Of a stretch of 64,000 bases of DNA, positions 1 to 64,000 are shown one piece after another; positions within the stretch are counted from its first letter, which is position 1; every line of letters begins with the position of its first letter. Origin of the DNA: Octopus vulgaris (lineage: Eukaryota); the NCBI GenBank assembly GCA_951406725.2, contig OX597837.1:41726001-41790000 (forward strand), read 5' to 3'. Position numbers and translations under genes: made by a program. Under the pieces are notes generated by a model. It saw only the letters and a program-made list of their open reading frames with translations, was not told the DNA's origin and did not search any database.

Positions 1-377
1 GACACCTGTTCAAAGTTCCCTGTGATTGCAGGTGTGTGCTGCGGTTGGATGCCAGGTATGCTGTTAATACTTATTTCTTTATTGCCCACAGGGGGTTAAA
101 CATAGAGGGGGCAAACAAGGACAAAGGGATTAAGTTGATTGCATTGGCCCCAGTATGCTACCTCCTGCGAATAGAATAGGAGCACCAAGATAACTTGAGC
201 TGCACAAACCCAGAGCCAATTCCTTGCCTTCATTCCCAGCGAACCACCCTGTGCCCAACCTGCAGCAGAACCCTCCAGGCACACATCAACCTGACGCACT
301 GTGACCCATTTTCTCCCATGCGATGTCCTTGGTCATCGTTGACAAGAATGGTTGAGCATTTATTGTAAATAGACATA

Positions 378-597
378 AGGTGGTGTGCTGGCAGAATGGT
401 TAGAACACCGGGCGAAATGCTTAATGGTACTTCGCCTGCCACTACGTTCTGAGTTCAAATTCCGCCGAGGTCGACTTTGCCTTTCATCCTTTCGGGGTTG
501 ATTAAATAAGTACCAGTTACACACTGGGGTCGATATAATCGACTTAATCCGTTTGTCCTTTCTGTGTTTAGCCACTTGTGGGTAGTAAAGAAATAGG
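378..597 (+). mobile_element. tRNA-derived SINE, family 1
   Basis: Head gctggcagaatggttagaac...gttcaaattcc, body gccgaggtcgactttgcctttcatcctttcgggg, tail gtgggtagtaaagaaata. Related copies at about 776-985, 2523-2740, 61030-61173, 61460-61632 and 62480-62680. Confidence 0.8.
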
Positions 598-1107
598 TAC
601 TTCGTCTACTGTTACGTTCTGAGTTCAGATTCTGCCATGGTCAACTTTGTCTTTTGGAGTTGACAAATTAGGGTACCAGTCATGTACTGGGCCAGTGTGA
701 TTGACTATCCTGCTCTACTTAAATTCCATCCTTGTGACTATAGTAGAGATTATTATTATTATTATTATTATTATAAAGGCAGTGAGCTGGTAGTATTGTT
801 AGCATACTGGGCAAAATGCTTAGCGGCGTATCATTAAGTCTTTTGAGTTCAAATTCTGCTGAGGTTAGCTTTGCTTTTTATTCTTTCAGGGTCGATAAAG
901 TGAGTTCCAGTTAAGCACTGGGGTCGATGTAATTGACTGGTTCCCTCTCCCCAAAATTTAGGCTTTATGCCTAAGGTAGAAAGGATTATTACTATTACAC
1001 ACACACACACACACAAATGTCTCTGGCTATGCTTATACATAATAGAATTTTTTTTTCCAGTAAGATGTTACGGGGTGTAAGTTTATGGAAATTTAACAGC
1101 TATTTCT

Positions 1108-1500
1108 TGCAGGAGTGGCTGTGTGGTAAGTAGCTTGCTAACCAACCACATGGTTCCGGGTTCAGTCCCACTGCGTGGCATCTTGGGCAAGTGTCTTCTG
1201 CTATAGCCCCGGGCCGACCAATGCCTTGTGAGTGGATTTGGTAGACGGAAACTGAAAGAAGCCTGTCGTAAATATGTATATACATATGTATGTGTGTGTT
1301 TGTGTGTCTGTGTTTGTCCCCCTAGCATTGCTTGACAACCTATGCTGGTGTGTTTATGTCCCCCGTCACTTAGCGGTTCGGCAAAAGATGCCCGATAGAA
1401 TAATTACTGGGCTTACAAAGAATAAGTCCTGGGGTCGATTTGCTTGACTAAAGGCGGTGCTCCAGCATGGCCGCAGTTAAATGACTGAAACAAGTAAGAG
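1108..1500 (+). mobile_element. tRNA-derived SINE, family 2
   Basis: ggagtggctgtgtggtaag...ggttcagtccc A/B-box-like head, cttgggcaagtg core and internal TG microsatellite. Near-identical copies at 4153-4530 (+) and 10090-10490 (-); partial copies at 60130-60345 and 63525-63670. Confidence 0.85.
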
Positions 1501-1617
1501 AGTATATTGAGTGACCAACTAAACATTCCCTCACTGCTATTTCATGACGATTATAGTGACGGTGATGCCAATTTCAAACACTTTTCCAATTTTTTTCTTT
1601 TCTTTTTTGTTTTGCAG

Positions 1618-1691
1618 TACCAGTTCCAAATACAGTGAACATTTGATCTTTATCCTCAACCAAGCAGCGTTCAAAGACAATTCGCATGTCG
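1618..1691 (+). CDS. PRIMPOL: PrimPol internal exon (AEP motif II, SxH)
   Basis: Polypyrimidine tract and ttgcag acceptor, gtaag donor. Translates TSSKYSEHLIFILNQAAFKDNSHVG, matching the PrimPol KFSxHLIF...AFKDNxHVG segment. Earlier exons (motif I DxE) lie upstream of the window. Confidence 0.92.
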
Positions 1692-2828
1692 GTAAGTCTG
1701 CTACATAATTATAGCATCTGATTTCTAGCAAAGCGTTGGCATTCTTGGACAAAATGCTTAGCAACATTTCTTCTGATCTTATGTTCTTGATTCAAATGCT
1801 ATCAAGGTCAAATTTTCCTTTCATTTTTTCGGGGTTGATGGAATAAGAACCAGTGGAGCACGTGGGGGGGGGGGGTGTGTAATTGACTTGCCCGGTCCCC
1901 CCAAACCATTCTAGCCTCATGCCAAAGTTTGAAACTGTTATTATTATTGAGTGAGAGAGAATCGCATGCCATCAAAGTGACACTGGGGTAAAATATATGA
2001 AGCCCAGTATACCCATCATGACTACCCGGCTGATAAGGGTACACCAGGCACATGCATCACAACCATATGTGTGCAACATGGTGATCTCATATCAAGATAA
2101 ACGGTGCATGACCTTGCAGGTGGGGGCCCAGTTAGAATTTTCTTCAGGTTGAGTAGCCCATCCCGCTCAAAAGGTCCTTGAATAAGGGTTGTTTAAGGAT
2201 GTTGAAAGATCCACCCATGTTTCCAGAGGTGAATTATTCAAACCCTAAAGAATTCCTCTCAACACATGACTATGATGCTCCCCCACTACTTCTGCTCCTG
2301 ATCAGAGATGCACATATCGCCAGCCACTAAGGGACATGGTCAACTGGTTACGGTCAAACAACTGACAAGCAAATCTGTGGTATTGAGCAGAATATTTGCT
2401 GTAGCCCATCTTTTATACCAAGACAAAACAATGTACATGATAACACTTCCAATCAGTTAAGATCAGAAGCCATGAGAGCCACTATTTTGAACTGCATCAG
2501 GGCATTTATTATTATTATTATTAAGGTGGTGAGCTGGCAGAATTGTTAGCATGCCAAATGAAATGCCTAGCGATATTTCATTTGTCTTTACAGTCTCCGT
2601 TCAAATGCTGCCGAGGTTGACTTAGCCTTTCATTCGTTCGGGGTTGAAGAAATATGTACCAGTCAAATATTAGGATCAATGAAATTGACAATCGCTCCCC
2701 ACCCCCACATGTAATTCCAGGCCTTGTGTCTATAATAGAAAATTAAAGCAGCAGGCTGGCCCACCCACACATGAAAAGACATATATATACACACATGTAA
2801 ATTGGCTTTTTTCTCTCTTTAAATCCAG

Positions 2829-3197
2829 GTTCATTTGTTCAGTTCATCTGTTCTCATCTTGTAACTTGGTTACGGCAGAACGGGGCAGACTCAGATCAAA
2901 GTAAGCCCCTGTTACAAGAAGATCCTACGGTGGTTGACCCGTCTAAAACTCCTCCCTCAGCAACACCAGCAACTATAAAGGATAGTTCCTGTTCAAGACA
3001 GCAGCATCTTTCGCCACAATTACCAGCATCCACCTCATCTCCAACACGAAACATGAACTCCTCGTCTTCTGTTGTCATAAACGGCCGTGACATCTTGTGT
3101 GAGCCAGGGAAAGTTCTTTCGCAATTTTCTCTGTCAGATTTAAAAGAAACCGTGGTTTTCGACAAAGATGGAGATGAAACTGCAATCTGTGATCTTG
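2829..3197 (+). CDS. PRIMPOL: PrimPol internal exon (variable insert up to motif III Asp)
   Basis: tccag acceptor, gtaagt donor, in phase with both neighbours. Reads GSFVQFICSHLVTWLRQ...VVFDKDGDETAICDLG and overlaps ORF 2930..3217. Confidence 0.88.
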
Positions 3198-3350
3198 GTA
3201 AGTATCTGTACAGTTAGGAATAATCGTCATTCTTGCCTGCTTCCTTGTTTGTTGATGCTTTCAGGAGCAGATGTGGTTGGGTGCTTAAGAGGTTTGCTTC
3301 CTAACCATGTGAGATTGCGGCTTCTGTCTCGCATTATGGCACCTGGTTAA

Positions 3351-3570
3351 CCCATTCGTTACCAACACGGCCAAAACCGCCTCTGGCTCTGTAGTATAAA
3401 TGTCTTGTTTCCATAAGTTTTGAATTAAAATCTTCCACCAAACCTTAGTCACAATTTATGTTCCTAACAATAGCTTAATGGTAACTGTTATTTTTTCTAA
3501 ATTCTTTGTTATATTTAAAATAATGGAAAGAAACTCAGAGCATCTCAAAATGAATACAGTAACGAAAGGG
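3351..3570. mobile_element. piggyBac-type MITE
   Basis: ttaa|cccattcgttac ... gtaacgaaaggg|ttaa: terminal inverted repeats starting CCC with a TTAA target duplication. Confidence 0.75.
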
Positions 3571-3849
3571 TTAAGTAGATTTGACTAACGGACGTTGAAG
3601 AGGCACATCATAACACGCACATGGCTATGTGGTAATACGACTGCTTTCCAACCTCGTGGTTCTATGTTCAATTCCTCTGTCCCACTGCATTGCATTTTGG
3701 GCAAGTGTCTTGTGTAACCCTAGGCCAACCGGATCTCTCTATCATTTGATAACCATCACGTTGTGCCAAGTCATATCAACTACTGTCCTTCCTTTACCTA
3801 ATCAGAAAAACATTCTCCTTATGGTTTCTATGTCTTGTCTCTCCCTCAG

Positions 3850-4000
3850 GTGTCTACTCAAAGAATCGGAACTTTCGTTTATTCCTGTCCTCAAAGCTTG
3901 GCAAAAAGAATCCTTTTCTTGTGTCGGATCATAATCAATACCCTACAGATCAATCGGATCAGCAGAGTTTCTTTTATGATTCCCTAATTGCCAATGTACA
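3850..4000 (+). CDS. PRIMPOL: PrimPol internal exon (VYSKNRNFRL motif)
   Basis: ctcag acceptor, gtaagt donor. GVYSKNRNFRLFLSSKLGKKNPFLV...DSLIANV matches the conserved PrimPol D-L-G-V-Y-T-R-N-R-N-F-R-L-x-x-S-S-K segment. Confidence 0.93.
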
Positions 4001-4108
4001 GTAAGTACGTTTTTATTTTTTTATCTTTTACTTGTCATTAGACTGTGGCCATGCTGGGGCACTGCTTTGAAGAATTTTTAGTAAAATGAATTGACCCCAG
4101 TAATTTTT

Positions 4109-4152
<44 letters not shown>

Positions 4153-4154
<2 letters not shown>

Positions 4155-4530
4155 CGCAGGAGTGGCTGTGTGGTAAGTAGCTTGCTAATCAACCACATGG
4201 TTCTGGGTTCAGTCCCACTGCGTGGCATCCATGGCAAGTGTCTACTGCTATAGCCCCGGGCCGACCAATGCCTTGTGAGTGGATTTGGTAGACAGAAACT
4301 GAAAGAAGCCTGTCGTATATATTTGTGTGTCTGTGTTTGTCCCCCTAGCATTGCTTGACAACCGATGCTGGTGTGTTTACGTCCCCGTCACTTAGCGGTT
4401 TGGCAAAAAGAGACCGATAGTATAAGTACTGGGCTTACAAAGAATAAGTCCCGGGGTCGATTTGCTCGACTAAAGGCGGTGCTCCAGCATGGCCGCAGTC
4501 AGATGACTGAAACAAGTAAAAGAGGTAAAA
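4153..4530 (+). mobile_element. SINE family 2 copy
   Basis: Colinear with 1108-1500; flanked by (TA)n tracts. Confidence 0.85.
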
Positions 4531-4535
4531 AAAGA

Positions 4536-4580
<45 letters not shown>

Positions 4581-4866
4581 AATAAGAAAATGAAGGAACA
4601 GATTCCTTTCAATCATCAACTTACAGATAATAACCAATTCATATAATTTATTAACTAATTAAATAGGAACATCCAAATCCAACAGAATAAAACAATACAC
4701 ATCAATAAATAAGATAATACCATAAAAATATTACATATAAAATGGATCTTACAGCTGTTTCAGCCTGTAGATAAAGGTATCTCATTGTGCCTATATTAGT
4801 CAAATGTATTGAGGTAATATATCTCTATATATAAATATATATATATAAATAATTTTTGTATTCTAG

Positions 4867-4958
4867 ATACCATCAGGACCTGAGGATCTTAACATTTAGC
4901 ACTCCTGATGAAATAAAGTTGAAACAGAAGAGATTGTTGGCTGTACAAAAAAATGAAG
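4867..4958 (+). CDS. PRIMPOL: PrimPol internal exon
   Basis: ttctag acceptor, gtacg donor. Reads YHQDLRILTFSTPDEIKLKQKRLLAVQKNE; the LRILT motif and both splice phases fit. Confidence 0.8.
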
Positions 4959-5083
4959 GTACGAACGATTTTCTTGTTAGTATTTTAAGGCAAACGTTTG
5001 GCAGCATTTCTTTTGGCTTTGTTCCGAGTTCAAATTTCACTGAAGTTGGCTTTGCCTTTCATCCTTTTGGGGTTGATAATTTG

Positions 5084-5314
5084 TTTCTTTATTACCCACA
5101 AGAGGCTAAACACAGAGGGGACAAACAAGGACAGACAAACGGATTATGTCGATTACATCGACCCCAGTGCGTAGCTGGTACTTAATTTATCGACCCCCGA
5201 AAGGATGAAAGGTAAAGTCGACCTCGGCGGAATTTGAACTCAGAACGTAACGGCAGACGAAATACCGCTAAGCATTTCGTCCGGCGTGCTAACAATTCTG
5301 CCAGCTCGCCGCCT
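5084..5314 (-). mobile_element. Full-length SINE family 1 copy nested in an older copy
   Basis: Reverse complement of the 378-597 element; it interrupts a + strand copy at ggggttgataa. Confidence 0.8.
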
Positions 5315-5539
5315 TTAAGGGGTTGATAAAATAAAGAACTGGCCTTGTACTATGGTGGATGGAATCAATTATCCCCCTCTCCAGCAAAATTTCAGGCTTT
5401 GTGTCTATATTAGAAGGGACTATGATTAAGGTGCTGGTGCTACGTAAAAAGTACTGGCACTGGTGCCCCTCTTTCAATTTCTCTCATAAGACACCCTTAA
5501 AAGTATATAAAAGCCTGACTTTATCGTTCTTCCTTACAG

Positions 5540-5744
5540 ATAACCTCAAAGGAGACTGTTCTTCGAATCCTTCTCCATATCCTGAGATCGATGCATTTAT
5601 AAACTCCATCATTTCCGCTGAAGGCCGCAAAGGAAGAATCTTCCGATGGATGTATTTCAGCAATGAGAACCTCTTGGGCTACGACATCTGCCAGTACCGA
5701 TGGTGCGGCAACATTGGCCGTGAACACCGAAGTAACAACATCAG
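5540..5744 (+). CDS. PRIMPOL: PrimPol exon, first half of UL52-like zinc finger
   Basis: tacag acceptor, gtaag donor. Reads SPYPEIDAFI...GRIFRWMYFSNENLLGYDICQYRWCGNIGREHRSNNI, giving the first C and H ligands. Confidence 0.95.
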
Positions 5745-6255
5745 GTAAGGAAGTTGCTTTCACTTCACTTAACCTCAGTTCCAAATTAATTCCTAACATT
5801 TGTTATTATTTTTTTCTGTATCTTAGACTTTTCGTTCGTTTCACATTCAAACTGACCATATTGGGCCAAAATGATTGACCTGTCTTGTTGTTGAAACTGG
5901 ACAGATCCGGCCTCGAACAACAACCCTAATATCTTGTTCTAAAACTAAACAATCACATTATCGTAATCTCTTGAACTATAAGATAATCTTGGATTAATTT
6001 TGAAAAAATATAAACTAACATTGCATTCTGTTGAAACAGATTAATCTGAATATGAAAGGCTTAAAAGATGGAGATTAATTTTTTTTTTTTTTTTTTTTTT
6101 TTGTTAGTCTTGTGTATATTTTGAAGAATTTCAGTATTACAGAGAAGGGTTTAGATCCCTTGAAAAGGGAGTTTGAGACCTATACATACATGGGGTGGGA
6201 TGTTGCACGTTATTTATGTGTGGAAAGTAAGTTGAGACCTCTGTGTGTGTGTATG

Positions 6256-6290
<35 letters not shown>

Positions 6291-6506
6291 TAGGGAAGTC
6301 AAGCCCTATATATATAGAAGGGAGGTTGATCTCTTTCTCCTCCCCCCTTATCGTTTAATGTCTGCTTGCCATGCTGGTGTGGATTGGACGGTTTGATTGA
6401 GGACTGGCAAGGGGGTTTCAGACCTGTATAGACATACACGGGGGTGGTGAGGGTTGCTCATTATGTGTGGAAAGGAAGTTGAGACCTGTGTGTGTGTGTG
6501 TGTATC

Positions 6507-6540
<34 letters not shown>

Positions 6541-6818
6541 AGGAAGATTGATCCCTTTCTCCCCCCCTCCCCATTATCATTTAATGTCTGCTTGCTTTGC
6601 TGAACTAAAAGTTGAGGGACAGGTTAAACTACCTGACAGAAGATGAAGACATTGGAATCTTAACTGAATTTCTTGAATATATTTTGTCAAGTTTATCAAA
6701 AGGAACCAAAAACCCAAAAATATTGAAGAGAAATTGAAATGCAAATTGTAAAGAAATGGCTACATTCCCTTTTTGGTGTGTTTCTGAAGAAGAATTTCTT
6801 CCCCTTTTTCTCTTCCAG

Positions 6819-6901
6819 ACTAATAGTGGACCTGAAGCAATGTGTTTATTATCAGAAATGCCACGATCCAGATTGCAAACGGATTAATTACCGTTCTGAA
6901 G
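6819..6901 (+). CDS. PRIMPOL: PrimPol exon, second half of zinc finger
   Basis: tccag acceptor, gtatg donor. Reads LIVDLKQCVYYQKCHDPDCKRINYRSE, containing the YQKCHDPxC motif. Confidence 0.95.
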
Positions 6902-7029
6902 GTATGAGAGAGGTGATCTTTCATTTCTTCCTTTTGATTAGGGGTTTTCACCCGTTTTTCTATCTATGGACCCCTTTGATTACTATCTTATTCTGGTGGA
7001 CCCCCATAACCATTAGGGGTTTTGTAAAC

Positions 7030-7700
7030 TATAGGGATTGGCAAGAAAGTAATTTCGGTTTTCGTAAATAGAATTTTTTTTGATAACTTTTGATGTTATG
7101 GTTTTTTTCCTTCTGACATTTGATAGCCGTTACTTTTAGCTTACTTTAGAAACAAATTGCACATAGATTTTGTTTATGGCTGTTAGTTCAGTGTCAATTT
7201 TAACGAGTGCAAAAATAGACATTTTCGCCGTATTTTGCTTTTTAATTTCCGTAAAGGCAAGAAAGCTGCTGAGTCTCACGAAAAAGTTTATGGTGTTGAT
7301 TGCTTAATAGAACGCACATGTCAGAAATGGTTTTAGAATTTCTATTCGGAAGATTTTTCACCCAAAGATGACCAGCATTCTGGTTGGCCTACTAAGGTTG
7401 ATGATGACCGAATCAAAGCCATTATTTAATCTGATTGTCATGTAACTGTGCGAGAGATTGCAGAGAGGTTGAATGTATCACACACAACAATTGCAAATCA
7501 CTTAAAATGTCTTGGTCTCGTTAACAAGCTCGATATTTGGGTTCCACAAAAACTGAAAAGAGATTCCACTTAATACAATAAATCAAAATGTGTAATTGGA
7601 GCTGCTTCCAAGGAACCAACCAAACAATCAATTTAGATGTTTGCTGTCAATAACTAATGAAACTGGAAAAATGGCCAGAATTGACAAATCATAGAAGAAA
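7030..7700 (+). mobile_element. Degenerate mariner (Tc1/mariner) transposon relic in PrimPol intron
   Basis: Decayed frame HFRRILLFNFRKGKKAAE...TCQKWF...TVREIAERLNVSHTTIANHLKCLGLVNKLDIWVP (HTH plus WVPHEL-like motif). TIR-like start at about 7030. Confidence 0.8.
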
Positions 7701-8522
7701 CCCCAATTTACTATTTTGTTGCATAGACCCCCCACCACCACCACCACCAAAGTTTATATGGACCCTGGTTGAAAATCACTACTTTTGGACCTCATTTTTT
7801 TTACTGACCCCCTCCCCTTTTCCCTGTTGTAATCAATTGCTGTTTCTGTTAACCCTTCCATTACCATATTTATTTTGAGATGCTCTGTGTTTCTTTCAAT
7901 TAATTTTAAATATAACAAAGAATTTAGTAAAATAACTTAGTTATCATTAAGCTGGTGTTAGGAACATAAATTGTGACTAAGGTTGAAGCATATTCTATTA
8001 TGTCTGGGGAGAGTCATTCTCTTTTTGTGCCTTATAATATAACACACTCACTGGTAAAATTTCCACTTATTTCTTATTTTTATTTTCATTGCGTCTTGCA
8101 ACCTTTTCAATAGTCTTGACTCTTGATTCTCTACATTTCACTGTTATTAGTATTATGAATTTTATTGGTAAAATATTGTTCTGGGAATGAATTACAATTT
8201 ATAACATTGCTATACTGGGAAGTTATTGTTCTGTTTTACGAGTTCTTGCTTTACGAGCAGTCTCCAAGAATAAATAAGTTGTTCCAAAGCATTAATCTAT
8301 ACATACATATATAATCCATATGCATACAAATACATATACATATATACATACATACACATACATACATACACATACATATACATACATACATACACATACA
8401 TACATACATACACATACATACATACACACACACATACATACACATACATACACATGCATGCATACATATGCATACACATACATACACACACACATGCATA
8501 TACATACACACACACATGCATA

Positions 8523-8897
8523 TCTCTCTCTATATAAACGGCAGTTTGTCTGTGCGTGTTTCTGTGTGTCTATTTGCTTGTACCCTCACCCTGACCACGG
8601 CTTTCAACCGATTCTGATGAAACTTGACACACACATAGCCCAATATCATAATTCAAAACTAACGCAGCGAAAATTTTGAAAAGTTCCCCCAGTTCTGAAC
8701 AAAATCGATAAATTCGACATGGGGTCGAGAATCAGAAACACAAACCGCAAACTGTCTAGGGGACGCAACTCCACCTTTTTTTACTCTCAAAAAAATTTAC
8801 CATCATTTTTTTCCATTTTTTTTGGGCTATAACTCTCTAAAAATGCTTTATAGTTATTTCCCTTACAAACCTGAGCAACGCCGGGCGATACTGCTAG
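8523..8897 (+). mobile_element. Non-autonomous Helitron
   Basis: Starts TC after an A and ends CTAG before a T, with a subterminal hairpin-like cctgagcaacgccggg. It splits a CA/TA microsatellite with no TSD. Confidence 0.7.
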
Positions 8898-9406
8898 TAC
8901 ATGCATATACATACATACACATTCATGCATATACACACATACACACACATACACATACGTACACACATACGTACATACAGTACTGGTGGTCTGGCATGGT
9001 TTGTCCGGTGTTACCAATATCGGACGGGTATGTTTGATTCTTAGTACTTTCAAATCTAAATCAGAAGAAATCTCTGAGCTGATGAAGGAAATGTTGACGT
9101 TTAATCCACTGATCCAGAAACAGGCTTGTCCTCGGGTGATCTCGTATGGATGTGATCTTTCGTTGTTTTTCCCTTATACCTATGTGAGTTATTTCTGAGT
9201 ATGCATTGTCTGGGAGACTTTTTCTTGCAGTAGAAGAAATAGCCAAATTTTTGGCTGCTATTTCTAAAAAGCTTGGTGTGTGGTAAAGTAAATTATTTTA
9301 CTTTACCCTATTTTTATAAAGTAATACATACATATACATACAAATACTTATACATATATACACATGCAAATACATATACATACAAATATAATCTCTTCCT
9401 TTTAAG

Positions 9407-9672
9407 ATTATCTGTTGCCTGACAATCTACTTCCCTGGCTGAATGACACCACATTGGATGAGGACTTTGAAGACAGCCTCTTGGTTGATGCTTTGGAAAG
9501 CCAGGAAAAAATCGATGATTCCCTCTTGGTCGAAGCTGTAGAAGTGATGGAGGGGAAGCAAGAAGCGACCGACCTGTCGATGGATGCTGACGACGATGAG
9601 GAGGACCGACGTTTGTTGGTCGCTGCAGAAGAGATGGAGAAAGATTACGGTGCCTTACCCCACATGGTGTAG
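9407..9672 (+). CDS. PRIMPOL: PrimPol terminal coding exon, acidic RPA-binding-type tail
   Basis: tttaag acceptor after a pyrimidine tract; phase matches the previous exon. Reads DYLLPDNLLPWL...DEDFEDSLLVDALE...HMV-stop (ORF 9415..9672). Confidence 0.85.
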
Positions 9673-10089
9673 AATGGGGCTGAACCAAGAGAGGTAAATT
9701 GTAAGAGAGCAGCTGTTTATATATTGATGCAATGCAGGTAACATAACAGAAGGGACAAAGCTGTATATGAGCTTATTTTTTAGCCAGTTTTGTTGAAGGT
9801 TATGTCAAAATTAATATATCATCACCTGGATGAAGGGATTTTAAAATCTTATTGTGGGGGGACCCTATATCTTACTCTTGTAGGAAATGGGTTTTGTCTG
9901 AAGCATTTCCAGGTGTTGATCTTCTGTTTGGTACTCTCTGAAAGAATTTGTTGAAATATTGAGAAATATGAGTTTGAAGTTGCTGATGGTGTGTTACTAA
10001 CACTATAGTGCCCTTTTTCTTCTCTCTCTTTAGGGTGGTTGCAGTTTTTTTTTTTTTTTTTTTTTTTTGCAAGGGGTGATTAACATCTT

Positions 10090-10490
10090 CCCTTTTACTT
10101 GTTTCAGTCATGTGACTGTGGCCATGCTGGAGCACCACCTTTTAGTCGAACAAATTGACCCCCAGAACTTATTCCTTGTAAGCCTAGTACTTATTCTATC
10201 GGATCTCTTTTGCCGAACCGCTAAGTTACGGGGATGTAAACACACCAGCATCGGTTGTCAAGCGATGTTGTGGGGGGGGGACACAGACACACAAACATAC
10301 ACACACACACACACACGACGTATGTACGATGGGCTTCTTTCAGTTTCCGTCTACCAAATCCACTCGCAAGGCTTTAGTCAGCCCGAGGCTATAGCAGAAG
10401 ACACTTGCCCAAGGTGCCACGCAGTGGGACTGAACCCGGAACCATGTGGTTGGTAAGCAAGCTACTTACCACACAGCCACTCCTGCGCCT
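10090..10490 (-). mobile_element. SINE family 2 copy
   Basis: Reverse complement of 1108-1500. Confidence 0.85.
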
Positions 10491-11904
10491 GCGCTTATCT
10501 TCTGTTAGTGATCTCTACAAATTGTTCACTTAATATTTTTTTTTTAGTGAGAAGAGACCACCTCAGTGGGACTGAGTACAGCATGTGAGGGGCTCTGTAG
10601 ACATAGGGGACAGAAAGGTCTCTAAGAATCCAAGGGTACATCCTGCTGACTCTGCTGGCCTTTGTGGCTGATGTGGGTGCTCCAGCTTGGGTTGATACTC
10701 CAGTTCCAATTTAGTCTCTGTTGTTGACATCTGCTAGAAAGAAGAGGTCATGGCTGTTTTAAATACACCCTTTTTACCTGTTGAGCTGTACCAGTCATTA
10801 CAAAAGCCACATATGTTGATATTCAGGGCTCAGTTGTTCTTAATTTCACCACCCTTTCAAATACGTCAATGGTTTGCAAGGGATGCAGATTGTATGTTGA
10901 TATATACTGTAAGTCATTTATTCCCATTTGTGAAAACTGAAATCACCAGCTGGGACAGAAAAATTGTTCGGCAGAACTCAGCTTTATACACTGCATATAA
11001 ACCATCCCATAACCTTTTTTTTTTTTTTTTTTTTTTTTTTTAGTATTTGCAGAGAAAATTTTTGTGAATTTGTTTTATTTTTGTGTTTTATGCTTGTTAA
11101 AAATTTTTTTTTTCAAATTTTCCCATATTAAAAAAATTTTTTTCCCAAATTTAAGACTTGCCCCCCCAAATTAAAAAAAATTTTTCTTTTACTTTTCCCT
11201 CCCCAAATTAAAAAAAAATTTTTAGCTTTCCCAAATTCAAAACTCCCTAAACAAAAATATTTTTTTAAGATTTTTTTTTTCATTTTTCCAAATTTTAAGA
11301 ATTTATTTTTCAAATTTTCCCATATAAAAAAAAAAATTTTTTTCCCAGATTTAAAACTTGTCCCCCAAATTCAACCCCCCCCCCTAAATTAAAAAAAATT
11401 TTTAAAGATTTTTTTTCATTTTTCCAAAGAAATTTTTTTTTTTCAAATTTAACCCATATTTTCCCAAATTCAAAACTTTTCCCCCTGAATTAAATTTTTT
11501 TTTACCGTTCCCCAAATTTCCTTCCCCCCCCCCAATAAATCAAAAAAATTCCTACGTTAAACCATCTACATGGTCCCTGCTGGGTGAAACTGCCTAGCAG
11601 GTAGAAACCAAGAGGGCAGCTCTGGCCAAAAGGATTCTGAGAGTCTTCAAGGGTCAGGGCTGCAGACTCCCGTTCTTGTCTAATTTTTTTCCTTCTGTTT
11701 ATACTTTTTCCTGCAAATGTTTTTTCTTTTGCTCTTATTTTTGTTTTTCCGTTGTCTCTTCACTTTGTGAGAATTCATATAAGGGACACTCAATCCTTAT
11801 GTGTCCTTGTGCTCCGCATAGATAGCAGTTAGGTCTCCTTCCCTCGACTACAACGTTTAGCGTCATTTCATATTCTCAACCTGAAAATGTTTATAAAATC
11901 AAAT

Positions 11905-11938
<34 letters not shown>

Positions 11939-12119
11939 CAAATCAAACAATATTCCTATCGTGAAAACTTGCAAAGCACCTTGTTCTGCATAATACAACC
12001 TTGCAGAATGCACATTGGAAAGTTGTTTCTACAGCCCTTCCACTAGGAGCTTTCCTTTTTTGATGAAGGCATTCTTAACACTGCTTTTTGCGACCCTTGA
12101 TTTCTTTCTAATTTATGGG

Positions 12120-12421
12120 GATGTGGCACGTAAAAGCACCATCCGTTCGTGTCCGTTGCCAGCCTCGCCTGGCCCCCGTGCCAGTGGCACGTAAAAGCAC
12201 CATCCGTTCGTGGCCATTTGCCAGCTCTGTCTGGCACCTGTGCAGGGGGCATGTAAAAAGCACCCACTACACTCACGGAGTGGTTGGCGTTAGGAAGGGC
12301 ATCCAGCCGTAGAAACACTGCCAGATCTGACTGGGCCTGATGAAGCCTTCCGGCTTCACAGACCCCAGTTGAACCGTTCAGCCCATGCTAGCATGGAAAG
12401 CAGATGTTAAATGATGATGAT
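12120..12421 (+). mobile_element. SINE family 3 (tggcacgtaaaagcacc repeats, (TGA)n tail)
   Basis: Internal repeats of tggcacgtaaaagcacc, then ggcgttaggaagggcatccagc and a tail aaatgatgatgat. A reverse copy lies at 62826-63376. Confidence 0.65.
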
Positions 12422-12833
12422 GTGCTGAATTCAGATCGATATTCCCCTGGCAGGCTTTTGTTTTTTCCCTACGGTTTTTTTTTTTTTTTTTTTTGTTAGG
12501 AATAACCACCTCTTACTTGCATTGCTACATCTGCTAGGAACTGCAGATGGTCGCATTGCTTTCGAGCCGGTCCCAATTTGGTATATAGTCCTATAAGTCT
12601 GTCACCACTTCGAGAGAATGATTTACCACAGATATTGCAATGATAAAGTTTTTTTTTATAAATTAAAAATTAAAAATAAAAAAAATGGGTGTATTAAATT
12701 AAATTCAACCTCCGTGGTTTCAATTCCCTGTAAGAGCTAAATTATTTATTTGCTACAACTTATTTTCTTCCTATACACTTTGAAGAATGTAGATGAGAAT
12801 TTACGGATGCAAAAAGGAATCACATCAGTAAAT

Positions 12834-13120
12834 TTATTCAGTGTGTGATCCATAACCCCTAAGGATGGTAAGGGGTTCCCTTATGCACAGCTTACACTTA
12901 ATATTTCCTTTGAAATTTGGGGTTTTAGAGACAATGGACCATTCTAGATAATAATTCTTATTATTTTTCTTCAAATTATGTATATGGGATGCAAGTGTTG
13001 TTGAATTACAATATTTATCGTTAGAAAATGAGCTCATAAGCGATCTATATCTAGCCTTAAAAATCTACCGTACTACCTATATAAAATTTATTTAACTTAT
13101 CCTTGTCCATGACTACACAC
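12834..13120 (-). mobile_element. Penelope-like element, GIY-YIG endonuclease C-terminal fragment
   Basis: KFYIGSTVDF...STTLASHIHNLK...LEWSIV...CKLCIRE (ORFs 13057..13263 and 12834..13037). Confidence 0.8.
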
Positions 13121-13129
13121 AGGAACCAT

Positions 13130-14770
13130 CCAAGGGACATATAGCCACAACGGCTATCATTGTGTTTAGATACAGTGTATGTTTGGTCTTTGTTGCTAAG
13201 GTCAAATTTTGCCTTTGTTAGTAATTTTTTCAAGTTTTTAGGCTGTCTTTTACTAAGAACCATAGCTCAATCCGTGATTATATCTTTTAATTCATTACTT
13301 TGAGCAATGATTGGTAGGTTTGCTTCAGCAATGTTGAAGATATTCTGGTGACATGGGTTGTGTGTCACTATGAATGGTATGACTTGTTCTTGTTTTCCTC
13401 TTCCTTGGGTTGTCCTAAGTTGTTGTATGGGTATTTTTATAGCCCACTGTATGCCATTTTCTATAAGTAGAGATGGGTATTTTTGTTTGAGCAAAAATTA
13501 TCTTAGCTCTGTTAGGCGTTTGTTCCTGATATTTGCATCTTCTACAATGGTACAAATTCTTCTGGTTAGGCAGTATGGGATGTTGCGTTTTGTATGTGGT
13601 GGATGGCACGACTTAAAATTCAGGTATTGATGTGTGTTTATAGTATATCTGTGGTGATGGTGGTGTCCTTTTTGATTACCATTATATCTAGGAATGGTAA
13701 TTTGGTACTACTCATCTCCTTTGTAAATTGGAGAGATGGGTGTAGGTTGTTCAGGAGGATATTGAACTCTTCCAGAGTATTTAGAGATTCTGTCCAGATT
13801 ATGAAGCAGTCGTCAAGGTATCTCTTCCATGCCTTTTCAATATACTTTCTAAATCCAGTGCCATAGTTTACCTCCACCTCTTGGTAGAGTTGTTGTTCTA
13901 AGTATCCCATTACAGAGTTGGTGTAAACGGGAGCAAACCTCGTTCCCATCGCTGTGCCTCTAATTTGGATACAATTCTTTCCATTGAAGAAGAATGTGTT
14001 GTTTTCTAGAATAAGTTTGACTGTGTCTAATATAAATGGCACTGTGAATCTGCTGGGAATCACTTCTCTGTTTTTCTAACCAGTATTTAATCGCCTTTAT
14101 TCCTAAATCGTGTGGAATATTGGTGTAGAGGCTTACCACATCAAAACTTAGTAAAACCGAATTTGTTTCTGTTGTTTTGGGAAGATGGGACAGGAAGTCA
14201 ATGTCATCCCTGATGAAACTTGGTATGTAAGTACATAGTGGTTTCAAAACAATGTCAATAAAATTGCTTAGACGGTGGGTAGGACATGCTGGAGCAGCTA
14301 TAATTGGTCTAAGTTTTGGGTCTTTTGGATGTAGTAATTTTATGTACTCACTTTCTTGTTCTTTTATTGCCTGTTGAATATCTTTTGATTTATGTATTTT
14401 TGGTAAGCCGTAGAAGTGTCTTTACCGTAATTTGTAGCATATTTGTCGAGAAATAATTGTTTCCGCTGCCAAAACTTTCTTGATCTGCTTTCTTCTTTTG
14501 AGATATCTCTGGTCCATAGTTCTCGCATTTTTTCTGCTATATTGCCGGTCGTTAGTTTGGATATTTCGTCTCTGATTTGATCATCGATAGCTTTGTATTT
14601 GGCTTTGTAGTGGGATTGTTTAGACAGGGTAATGGAGATGTCGGTCCTGAATTTTATCAAACTAAGATCCTATCAAAGTTTTGTTTCTTCCTCTGGTTCT
14701 CCTGCAATTTCAATTAATTAGGTACTTCCGAGGAAGTATGGGTGCCGCTAAAGATATCCATTTCGAATGT
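13130..14770 (-). pseudogene. Penelope-like element family A (Neptune-like): N-terminal domain fused to RT/thumb, frameshifted
   Basis: SFDVVSLYTNIPH, GTAMGTRFAP, WKRYLDD and LPFLDI motifs across ORFs 13960..14247, 13638..14063 and 13267..13494. The N-terminal piece 14364..14770 is homologous to 20664..21029. Confidence 0.88.
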
Positions 14771-14774
14771 ATTT

Positions 14775-14876
14775 CAGAACGCTCACGTGTACACCGACAA
14801 CAGATTAGAGACCCAGAGGTCCGTCAGATACCTTTGAGTAACCACCTAGCAACATGTGGTCGGAAAATAATATCAA
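14775..14876 (+). mobile_element. Short inverted Penelope-like GIY-YIG fragment
   Basis: ERSRVHRQQIRDPEVRQIPLSNHLATC resembles NRMAVHKSQIRNPDYRKIPVSGHID in ORF 45679..47406, but on the opposite strand. Confidence 0.65.
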
Positions 14877-15845
14877 ACAGTCATGAGAAGCTGAAACGAA
14901 TCTTATCGCTTCGAGTAAATGAGCATCGTCCTGGGGGTCGGCAAGAGGTGGTCTGTAGACAGCTAACACGGGCAGGCAAAACCCGGATAGGCTTAGCTTG
15001 CAATAGACGGCATCAAATTTCGTTGTAGGTTGAGCATTAGTGGGTAGAATACCGCTGGATGGTTTGGGATCAGATTTAACATACACAGCAACACCCACCT
15101 TGCCTTTTTTCTCTGTCACATCTGAAGAGGGCATAGCCCTGTAGGTGGATTTCTGAGTCCTTTACTGCTGGAGTCAGCCAAGTCTCGGTGATAGCTATCA
15201 CATCAGGGGAGTCACGTATGGCCAGTGTAAATAGTTCACTGAGCTTTGGAAATAAGGAGCACGAGTTGGTATAGACGATGCTGAGCTGTGAAGTTTGAGT
15301 GGCGGGAATTGGGGAACAAGCAGACTAAGGGGTATCGGAGATAGCACCGTTGTCGGGGGTATCTACTTTACTTTGATTCGCCCGCAATTCACTTTCCCTG
15401 TCAGCACTACAGCATGTGACCAGAGGTAGGGCTTGATTATCTGTCCATCTTGGATTCGTAAACCCTTCTCTCCCATTTGTTTCCTCATCTTTAGCTCGGA
15501 TATCAGGTTCCTCCGGCGAATTCTCTCTTAGTGAGTATTCCTCGTGAAAACCCATATTGGGGTCCTCCCAGGCATGCGTCTGAGCTCTGTTCAGAAAGAC
15601 TGAAGCCTCCCGATCAGAAGAAAAGATTACCCTTATTGGGCGTGGTCTAGTATCTGCGGTTGGGTTCGCTTGGAATCTTCCTAGCCGAGCGACCTTAAGA
15701 ACACTGACATTTTCGTTCACAGAGAACAATTCTCCAACCAAAATGGAAACAAAATTAATGTCATCTTTTCGGCGGTTTATGCCTGTATCACAGGTGGATT
15801 CAGCTTTACCATAAATGATTGCTGATCTTGAAGGATTCGGTTCAT
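14877..15845 (-). pseudogene. CR1-type LINE fragment: ORF1 end plus AP endonuclease start
   Basis: ORF1-like ARLGR...RPRPIRVIF (15325..15741), then IVYTNSCSL...PDVIAITETWL...GYALFRCDR...VGVAVYVK...AVYRPP. Confidence 0.8.
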
Positions 15846-15849
15846 TTTT

Positions 15850-17645
15850 GAGTCTCCCTTGAGTAGCGCTGTACTTTGGAGTATGGTGTTGAAGGCCTCA
15901 TTGTTAAGTGGGTTGTGTGTAGAGATGTAGGGTAGGGATTTTAAGTTTTCTTCCTTTTTTGGTTTTGGTTGTCTTGGGTCTTCTATATTTAATTTAAGTG
16001 CTCATTGGATTGTATTGTCTATTAAGGGCTGTGGATAATTCCTATTTATGAGTGTAGTTCTGAGTTCCTGGATACGTGTGTTTCTGCCTGATACTATGGT
16101 GCAAATCCTTCTGGCTAAACAGAAAGAGATATTCATTCTTGGGTGGTATGAGTCAAGTGGTATGTAATGAGTTGAGTCTTTTGGCTTATAATATTTTATA
16201 ATAGTTTATAAATCTGTCAGTTTATAATAGATAACCGTCTCTATTTTGTTCCCAACTTTCTTAATGCGGATGTCTAGAAATGGTAGTCTTTTCTAGGTTA
16301 TGTTCTATTGTGAATTGAATGTTTCCATTAATTCCATTTAGTAGAATTTTAAATTCAAGTTTTTCTATACTCTCATCCCAGAGATTGAAACAGTCGTCGA
16401 GATATCTTTTCCAGTTGTTCTGGATATAGGTGGAGAAAGAGTTTCCATATTTCTTGAGTGTTTTCTGGTAAAGTATTATTTCAAGGTATCCCATTACTAG
16501 GTTGGCAAAAGAAGGCGCAGATGTCTAGAAATGGTAGTTTTTCTAGGTAGTACTCAATTTTTATAATCATTTGTGTTCATTAATATTACCGCATTGCCCT
16601 TATCTGCCTCCTTGATTGTTATGGTTTTAATTTCTTTTAGTTTGATGAGGTCGTTCCATTCTCTTTTGTTGAGGTTTGGTCTGTATTTTTGCTTATTTGT
16701 GAGTTAAAAAGAGAAATTGGTTATGTGGTCGCAAAAGCGGTCTAAGGCTTTATTCTTTTCCTTGGTAGAGGTGTAATCGCTGTTGTTTCTAGCTATTGAT
16801 TCGTCATCCATGTGCTTGCCATGAAATTCCTTGGCAAGTTTAAATTTGTTAGAAAATTCCTATGAATGTTGGGGCCTGGACAAGTGCCATTGCTTCCCTT
16901 AGTTGCAGGTCTGAATTGTGGATTTGGTTTTGCTCTTCTAAAAAAGATTGCTGTTCAGCTGCTGCCCTTCTCGCATCTGAATGAAGCTGACCATTTGTTG
17001 AGCCATGCAGTATCTTTTTTTAGACCACGCATTACATCCGCATATCGTCTTTCGGGAGTAGTCAGTGTGCCATTTTTCCTTCTATGGTATCGTTCCTTTT
17101 GTCCTCCTTCTGCGAGGGATTTTTGTCTCGTGCCCATGCGGTTTTGTTCTTGTACTGGTAAATTTGTTGGGTAGAGGTTTGCTTGTGGTGGATTGCTTAG
17201 TTTCGTTGGGTAATTAGGGCAGGGTGAGTATTATTTAGGTGCGGGCTATTTCGTCTAATTAAGCACATTTTTTTTCTCGCGTGTTCATCTCGTATTATAA
17301 ATTTACCAAATATTGGGTGGTTCGAAAATGTATTTCGCCTAATAAATATTTTATTACTAGAATTTAGGAATTTCTTAACAACTGGAGCGCCGGTTCAACT
17401 CCAACCAACGGAACAAGGGACACAATGTTTTTCTGTTTATTTACCTCCGTAGCATTATGTAGCTTTTGATGTGTTTAAGGAAAGGTTTCAGAAGTGTGTC
17501 TAAGAAGTTGCTGAGGCGGTGGGTTTCACATGCTGGGCCTGCTATTATCGGTCTAAGTTTAAGATCATTCAGTGAGGGGATTTTGAGCGCTGGTTCAACT
17601 CCAACCAACGAACAAGGGGCACGATGTTTTTCTGTTTATTTTCCT
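15850..17645 (-). pseudogene. Rearranged Penelope-like family A fragments
   Basis: NWKRYLDDCF (16261..16494). 15850-16500 and 17470-17585 closely resemble parts of 46200-47280. Confidence 0.8.
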
Positions 17646-17905
17646 CTGTAACACTACCCCCTCTTTAAGCTTCTAGTCGACCCGACAGAAGCACACTACA
17701 GTCGTATCTCCAAACGACCTTCTCAACAGGTGCTCCCAACTGCCGAAGGTGTGCTCCAGCTGAACCGGCCAGGCCCATGGTACCTCCACAGACGGTTCGC
17801 ATGTATAATTTTCGGGGAAGACCTCCTGCCTCCCTTAATCCTGTACTTCACATCGGACAGGTGATTCACCACCATGTAAGGCCCCTCCCAAGGACTCTGC
17901 AGCTT

Positions 17906-18011
17906 ATGCATTCTGGGGAGAAAGCATTCCAGAGCAAGGATTTCGGAAAGACATTTTCTGACTCTAGTATATTCAAAGAACACAAGGAAATGCATTCTGG
18001 AGAGAAAGCAT
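17906..18011 (+). pseudogene. Captured single C2H2 zinc-finger fragment (degenerate)
   Basis: MHSGEKAFQSKDFGKTFSDSSIFKEHKEMHSGEKA: two HxGEK linkers 28 codons apart with F and HxxxH retained and both Cys lost. Confidence 0.75.
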
Positions 18012-18246
18012 GGCAGCACAGGGGAACTCAACAGCACTTGCTTGAGTTTGTCAAAAGCACGCTGTTATGGCAGTCCACTCGAACCTTTGGCTCTTCCCCA
18101 GTAGTTTGTGCAACAGCACAGCCACTGCAGCAAAGTCCTTCACAAAGTGCCTATAGTAGGTGCACAGCCCGGGGAAACTCCCTCACACAAGCAGGGACTG
18201 GCCAATCCTTCACGGCGGCCACCTTCTCTGGGTCGGTACAGACACC

Positions 18247-18684
18247 TATTTCTTTATTACCCACTAGGGGCGACGAAGAGGGAACATTACAAGACATGGG
18301 GGATATAAAACAATATGATTAAAATTATGAGTAAAGGAATGTTAAAATGAAAAAAATGATATGAAAGCGATGCTAACGGCCCCCTCCGCCAGCATCACTT
18401 ACCTGTCCGTTTCCCATCACAATTCCAAACTTTTTTACCTCACCCTTCATTTCTCTTTCATACCTCTCTATCATATCATCCTTCATATACGCTGTCAAAC
18501 AATTTATACACAATTCATTACACTTGTTCGTCAATGAGTCCATAAGTTCAGAATCAAACACCGCGTAGCTACCGTCTTCATACTCTTGCCATACATCATC
18601 CTGAAAAATCCTTTTTGCGTCCTCGGTGTCCCCCTTCCTCACAACACATAAAAAGTAGGTCTGGGGCCTTTGTTTGTTCTGTGT
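18247..18684 (-). mobile_element. 438-bp insert with 15-bp target-site duplication and SINE-like 3' tail
   Basis: gtcggtacagacacc occurs at 18232-18246 and at 18685-18699. The insert carries an unrecognised ORF end (stop at 18373) and ends gtgggtaataaagaaata, like SINE family 1. Confidence 0.75.
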
Positions 18685-19431
18685 GTCGGTACAGACACCG
18701 TCTTCGCCTACAATGTCCCAAGTATCTACTTCTTTCTGGAACAGACTGCACTTCTTTGGATTCAACTTGAGGTTTGCAGTTCGAAACCTCTCGAATACCC
18801 CTGATAACCTCTCCAGCTCTTGATCAAATGTTCAGCCAAACACTATGATGTCATCAAGATAGATGAGGGCGGCCTGCCAGTGTAGGCCCTCCAGGACTCG
18901 GTCCATCAGACGCTCGAAAGTCGCAGGGGCATTACACAAGCCGAACGGCATCACGCTGAACTGCCACAAACCCCGTCCGTACGAAAATGCGGTCTTCTCC
19001 CTATATTTCTCGGCAACCTTGATTTGATGGTACCCGGCCTTCATGTCCAAGGTAGAGAACCACCAAGCCCCCGCTAAAGTATCAAGCGTGTCGTCGATCC
19101 TCGGCAAAGGATGCGCATCCTTGACCGTCACTTCATTGAGCGCTCGGTAGTCCATGCAGCATCTCGCCGTGCCGTCTTTCTTCCGCACTAAAACAATGGC
19201 TGACGACCAGGGGCTGTTCGATCTTTCCACTATTCCCTGTTGTTGATATTCCTCCATCACTTCTTCCATTTCCTGTCGCTGAACTGGGGCCATCCTCCGC
19301 GCTGGCTGCTTGATTGGGCGATGGCCACCCATGTCGATATGGTGCTCCACCAGGTTCGTGCAACCGAGGTCTCGATCCCCCGCAGAGAACACGTCAGCAT
19401 ACTTCACTAGTGGCTTCCTCAACCTCAACAC

Positions 19432-20670
19432 CTGAGCACCATCTCAGCACTGGCGACTCTGTGCGAACAGATCTTGTAAATGCACAGGCAGACCGCAACC
19501 GACTCTGCAGGCAGCCTTGAAAAAAATATTTTACGTAAGAGCGGCGCGTCTGCTGCGTTGCTGCTTAGCTCCCTTAGATGGCGCAGAAACTGGGATGGAG
19601 TTCTGTCCCCTAACTGCTCGTCGGCCATCAGCTCATTAAACTGACTTTCTTCTGAGCGCGTATTGCGACGCCTTTATTTCCGCCTTTACTGACGCATATG
19701 TGGCGTCAGGATGGGGACTCACAATGGGATCCCTGACCGATGTTGCGAGCCGGGAGGGCAAACTTGAATACAGTAGATGTAACTGCTGTTGTGGAGGAAT
19801 GGTATACGCGGCAAAGTGTGATTCCACCTGTGCAAACCACAGCCCCGCATCCCCCGTGAATGAAGGCAAACCTGAAGCCATGCCTTTGTCGGAAGGAATC
19901 TGTGAGAAGGGGGCAGAGAGTATGGTCGAGAAATGGAGAGAGAACACGTGGAACCGACAAAGCAAATCAAAATTGCGTTTTGTGTGTGCACCTCGTGGGT
20001 AGCAAAAAAAAATAAGTGTGTGTACAAGGAAAACAAAATACAGAAAAGGAAAAATGAATGTGTGTTTTCTTTTTTTTCTGTTTTTTTTTTTTTGTTTTGT
20101 TTTGTGTACTGAGTGCGATGAATAATGTTATTTGACCCACCTCGCCGTGCTGAAAAAAAAAAAAAAAAAATGAAAATAAATATGAATTTTCCGCGCTCTC
20201 CGGCAAAAAAACCCTGTTCGCTGTGTCTTCTATCCTGTTCTTTTTTTTTTTTTTTTTCACGTCGGGGTCACCAATTGTAACGTGAAAGGATCTATTATCG
20301 AAGCACTGGAAGGGTGTCGAGATCCTTTCTAGTCACATATAAAATTCTTCCAGAAAACAATACAGACGAACTCGGGTTAAAAGGGTGAACAGACAGTAGT
20401 TTGGTTTATTGATTTCAGTGTAGTACGTTGTCTGGTGGGGGAAAGACAGCCTCTGATATACTGCTTCGTGTTGGTCGTTGAAGTTGGTTGCTGGCCGTGT
20501 GGCGGTCAGAGCCGAGAATTCGTGACCGATCGCAATGCTGTCTTAGCCGAAGAGAGAGATTTGAGGTTCGCGGGCTCGAGGGACGTTTTCCCGCACATGC
20601 GCATGGGGAAGACTTCCGGTGGCCACCCGGAAGTAGTCCCATTCTGCGCATGCGCGCCGAACCCTACACA
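19432..20670 (-). mobile_element. Ty3/Gypsy 5' end: LTR, tRNA-Trp PBS, gag fragment
   Basis: LTR about 20276-20670 (TGTGTAG...GTTACA on minus, internal AATAAA); gag LPSFTGDAGLWFAQVESHF...LGDRTPSQFLRHLREL. Confidence 0.85.
20257..20273 (-). promoter_or_regulatory. Primer-binding site complementary to tRNA-Trp
   Basis: Minus strand TGGTGACCCCGACGTGA, 2 nt after the LTR end. The plus strand equals the metazoan tRNA-Trp 3' end TCACGTCGGGGTCACCA. Confidence 0.85.
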
Positions 20671-21230
20671 GTAGCATCACTACACTTTTTTTCCCAGCAT
20701 AGGAGAGAATTTCTCTCTTCTTTTTCACAAGTATCCTTCCAATGATCTAATGTATTTTCGAGGGGTTGTCCCTCGGTATGTTTTAGTATTTCATTGTGCA
20801 TCTCCTCGTCGATGCTTTTATATTTTTCCTCATTTGTGGAGGCCCTAAGTCTTAGTAATTCTATCTCTGATTTTAGATTGAATAGAGCTGACCTTTCCCT
20901 AATAGTTCTCTGTCCGTCAGGTTCGTTGGGTATTACTTTGATCTGGAATTTGCGTGGGAGGATAATTGGTGTTGGGTTCATATCCATCCCTCGTATATAT
21001 CTGCTTTGTTGGAATACAAACCTGCACAATAGAAAAAATCGCTTTCTGGAACATGATAAAAAAATTCCAAATGTTTTCTGTCTCTCTTTTTGTTAGATGG
21101 ATTTGTGTACATATGATGTCCTGGTGTGTTTCGTTTGGTGTGCGCTGGTTGCTGTTCGGCTTGTTTGTGAATGCCGACTTTAGTGTAGGGCACGGAGTGT
21201 TCAAATCGTTACTGATTCGTTCTTGTTTTA
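20671..21230 (-). pseudogene. Probable Penelope-like family A N-terminal domain fragment
   Basis: PIILPRKF...EP...KYKSIDEEM...W...EE.S...W.KK aligns by eye with the 14364-14770 segment, which abuts family A RT. Confidence 0.55.
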
Positions 21231-21929
21231 AGATGAAATCGTTGAAGGTGATTACCTACATCGTCGGGGAACCCATTCACGAACGCCAGCCGGGCTGCTC
21301 TCTCCAGCCCTTCTCCCGCAAACCCAGCCAGAGTCGCTAACCTTCTAACCTCTGCTGCATAGTCATCCACTTGTCCTCCTGTCCATCTGATCGCACCTAG
21401 CTTAGCAAAAGCTGTGTATTCACATTCTGTGTAGGCATCCCGCAAGCGTCGCTCTAAGTTCTCCTCACTGAGCCGTTCCTCTTTGTCCATCTCAAGGTAT
21501 AGCGTTAAGGCGCTCCCTTCTAAATACAGCGCCATGAGACTTGCCACATCGCTTATACCTTGCAGTCTTGCCACCAGCCTGATTTTGCGAATCCAGGCCA
21601 CTACATCGCCTTCACCATTAAAGGTGGTTGTTGTTCATTGTTGGGTTTGTCAACCCGAAATTTCAAGTGGTCGTAGTCTTTTGGCGGCAGAGGTACTTTG
21701 TGGCTTTTTACATATACAATGTGTGCATTTACTTTAGTTAAATTAACTAAAAACCACAAAATGTACCTCCACCATTTCATCCCAGGTCTACCAACTGGGT
21801 AATATGCCCGATATTGGTCGGATTTGTCTACCCCACCCATATATTTGTTGTAACAAATATTCACGAGGGGTTTCCCCTCAGCACCAACACCAAGTTGTTC
21901 GTTAGAAGACAGAAATAAAATCTGAGGGC

Positions 21930-22495
21930 TGAGCCTTGGTGTACACCTACTTCTACCCGGAATTCTTCTATATTCGTTGCCAATCCTAACCTTGCTGACG
22001 GCCTCTCTGTATAGGGCCTGTACAGCCATTCGTCAATCTCCAGTTTCCGCATCGACCACCAAGATTGAAGGCTTTCTCCAAGTCCACAAAAGCTATGTAG
22101 AGGAGTTTATCTTTAGCTAGGTACATCTCCTGCAGTTGTGAGACCAGGAATATAGCATCAGTGGTGCTTCTACCTGGCACAAAACCAAACTGCATCTCAT
22201 CTAAGCAAATTCTCTCCCTAATGAGATGGATTATGACCCTCTCTGTGACCTTCATCACCTGATCCAACAGTTTAATACCCCTGTAGTTATTTCTATCTAG
22301 AGCATCACCCTTACCCTTGTAGCAGTTGACTATGGTGCTGCTACGCCAGTCATTGGGTATGACTCTATTATGAACTACCTGGTTTACAATGCGGGTGACT
22401 AGGCTATAACCCACATAGCCAGCTGTTTTAAGCATCTCAGCAGTGATTCCTGATGGGGGGGGGCTTTACCTGGTTTCATACCCTTAATTGCCTTA
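21930..22495 (-). pseudogene. RTE-clade LINE RT fragment (second copy at about 24525-25113)
   Basis: IPNDWRSS...YKGKGDALDRNNYRGIKLL...QFGFVPGRSTTDAIF...AFVDLEKAF...VGVHQGSAL. Confidence 0.88.
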
Positions 22496-22559
22496 AAAGC
22501 CACTGAAGAAGAAAAAAACGGTCGAAATAGAGGTGTCGGTGCTGATGGTGGAAAGGTTG

Positions 22560-23370
22560 TGTAAGGGACCATACATCATCATGTCCCAATCCATGCGGTC
22601 TTTTCCCATTATACTTCTTACCTGTGTTAACATCGAAGTTTACACAGTATCCCATCTCCGATTCACAAACTTCCCATAACCTTGATACCCCATTTAGTAG
22701 GTTTGGCAGGCATGTACTGCCGAAAATGTACTCTGCCCTTAAATCCTATCATGGCTTCATCTACACTGAGATTTTTTTTTCCAGGTAAATAAAGTTTTAT
22801 AATTATGTACAAGTAAATCAATCACAGGACGTACTTTGTACAGGGGATCGTAGTTTGGGTCGTTTTTGTTGGGGGCATTGGAAGAATCAGTCAAATGTAA
22901 ATACTGAGATGTTTTCGAATACCTCGTCTTCGACATGATGCTCGAAATATATGGATCTCCAATAGTTCCACAGTCAAGGACGCTGTTTAACTCCAAACAT
23001 AATGTTGATCGTAAAAAATGCTCTCATTTCCGCAGTATTAGTTGGCTGCCATAGCGGATCGTTTCTTCCTCAAACAGAAATTAAATGTTGCACATAATTT
23101 ATTCGTTTCCTCCGCAACATTTTCAAAATAACTTTCAGGCAAAAATAAAAACAGATAGTCCAGTGGTTAAGCATCAGGAGATAAATTATGTTGTGGACCA
23201 GTGTTTTCTGTAAAATCAGAAATTGTGACTGGTGTCGTAATTTTCGACCATGTTGCCTTACTTACAATAACGTTTTCTTCACTTTCGTTATCGAATTCTT
23301 CTTCGTCCGACGAGTAATCACTGATATCAATATCAGATTCATCCGAAGTCAAAATACTTTTGTTTCCGTT
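22560..23370 (-). pseudogene. piggyBac transposase family 1, N-terminal half (second copy at about 25180-26000)
   Basis: Acidic N-terminus, EMRAFF, DPLYKVRPVID, LSVDEAMIGFKGRVHFRQYMPAK. Confidence 0.88.
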
Positions 23371-23999
23371 GATATTGTGGTGTGTGCGCGATTCGAATAT
23401 AAAGGCACCTACCTTCTCTTCCTCGTGATGGAGACCCTCTTAAAGATCACAATCTCGCCGTTCCATGTCGTAGTCCACCATCCAACCAAGAGAGCACCTT
23501 GCGCGTCGAGATCTTCTCAAGCTGGGCACCTCGTTCTCCCCCCTCTCCAGAATCGTCGTCCGTCGAAGCGACAATCCTGCGAAGGTCCAAGACGTGTTGT
23601 GGCATTCCATCTACGGATACGTTGTTTCTGGAATTGACCGCCGTCACCGTTCCTCAGCTCCATTGAGACGTACAGCTTTGGTGGCTTGGCTCAACCTTCC
23701 TCCCCTATTTTCATGCAAACGGGCCCCGGCTGCATACAGTCCCGCGTCATGTGCGGTCCCTGGCATCTAAAACACCGTCCTGAGAACGGCTGCTCTCGTT
23801 GCATGGTAAGCTTCTGTACGTCTTTCTCCGGTCGTTGTCCCTCTTTACGCGCCTCTGTCACCGCCATCGTTATCGCCTTCCGCCCAGAGTGTCGCGTCAA
23901 CACGCGGGCCTGAGCCACAAGTTCGCTCAGTGCCATCTTTTTAATCCCGGGCAGTCGTTGTAGGTGAATCCCTACATCGTCAGGGAACCCATTCACAAA

Positions 24000-24525
24000 T
24001 GCCAGCCGGGCTGCTCTCTTTACGCAAGGGCACTTGCCAAAACGAACACATATATGAGGTCTTGATCTGGCACCCTTTTGCAGTTTTTCTTTTTTGCTGC
24101 GAACACAGTCTGCAAACTTTTTCCCGTCCGTTTATTTTTTCCGACTTGATGAAAGTCAATATTTTCTCTGTTGACATCCACCTCAATTAATTTTGCTTTT
24201 CTCCCAGTTCTGTCCTTTCTGGAAGAAAAGCCCTCACGTAACTGAGATGCAATGTCAACCCAAAATTTGAAGTGGTCGTAGTCTTTCGGTGGCGGAGGTA
24301 CTTTGTGGCTTTTTACGTAAACAATGTGTGCATTTACTATAGTTAAATTAACTAAAAACCACAAAATGTACCTCCACCATTTCTTCCCAGGTCGACCAAC
24401 TGGGTAATATGCCCGATATTGGTCGGATTTATCTACCCCACCCATATATTTGTTGTAACAAATATTCACGAGGGGTTTCCCTTCAGCACCAACACCAGGT
24501 TGTTCGTTAGAAGACAGAAATAGAA
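24000..24525 (-). pseudogene. piggyBac transposase family 1, C-terminal part with Cys-rich domain
   Basis: YNKYMGGVDKSDQ...KKWWRYILWFL...CRLC...TSYMCSF.QVPL. Partial copies at 21650-21930 and 27853-28055. Confidence 0.9.
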
Positions 24526-26004
24526 TCTGAGGGCTGAGCCTTGGTGTACCCCTACTTCTACCCGGAATTCTTCACTATATTCGTTGCCAATCCTAACCTT
24601 GCTGACGGCCTCTCTGTATAGGGCCTGTACAGCCCTTATTAGCCATTCGTCAATCTCCAGTTTCCGCATCGACCACCAAGTTTGAAGGCTTTCTCCAAGT
24701 CCACAAAAGCTATGTAGAGGAGTTTATCTTTAGCTAGGTACTTCTCCTGCAGTTGTCAGACCAGGAATATAGCATCAGTGGTGCTTCTACCCGGCACAAA
24801 ACTGAACTGCATCTCATCTAAGCAAATTCTCTCCCTAATGAGATGGATTATGACCCTCTCTGTGACCTTCATCACCTGATCCAACAGTTTAATACCCCTG
24901 TAGTTATTTCTATCTAGAGCATCACCCTTACCCTTGTAGCAGTTGACTATGGTGCAGCTACGCCAGTCATTGGGTATGACTCTATTATGAACTACCTGGT
25001 TTACAATGCGGGTGACTAGGCCATAGCCCACATAGCCAGCTGTTTTAAGCATCTCAGCAGTGATTCCTGATGGGCCGGGGGGCTTTACCTGGTTTCATAC
25101 CCTTAATTGCCTTAAAAGCCACTGAAGAAAAAAAAAACGGTCGAAATAGAGGTGTCGATGCTGATGGTGGAAAGGTTGTGTAAGGGACCATACATCATCA
25201 TGTCCCAATCCATGCGGTCTTTTCCCATTATACTTCTTACCTGTGTAAACATCGAAGTTTACACAGTATCCCGTCTCCGATTCACAAACTTCCCATACCT
25301 TGATCCCCTATTTAGTAAGTTTGGCAGGCATGTACTGCCGAAAATGTACTCTGCCCTTAAATCCTATCATGGCTTCATCTACACTGAGATTTTTTTTTCC
25401 AGGTAAATAAATAGTTTTATAATTATTTACAAGTAAATCAATCACAGGACGTACTTTGTACAGGGGATCGTAGTTTGGGTCGTTTTTGTTGGGGGCATTG
25501 GAAGAATCAGTCAAATGTAAATACTGAGATGTTTTCGAATACCTCGTCTTCGACATGATGCTCGAAATATATGGATCGCCATACCTTACATCGGGACTCC
25601 AATAGTTCCACAGTCGAGGACGCTGTTTAACTCCAAACATAATGTTGATCGTAAAAAATGCTCTCATTTCCGCAGTGTTAGTTGGCTGCCATAGCGGATC
25701 GTTTCTTCCTCAAACAGAAATTAAATGTTGCACATAATTTGTTCGTGTCCTCCGCAACATTTTCAAAATATAAAAACAGATAGTCTAGTGGTTGAGCATC
25801 AGGAGGTAAATTCTGTTGTGGACCAGTGTTTTCTGTAAAATCAGAAATTGTGACTGGTGTCGTAATTTTCGACCATGTTGCCTTACTTACAATAACGTTT
25901 TCTTCACTTTCGTTATCGAATTCTTCTTCGTCCGACGAGTAATCACTGATATCAATATCAGATTCATCCGAAGTCAAAATACTTTTGTTTCCGTTGATAT
26001 TGTG

Positions 26005-27310
26005 GTGTGTGCGCGATTCGAATATAAAGGCACCTACCTTCTCTTCCTCGTGATGGAGACCCTCTTAAAGATCACAATCTCGCCGTTCCATGTCGTAGTC
26101 CACCATCCAACCAAGAGAGCACCTTGCGCGTCGAGATCTTCTCAAGCTGGGCACCTCATTCTCCCCCCTCTCCAGAATCATCGTCCGTTGAAGCGACAAT
26201 CCTGCGAAGGTCCAAGACGTGTTGTGGCATTCCATCTATGGATACGTTGTTTCTGGAATTGACCGCCGTCACCGTTCCTCTGCTCCATTGAGACGTACAG
26301 CTTTGGTGGCTTGACCCAGATTTCCTCCCCTATTTTCACGCAAACGGGCCCCGGCTGCATACAGTCCCGCGCCATGTGCGGTCCCTGGCATCTAAAACAC
26401 CGTCCTGAGAACGGCTGCTCTCGTTGCATGGTAAGCTTCTGTACGTCTTTCTCCGGTCGTCCTCCCTCTTTACGCGCCTCCGTCACTGCTATCACCTTCC
26501 GCCCAGAGTGTCGTGTCAACACGCAGGCCTGAACCACATGTTCGCTCAGCGCCATCTTTTTAATCCCGGGTAGTCGTAGGTGAATCCCTACATCGTCGGG
26601 GAACCCATTCACGAACGCCAGCCGGGCTGCTCTCTCCAGCCCTTCTCCCGCAAACCCAGCCAGAGTCGCTAGCCTAACTTCTGCTGCATAGTCATCCACT
26701 TGTCCTCCTGTCCATCTGATCGCACCTAGCTTAGCAAAAGCCGTGTATTCGCATTCCGTGTAGGCATCCCGCAAGCGTCGCTCTATATTCTCCTCGCTGA
26801 GCCGTTCCTCTTTGTCTATCTCAAGGTATAGCGTTAAGGCGCTCCCTTCTAAATACAGCGGCATGAGACTTGCCACATCGCTTATACCTTGCAGTCTTGC
26901 CACCAGCCTGATTTTGCGAATCCAGGCCACTACATCGCCTTCACCATTAAAGGGTCTGACGACGTCGCTGGCGATCCTAATTTTTGCAGACATCGTGGCG
27001 ACGAATCGTGTTGAAATGTAAATGTTTAAGAATCGCCGAAATAGCTTGTTGTGTGTGCGCGATTCGAATATAAAGGCACCTACCTTCTCCATCCTCGTGA
27101 TGGAGACCCTTCAGTGGTAACTAATCCTTCGACAGCCCCGACCCGAACACTAAAGATAGCAGCTGCTCACCCAAACCTTAGTGACGTCTTCATATGTCTT
27201 GACACCTTGACGACCCACGTTGGAAAGGCCGAATTCACTGCTGCCTGCGCATGCCTGACGGCTGCCCCTTCCGGTTGCCCCAACTTCCGGTCAACGCACC
27301 CAGCTGCTGA
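26005..27310 (-). mobile_element. Internally deleted LTR retrotransposon (gag fused to integrase tail)
   Basis: ORF 26178..27092 has gag PFNGEGDVVAWIRK...LYLEGSAL and a CFRCQGPHMARDC knuckle, running straight into WVKPP...VNSRNNVSxDGMPQHVLDLR. The same LTR-like sequence appears at about 26005-26063 and 27050-27110. Confidence 0.75.
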
Positions 27311-28055
27311 CGTCATCCCGCAGATATCTTCAATATCATCAATAGTAAAACCTTCAAAGTCGGAATCGCTACTTGCTGACGCCATTTATGGCCTATTTGT
27401 CGTGAAATTGTCCAAGAATCTCCAGAATCGTCGTCCGTCGAAGCGACAATCCTACGAAGGTCCAAGACGTGTCGTGGCATTCCATCTACGGATACGTTGT
27501 TTCTGGAATTGACCGCCGTCACCTTTCCTCTGCTCCATTGAGACGTACAGCTTGACCCAGACTTCCTCCCCTATTTTTACGCAATCGGGCCCCGGCTGCG
27601 TACAGTCCCGCGTCATGTGCTGTCCCTGGCATCTAAAACACCATCCTGAGAACGGCCGCTCTCATTGCATGGTAAGCTTCTGTACGTCTTTCTCCGGTTG
27701 TCGTCCCTCTTTACGCGCCTTCGCTCTCGCCTTCCGCCCAGAGTGTCGCGTCAACACGCGGGCCTGAGCCACGAGTTCGCTCAGCGCCATCTTTTTAATC
27801 CCGGGCAGTCGTTGTAGGTGAATCCCTACATCGTCGGGGAACCCATTCACAAATGCCAGCCGGGCTGCTCTCTTTAAGCAAGGGCACTTGCCAAAACGAA
27901 CACATATATGAGGTCTTGATCTGGTACCCTTTTGCAGTTTTTCTTTTTTGCTGCGAACACAGTCTGCAAACTTTTTTCCGTCCGTTTATTTTTTCCGACT
28001 TGATGAAAGTCAATATTTTCTCTGTTGACATCCACCTCAGTTAATTTTGCTTTTC

Positions 28056-28370
28056 ATCCCGCAGATATCTTCAATATCATCAATAGTAAAACCTTCAAAG
28101 TCGGAATCGCTACTTGCTGATGCCATTTCTTTCACAACAAACATAGAAATAACCATGTGGTGTAAAACAATTTCACAGTATTTATACTTGAATAAAGGCA
28201 GGAAAGGCTTCGTCTCGCATTGTCTCAAAGCTACGAGAATTTAATAACGTGAATTGTTTATTTTTTTTAGCGATTTCGTAGGGCGGTCGGATACAGCCGG
28301 ATTTGGCCGGTTTGAACAATTAAAGGGGAATTAATTTTGGCCGGCTACGGCCGGTTTGAACACTAAAGGG
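28056..28370 (-). mobile_element. piggyBac 5' end with terminal inverted repeat
   Basis: Minus strand TTAA|CCCTTTAGTGTTCAAACCGGCC at 28374-28349, a subterminal repeat of ggccggtttgaaca, then MASASSDSDFEGF. Confidence 0.8.
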
Positions 28371-28829
28371 TTAATGAATATTATTGAGTCGAGGGTTGTG
28401 CATAAAAGTTGTAAATCATTACTAACTTGGTCAAGTGTAGCGAGTTGTATCTTCACTGTTTTTCCTTTCCCGGGTGAGTAGATTTGAGTCCTCGATTTTG
28501 TTATTTAAGGTAATGAGTTGTGTATTAATACTTTTAAGTTCTTTAAGTATGTCCTCATTTGTAATTTTATCCCAAGTATTAGTCTTCTGCGGCAATTTCA
28601 GTCTCACGTGTTTTATATATAGGTGAGAAAATTGGTGTGTGAAAGCACGTGGTTAGATATATAAAAAATAGAAAAGAGTGAACAAACTACAGAAGGCTTG
28701 TTTTATAAGGTTAAAGAATATATCTAAGTCGTTATGTTAGAAAAATGTTATAAAATTTTGTGTTATAATAACATAGTTTTTGGAGAAAAACCGGTTTCAT
28801 GTAAACTTCAATTTCTCAAAGTTCTTTAC

Positions 28830-29010
28830 CTACAAAATTGTGAACACCATATCTTTCATGCCTCTGTTGGCTCTGAAGCCACACTGGCTCTCGGGGAGGT
28901 TTTCTTCAGCGATGGTTGGTACTAGCCTCTTGAGCAGGATCCTGGCAAGTACTTTGCCAGCGATGGAGAGTTGGGTGATTCCCTGGTTATTGGAGCAGTC
29001 AGACTTCCTT
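28830..29010 (-). pseudogene. RTE-clade LINE RT fragment, different family
   Basis: KSDCSNNQGITQLSIAGKVLARILLKRL...LPESQCGFRANRGMKDMVF. Confidence 0.85.
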
Positions 29011-29259
29011 AGCCAGGCTGCATCCTCTACCACGGCACCTCCAATTTCCCAGACAACTCCCATCACCATGCTGCTAGCATCGCACCATGTGATCCCATTC
29101 TTCAATTTGAGTACATACCAATTCAACAGAAGCACCCACAGGACTTAAAAAGTAATTTTAAAAAACATTTTAAAAATTGGGATGGAATCACTGCCTTAAC
29201 CCTTTTGATCTCTGATCTTTTAATAACTATATTACATATGTGACCCCTTCCTTATTTGG

Positions 29260-32200
29260 ATTCTCATTTGGATTCTCTTTGCTTATTGTTAGTATGACAT
29301 AAATTTAGTGGATTACTAAATCTTGCGTCTCCCCTGTGGTGGGCGGAAAAACCGTTAGTCGCCTTATCATTGATACTGCTACTCTCGCTGTTGGTGATGC
29401 TTAAGATGTTTTGGTCTATATTGTTGGGACTTTGTTCAGCGTTGTAATTATTATTATTATTAATTCTATTACTCAAAGTGGGCGGAGGTGCCGCATTAAA
29501 TGTAGGAGCAATGTTATCCTCCTGAGGTATATTGTTGATGGGTCGGGCATTGTGAGTGTTTATTGAGCGAAAACACCTAAAGCTCCACGAGGCTCCGGCA
29601 GGGGGTGGTGGTGAACCCTGCTGTACTCTTTCACCACAACTTTCTCTCGCTCTTTCTTCCCGTTTCTCTTGTACCTGTATTTCAAAGGGCCAGCTTTGTC
29701 ACATTCTGTGTGTCACACTGAATCTTCCTGAGAATTACGTTAAGGGTACACGTGTCTGTGGAGTGCTCAGCCACTTACACGTTAATTTCACGAGCAGGCT
29801 GTTCCGTTGATCGTATCAGCTGGGACCCTCATCGTCGCAACCAACGGAGTGCTCCTATATATTGTTGACGGGTGTAGTGCTGCTTCTGTTGGGGTGACGG
29901 ATGTTAGTACTAGCGGTTCGGGTATTATGGTTGCCAGCCCAATTATATTGACTACTGCATGGATGAATGGGGTTCGATTGGTCATAATAACCTGCTCCTA
30001 ATCTAGCTGTTCTAATGTTAATATTGTTATGCTTAGCTATGAGGCAGTCCATGTTTGGCAGGGTAGTGTAGGAGATCCTAATGGTTTTGTTAGAGAATAT
30101 ACTCCTATACTTATGGATGGGTGGGAAGTTGTTGGAAATAATAGAGAATATTCTCTTACATAATTTACCCTTAACTGCTATGTTGTATGGTGTGTTGTAT
30201 CATATATAATTACATAATCTACTGTTTCCGCCTCTATTTCCCCTAATATGATCGGTGTTACTCTCGTCAGAAGGGTTTTCATTGCGTACTATTCCATTGG
30301 TTCGCCTTCTTTCTATACGTTGCTTAGTTCTGTTGGAAGTTAAATTAGTGTTAGCTTGGGCTGTGTTGTTATTACCAATATCTAGTCGAGTTTGTTCAGA
30401 TCTTAAACGATTAGCTCTGGAATACAGAGTTTGCTTATAAGTGGGATTTTTACAGCTGACGGACGTTCCTGGAGGGTCTACATAGGATATTCCCTGGGTA
30501 TCACCTTGTCTAGAATAGTCTTACTGAGTCTGCCTATGTCCGATTTAGTCGGACAGATTAATCGTACTCCTACGTTATCAGGGACATTTTTCTTGTGGTC
30601 CTTAATGCTGATTTTAGGTTCCTGAGGTTTGAATCGCTCGAGGGTATCGGATCTGGTCCAAAGTTTACAGTCGAATTCTATTATAGTTTTTTCTGGCTAA
30701 TAGTATAATGTCGATCTTTTCCCTGTCTATAAACGAAAGGTTGCGGGCATATATAAGGGATTTGTTAAGCAAGAATGGGGATATACTGGCGTAGTAGTTA
30801 GCTATGTCAAACTGAATGAACGACTAGTTGGGTCTGTTAGTGATTGTGTTAAACCACTCCAGCACATCATCGGTGTTAATCCATAGGTGGGGTTTGATGC
30901 GTAGGATCACCTCGTCTAGAATAGTCTTACTGAGTCCGACTATGTCCGATTTAGTCGGACAGATTAACCGTACTCCTATGTTATCCGGGAAATTTTTCTT
31001 GTGGTCCTTAATGCTGATTTTAGGTTCCTGAGGTTTGATCGGTTCCGTTCTGTCTAGGTCCAATTTAATCATTACTTCTTTGATTTTATAGTTGATTTCT
31101 TTAAGGTTATCTGTAGATGGAGTCTTATATTTTTTGTCAAGCTCTCTCATGATGAGCGATCTGTAGTGTTGGTCGTCCAACTTATACCAGTTCCCAGTTT
31201 TGTTGGCGGGCACAATAAGACTATCATCGTTCTTAAGCGGATGCAAGAAATCCTTTGGATCTTAAATGAGTAGTTCTGGAACATGGAGTTCGCTTATAAG
31301 TGGGATTTTTACAGCTGACGGACGTTCCTGGAGGGTCTACATAGGGTATTCCCTGGGTATACCCAGCACTAGAGAGCCTGGTTGTAGTGGTGTGCGTAAC
31401 CATTGAATATATCTCTGTTGGAGGATAGCTTAGTGAGATGGCTTGGACCGTGGTGTTAATTATACAGGGTGGGTGGTTGGAAGAGGTGCGGATGTATCTA
31501 GTTGTTTCTTCAGGTTTCCTATACGGGTGGTGAAGGTGCTTGTTCAAGTCTAACGTAACATCTAAGAAGTTTACTATTTTCGTGTTAGTCATAAATTCTT
31601 GTTTTAGATTGAAGGATTTGAAGAATAGTCTGATCTTTTTCCTAATTCTTTCTAGTTTACTCTTATTATTAATGGGGTATATGAAGAGAGCGTCATCCCT
31701 GTAGAGACCACCCTGTAGGTCCGGTACATCGGAGAATAGCTTCTTGAGTAGGTAGGCCCTGACCAAGTCAGTCACCTGAGCTGAATCGCTCGAGCCCATA
31801 GCCGCATCAAAGTTTTCAGGGGTATCGGATCTGGTCCAAAGTTTACAGTCGAATTCTATTATAGTTTTTCTGGCTAATAGTATTATGTCGATCTTTTCCC
31901 TGTCTATAAACGAAAGGTTGCGGGCATATATAAGGGATTTGTTAAGCAAGAATGGGGATATACTGGCGTAGTAGTTAGCTATGTCAAACTGAATGAACGA
32001 GTAGTTGGATCTGTTAGTGATTGTGTTAAACCACTCCAGCACATCGTTGGTGTTAATCCATAGGTGGAGTGGGATGTGGGGTTTGATGCGTGGGATCACC
32101 TTGTCTAGAATGGTCTTACTGAGTCTGCCTATATCCGATTTAGTCGGACAGATTAACTATATTCCTACGTTATCCAGGAAATTTTTCTTGTGGTCCTTAA

Positions 32201-32395
32201 TGCTGATTTTAGGTTCCTGAGGTTTGCTCGGTTCCGTTCTGTCTAGGAGGTCCAATTTAGTCATTACTTCTTTGATTTTATAGTTGATTTCTTTAAGATT
32301 ATCTGTAGATGTGGTCTTATATTTTTTGTTAAGCTCTCTCATGATGAGAGATCTGTAGTGTTGGTCGTCCAACTTATACCAGTTCCCAGTTTTTT
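29260..32395 (-). pseudogene. Penelope-like family B (YRDD type) with nested partial duplications
   Basis: FIQFDIANYYASI, AMGSSDSAQV, GGLYRDD, VNFLDVTLDL, SSNHPP (ORF 31233..32099). The PKISIKDHK..VRLICPTKSDI segment occurs three times (about 30530-30630, 30940-31035, 32130-32225). Confidence 0.88.
29567..29854. mobile_element. Probable short interspersed repeat inserted in the family B 3' region
   Basis: Abrupt GC-richer non-coding block that resembles an octopod repeat as I recall it. No second copy is visible in the window and no clear TSD. Confidence 0.4.
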
Positions 32396-33660
32396 GGTTG
32401 TTAGGTGTTTTTATAATTAGGAGATCAAGGAAAGGGAGATGATGTTTGCTGAATTCCATAGTGTATTGGATGTTGGGATGTATGTTGTTCAGTATGGTTT
32501 TGAATTCCAGAAGCTTTTCATAAGATTCTTTCCATATGATGAAACAATCATCCAAATACCTTTTCCAGTTTTCCATTATGTAGATGTGGAAAACGTGTCC
32601 AAATTTCTGGCGTGATATTTCATAGAGTGATAGTTCGAAGAAGCCCATTATGAGGTTCGCAAGGACCGGCGCAGCCTTGGTACCCATCGCCATACCACAT
32701 TTTTGATGGTGGTGTGTGTTATCGAAGAGGAAATAATCGTTTGTCAGAATGAACTTGAGTGATTCCGTAATGAAGGTCTTATGAATGCGGTCAGGGAATG
32801 CCTCTGGGTGTTTCTCTAGCCAGAAATCAATTGCCTCAATACCATATTCATGTGGGATATTGGTGTAGAGGTTGATGACATCAAAGGACACCAGGAGTGC
32901 CTCCTCGTTAGCTGTTTTCGGGAGGTGCTTGAGCATGTCCAGATCATCCCTAATGAAACTTTTGAAATGAGTAAGGAGAGGTTTCAAAAGGATGTCTAGG
33001 AAATTACTCAAGTGGTGTGTTTCACAGGAGGTGCCAGCCACGATGGGCCTTAGTTTTAGGTCCTCTGGTGCTTTGATGTTGATGTGGATGTCAGAGGAGA
33101 GTTTGCAGGCTTCGGTGATGTATTTGCTTTTATGGACTTTAGGAAGGCCATGGAAAAGGCTAGGCTTGCACTTGAAACTGGTGATATGATCCCTTTTCTC
33201 TTTTGGTGAGTCCCTGACCGTGTTGGAGTATGAGTGTGGTGAGGTTTTTGATTGTTTTTTGTTTATAGTTGTTGATAACCTCATAGAAAGTGTTGTTGTT
33301 TAGCATGGAAAGCACTAGGTGTTTATAAAACTCCGTGTCCATAAGGACCACAGAGCTCCCTTTGTCGGCTTCTTTGATGGTAAGGTTTTTGTCCAGTTGT
33401 AGGTCACGTAGGTTTTTCCATTCCTCCCTACTGAAATTGGGTTTTACCTTGGTTTTGCCTGGGTTAAAGGGCAGACTCTAGATGTGTTTGCAAAAATCGT
33501 CCAGTGCTTTATTTCTTCCTTTTGATGGTAGGAAGTTACTTTTGTTTTTGATCAATGAATCGTCCCCATTGTTGAGATCTGTCAGAGCTTCTGTTAAATG
33601 AAGTTTTCTGCAGAATTCAGAAACGTCGTCCTTGACGTGTTGGGTGTTCTTGGGGAAGTT
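32396..33660 (-). pseudogene. Penelope-like family A RT fragment, fused in frame to family B
   Basis: ORF 32157..33284: HGLPKVHK, LRPIV, SFDVINLYTNIPH, GMAMGTKAAP, KRYLDD, LPFLDL, then a switch to the family B KTGNWYKLD segment. Upstream IKEADKGSSVVLMD. Confidence 0.9.
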
Positions 33661-35719
33661 TGTGTGTCTATTAATTTTTGTTTGTTCACATCTACCGTTA
33701 AATGATAGTTTGCCAAAAAATCCGCTCCAAATATTGGATATGGTAAATCTGCTACTCTGAAGATCCATTTGTACTCTCTTCGTAAATTTATATCGAGCGT
33801 CAAGCTAATCTCTCCAAATGTTTGGATTTCAGACTGGTTCACCGCTTGAAGCGTCATATATACAGGTTTGGTTTTCTGTTTTAAGAGCCTTACAGGCCCT
33901 ATTGAACACGCTGCTCCTGTATCCATGAGAAATCTTTCTTTCGAGTTCAGGTTGTAGATGAAAAACACACGACTTTTTATGTTATCCACAGACTTCGTTG
34001 CCTCCAATCTATGGTTTAGAAGTTTTCCGAATTTTCCTTTTTTTTTTTTTTTTAGCAAGGAGATCAAATGCACAGGGTTTGATGCATTTGAAAGAATTTT
34101 CTCCGAATTTAGCGTGATACCAGCATATGGCGTTTCTTTTCAAGCTAGGGCTCTTCGATCTCCTGCGCCATCTTGTATTTTTTTGTTGATTGGAGCGGCC
34201 GTTTCTCTCAAGTTGTAAGTTCTCTATTTTCTTCGTTAATACTTCGAATTGTTTCTCGTAACATTTTTTTCAACTCTTGTATTTCACTTGAAATAGATGG
34301 AATCACACTAATAGTTTCTCTAGACGATAACTCCAAAATACCGTCTGCGAGATCCGCCAACTGTTGAATTGAATTCTGGTTTTTTACGGCCGAGAGCTAA
34401 GTTTGGGTTTTGTACGGCAGTTTATTGAAAAAATACCTCTTTGCTGTACGATTCCTCTATTTGCTGATTCCCCAGCACTTTGTTCATCCTTCGTAACAGT
34501 TGCGTGGGTTTTCTACTACCCAGCTCTTCGTTGTTAAATAATTTTGCGAATTCTTTTTGCTTCGAACTTGATGTACGCTTCAATATTTCTTCTTTAATCG
34601 AAGAATACAAAACTGGCTCCATAGGGTTCAGTAACAGATCCCTGATTTCATTGCTTAGAGGTGGAGGCAAATTGCTAAGCCTGATGTTGTACTTCTGCTC
34701 CTCATTCGTTATTCTGTTGGCTTTAAAGCTTGCCTCTAGTTGCGCCAACCAAATTAGTGTGTCTCCAGTCCACGGGGGACAATTCAGTACATTGACAGAA
34801 GCTTGTATGTGACTTCTGTCAAAGTACGATGACTCGGGTTCTTTTTTTTCCTGCTCCATTATTTTTGTGAATATATATATTTTGTTTTTGTTTCTTTAAA
34901 AAAAAAAAAAAAAAAGTTCTTTCTTCAGCTTCTTCTGTGTCAATAATTCCGTACTTATGCTTATTATTGGCTCCGTAGTATATACGAATGGCTGCAGATT
35001 TGGGGGGTCACCAGTTTAAGCAATAGGATCACATGTGATCGTATCGTGTAGGAAATACAATCGCACGTGGTTCTACTCTTAACAAATTATTACAAGCCAT
35101 AAATACATGCAGTAACAATAGAACATAAGTGAATTGACGACAAGTCTTGCTGTTGAGATATAAATATTATTTATTTCACGATCGTGTCAACGTTAGGAGT
35201 TTGTAAGCGTTCGCATGTCTTGTGTCTGTGTGTTCGTGTGTGTGACAGGACAATCGGGGTGAATGCGGCTGGCATAGAAGGTACATGATGGTGGCGACGG
35301 GGAAGATAGTAGGCTTTCTATGATTGTGTACATCAGCATAGCCGGTAGTAGCCGGAACAATCGTATATCGCTTGGTTGAGTAACGCTGTGGCCTAAAGTT
35401 AGTTCTTAGAAGAACTGGAACTAAAAGACGAAAAGTGTCTGAAAACACTCCTTTATATACCGGTTGGTTGGCTCAAACGAGCCTCAAAAACGGAATCTTA
35501 ACCAAAGGCCGTGATTGGTTATTTCGGGATGGTGGCACGAAATAAGTAGACAAATCGCGTCACGTGTCAACCAATCAGGTTAGTGTTTACAACAGGAACT
35601 AGTTGGCCAAAGATGGCTGTAACTTCAAACGAGATCATTTCTTGCCTTGCCTTTCAACAGTGACGATATTAGAAATCGCTATAGTCATATTTCAAAATGG
35701 CTGAAACTGCCATGTTACA
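33660..35719 (-). mobile_element. Second Ty3/Gypsy 5' end: LTR, Trp-type PBS, gag, protease
   Basis: LTR-like region about 35016-35719 starting TGTAACA, with CCAAT, TATA and AATAAA; PBS TGGTGACCCC at 35004-35013; gag WLAQLEASF...LGSRKPTQLLRRM; protease FLMDTGA...PIFGADFL. Confidence 0.85.
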
Positions 35720-36750
35720 GTATCATCCCATGCTTCAGGATTTTCAATGATGTGTTCAAAAAGGCTGATTATGAAATTATAATTTTCCTTTGTGGTAATA
35801 ATAAGACGTGAGGAGTAATTCCATCTAGTTGCTGTTGCTTTCAGAAATCTTTTTTTAACAAAGTTATCTAATGCATTAACCCTTTTCGGTGGTTTCGTAA
35901 AAAAATGTACCGAGTCCGTTTATTGTAGACAAATATATCTTGCATTCTTTCATAGCAGAGCATGATTGTGAAAGAACTAAATTTAGGATATGGGCACAAC
36001 AATGAATAAAGATTGCACATCCATATTTCTTTCTTACTTTTGCCTGTAACCCATTAATTGTCCTGCCATTGTAGCGGCACCATCATATGTCTGTGCAATC
36101 AATTTGTTTCCACATTCCCACCTCTCAATGCATTTAAAAACATGTTCAGATTAAAGCATTTGCAGATCGATCTGCACTAACATCACTAAAACCGATAAAT
36201 CGTTCTTTCGTCACAGTCTTCTATAACATAGCGTAAAACTGTTGACAGTTGTGAAGATGCTGGGACATCAGATGTCTCATCAACAAGAATAGAAACAAAC
36301 TTAGCTTGTTCAATTTCCTTCTGCATCTCATTCAACATAACTTTATGAATTGCTTCGATCAAGTCATTTTGAATTCTGTTCGACAGACCAGTAAAGATAG
36401 AAGCTGTATCTAGATGACTTTCCATTTTTTGTCATATTTACTGATCAAATAGACAAGTTCTTTATAATTTCCACGATTATTAGAGCAATCATTCAAAATG
36501 ATCCTGAAACGAAAATTTCTGGAGGCCTAAAAAATTAACAACATCCATCAATCGTTGCAGAATGGATCTGTTTCGTCAAACTTTCTCATTATGATGTATG
36601 CTTTGATTTTTACGTGCATCTAATTGTAAGTCTATGCGAACATTCCCGAATATTTTAAGATCTATCAAACATTTTATATGCCTTTGAGAACGCTCGTTCT
36701 TTAGCATTGCCAATGCACATTGGAAGGACGTTTCAACTGGCCGTCCACTG
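35720..36750 (-). pseudogene. hAT-superfamily (ZMYM1/DUF4371-like) transposase fragment
   Basis: NRGNYKEL, TGLSNRIQNDLI, FVSILVDETSDV..QLSTVLRYV, LIAQTYDGAATMAG. Confidence 0.88.
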
Positions 36751-36790
36751 GGAGTGTTTTTTTTTTTTTTTTTTTTTTTTATGTACACAT

Positions 36791-38379
36791 TCATGGCACT
36801 GCCTTTTGCGACCCCCGATCTTTTTTTTTTTTTTCTAATTTATGTAGATTGGCTGAACCCAAAGGAATATCTCTCTGGCAGGCTTTGCTTTTCCTTCCTG
36901 CAGTTATTATTTTTTTGGTGAAATATCCTGCCCTCAACTGCGTTGCTACATCTGCCTGGAACTGCAGAGGGTCGCACCGCTTGCGAACCCCTCCTGATTT
37001 GGTATATAATATAAATGCATTTACAATGCTCATGTTTACTATATACCAAACCAAGTATCGCCACCATTTATTACCCGGTCTACCAACCGGATAATAACTC
37101 ATCATCTGGTTCATCCGATCCACACCGCCCATGTACTTGTTATAATCAAGGTTCACAAACAGTGCCATTTTCATCTACACATGGTTGTGCACTGGTAGAT
37201 AGAAAATTTATCTGCCTCTTATCTCTGTATGAGGTCGCTAGCAGATTTCCTTTCTGCCGTTGGATTATTTCACCTCTTTTTTAATTTTGCTTTTTTTTTA
37301 TATCCAACGGCAGTCCTTTTCTACTAGCGATCACTGTAGCACATGTATGTGTTGCCACAGTATCTAAATTCTCCGCAAGTTTGACCGAACTGAAAAATCG
37401 GTCAAAAAATAACATACGGACCTGGTTATGGTATGGAAGAGATAAATTCCAGACCACATTGTACCCTAGGCCGTGCTGACTAACAGTATTGTCTCTTTTT
37501 CCAGTGTAGAAGCTAAATCCACAGCAGTACCCTGTATTTGATTTGCACATCTTCCAAACTTTGAGCCCCCATTTTGTGGGCTTTCCTGGCATATACTGCT
37601 GAAAATGTACTCGGCCTTTATAGCCCACCCTCATCGACGGATAAATACCTTCCAGGGTTGTGAAATTTTTTATAGGCATTTTGAACACCGTCAATGAGGG
37701 GTCTTATTTTAAATATGGGGTCAAAGCCTGGTTCTCCACGTACTGCTAGTGTCTCTTATGTGTAAGTATTGATTTAGTTTTATAAATCTTATTCTGGTCA
37801 TTATATTGGAAACATACTGATCTCCAAAAAGTTCCTGATTGCTCCAGTAATTCGTAATTCTGGGCAACTGCCTTATGCCCATAATAATATTTATGGCAAA
37901 AAATGCCCGCATTTCTTCTACGGTTGTTGGGTACCACAAGCTATCTTTTTTTCGAGCTTGTTTACTTTCTGCGTAACGGTTTGTCTCCGCAGTTATTTCT
38001 TCAAACAAGCATACAGGAAAAAAAAAAAAAAGTCTATTGCTCTCGCTTCCTGAGAAAGACTATGGGTAGACCCTGTCTCCTCAGAAAAATCGTTAATCGA
38101 CACTTTTTTTAAATTGTTACTCCATTCTGGTGTAAATTTATCCTTTTTTGTGTCGCTGCTTTCAGTTTCTGATGAATCACTTTCAGTCTTTGATAAATCG
38201 CTTTCGGATACTGAAACATCCGATTCAAATCCATCCACCACGTGCTTTTCTGCTTCATCCATTCTTCTCCTCGAAATCTCCATATCTTCTCTTGAAAAAC
38301 CTTCAAATTCGGAGTCACTGCTTGATAGCATAAAACTGCTCTCCATTATAATGCTCTGAGTGTGAGTTAAATATATCAA
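36791..38379 (-). pseudogene. piggyBac transposase family 2, nearly full length, frameshifted
   Basis: SSSDSEFEGF N-terminus, YKGRVHFQQYMPGKPTKWGLK, FFDRFFSS, DYNKYMGGVDR. No TIR seen. Confidence 0.92.
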
Positions 38380-39814
38380 AATTAGATGATAATTTGGATA
38401 TTCTTACGGAAATATTTCTAACTAAAGAATTAATTATATTTGGGGGATGATTAGATAATTTACTTACGTAACTAGTGATTTCACCTTCTTTTCTAAATGG
38501 GTAATGTAGTTTGGAGTTAAAGTCTAATGTAATATCTAGAAAATTGACTATTTTAGTGCCTGGTTCATAGGTTATGCTAAGGTTGAAATCTTTAAAGAAC
38601 CTATTTTTCTTTTTGATCCTTTCAATGTTTGATTTATTATTACTATGGACAACAAACAAAGCATCATCTCTATATAAACCACCTTGTAATTCCGGGATCT
38701 CCTTTTTTATGCATTTTAATAGATATGTGCCTACTAAATTAGTCACCTCAGCCGAATCACTGGAACCCATGGGTATATCGAAATTATTAGGGGTGTCTGC
38801 TCTGGTCCATAATTTTCCCTCAAACTCTATAAATGTTTTTCTAGCTAATAGTACAATGTCGATTTCTTCTCTAGATATGAGGGAGCGATTCATAGTGAAT
38901 ATAAGTGATTTATTTAATAGAAATGGGGAGATACTAGAGTAATAGTTGTTTATGTCGAATTGAATGAAGGCCAGATTATTGGTATTAATTAGGGAGTTAA
39001 ACCATTTTAGTACCTCATCGGTATTTATCCATAGACTTAAGGGAAGAAGTGGGGTTATTTGGGGTAGAACACTATCAAGGATAGATTTACTAAGTCGGCC
39101 AATATCCGACTTAGTTGGACAAATAAGCCTTACCGACAGGTTTTCTAAGAAATTCTTTTTGTGGTCCTTGAGATTAATCCTAGGTTCGCACGGTACAATC
39201 GGTTCAGTTCTGTCTGTTAGATCATATCTCTCCATAATAGCTTTCATTTCTAAGTTTGTTTCCTTTAAGTTTCCCTTAGTAGTAGTTTTGTATTTGGAGT
39301 TGAGTTCCTTCTTAATTAATTTGCTATGAAGTGTATAATCTACTCTATACAGATTACCAGTTTTATCCGCTGGTACTAGTATTCCTTGCTTGTTCCGGGT
39401 CGATTTGATAAATTTACTGAGATGCTTGAGGTGGTGGTTGTACCTTAACGGGTGTTCCTTGAATTTAATCCCTTCTATGAGGTTTAGTAGATCCTTTTCA
39501 AAATTTTCTAGGAGTGAGTTCGGAGGTGGACTCTTTCTGCTTCTAAATATTCTGTCGAACTTCTTATCAGTATTCCTTACTTGAGTATTCTTTTTCTGCT
39601 TGATATCGAAGTGATATGTTCTCCATCTAATTCTTCTAATGAAGTCATTTATCCTATGAATAAGTAGCCAATAATATTCGTCCTTACTGTGGAAGGGGAT
39701 GTCTTTAGGGGAAAATTCGATGTTTATTTTTTTCCATTCTTGCTGAGAAGTTAAGTACCGGAAAAACATACAGACAGTATGGGAATATATTCGGTATAAG
39801 CAATTAAGATTCAA
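38315..39814 (-). mobile_element. Penelope-like family C RT ORF (YRDD type), 3' truncated
   Basis: 499-aa ORF: FSPKDIP, FIRRIRWR, VPADKTGNLY, FIQFDINNYYSSI, PMGSSDSAEV, GGLYRDD, NFLDITLD, SNHPP. Confidence 0.92.
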
Positions 39815-39900
39815 GTGAGTTCTATTGAATTCACATGTTTATAGCTATATATATATTTATAGATATAAACAAGAAAAAAGCAACAAGAATGGATTAGTTG

Positions 39901-39989
39901 TTCAGTACAATTGTTTCATACGAAGAACAGTTTTATTTAAAGCTGCAAATATTACAGCAAATACAAATGTCCCGTATTCATCAGCCAAA
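39901..39989 (-). ncRNA. Type I hammerhead ribozyme motif (PLE pLTR type)
   Basis: Minus strand: tttgg CTGATGA atacggg ... ttcgtat GAAA caattg TA ctgaa. Core, stem II and palindromic stem III are present; stem I relies on G-U pairs. Confidence 0.7.
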
Positions 39990-40335
39990 ACACATATGAG
40001 TTTTCCAAACATCCTAGGGAGTGAGGTTACCCTCATGAAGTATCGAAGAGAGTTCTATGAAATTCAAAGTTAGATTGTAAGCAGACTTAAAATGTTTTAT
40101 AAAAACTTTTTTAAATGATTAACTTCTCAGAGAAGGTAAATCCATCCATAATAATGCAGATGTAATTTCTGGAGATATGAGGAAAGATGTTATTAAAAGC
40201 CTTCATTGACCATCTTGTTTTAGATGCCCTACTTATACCCTGTATTCTGCTTTTATACTGATATTTCTTTATTATCCATAAGGATTAACACAGATGGGGA
40301 CAATACAATGATTTGGGGGTCAAAACATGGAACTT

Positions 40336-40413
40336 TTTACAGTGAAATCGGATGGATTATTTACAGTGAAATCAGATGGATTATTTACAGTGAAATCGGA
40401 TGGATTATTTACA
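40336..40413. repeat. 24-bp tandem repeat x3
   Basis: tttacagtgaaatcggatggatta repeated head to tail. Confidence 0.9.
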
Positions 40414-40548
40414 AGGGAGTTATAATGAAAATGAAATCGAATAAGAACAAACAACAGTAAGGGACAAATGAAGTTAAAAGAACAGGGTAGCCGACCCCAA
40501 GAACCCTGTCATTTCAGCTGAAACTTTTGGTAGGTGATCATGGCGTGT

Positions 40549-42800
40549 TCATGCAGGGCCTTTCACACCCAGCATCCATGCTACATGCATCCATCTTTTT
40601 TTTAATATAGACTTTGTCAGACACCTTTTCTCTAGCTCCACCTTCCTCTTCAGATGGAACCTGAAGAAGTTCGTTAGGGCGGTGCCAGAGATCATGGTGT
40701 CTGACATTAAGTCTTTCACTCTAGTCTTCCATATAACCTCTTTCGCAACTGCTACTATCACGAGAAAGCAATGCTTACCTTCGTTCGTCATGAAACCAGG
40801 CGGGTCAATTTTAAAGATTGACTCAGACGACAGCTGTACTCTTCCCTCGTCCGACAACAGGTGTTCGGCATAAACCCACACTTCCGAAATCTCCGGACAT
40901 TTAACAATGGCGTGCAGGACTGTTTCCACATCCTGTCCGCATCTTGGACAGACCGAAGGTCCAGTGACCATGTCTTGTGAGTTTATCTCGAACGGGTAAG
41001 GCTCTTCTGTAACACTGCCAGGCCAGGGACTTCTGAAAGTTATCCAGCATCCCTGGTCTGAATGTCCTTTGGAACAGGCTGTCCAACTGATTACCATCGA
41101 GACCCAGGGTCCTTTCCAGGGTATCGTCATTTCCGGCCTCTACCAACCTGCTATAGAACGCTGCGGTTGTACCAAAGCCACCGGCATTGCCCGAGTTGCG
41201 GAAGCGTACGAGAGCCTTCCGGCACTCCGAATACCACATACTTGATCTTAGTCTGCGACGAAACCAGGTTCCTCTACCACCAAAACTGGCAAAGCTGGGG
41301 AACGTCCGTTTTGCGAGCGGGGACCACACCCGTTCACCTTCCAGTAGATCTCTTGGCCCTTTCAACCGAGTTTCAGTAGCTACAACAATATCTAAATTGT
41401 GTGACCTGATGTCATTCAGGAAACGCCCCTGTTTCCAGTTCGTCATCAGGCCACGTACATTTATACAACCTACTTGAACAGCCATAAATCACTTACCTTG
41501 CTCCTTCTGAGTCCGGGCGGGGGGTAACCGTTTCCTCTTCGACCGGGCCTCGTGGGTTCGGCTGGATCAGGCCCTCGTACAGGCGGTTCGAGACCTCCAT
41601 CCACAGAGGGCCCACATCCTTCCTGAAATTGTTCGCCAGCACATTATAGGCTTTGTGATTTATTTTATAGATCTTTATTAGATCCTTCTTTAGCTGGTCT
41701 TTCACCTCTATTTCTTGTAGGTGCTGTGTTTCTACGCGTCGCATCACCTCACTGTCAACCGTCCGGATCGCGACGAAGGCGTTGTTGCTGTTCTCCGGCT
41801 TTTTTGCCTTTTTAATGTCCCGTTTTCTTCCTTCGGCTTTTCCTTTTTCCAGGGATGGATTTCTGTGCTTTCTTTTTGAGGCAGCGGCTGTCCATCCCTC
41901 CCCATCTTTCTCCTCTGGTGTTGATGTTGCTAGTTCTACTGTTGCTAGAGTAGCAGAGGTTGAGGGCTTTGCTGTTCTGCCTATTCCAGCCGGTTCGCAG
42001 TTTTTCCTGATGTGTCCCTTTTTTCCGCATAGGAAACACCTGGGTTGGCAACCTTCCACCATGACTGGCAGGCGGTTGTCGCTGATATCTATCACCTCGG
42101 TGAACTCATCTAAGGTGGCTGGTTCGGCCTGCAGTGTGATAGTTACTTTCTGGCCGACCCAGAATTTTGCTTCTTCCACCACCGCCACCAGTCTCTCGGG
42201 CTCTATTTCGGGAGGGATCCTTGTGATTGTTACTTTTGTGGTACTTCTGCCCATATATATAGGCAGGAGGAAAACCTCATCCGACTTCAGAGGTTCCACT
42301 GAGTGGAGTCTAGCTTCCTCCACTGTGCCGAACCTCACTTTGACCGTGGCAAATTTTTTCCCTCTGGAAATAAATTTTATTTTGTCCCATACAGGACCGA
42401 GGCACTTCTCTACTTGGTTTTCAGTGGAGAACCCAATTTTTCTCTCTTTGACATTGTATGTCTTAAAGATTGCTGTTCTTCGTTCGACGTCCTCCTGTGT
42501 CTCTCTGGGTTGTATCATTTTGGTCTCTGATCCGGACCTTGCTCTAAAGCGTCTAAATTTTCTAGGCATATCTCTGTCTTTTTCTCTCCAGCCGCTGCTG
42601 CGAAGTTCAGTGTTTCTTTCACGGCACCGGCCTCGAGGCTTGGTGCCACTATAATTCTTCTTGCTACTGGTTTCCTTTTGTCCGTGTCCGACTCCAAGTC
42701 TGACGATGGTTTCGGCTCACGGATTTCAGTTTCTGCTATTTCTCTTTCTGAGTTTGCCATTATTTTGGCTCCTCGCACAGGTGGGGGTGGCAGTTGTACA
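40549..42800 (-). mobile_element. L1/Tx1-clade LINE with RT deleted
   Basis: ORF1 41493..42569 has a CFLCGKKGHIRKNC knuckle. ORF2 starts at 41485 (CINVRGL...DIVVATETRL) and after about 48 codons jumps to the C-terminal region (CPRCGQDVETVLHAIVKC). Confidence 0.85.
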
Positions 42801-42972
42801 GTGCTGCCTACCTGTTGGGTTTCTGCAGTCGCTGGCTGTCGAACGGCGATGAAAAAAGTCAGCAGTTGGGTAGTCCGATGGTCAGTGCGTCATGGTGACA
42901 AGTGAAGAACAAGTAGGTCAGAATGCGAGTATATGATTACTAATATGTCAAGAAGACAGATCTGCTTTTATA

Positions 42973-43570
42973 CTAAATAACTTCTCCCAGTCTATTGAGG
43001 CGCTCATCTGTCGTCTCTGAAGCTCTTGCATTTGCAGTTGTTCCAGCGTTTCTATTCAGTCGAAGCTGACGCTGGGCATCATTTTCTGAGGCTCTTGAAT
43101 TTGCGTTGACTGTAGGTTTACTTCTTAGTCGATTACAACGCTGCATTTCACTTTCTGAAGCCCGAGCAGCTGCTTTGGACACTGCATCTTTCTTTTTTCG
43201 AAGTGAGTGTGCAACTTCACTCTCTGCAGCTCTTGCATTTGCAGCTTTGGCCTTGGCTTTCTTTGCAAGCCCTTTGTTTCTGTTCTTGTTCACTCACAAC
43301 ACTACACGCACGTGAACTGGAAGGAGTATTACCGATGTCTGGAAGTAAAACATCGGTAGAACTTTCAAATGCATGTGCAAGTGCATTGAAATCGTTGTTA
43401 CTATCTGTTTTATTCAAACCACCCTCATCGATGGCCACAGCCCTCACTTCAGCAGAGCACCCTGCAATCTGCGACTGTCTTTGAAGGGAAGATTCATCTC
43501 TAAGCCGCCTTTTATTTTGGAGCTGCATCTTTGTTAATGTCAAAACTGTTCTTTTCCTTTACGGCATAAC
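42973..43570 (-). pseudogene. Probable Helitron Rep-helicase N-terminal repeat region
   Basis: Four RA(A/S)E..E...R.RL repeats of about 23 aa (STPR-like), of the kind seen ahead of Helitron Rep domains. Confidence 0.55.
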
Positions 43571-43706
43571 AGCAACGAGAGTAACGAATAGTAGCAATTG
43601 AACAATAAAATCTTAAAGTCAGTCAGACACCAATTCTTGTAATTTTCAGTCAAATCATTATAACAAAATTTCTATATTTTTGATTTGAATTAAGCAGGGG
43701 CATTTC

Positions 43707-44785
43707 CTATGCGGCTGATTCATTTTTAAAAAATACTATGGCATAGTTTGGTATGTGTACTTCTGCGTCCTCTATATCAGGGCTGAGGTGAGTTTCCACG
43801 AGTGCTATGCTAAGGGCTTGATTGCATGCAGTAAGATCTCTTCGGAAAGAAATTTTGTTTCTATTTTGATGCAACAGGCCCCCAATGTTTAGTAAAAGTA
43901 TTGGGGTGACGGCTGTGCAGGCGTTAGGGGAGGCCATCCCGTGTCTGTTGATTGTGGTGGTCTTGCATAGTGGTGGGCAGGGTTCCTTCTCTGTGCTTTG
44001 TGTAGCCAGGTTAGCTGCCGGACAATCCTTTGCGCCATGCACAAAAAGACTCTTGCTCAGCTGCTGCGTTGCGCAGAACATCTGAGGACCACACTTCTTT
44101 TCTGAATGTTTTCTTGGGAGACATTTCTTGTGTTCCCTCGGTAAAGTTTTTCTCTTTGAGTGCCCTGAAGTTCTGGCGGGGTGTCGGGTGGGCGAACCGG
44201 CAGTTTTTGCCGTCCTCACCATGCCAACATTTGCCCCCGCTGGTAGAATTTACAGGTTCTTCGGTGCCTTCCAAGATTTCTTCTTTCCAGAAGTGTACTG
44301 GGGGGCATTGGATCCTCCAGGGGGTTCTCTGCTGTTTGTGTCGGGGGTCGGGGTTTCAGCTTTGGTTGTTTTGCCTTTTCCTCCCTTTCCCTCCTTATTT
44401 TTGTTTTCGGTCCTTCCTTTTTTCTTCTGTTTTTCTAATTTCTCATTTCTTTGTAGGACCACTGGTACAGGGGGCTTCCGGTTTCTGCTCCCTTGGCTCC
44501 CCTATCCTTCACTACCTGGTCGTTCACTGGGGTAGGGGATCCATTTTCCTGAGGAATCTCTGGATCACAGAGACTTCTGGGTTCCTTCTGTTTTTTGTCC
44601 TCTTCATCCTCATCAACCTTGCCACAATAATTTTCAATTATGTTATCCAATGTTTTGATGTGTGGTCTTATAGGCATGTAAGACCGGATAAATTCACCTT
44701 TTTTTTTCGTTCTATTTGGTCAATGATTCTATGAAATCCATTGTTCTTTTGCGCAGCAGTGATGATGATGTTCGGCTGATTGCCA

Positions 44786-44790
<5 letters not shown>
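43707..44790 (-). pseudogene. LINE fragment: ORF1 with CCCH-type finger plus AP endonuclease start
   Basis: GKCWHGEDGKNCRFAHP, followed by LLLNIGGL...IALVETHLSPDIEDAEVHIPNY. Confidence 0.75.
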
Positions 44791-44832
<42 letters not shown>

Positions 44833-44954
44833 AAAAAATGAAGTTCGAAAATGCTGCTGTATTATACAATTTTTAATTTTTATATATACATTATAACATG
44901 TTTCAGTTCCTGAAATGAACCTTATCAAAAAAAGTTATATATAAAAAAAGACAG

Positions 44955-45403
44955 CTTTTTGTGGTCCTTGAGATTAATCCTAGGTTCGCACGGTACAATC
45001 GGTTCAGTTCTGTCTGTTAGATCATATCTCTCCATAATAGCTTTCATTTCTAAGTTTGTTTCCTTTAAGTTTCCCTTAGTAGTAGTTTTGTATTTGGAGT
45101 TGAGTTCCTTCTTAATTAATTTGCTATGAAGTGTATAATCTACTCTATACAGATTACCAGTTTTATCCGCTGGTACTAGTATTCCTTGCTTGTTCCGGGT
45201 CGATTTGATAAATTTACTGAGATGCTTGAGGTGGTGGTTGTACCTTAACGGGTGTTCCTTGAATTTAATCCCTTCTATGAGGTTTAGTAGATCCTTTTCA
45301 AAATTTTCTAGGAGTGAGTTCGGAGGTGGACTCTTTCTGCTTCTAAATATTCTGTCGAACTTCTTATCAGTATTCCTTACTTGAGTATTCTTTTTCTGCT
45401 TGA
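44955..45403 (-). repeat. 449-bp duplicate of 39155-39603
   Basis: Identical by eye at offset 5800; ORFs 39390..39584 and 45190..45384 translate identically. Confidence 0.95.
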
Positions 45404-45678
45404 CTAGTCAAGCAGAAAAGGACGTCATCAATATTCTGACTAATGACTGTCCCCTGTTTGTATCCTGTCCATTCTAGCAGAGCTAGACGTCATCAACTTG
45501 TTGACCAATCAGAATCGGGTCTGACCCTTAGCTGTATCGTATGTATCGGGGTCAGATTTGCACGAAAGAATTTTTTTCCTTTTTTACTAAGGCATATTTC
45601 CGTCAGAGCGAGTGTCTGTTTAAAGTAGCGGCCGTGGTGGAATTTTGCTTCTCCTTTTCGGAGGACTTATCTTTTGTT

Positions 45679-47336
45679 TTAGTATTCTTGGCCCAGGGTG
45701 TTTAAACTTGGTCTAAATTTTTTTATGAAATATAGTTCTTTATTTTGGCATTGTGTGAAGGTTGCGTTGTCACTGAATTTATAGAGCGGGTTAGTTGTAA
45801 ATTTCGGATTTACATTTCCAGCATATCTATCTATGTGTCCGCTGACCGGTATTTTGCGGTAATCAGGGTTTCTAATTTGTGATTTATGCACCGCCATCCT
45901 GTTACGTAAGCTATTTTTTGTATGGCCTATATACTGCCTATTGCAGCCTGCGCATGTTATGACGTAAATTAAGTTTTCTGATGCGCAGGTGAAGTTTGTT
46001 CTAATGGTGAACTGGTGGCCTTGTTCCAGTATAAATTCTGATCCTTCTTTCAAGATGACACAGATTCCGCAGTTGGGCCTTCCACATTTTCTAACTGCTG
46101 GTTTTGTGGTTGATGTTGAGTGCAGTGTAGCTTGGGTTAAAATCCTTTTCAAGGATTTTGGTTGCCGTTTACTTTTAATGATGGTGTGTGTTTCGAGGAT
46201 CCGGTTCATCTTTGGGTCTCCCTTTAGTAGGGCTGTGCTTTGTAGTATGGTGTTGAAGGCCTCATTGTTGAGTGGGTTGTGTGTAGAGATGTAGGGAAGG
46301 GTTTTTAATTGTTCTTTCTTTTTTGGTTTTGTTTGTCTCAGGTCTTCTATACTTAATTTAAGTACCCGTTGGATTGCACTGTCTATTAGGGGCTGTGGAT
46401 AGTTTCTATTTGTGAGTGTGGTTCTAAGTTCCTGGAGACGTGTGTGTCGGGTGTTTGTGTCTGATATTATGGTGCAAATCCTTCTAGCTAAACAAAAAGG
46501 GACATTCATTCTAGTGTGTCGTGGGTGGCATGAATCAAAGGGTAGGTACTGTTTAGAGTCTGTCGGTTTATAGTAGATATCTGTCTCTATTTTGTTGCCG
46601 GTTTTCTTAATGAGGATGTCTAAAAATGGTAATTCTTTTTCGTTGTGGTCCATCGTGAATTGTATATTGTCATTTATTCCATTTAATAGTATTTTAAATT
46701 CCTCAAGTTTCTCTATACCTTTGTCCCAGATGATGAAACAGTCATCGAGGTATCTTTTCCAGTTGTTATAGATATAGGTGGCGAAGGTGTTTCCATATTT
46801 CTCGAGTGTCATCCGGTATAGTATTTTCTCGAGGTATCCCATCACTAGGTTGGCAAAAGATGGTGCAGTACGCGTGCCCATCGCTGTTCCCGATCTTTGC
46901 CTGTAGAAATCATTGTCAAAAATAAAATAATTGTTCTCTAAAATGAATCTAAGTCCTTCTATTATAAGGTCTTTGTTTATGCGAGTTGGGAGTTCAAAGG
47001 GGTAGTTATTCAGCCAGAAGGTGATCGCTTCTATTCCTAGGTTGTGAGGGATGTTAGAATAAAGATTAACTACGTCGAATGATACTAGAAGGGTTTTCTC
47101 ATTGACTGTTTTAGGGAGGTGGTTGAGCATATCTATATCGTCTCTTACGTAACTTTTGATGTGTTTTAGGAAAGGTTTAAGAAGTGTGTCTAAGAAATTG
47201 CTGAGGCGGTGAGTTTCACATGCTGGCCCTGCTATTATCGGTCTTAGTTTAAGATCATTTGGTGAAGGGATTTTGATGAGTGTGTCGGTGGATGTTTTGC
47301 ACGTTTCTCTAATGGTTTGGCTTTTGTGTACCTTAG
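45679..47336 (-). mobile_element. Penelope-like family A, uninterrupted RT + Cys linker + GIY-YIG (5' truncated)
   Basis: ORF 45679..47406: PKVHK, LRPII, SFDVVNLY, GTAMGT, KRYLDD, CGRPNCGIC, NLIYVITC..C..QYIG. A 3' pLTR at 45404-45678 resumes at 44826-44945. Confidence 0.95.
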
Positions 47337-47339
47337 GGA

Positions 47340-47880
47340 TATATATATATATGTGTAGGTGTGTTTGTGGATACGCGAGTGTGTGTGTGTAACTGTATAA
47401 GGACAAAATATATAAAAAAAAAAAGTTGCTAGTGGGGAGAGGTGGAGCGCAGTCACTAAGAGGAGGGGGCTGTGTTGAGTCCGTGTGGGGTATTGGTCTG
47501 TAGAGTGGAAATGAAACGTTGCTCCAAGTGAAGCCTGGATTGTGGAGAACCGTTGTGGGGCGATATCAAACAGAGATGTCATCGGGGGAATGGCTGGCCG
47601 AGCGGAAGTGACGGGAGAATTGGACCGTAGACGAAAATCCCTTAGATGTTCGGCGAATCAGTCTGAGAACCGGCGTCTCGTCTGTCCTATATACAGCATT
47701 CCACAGAGGTTGCATTTAACGCAGTATATGAGACCAGACGAAGTACACATAAAAGAATGTCTCATACGTACAGTTCGCTGGTTGGATATTTATATATTAG
47801 AAGAAATGAGGTACTCAGAAGATCGGATGGTTTATATTTACAGATATTCATTTGTATATTACATTTTTATATATCATATA
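47340..47880 (-). mobile_element. Penelope-like family D endonuclease end and tail (partly re-copied at 48428-48700)
   Basis: IRHSFMCTSSGLIYCVKCNLCGMLYIGQTRRR. Reverse-complement similar to 57178-57720. Confidence 0.85.
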
Positions 47881-48862
47881 ACTTAGATCATGTATTAGCG
47901 CTTTCTTCCATTCTAGTGGCGTTTTCAAATCAAACTAAGTTCCTGTGTGAGGAGTTTTGACCATTTTATAGTGGTATTGAGTTTGTAGTGGTGGGGAGGA
48001 ATATGACAGTACAAGAGGGTGATGGATGAGGAGAAAGTGAGAGAGAGAGAGAACGTGTGTGTGTGTGTTTTTGTATTTGGGATGAGTGCTAAAGAAAAAG
48101 AGGGGAAGGGAGAGGGAAGAAGAAAAGAATTATTTTTGGTCTGCTGGGCAGAATATTGACTCCAAGGGGGTTACAAGATCTTGGGGAAAAAAGAATTTCA
48201 GTTTTGACCATTTCAGTGTCACTGAGTGTGTGGTGGCGGGGAGGGAGGTGGACCATAAATTATATCATTCATATGAGTGAAAGGTGTGTTTCTACCAGTG
48301 CATGCACCTATAGGATTTTTCAACCATTGTATTTACTAAAGGGAATTTGTCGAACAACATATGGAAAAGTTCGGAATTACAGACGTCACCAAATTTTCTG
48401 CCCCTTTCAAACGGAAAGGATACGGAAGTGACATGTGACGGGAGAATTGGACCGTAGACGAAAATCCCTTAGATGTTCGGCGAATTGGTCTGAGAACCGG
48501 CGTCTCGTCTGTCCTATATACAGCATTCCGCAGAGGTTGCATTTAATGCAGTATATGAGACCAGACGAAGTACACGTAAAAGAATGTCTCATACGTACAG
48601 TTCGCTGGTTGGATATTTATATATTAGAAGAAATGAGGTACTCAGAAGATCGGATGGTTTATATTTACAGATGTTTATTTGTATATTATTTTTTTATATA
48701 TCAATGCTCAAGCCCATTCTGCTAAAAAAAACTAGCTAATCTGTTTTTAGTCTTCTGTATCATATTGTTCGGAGCATTCTGTAGCTAAAGTAGACAATCG
48801 TCTCGATACAGACCGCCGCAGATGTCCGGGAATTGGTCAGCCATTTCATAGATAATATAGAT

Positions 48863-49860
48863 TCAGACCAAATCGGCTATCTGGGCGCTATCTGTACTTC
48901 CCATTAGCACATCGAACTCGTTGGGGGTATCTCTGCGGACCCACAACTTATCGAACTGTATGAAAGATTTTCTAGCCGCTAAAATCACATTAATTTCCTC
49001 CCTGGAGAGGCCTGCCTTATTATGTGCATGCCATAGGGCCATATTGAGTACACTAGGGTTGATCAAAGGGTAGAAACTAGATATATCGAATTGAATGAAT
49101 TTTGTGTTGTCCTTATTAGTAATAGAAGTAAACCACTCTACGACTTGAGTGGAGTTAGACCATAAGCTGAGTTTTAACTTATTTATTAATATAGGTATGT
49201 ATTTATCTAAAATGTACTTACTAAGGGTACCGATGTCAGAACTAGAGGGGCATATGAGCCTTAATGCCGGGTTGGTATGAAAGTTTGGTTTATGGTCCTT
49301 AACGATGAATCTTGGTTGTCTGGGGTTCAGCGGTTGTGTTTTCATTTGTAATCTATACGTTTCCATGATTTTCTTAATTTCTAAGTTGGCTTGTCTGAGT
49401 GTATTCCTATTTGTTGTCCTGTAATTCTTGTGTATTTCTTTCTTGAGCATTTCTAAATACTGGTTCTTTGCAAGCTTATACATGTTCCCGGTTTTATCCA
49501 GTTGGACCAGGATAGCGTCTAATCTGTTTATATCTTTGGTGACTTTATCGAGGTATTTGAGGTGTTTATTCCTAAGGGGCGATTTACGGAATTTAATGTC
49601 CCTTACGATGTCCCACAGATCATCTTCAAATTCTTCAGTCTGGGATTAGGTGGAGGGGTTCCCCTCGACCTAAATAACTTTTTATATTCGAAAGAGGCGT
49701 TGATACTGTTCCGTTTCATGTCCTCATTATCGTGGAAGAAGGCGAGCCATCTGATGCGGTTGATAAATGCATTTGTTTTGTTAACAATTTCCTTAAGGAA
49801 GGCTTCTTTTGGTGGCATTGGTATGTCCTTAAGGGATGCGTTAATGTCGAACAACTCCAT
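48863..49860 (-). pseudogene. Penelope-like family E, N-terminal half of RT
   Basis: SLKDIP, FINRIRW, DKTGNMY, RLICP, FIQFDISSFYP, MGSTDSAQIADLV. Confidence 0.88.
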
Positions 49861-49921
49861 TTGCGGTATCGGTTAAGGTTCCATTCTTTCACATATATAT
49901 GCGTAACGCCAAAATAAAGAA

Positions 49922-50877
49922 CTATATTTCATCAAAAAATTCAAACCAAGTTTGAACACCCTGGGCCAGGAATATTAAAACAAAACATTGGTCTTCCGAA
50001 AAAGAAAAACGAAACTCTACCACAACCACTACGACTGCTCCCACTAGCACTACTACTACTACGGCCACAGTGAGAGAATTAAAATAGTGGAGGTGGGGGC
50101 AATTACAATTTCTCAGATCCTAAACAGTCATTCCCGCTGGCAGTGGTAATGTCTTAGGGAAGGAAAAATTTATAAAAAGATTTTTTTCTCTGCGAGCAGA
50201 TCTGATTTTGATTCGTCAGAAAATTGACGTTTTACCTCAGTGGTCAAGCTTGTCGCCCTGCTTGGTTGGTTTCCTTACAAAATACAGTTATGGGTCAGGT
50301 CTGATTTTGATTCGTTAAAAAATTGATGACGTTTTTCTTCCGTGGTCAAACTAGTCGTTCTGCTAGGTTGGTTTCCAAAACAGGATACAGTTGGGGGTCT
50401 TTTCCTTATATTCGTTGAAGCTTGGTTTTGATTGGTTTGGAATTATATGACGTCAGTGAACAGTGCCAGAGACCACGACCACTACTGCTTTCACAGCCAC
50501 AGCTTAGCTGATATAAACCCAACCATCACCAAGTTTACCAAAATTACGCCAACAGACGACGACCAAGAATCACTACTGTTGCTCCCATTGGAACACAAGG
50601 TAAAATCTATAACGAACTCCTGCACTACACTTGACAAAACAGTAAGGAACGACTATGGATTTTTTTCTATTATACTCCTTATAATATATTTTTCGCCTTT
50701 CCAAGAACATGGATTCTATTGAATGTATATAGCATGGACTCTATTGAATGTATGTAACAATTATGAACTGTTCCATTATACACTTTATTATAAATTTTTT
50801 TGATAAGGTTCGTTATTTCAAGAACTGAAACATGTAAAATTAAAATTTATCTAATATGGTGGCATTTTTTACAAATC
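49922..50877 (+). mobile_element. Family A ORF end plus pLTR in inverted orientation
   Basis: YFIKKFKPSLNTLGQEY-stop matches the end of ORF 45679..47406. It contains ttgataag-gttc...gaac-tgaaa-catg-ta and ends ttttttacaaat, as does 44826-44930 on the minus strand. Confidence 0.85.
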
Positions 50878-50879
50878 TT

Positions 50880-51650
50880 TACACTTTTTTTAAAAACTTA
50901 GGCCTTAGGATTACCTTAGAATCCAACTTAACGAAAGCTAACTTCCTTGACGTTACCCTCGACTTAAAAACCTCACTTTATTACCCGTACCGCAAACCAA
51001 ATGAATCCCTTAGATATATAGACATTAATTCCAACCACCCCAAAAATATATTAGACAACCTAGTAAAAAGTGTCTCAATTAGAATATCTAGCCTGTCCGC
51101 TACTGAAGATATCTTTAATGCAGCAGCGCCCTATTGCAACGAGGCCCTGGCTCGCAGTGGCTTTAAAGATAAGATCACCTATACTAGTATAGCCCCACGC
51201 CAACCCAGGAAAAATAGGCGAAGACACATTAGCTGGTACAACCCCCCCTTCAACCATGAGGTCGTTACACCTGTAGCTAAAATCTTCTTCACTCTCCTAC
51301 AGAAACACTTCCCCACCCAACATAAGTACTACACTATCCTAAATAAGAACACCATTAGACTCTCCTACTCTACCACGCCCAATCTAGCCAGGAACCTAGC
51401 CAACAACAACGTGAAAAAACTTAATATATCTACTTTTTCCGAGGCCCATCCAACATCCGATAGCAATTGCAACTGCCCTGATAAAACCACTTGCCCCCTC
51501 AACAACAACTGCCTACAGAGGGACCTTGTCTATACATGCGAGGTACAATCAGGCCCCGATGATAAAAGAAAATCGTACATCGGAATGACGTCAAACAGCT
51601 TTAAGACCCGCTGATACGCCCACACACACTCGTTCCGGCGACCTGATAAA
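50880..51650 (+). pseudogene. Penelope-like YRDD-type element, RT C-terminal half and endonuclease start
   Basis: NFLDVTLDL, SNHP, WYNPPF, CNC..CPL...CL, LVYTC...YIGMT (ORF 50856..51614). Confidence 0.88.
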
Positions 51651-51674
51651 AATATATATATATATATATATAGT

Positions 51675-54010
51675 CATCTAACGCCACACGTAGCTACCAG
51701 CAAACGGTATCCTCTACTGTCCATGACCTCATCTCGTCCTCCCATCTCCCCCACACCGCACGCAACCTAATTGTGCGAACCCCACGCACCCCCACCATTT
51801 ACTTCCTCCCCAAAATCCACAAACCCAACAACCCTGGCCGCCCCATTGTCTGCGCCTGCAACTGCCCCACGGAGCTCATTTCAAAATACCTCGACCATGT
51901 CCTTGCACCCCCCCCCCCCCCCCCCTAGTGGCGCCTCTTCCCTCAAACATCCACGGCACCAACCATGCTCTCTGGCTGTTCAACTCTTTCTCCTTTCCTC
52001 CCGGCTCCTCCAAAATATTTTTTACAATGGACATCCAGAGTCTCTATACCGTCATCCCTCACCACGAAGGACTGAGGGCACTTTAATACTTTCTCGACCT
52101 CCGCCCCAACCCTGAACCCAATACCTCCACACTCATTCGTCTGGCCGAACTTGTCCTTTCTCTTAACTGCTTCTCGTTTGTGGGCGAGTTCTACCAACAG
52201 ATTCCGAGAGTGGCCATGGGAACACGAATGGGCCCCAACTATGCGAACCTGTTCGTTGGCTATGTTGAGGCCCAAATATTCTCTAATTTCACTGGTCCAA
52301 CTCCCGAACTATAAGGTCGTTGCATTGACGACATTATCGGTGCCACCTCACTCTCCCGTGAACATCTCGATTCCTTCCTCTCTTTCGTTCAATCCTTCCA
52401 TCCTGCCCTCCACTTCACCTCCACTATTTCCAACACCTATGTCTCCTTCCTCAACATTTCGGTCAGCATTCATCACTCCACTCTTACCACCTCCATTCAC
52501 TACAAACACACACTCACACCTAAACTTCTCTTCCTCCCACCCAAACACACCAAGCTTTCCATCCCCTATTCCCAATTCCTCCGTCTACGTAGGCTCTGTA
52601 GTGACGGCCATGACTTTGAGACTCAACTTCATCCTACGTGGATACCCCCTCACCACTATCCACACCGCCCTTGCCAGAGCACGTTCCGTAGACCGTGCAT
52701 CTGCTCTCTCCCCCCGAACCCGCCCTGTAGTCTCCCGCCTCCATTTTCCCCTCACCACCCCACGACCCTACCTCTCCAACGCACCATTCTTCGAGCTTTC
52801 CAGCATCTCCAGTCCGACCCGTCCACTTCACACCTCTTCCCTAACCGACCCCTCCCCTCCTTCAAACGAGCCCATAACCTACGAGACCTTTTGGTCCACA
52901 GCTCCTTCCTTGACCCTACCTCCCAACCTGGCTCGTTCCCCTGCTCCCGCCCACGTTGTCACACTTGCACTTACCTTTCCAACACCACCCTCCTCACTGG
53001 TACCCATCATCGACCCTATCACATCATCAACTCCTTCACCTGCACCTCCAGCAATATCATCTATTGCATCTCTTGCTCTCTCTGCCATTCCCTGTACATC
53101 GGACAAACGGGACGCCGCTTGGCTGACCGGTTCGCGGAACACCTCCATGACATCCTCTTTGCCAACAACACCGGTCTCACGCCATTTCTGCTCCACCGGC
53201 CACTCCTTGCAACACCTGTCTGTTTGGTTTGTCCTTGCACAGAGGCCATCCGGATTCCCGTTTGCGCCGTGAACAGGGATTAATCTTCTCTCTTTGCTCT
53301 TTTATGCCATTTGGTCTCAACTCTCCCCCCTCCTCATCTAATCTCCCTCCCGACTCCTGCTTCTCTTCGGTCCTTCATCTTTTCACCCCTACTCTTTCCC
53401 TCTTCTTTCCTCTTTCTTCTTCTCTCTTTCTCTCTGCTCCCTCACTCCCTTCTCCCCCTTTCCCCCTCCTCATCACCCCCTCATCTCACTCTCACCCCTC
53501 CTTTCCTTCTCTCCCATCTCGCCCCCCTCATCTCACCCTCCTCACACTCACCTTCCCACCCCCTCATCTCCTCCCCTCACCGTCTCTCCCTCCCCCACTC
53601 TCCCCCTCATCTCCCCTCTCTACACTACACCATACGACATTACACATCGCATACATACACACGTCCAGACCTTTCATAGGCACCACATACTCTCTCTTAC
53701 ACACACGCACCCTTATGTTGGGGTGAAGTCATTTGACCCTGTTAACTCCCCTATTTTCGCTCTTGCGTCTCACGTTTGATCTCTGACTTCTGGCCGGAAT
53801 CAGATCGCCATGTTGAATCACTAGCTTCTGCATGCATTTTTTCTCTCCTTGTTTCTCTCTGTGTTTCTTTTCTGTGTATCTTTCTGTCGAAGAGCGTGGG
53901 CTCGAAACGTAAAAGACTTGTTTTATTTATATTCCTGAGCGCCATACTAATACAATTGTTTGTTTGTATTCCACCTGCCTTCGTCTTTTGTTTATTTTCA
54001 TAAAGCTTCT
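51675..54010 (+). pseudogene. Penelope-like family D (C-rich) RT + GIY-YIG + tail
   Basis: FTMDIQSLYTVIPH, VAMGTRMGPNYANLF, CIDD, CSRPRCHTC, NIIYCISC..C..LYIGQT, PFGLN. Confidence 0.88.
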
Positions 54011-54080
54011 CGTTATATATATATACATACATACACACATACATACACACATACATACACACATACATACACACATACAT

Positions 54081-54111
<31 letters not shown>

Positions 54112-54112
54112 A

Positions 54113-57100
54113 GAATGGAGAAAGTAAACATAGAGTTTTCCCCTAAGGACATCCCCTTACACAGTAAGGATGAATATATCTGGCTACTAATCCATAGAAT
54201 TAACGATTTCCTTAGAAGAATTAGATGGAAAACTTACCATTTTGATATCAAGTGGAATAAGGACCCTCAAGCAAGGAATACTGATAGGAGTTATAAGAGA
54301 ATTTTTAGAAACAGAAAGAGCCCGCCTCCGAACCCACTCCTGGAAAATTTCGAAAAAGATTTACTGAATCTTATAGAGGATATTAAATTCAAAGAACATC
54401 CGTTAAGATACAATCCTCACCTTAAATATCTCAGAAATTTTATTTATTCGACTCGGAATAAGTAAGGAATCTTAGTGCCAGCAGATAAAACTGGTAATCT
54501 TTATAGATTAGATTAGATTAGATTACGCTCTTTATTGCAAACTAATTAAGAAAGAACTCAAATATAAAATAACAACCAGGAATAATTTGAAAAAAAATAA
54601 ATCTGGAAATGAAAGAAATTATGGAAAAGGTACAATTTAATGGATAGAACAGAGCCTCTTAAACCGTGTGAACCTAAAATCAACCTTAAGGACCACAAAA
54701 GAAATTTCCTAGAAATTCCTTTTCCTTCCCTTCCAGCCCCTCACACCTCCTCTTCACCTTACACATAAAATCCCTGTATACGGTAATTCCCCACGACGAC
54801 AGTCTCTTAGCCCTCCAACACTTCCCTGACCCCAGCACCCCCACCCTTCTCCGCCTGGCTGAGCTCGTCCTCACCCTCAACTGTTTCACGTTCGCCGGGA
54901 AAACGTACCAACTGTTGTCTGGGGTCGCGATGGGAACAAGAATGGGCCCCAATTTCGCCAATCTCTTTGTTGGCTACATTTGTTGGCCCAAGTATTCTCC
55001 CAATTCTCTGGGCCGACCCCAGAACTATACGGTCGCTACATAGACGACTGCATAGGCGCCACCTCCCTTTCCCGCGAACTTCTCTGCCACTTCATCTCTT
55101 TCCTCTCTAACTTCCACCCCTCTCTACAATTCACTTCCACCATCTCCAATACTTCTGTTAACTTCCTTGATATCTCTCTCACCACCTCCGCCTTCTTCAA
55201 ACCCACGGATTCCCACCTCTATCTCAACTTCTCCTCCCACACCAAACGGGCCATCCCCTACTCCCAGTTCCTCCGCCTCCGACGCTTGTGCAGCTGCGAC
55301 CAGGATTTCGAGACCGTCTCAATACCTGGCCTGCCTGTTCAGGCATCCAGGATACCCACCTACCCTGGTCTTGAACACCCGCGCTCGTTGCATCGACCGC
55401 ACCACCGCTCTTTCTCCTTCCTCTCACCCATCCCCCAACCGCACCCCCTTTTCCCTCCTTTTCCACCCCTCTACTCTACCCCTTCGTCGGAAGATACTAT
55501 GGTCCTTCTAAGAGAAATAAAAAAAAAAAAAGAAATTATGGAAAGATACAATTTAACGGATAGAACAGAACTGCTCATACTGTGTGAACCTAGAATTAAC
55601 CTTAAGGACCACAAAAGGAATTTCTTAGAAAACCTGTCGGTAAGGCTTATTTGTCCAACTAAGTCAGATATTGACCGACTTAGTAAATCTATCCTTGACA
55701 TTGTTCTACCCCAAATAACCCCGCTTCTTCCCTTAAGTTTATGGATAAATACCGATGAGGTATTAAAATTGTTTAACTCCCTAACCAATACTAATAATCT
55801 GGCCTTTATTCAATTCGACACAAATAACTATTACTCTAGTATTTCCCCTATTCTGTTAAATAAATCACTCATATTCGCTATGAATCGCTCCCTCATATCT
55901 AGAGAAGAAATCGACATTGTACTATTAGCTAGAAAAGCATTTATAGAGTTTGAGGGAAAATTATGGACCAGAGCAGACACCCCTAATAATTTCGATATAC
56001 CAATGGGTTCCAGTGATTTGGCTGAGGTGACTAATTTAGTAGGTGCATATCTACTAAAATGCATAAAAAAATGAGATCCCGGAATTGCAAGGTGGTTTAT
56101 ATAGGGATGATGCTTTGTTTGTTATCCCTAGCAATAATAAATCGAGCATTAAAAGGATTAGAAAGAAAATTAATAGGTTCTTTAAAGATTTCAACCTTAG
56201 CATAACCTATGAACCAGGCACTAAAATAGTCAATTTTCTAGATATTACATTAGACCTTAACTCTAAGCTACATTACCCATTTAGAAAAGAAGGCGAAATC
56301 ACAAGTTACGTAAATGAATTATTAAATCTTCCCCCAAATATAATTAATATTTTGGCCGCCCCATCGTTTCCGCCTGTAATTGTCCCACCGAACGCATTAC
56401 CCTATACCTCGACTGCATCCTGTCCCCTTTAGTCGCTGCCCTCCCATCCCACATTCATGACACTAACCATGCCCTCCGTCTCTTCAATTCCTTTTCCTTC
56501 CCTCCCAGCCCCTCACACCTCTTCACCTTAGACATCAAATCCCTTTACACTGCGATTCCCCACAACGACTGTCTCTTAGCCCTCCAATTTTTCCTCGACC
56601 GTTGCCCTGACCCCACACACAGGACCCCCCCACTCTCTCACCACCTTCGCCTTCTTCAAACCCACGGATTCCCACCTCTACCTCAACTTCTCCTCCTCCC
56701 ATCCCTTCCACACCAAACGGGCCATCCACATCTCCCAGTTTCTCCGCCTCCGACGCTTCTGCAGTCGCGACCAGGATTTTGAGACCCAGTCTCAGTACCT
56801 GGCCCGCCTGTTCAGGCATCGAGGATACCTCCCAACCCTGGTCTTGAACGCCCTTGCCCATGCTCGTCGAAAAGACCGCACCACCGCCCTTTCTCCTTTC
56901 TCTCACCAACCCCCTGACCGCACCCCTTTCCCCATCTTTTCCACTCCTCCACTCTACCCCTTCGTCGGAGGATACTACGTGCCTTCCGCCGTCTCCAGCT
57001 CGATCCCATGACCCGCCCCATTTTCCCCAACCCACCCCTGTCCTTCAAATGAGCCCGGAATCTATGCGATCTCCTGGTCCGTAGCACCCCTCTCTTCTTC

Positions 57101-57900
57101 CCCCTCAGCCCCACATGGTTCCTTCCCATGCTCCAGATCCCGCTGCAACACCTGCCCCTTCATCTTCCAACCAGCAAACTGTACGTATCAGACATTCTTT
57201 TACGTGTACTTCGTGTGGTCCCATATACTGCATAAAATGCAACCTCTGCGGGATGCTTTATGTAGGACAGATGAGCCGCCGACTGGCCGACCGGTTCGCC
57301 GAACATCTAAGGGATGTTTGGCTGCGTTCCAACTCTCCTGTCGCCTGTCACTTCCACTCGGCCAACCATTCCCCCGGTGACATCTGTGTTTGGTCTCGCC
57401 CCACACAACGGACCTCCACAATCCAGGCTTCATTTGGACCAACGGTTCATTTTCACTTTACAGACCAATACCCCACACGGACTCAACACAGCCCCCTCCT
57501 CTTAGTGACTGCGTCTCCACCTCCCGCAACAAGCAACTTTATTTTTTCCTTCTTTTCTTTTTTTCTTTGTCTTTTTTCATTTTCCTTTCTCACGTGCTAT
57601 TACGTCTTTTATTTTATTTTTTACTTTTTTATTGTTCATATTTTTTTTTATTTTAATGTTTTTATAGATTATTGTTCTTATACACACACACACACTCATG
57701 TATCCACAAACACACACATACAACATACATGCACATGTACACTCACGCATATATACATGCACATGTACACACACATACTTCCACACATACACACACGCAT
57801 ATATACACACGCACACGAATGCACACACCCAACACTCACAACCACACAGATACACGTATATACACCCATATACGCTTACTAGTTCCTCTGCTTTTTTTTT
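54113..57900 (+). pseudogene. Alternating mosaic of Penelope-like families C and D (C-D-C-D)
   Basis: Family C at about 54113-54718 and 55505-56350 (mirror of 38390-39740). Family D at about 54718-55490 and 56355-57500 (YIDD, GVAMGTRMGP, LYVGQ). ORF 54980..56074 runs across a D-to-C junction. Confidence 0.88.
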
Positions 57901-58049
57901 TCTTTAACAAAACTGTCTGGAAACTCTGAGTAACAGCTATTTTCTGCTGCTTTTAAATAGAGCATACTACTTTACCTCTGGTATTTGAGTACTCTTCTTT
58001 CCACCTTGTTTCACATTTATGTGCTTACTCCGGTATATATATATATATA

Positions 58050-58094
<45 letters not shown>

Positions 58095-58132
58095 ATCATA
58101 ATGTGATACAAGTCTTTGGTGTAGCAATTGCA

Positions 58133-58227
58133 TGCGGCTGAAGAGGGCTTTTGAACTATCTGTTATGTCGATTATGCATTGATGTAAGAATAAGTTGCTC
58201 TATAAAGCTCGAAACATATGTACCGCA
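58133..58227 (+). ncRNA. Type I hammerhead ribozyme motif
   Basis: tgcgg CTGAAGA gggcttt ... aaagctc GAAA catatg TA ccgca: complete core, stems I and II, palindromic stem III and a GUA cleavage triplet. Confidence 0.82.
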
Positions 58228-58452
58228 ACATCCTTTGTCCTGTTTTTCATTTATTTCATTTGATACACACACACACCCATATATATGTATGTATGTATAT
58301 ATATATATATATGTTTAATGAAATGGATAAATGAATTATGACGTCAGCGCATATTGAGAGACAGTTTTGTGCCATTTTTACCATGGGCTCCTAGGGAGCG
58401 TTTTGTTCGAAAAGCTTGCTGCGCATTTGTTTTGAGATTTTAAATTCCTGGA

Positions 58453-58536
58453 TTTTCCTGAAGAGAAAGCTGCAGAATGGTCTCCTTATTCAATCCGAAT
58501 TTGGGAATTTGCAGCCTTTGAAACATGTGTAGAAAA
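58453..58536 (+). ncRNA. Type I hammerhead ribozyme motif
   Basis: ttttc CTGAAGA gaaagctgcag ... ttgcagccttt GAAA catgtg TA gaaaa. Confidence 0.78.
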
Positions 58537-58597
58537 TAATAAAAAGGAATTTTGTAGAATCTTCGTTCGGCTCCATTTCTTCCCTTCACTAAATATA

Positions 58598-58647
<50 letters not shown>

Positions 58648-59364
58648 GTGTATACACACACACACACACACAATCTTTGTCTTGCCAACTGACGTAAATT
58701 CACTTAATTGCAATCCAACATGGCTTCAAAGTCCAGAGCTGTTCCCATCTGCATCATTTTTCCAAAACTTTTGCACATTTAAAATTACTGAAGCCCCCAC
58801 ACCCACACACACACCCACCCATTTTTATTTTAAACACTCTGAGAAATAAATTATATGTGATAACTGCAGAAATAATCTGAGCCTAGGTGTCTTTTTCAAA
58901 TATTATTACATCTGTGAAATTGTAAACCTGGCTTTTCAGTTGATTTTGATTGTTATAAATATATATATATTTATTGTTGTAATATGGATGTTTTTTATTA
59001 ATTTTTTTTTCTTTCTACATGGATTTTGTATTTTATTTTCAAATAAATTTTATTTCGCAAAATAGTGTTTTTGTTTTTGTTTTTCTTTCTAATTTTGGAG
59101 ATGTACTTGCATAGCAAGTGACCTGATCTGAGATCATGTGCTGGAACAAAAACAATTGCAGTGTGGAGGGTGTTTATAAACCATTTAAGAAACACACAAA
59201 AACCGTTAGATTCACTTCAACATTTAGATTTAATTTAAAATATTTTTGTTGCTTTGAGACTGTGACCTATTCACTGACAAAACTTTGTGCTGCATCTGAG
59301 AAAGTAGCAGTTCATGATATATATATGTACGTATGTATGTATGTTAGTTAAGTTAATTTTTTGG

Positions 59365-59715
59365 CTCAAAAAGCAAAAAGCAAGGCCATGTAGGGGGACA
59401 TGGAGTTATGTACGGGGTGGTGTACATGCAAAGTGTTCAGGCCATTTGTGGTCAAGGGAGATTTTGAACCGAGCGGTCGTCGGCATCTTCACTATTTCGT
59501 CCGGCAGCTTATTCCACGGATCCGCAACCCGGATGGAGAAAGCCCCTCTCCTTCGATTGAGATGAAGTCGTCGCAGATAGAGCTTTTCGGAGTGACCCCG
59601 CAGCCGACATTCTGGAGCAGGAGTGAAGAACAGCTCTTTCGAGAGGTTACACTTATGATGTGAGCAAGAATGAGATCTCCACGGCGTCGTCGTTTTTCTA
59701 GAGAATATAGGTACA
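59365..59715 (-). mobile_element. CR1-type LINE 3' end
   Basis: LYSLEKRRRRGDLILAH, followed by a decayed C-terminus and a short-repeat tail. Confidence 0.75.
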
Positions 59716-61177
59716 AAGCCTAAATTTTAGGGGAAGGAGTGAGTCAAGTACACAGAGCACCTAGTGTTCAGCTGGTGTTCATTTTATCAACCGCTTATGA
59801 TGTAATATGTGTATGTGTGTATGTGTGCATGCCTATATGCATGTATGTACTTACATATGTAATTTCTAATTTTGGATTTTTGTAAACGTCCTTATCAATT
59901 GTTTTAACATTTCCGTTTCCACTTAGGACAAATAAGCATGTGTTTGAACCAACAAAACTCTACCCCAATAATATACCCTTCTTTTAACCCCACTGTCTAT
60001 TTCCAGGTAGATTTTGTGGTGTAAAGCTTCATTTTTAAAAGTAATATAACTTGCCGTCTGAGAGTGATTTGACTGGTTTTCCTGTTTCCTTATCTGATAC
60101 ACCAGTCGTATATATATATATATACATATATATGTGTGTGTGTGTTTGTTCCCCCAACATCACTTGGCAACCAATGCTGGTGTGTTTACGTCCCTGTAAC
60201 TTAGTGGTTCAGCAAAAGACACTGATAGAATAAGTACTGGGCTTACAAAGAATAAGTCCTGGGGTCGATTTGCTCTACTAAAGGCGGTGCTCCAGCATGG
60301 CCACAGTCAAATGACTGAAACGAGTAAAAAGAGGGAGTAAAGAGTAAATCCGGCTAAAAATACCAACTTGTTTTGTTGTCCAGATCTAGCCTCACACCAG
60401 CCCTACAATGTCATTCTGAAAAAATAAATAGCTACCATACTGGAATCTCAATTATGCATTACTTTTGACAATAATTATCATTAATTCTTTAGTATTCAAA
60501 TTAGTTTACTAAGTTCCTTCAAATTTTGGGGGTTATTATTTTCAAATTTTATGCAAAACATGTAGGTAATGTATATTTTTGTCAGAAACATCGTTATGAA
60601 AAAATGTTAAAGTAATCTAAGTTCTAATGAGCTGGAAAATTTGAAAATTTTTATTTATATTTATTTATGAAATATCACCAAATAAGAGGAAATACTAAAA
60701 TAAATGAAAAATAAAATAAAAAATTTATCCATTCAAAACATCAAAGGGTTGATAAAACAGAAAACTCATTAAATTATCAATTTTAATGAGGACTGGTGCC
60801 ATCAGAAATTACCTTTCTTTTAGCACAATGATATTTACTGCAAATTGGAAATTTCTGATCTAACTTTCATTGTCAGAAATGACAATTTGTGAAGCCTTTG
60901 ATGTCATCAAATTTTAAAAATTTACATATAAAAGATGAATTGATTTCAGTTCAGAATTAAAAACATGATTCTGCAAAATAATGGTTTCAAATTCTGGTAG
61001 AGGATGGGGGAGAATTTTAGAAGAGGTTAGGTCAATTTACATTGACCCCAGTACTCAACTGGTACTTATTTTATCAACCCTGAAAGAATGAAAGGCAAAA
61101 TCGACCTCTTTGAGCAGAATTTGAACTCAGAATGTGTGCTTTGGCAGGGTGACAATTCTGCCAACTTGCTGCCTTAA

Positions 61178-61398
61178 CCCTTTTGTGTTCGCATTATTCT
61201 GCCAAAATTAATCCTTTTTCACCCTCATTGCCTTGAACTAATCATGCATTATCTTGTAGCTATGAGATTTTGATGAGGTAGCTGTTAATTTTTCAAACGA
61301 CATTGTAGGGCTGGTGTGAGAGACCGGATCTGGCCAGTTTGAACATAAAACAGGCAGAATACTTTTGGCCGGATTTGGCCAGTTTAAATGCTAAAGGG
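61178..61398. mobile_element. piggyBac-type MITE
   Basis: ttaa|cccttttgtgttc ... aaatgctaaaggg|ttaa. The right end resembles the piggyBac terminus at 28339-28374. Confidence 0.75.
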
Positions 61399-61841
61399 TT
61401 AATCAGAGAATGAAATAATAATAATTACTATTTTAAATTTTTGCTGGAAGAGCAGCTTGGGGGTTGATTACATCGACCTCAGTAGTCAACTGGTATTTAT
61501 TTTATTGACCCCCGAAAGGATGAAAAGCAAAGTTGACCTTGGCAGATTTTGAACTCAGAATGTAGTGACAGACAAAATACCGCTAAGCATTTTGTCCAGT
61601 ATGCTAACAATTCTGCTAGGTCACCCCACCTTAATGATAATAATAATAATCCTTTCTACTACAGGTGCAAAGCCTAAATTTTAGGGGAAGGTGTGAGTCA
61701 AGTACACTGACCACCCCACTAGTGTTCAGCTGGTGTTCATTTTATCAACATCAAAAAGCAAAAGTCGACCTAGGCAGGATTTGAACTTGGACTGTAAGGC
61801 TGGAAGAAATGTTGCTAAGCATTTCGTTCAACGCAGTAGAC

Positions 61842-62419
61842 CAGCGTTTCTCAACTGGAGTTCCCCAGAGCCCTAGGGTTCTGCAAGAAAGTGTGAGATA
61901 AGCTAATGCTAGTTTCATGATCCTAATATACATACACAACATATTAGTTATTGTAATATAGACGTCATCCTATCTAACCTATTATGTTATCAAAAAAATA
62001 TAACAACCATAAAAAATAATAAATGCACCCTTTTAAAGCCTAGTCAGGCTCATGGGTCCACTTTCTATAGTGTATGTATTCCCCAGCTGGACAGGACGCC
62101 AGTCCATCGCAGCGTTACTCATTTTTGGCAGCTGAGTGGACTGGAGCAACGTGAAATGAAGTGTTTTGCTCAAGAACAGAACGTGTTGCCCAGTCCAGGA
62201 ATCGAAACCACAATCTTACGATCATGATGCTGACACTCTTACCACTAAGCCACACACCTCCACTATATAACAACCATATATATATATTTTTTTTTTACCA
62301 TGTGAACTATGTTGAAAAATATGAGAAAGATATGGTATATAATTTTTTTTGTGCAGGGATTCTTTGAGATGTAATTTATTTTAAGGGTTACGCAAGGGTA
62401 AAGGGGCTGAGAAGCACTG
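61842..62419. mobile_element. hAT-type MITE containing a SINE
   Basis: TIRs cagcgtttctcaac / gctgagaagcactg; 8-bp TSD cagtagac / cactagac. A minus-strand tRNA-headed SINE with a ctgcgatggactggcgtcctgtccag (V-domain-like) core sits at about 62020-62262. Confidence 0.7.
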
Positions 62420-63008
62420 CACTAGACATTGTGCCAGCTTGCTGCCTTAATGATGATGATGATAATCCTTTCTAATATAGGCACAGGGCCTGAAATTTTG
62501 TTGGGTGGGGGTCTAGTTGTTTACATCAGCCCTTGTACTCAACTGTTATTTATTTTGTTGTCTCCAAAAAGATGAAAGGCTGAGTCGACCTCAACAGAAT
62601 TTGAACTCAGAACGTGAAGTCAGACAAAATACTTAGTAACATTATGTCAGGCATGCTAACGATTCTGCCAACCCATCCCCTAAATGATATAATAATTGTA
62701 TCCCAGGCGCAGGGCCTGGAGTTTTGGGGTGAGGAGAAGAGTCGATTACATCTGTCTTGGGGGCTCAACTGGTACTTAATGTTATTGACCCTGGAGGGCA
62801 AAGTTGTATATCAGCGATAATTAGTCATCATCAACATTCAATGTTGGTTTTCCATGCTGGCATGGGTTGGACAGCTCAACCGGAACAGGCAAGGCCTGGG
62901 CACACAGCAGGTTCCATAGTCTGTTTTGGCAGGGTTTCTAAGTCTGGATGCCAACCACTTGGTGTGTACTCAGTGCTTTTTATGTGACACCATCACCATT
63001 CCTTTTTA

Positions 63009-63375
63009 CGTGGCACCGGTGCTTTCTGCATGGCACCATCACCGTTGCATTTTATGTGGCACCATCACCATTACTTTTTACGTGGCACCATCACCGTTGC
63101 TTTTGACATGGCACCATCATTGTTGCTTTTTACATGGCACCATCACCGTTGCTTTTGACATGGCACCATCATTGTTGCTTTTTACGTGGCACCATCACCG
63201 TTGCTTTTGACATGGCACCATCATTGTTGCTTTTGATGTGGCACCATCACCATGGCTTTTTACGTGGCACCATCACCGTTGCCTTTGACGTGGCACCATC
63301 ACCATTGCTTTTGACGTGGCACCATCACCGTTGCTTTTGACGTGGCACCATCACCATTGCTTTTTACATGGCACC
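63009..63375. repeat. 26-bp minisatellite, about 14 copies, inside a SINE family 3 copy
   Basis: Unit (g/a)tggcaccatcaccgttgcttttgac, head to tail; related to the reverse complement of tggcacgtaaaagcacc. Confidence 0.9.
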
Positions 63376-64000
63376 TTGTTCTTAGAATATCAATTTTGTT
63401 GCACCTCTAAGAAGTCGGTGTATTAGGAAATTCTTGAGATTTCAGAGAATATGTACTATTGCAGGCCAGCAATCATGGAATCTGAGAGACCAGGGCTGGG
63501 ACCATCCAAAGTAAGAACAATCTTGGCTGTGTGGGTGAGAGGTTTGCTTCCCAACCACATGGTTCTGGGTTCAGTCCCACTGCATGGCAAACTGGACGAG
63601 TGTCTTCTATAGCCCCAGGATGACCAAAGCTTTGTGAGTGGATTTCATTGACGGAAACTAAAAGAAGCAAACTGTGTATGTGTGTACATATATGTGTATG
63701 TATGAGTGTTCTGTTGCCTTATCTCGAAATTGCATGCTAGCTGTAAATGAGTGTCACCATCATACAAACAGTGTCCTTTTTTTTGCCTGTCCTTCATGCC
63801 CATAAAATGCTTGCCTCAACAAATTGTCTGACTCATATAAACACGATAAAGTTGACAATAATGTAACCACCCACCTTTTGTTTTTGACAGAATGCTATTT
63901 GAGTGAAATTTCACTGCTATTTCTAGCAGATTTACTGACTGTGTAGAAGGATCACTCACACTTCTTCGAATAAACTGCCATTCCATTCTTGTATTCAATG

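What the first reader, a model, noticed from the sequence alone, without database searches (positions are those of the whole stretch)
12834..57900. 45-kb strand-polarised archive of transposon coding fragments: candidate flamenco-like piRNA cluster in a cephalopod
Seen: dozens of abutting fragments from about nine unrelated groups (Penelope-like, Gypsy, CR1-like, RTE, L1/Tx1, a CCCH-ORF1 LINE, piggyBac, hAT, Helitron). Nearly all read on the minus strand over 12.8-49.9 kb. The only + exceptions I found are two pieces of about 100 bp (14775, 17906). No element is complete and spacers are minimal. Known: independent insertions take either orientation, especially cut-and-paste DNA transposons, whereas uni-strand piRNA clusters such as Drosophila flamenco consist of TE fragments antisense to one long transcript. 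Inference: a + strand transcript here would be antisense to a broad sample of the genome's mobilome, i.e. a heritable TE-immunity memory locus.
Basis: partly seen in the sequence, partly recalled or inferred. Interest (0 to 1): 0.92.

Follow-up and report, generated by a model that had tools for sequence, protein, structure and literature searches.

The report
Likely octopus antisense transposon-memory (piRNA) locus
In an octopus genome, 37 kb just behind the PrimPol gene is packed with broken pieces of about 25 young jumping genes, nearly all facing the same way, the layout known from loci that make small silencing RNAs in slugs, flies and mice, although the small RNAs themselves have not been shown here.

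Summary
Observation confirmed, with corrections. Over 12.4-49.9 kb, transposon protein matches cover 79.6% of the DNA: 29,770 bp on minus, 91 bp on plus, nine groups. Eight arbitrary windows reach 2-15% cover. Eight TE-dense windows reach 22-41% and, where several groups occur, mix strands. My hand count is 25 minus versus 2 plus independent insertions (p=6e-6). Corrections: a third plus piece (314-bp SINE), and 49.9-57.9 kb is all plus-strand Penelope, so the polarised block is 37.5 kb, not 45. Natural element ends and target duplications show nested insertion followed by deletion and local copying, not a template-switch concatemer. Contigs from three studies bridge junctions, arguing against misassembly; one junction is polymorphic. 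Most pieces are 89-99% identical to dispersed copies. The block starts 2.7 kb after PrimPol's stop codon and is antisense to PrimPol's direction. Best reading (0.7): a uni-strand piRNA cluster transcribed on plus, possibly by PrimPol read-through. Small RNAs, strand and promoter are untested. It is not flamenco-like by composition. The closest match is the slug Arion's uni-strand clusters, so this is a new candidate member of a known kind.

The parts
1616..9672 (+). Last seven coding exons of PrimPol (the gene starts about 10.4 kb left of the window); last coding exon 9,406-9,672; candidate host gene for a read-through precursor
   Evidence: 98% to a protein named O. sinensis PrimPol, C-terminus included; exon map by tblastn
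11127..11540 (+). Six AATAAA/ATTAAA hexamers, probable normal PrimPol poly(A) region, about 0.9 kb before the block
   Evidence: function inferred
12408..49879 (-). Strand-polarised block (candidate uni-strand piRNA cluster body; precursor would be on +)
12408..12587 (-). Old piggyBac piece (72%), left edge of the block
13144..14777 (-). Penelope family A, two pieces joined by a deletion, 96-97% to dispersed copies
14776..14873 (+). Inverted 98-bp piece of the same Penelope family (exception 1)
14868..15831 (-). APE/RT LINE (CR1-like) ORF1/endonuclease piece, 94%
15832..17586 (-). Penelope pieces related to family E (79-92%); 16,860-17,455 unidentified
17648..19500 (-). Gypsy A pol pieces (85-90%) interrupted by a plus-strand zinc-finger bit (17,906-18,011) and an unidentified 425-bp insert (18,252-18,676)
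19507..20684 (-). Gypsy B 5' LTR with natural TG end plus start of gag, 95%; its left junction differs in other samples
20687..28808 (-). Four-level nest: Penelope I holds piggyBac A (TTAA/CCC end at about 28,370), which holds Gypsy C (5-bp target duplication at 25,996-26,000 / 27,323-27,327) and an RTE-like LINE piece; then a 2.4-kb tandem duplication at 95%
28833..33480 (-). LINE RT piece, Penelope B (88-94%, locally duplicated) and Penelope C
29544..29857 (+).
   Evidence: (loose ends show a B-box-like head in other copies)
33654..35719 (-). Gypsy D 5' LTR (TG end at 35,719), gag and protease, 93-97%
35720..36721 (-). hAT transposase internal piece, 95%
36712..38347 (-). piggyBac B transposase piece, 87-89%
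38344..39837 (-). Penelope D, 95%; donor of the 449-bp patch at 44,955-45,403
40192..43737 (-). Helitron piece (91-97%) holding a Tx1-like LINE (40,262-42,913) that lacks 2.4 kb internally
43737..44788 (-). LINE with CCCH-type ORF1, 5' piece, 94%
44789..47341 (-). Very young Penelope E (99%); about 570 bp replaced by 449 bp copied exactly (100%) from 39,155-39,603
47415..49879 (-). Penelope H-like and Penelope F (96%) pieces; right edge of the minus block
49905..57550 (+). Right arm: about five Penelope insertions, all plus (77-98% to dispersed copies), locally duplicated; either the 3' tail of the cluster, a second arm read from the right, or a plain Penelope nest
   Evidence: 5 of 5, p=0.06

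Best explanation
The 37.5-kb block is most likely a uni-strand piRNA cluster. Shown: young transposons of every class inserted here one into another and were then cut down by deletions, tandem duplications and copy-in repair, leaving roughly one 0.3-2 kb sample per family, nearly all on minus. Inferred: one long Pol II transcript crosses the block on plus. It starts either at the PrimPol promoter by reading through the PrimPol poly(A) region or at an own promoter near 11.6-12.4 kb. It is processed into PIWI-bound piRNAs antisense to the mRNAs of Penelope, Gypsy, LINE, piggyBac, hAT and Helitron families dispersed in the genome. Selection keeps antisense insertions, which give silencing guides, and removes sense ones, which give no guides and can stop the transcript. 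That explains why even cut-and-paste elements face one way.
For: Strand: 29,770 bp versus 91 bp; hand count 25 versus 2 insertions (p=5.6e-6), 14 versus 1 without Penelope (p=1e-3), 9 versus 0 for LTR, DNA transposons and Helitron (p=0.004). Background: 8 of 8 arbitrary 40-kb windows at 1.7-15.3% cover; 8 TE-dense picks at 22-41% cover with majority-strand share 0.57-0.76 in 7 of 8, and 0.93 in one that holds a single group. Sharp borders: flanks of 112 and 106 kb have 6.2% and 0.5% cover. Youth: best dispersed copies are 89-99% identical for the families queried. Composition differs from background: Penelope 43.5, Gypsy 19.5, piggyBac 14, RTE 3.7% versus RTE 51, Gypsy 0.7, piggyBac 0.5%. Mollusc clusters are likewise enriched for Gypsy, DNA transposons and young elements (PMC6128900, passages). 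Locus-specific contigs of runs X1, X17 and X18 (three studies) bridge four junctions with at least 31 letters on each side, and two contigs run on unlike the window at about 19,500, so the locus is real and polymorphic. The block lies 2.7 kb behind the PrimPol stop and is antisense to PrimPol's direction. An octopus PIWI is listed (PMC12479628 supplement row), octopus piRNAs are reported (PMC12479628 section 22), and the same layout yields piRNAs in the slug Arion (PMC11615739, passages).
Against: No small RNA, no strand and no promoter data; the defining feature is untested. The TE library was built from this window's own families, so cover and composition contrasts are inflated (strand counts are not). 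The window was singled out from a large scan, so the p-values need that discount. SINE poverty (0.8%) is shared by TE-dense windows (0.5-5.5%) and is not specific. AATAAA on plus is not below what composition predicts (14 versus 13.4 +/- 3.7). The 8-kb right arm is sense to a plus transcript. One background region (G000:C19:798-868 kb) reaches 84% one-strand share in its best 37.5-kb stretch at 39% cover, so partial bias occurs elsewhere. Only 16 background windows plus the flanks were examined.
Confidence: 0.7

Rival explanations
1. Transcribed but not a piRNA source: the block lies in a long plus-strand intron, 3' extension or lncRNA; sense insertions are purged only because they bring splice and poly(A) signals, and antisense ones pile up neutrally.
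For: It also explains the polarity, and PrimPol points into the block. Minus orientation puts 37 AATAAA on the other strand and leaves 14 on plus.
Against: PrimPol's own introns and the FUT8 region are SINE- and microsatellite-rich with 0-2% TE-coding cover. Purging alone does not explain 80% cover by young autonomous elements, deletion to one sample per family, or near-total bias. From my own knowledge, intronic antisense bias is usually a few-fold.
Confidence: 0.13
2. A silent heterochromatic TE nest whose polarity comes from chance, same-family nesting preference and local duplication.
For: TE-dense windows show moderate bias (0.57-0.76, one 0.93) and low SINE content; Penelope pieces dominate; duplications inflate raw fragment counts.
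Against: Bias holds after collapsing duplicates and without Penelope (14 versus 1) and for LTR/DNA elements alone (9 versus 0). The nest is a sharply bounded island between two ordinary genes, 6 Mb from the contig end.
Confidence: 0.1
3. A two-armed locus: the left arm is read on plus from the PrimPol side and the right arm on minus from the right (FUT8 read-through or a promoter near 58.3 kb), each antisense to its own elements. This extends the best explanation rather than replacing it.
For: The right arm is 6,042 bp plus versus 0 minus and abuts the left arm head to head. FUT8 lies on minus pointing at it. CpG-poor DNA, a hint of a transcribed body, runs from 60 to 72 kb.
Against: The right arm has only about five insertions, all Penelope (p=0.06). 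FUT8's last exon is 20 kb away across ordinary repeat-rich DNA, and no exon was identified at 58-77 kb. Sense insertions are tolerated at the 3' end of uni-strand clusters (PMC10643416, passage).
Confidence: 0.2
4. A concatemer made by a reverse transcriptase jumping between TE mRNAs (template switching), so that polarity is mechanical; or an assembly artefact.
For: Many junctions are blunt or share 1-4 bases, and Penelope is the main component.
Against: Natural ends and target duplications exist that only ordinary transposition makes: Gypsy C 5-bp duplication, piggyBac TTAA/CCC end, three LTR TG ends, SINE 16-bp duplication. Nested elements resume in register on both sides of the insert. Independent runs bridge junctions; the window has no N.
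Confidence: 0.03

Closest known systems
Uni-strand piRNA clusters of slugs (Arion vulgaris, PMC11615739; Deroceras laeve, PMC12506671)
   Same: Mollusc; densely packed transposon fragments on one strand, with piRNAs made from the other strand in Arion's top cluster; top clusters unidirectional in both slugs.
   Different: Those were defined from small RNA. This one is in a cephalopod and is predicted from DNA alone. The passages I read give no family-by-family orientation or host-gene link for the slug clusters.
Mammalian piC-DoGs, piRNA clusters downstream of genes (PMC11615739)
   Same: Dense antisense TE fragments beginning just behind a host gene's 3' end and running tens of kb; host coding sequence undamaged.
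   Different: Described in mouse, human and hamster. Read-through is not shown here. The content here includes Penelope, piggyBac, hAT and Helitron rather than L1/ERV.
Drosophila flamenco and flam-like clusters (PMC10643416, PMC10495008)
   Same: One-strand TE bias, nested and fragmented content, fast turnover between individuals, sense insertions at the far end.
   Different: Flam-like bias is specific to env-bearing Gypsy elements in follicle cells, and D. melanogaster flamenco is 79% antisense over more than 350 kb. Here 37.5 kb, 99.7% of coding bases, all classes biased, Gypsy 19.5%, and no third (env) ORF of 200 aa or more in the four Gypsy parent copies.
piRNA clusters of Lymnaea, Crassostrea and Mizuhopecten (PMC6128900, PMC11067994)
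   Same: Composition unlike the genome average; enriched for Gypsy, DNA transposons, Penelope or Helitron, and for young copies.
   Different: The passages read report no orientation analysis; no cephalopod clusters.

Membership tests
Uni-strand piRNA cluster | Produces abundant uniquely mapping 24-32 nt PIWI-bound RNAs with 1U bias | not testable with these tools
   Only assembled contigs were served; they cannot show small RNAs.
Uni-strand piRNA cluster | One long precursor from a single strand | tested here: inconclusive
   Locus-specific contigs exist in runs guessed to be RNA, but contigs give no strand and the RNA label is not on record.
Uni-strand piRNA cluster | Dense TE fragments mostly on the strand opposite the precursor | tested here: met
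   79.6% cover, 99.7% of coding bases on minus; precursor strand inferred.
Uni-strand piRNA cluster | Holds young families that have dispersed copies to silence | tested here: met
   89-99% best identity in 14 of 14 answered own-genome searches.
Uni-strand piRNA cluster | Host has a PIWI/piRNA pathway | not tested
   Not searched in this genome. O. bimaculoides PIWI and piRNAs are reported in PMC12479628 (section 22, supplement row), O. vulgaris Piwi expression in PMC9115989 (passage).
flamenco / flam-like cluster | LTR enrichment with strand bias driven exclusively by Gypsy | tested here: not met
   Gypsy 19.5% of coding cover; Penelope, LINEs, piggyBac, hAT and Helitron equally biased.
flamenco / flam-like cluster | Targets env-containing Gypsy/ERV elements | tested here: not met
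   No third ORF of at least 200 aa after integrase in 4 of 4 parent copies examined; one copy per family only.
flamenco / flam-like cluster | Expressed in somatic follicle cells | not testable with these tools
   No tissue data.
piC-DoG | Cluster lies directly downstream of a gene, TEs antisense to that gene's direction | tested here: met
   PrimPol stop at 9,672 on plus; block starts at 12,408 on minus.
piC-DoG | Precursor is a read-through of the host gene, with piRNAs also from host exons | not testable with these tools
   No listed contig bridged 11.6-13.1 kb, but table 8 is cut and PrimPol exons were outside the stretch laid.

The most novel reading that the evidence does not exclude
PrimPol read-through drives a broad-spectrum antisense piRNA cluster in octopus. 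That would be a gene-downstream cluster outside mammals that archives one short sample of each active class, cut-and-paste transposons included, edits itself by copy-in repair (the exact 449-bp internal patch), and possibly meets a second arm read from the FUT8 side. It would show the same way of building transposon memory in octopus and mammals, by deep ancestry or convergence.
Probability: 0.3. Interest if true: 0.75.

Novelty: new member of a known kind. Interest (0 to 1): 0.55.

Why it matters
Octopus genomes are dominated by active transposons, yet my searches found no described cephalopod piRNA cluster locus. This block gives exact coordinates, a predicted strand, unique junction sequences and a list of target families, so existing small-RNA libraries can test it directly. 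It would also test whether gene read-through builds piRNA clusters outside mammals, and whether selection on orientation acts on DNA transposons as strongly as on retroelements. The strand-plus-density statistic used here could find such loci in other cephalopods without RNA data.

Tried and rejected
No RNA holder listed: the run search for 19.5-29.4 kb returned no holder on record as RNA, which says nothing on expression. Contig depths look higher for locus-specific contigs in X1 than in its sibling X3 relative to repeat depth; I did not use this as evidence, because depth there is a poor measure and no silent control stretch could be laid. SINE and microsatellite poverty as a cluster signature: rejected, TE-dense windows share it. 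Depletion of poly(A) signals on plus: none beyond composition. A CH-domain gene at 59.0 kb (Pfam E=0.003): the stretch is AT-rich repeat-like DNA, taken as chance. Search for a gene at 58-77 kb: 38 candidate ORFs without Pfam hit, no convincing exon. Viral origin of the unidentified inserts: 18,376-18,690 gave no homologue and only a weak Helitron lead below the recognition threshold; 16,958-17,230 gave nothing. A formal microhomology test was dropped because 5-15% divergence from the parents blurs junction ends; junctions are only described. Right arm as a recent inversion of left-arm DNA: not supported; its Penelope D-like copy is 91% to the left-arm copy, whose best dispersed copy is 95%. 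Left out of the insertion count for unknown orientation or non-independence: 16,860-17,455, 18,252-18,676, 33,482-33,618, 39,840-40,194, 47,786-48,265, 48,613-48,703 and all internal duplicates. No DNA parent was obtained for 32.4-33.5 kb; its family rests on Pfam and protein similarity. Earlier findings of the scan: none returned.


Full report
Setting. The window is G000:C24:41,726,001-41,790,000 in a 2.80-Gb genome of 227 contigs, on a 48.2-Mb contig. An exon at 9,415-9,669 is 98% identical to the C-terminus of a protein that its source names Octopus sinensis PrimPol and 81% to O. bimaculoides PrimPol, so the animal is an Octopus. PrimPol runs on plus from about 10.4 kb left of the window to its stop at 9,672. 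FUT8 lies on minus, its last coding exon about 20 kb right of the block. The window has no N.

Observation. All 360 stop-to-stop ORFs of at least 62 aa were scanned with Pfam. Every TE-domain hit between 12.8 and 49.9 kb is on minus. I then located dispersed relatives of most pieces in the same genome (14 answered searches), fetched 22 parent loci among others, confirmed their classes on 42 of their ORFs and used 86 of their ORFs as one tblastn library for all windows. Over 12.4-49.9 kb the library covers 79.6%: 29,770 bp on minus and 91 bp on plus, nine groups. DNA tiling accounts for 33,919 of 37,472 bp in 58 pieces, median 443 bp, and shows that LTRs and element ends face minus too.

Is it more than chance? 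Eight 40-kb windows at round coordinates chosen without looking gave 1.7-15.3% cover. Some are one-stranded, but only because they hold one or two blocks. Eight windows picked for holding hits of these families gave 22-41% cover and a majority-strand share of 0.57-0.76 in seven; the eighth reached 0.93 with a single TE group. The 112-kb and 106-kb flanks gave 6.2% and 0.5%. After collapsing duplicates and pieces of one element, and leaving out six stretches of unknown orientation or doubtful independence, I count 25 minus and 2 plus insertions (p=5.6e-6; 25 versus 3 with the zinc-finger bit, 2.7e-5). Without Penelope it is 14 versus 1 (p=1e-3), and 9 versus 0 for Gypsy, piggyBac, hAT and Helitron (p=0.004). 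Caveats: the library favours this window for cover and composition, the window was selected from a scan, and a region on C19 reaches 84% one-strand share at 39% cover. SINE poverty is not specific and plus-strand poly(A) signals are not depleted.

How it was built. The pieces are remains of ordinary insertions. Gypsy C has a 5-bp target duplication inside piggyBac A; piggyBac A keeps a TTAA/CCC end inside a Penelope; three LTRs keep their TG ends; the SINE has a 16-bp target duplication; a Tx1-like LINE sits inside a Helitron. Most other junctions are blunt or share 1-4 bases, as expected of deletions. A 2.4-kb tandem duplication at 95% and a 449-bp patch copied exactly from 5.8 kb away into a 99%-young Penelope show continuing local rearrangement. 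Best dispersed copies are 89-99% identical, so the block samples recently active families. Its make-up (Penelope 43.5%, Gypsy 19.5%, piggyBac 14%, RTE 3.7%) differs from the arbitrary windows and flanks (RTE 51%, Gypsy 0.7%, piggyBac 0.5%).

Independent sequence data. Four of the 24 listed runs were laid on 11.6-31.5 kb; all are contigs. Counting only records with at least 31 letters on both sides: X1 bridges 18,676 (751 nt, 8 differences) and 28,370 (320 nt, none); X17, a genome-sized run, bridges 28,370 and 29,336; X18 bridges 18,012 and 18,676. They come from three studies, so these junctions are not assembly artefacts; junctions right of 31.5 kb were not tested. One X1 and one X18 record stop fitting at about 19,500 and carry 400-700 further letters, so the Gypsy A/Gypsy B joint is absent from those alleles. 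X1 is only guessed to be RNA and contigs give no strand, so transcription is not shown.

Mechanism. Cut-and-paste and LTR elements insert either way round (established knowledge), so near-total polarity needs a strand-aware filter. The simplest is a long plus-strand transcript (inference). The density, youth, breadth and whittling fit selection for antisense guides better than mere protection of a transcript, since PrimPol's own introns look ordinary. I put 0.7 on a uni-strand piRNA cluster. The block starts 2.7 kb after the PrimPol stop and 0.9 kb after six poly(A)-type hexamers, so read-through from PrimPol is a natural source; an own promoter is about as likely. The right arm is undecided.

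Comparison with print. PMC11615739 (passages) describes piRNA clusters downstream of genes in mouse, human and hamster, and in the slug Arion a top cluster making piRNAs from one strand over densely packed TE fragments on the other. PMC12506671 (passages and section 29) finds 21 unidirectional clusters giving 90% of cluster piRNAs in Deroceras. PMC10643416 (passages) finds flam-like strand bias to be Gypsy-only, notes sense insertions at 3' ends, and reports that two DNA-predicted candidates with small-RNA data both made piRNAs from one strand. PMC10495008 (passages) gives 79% antisense for flamenco and fast turnover. PMC6128900 and PMC11067994 (passages) report mollusc clusters enriched for Gypsy, DNA transposons, Penelope and young copies. 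PMC12479628 (passages, section 22, one supplement file searched) reports O. bimaculoides piRNAs and a PIWI; I saw no locus list there. PMC9115989 (passages) notes Piwi expression in octopus brain. Nine searches showed no cephalopod cluster locus, and 'PrimPol' with 'piRNA cluster' gave 0 papers. The library lacks many subscription papers, and supplements or databases that I did not see, including those of octopus small-RNA studies, could list this locus.

Verdict. It works like a uni-strand, antisense piRNA cluster; membership is untested on its defining feature; it fails the flamenco composition test. New candidate member of a kind known in molluscs, with a 0.3 chance of the more novel gene-read-through form. 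Interest 0.55.

Noticed in passing
window 18,252-18,676: 425-bp insert inside the Gypsy A pieces with a 105-aa minus-strand open frame; partly high-copy in all four runs laid; no homologue found, weak Helitron lead only.
   Followed up: partly
window 12,601-12,660 (-) and 17,906-18,011 (+): Two C2H2 zinc-finger gene fragments inside the block; the first would give guides antisense to zinc-finger mRNAs.
   Followed up: no
G000:C19:798,001-868,000 (L094-L096, L040, L097-L099): TE-dense region with six groups, 15,232 bp minus versus 4,825 bp plus, 84% one-strand in its best 37.5-kb stretch; possibly a second, weaker polarised locus.
   Followed up: partly
window 60,000-64,000 and L011 (to about 72 kb): CpG-poor stretch (observed/expected 0.19-0.39) like a methylated gene body, but no exon identified; a TGACGTCA motif sits at about 58,339 near the right edge of the block.
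   Followed up: partly
window 44,955-45,403: 449 bp copied exactly from 39,155-39,603 into a 99%-young Penelope, replacing about 570 bp: a very recent templated repair within the locus.
   Followed up: yes
window about 7,200-7,570 (+): Degraded mariner-like transposase fragment in the last PrimPol intron (label from recall of the translated motif).
   Followed up: no
window 62,974-63,375: Minisatellite of 26-bp units, 15.7 copies, related to the SINE-like repeat at 12,120-12,260.
   Followed up: no
L004-L005, about 56-65 kb left of the window: A long Tx1-like LINE on minus, 31-56% amino-acid identity to the one in the block; most of the TE-coding cover in the upstream flank.
   Followed up: no
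run X1, record 1: A 3,885-nt contig of Penelope family A, about 95% to the block's pieces, in the same run that holds the block's junctions.
   Followed up: no
window 11,015-11,560: Low-complexity T/A/C-rich stretch with a 30-bp repeat between the PrimPol stop and the block, holding the poly(A)-type hexamers.
   Followed up: partly
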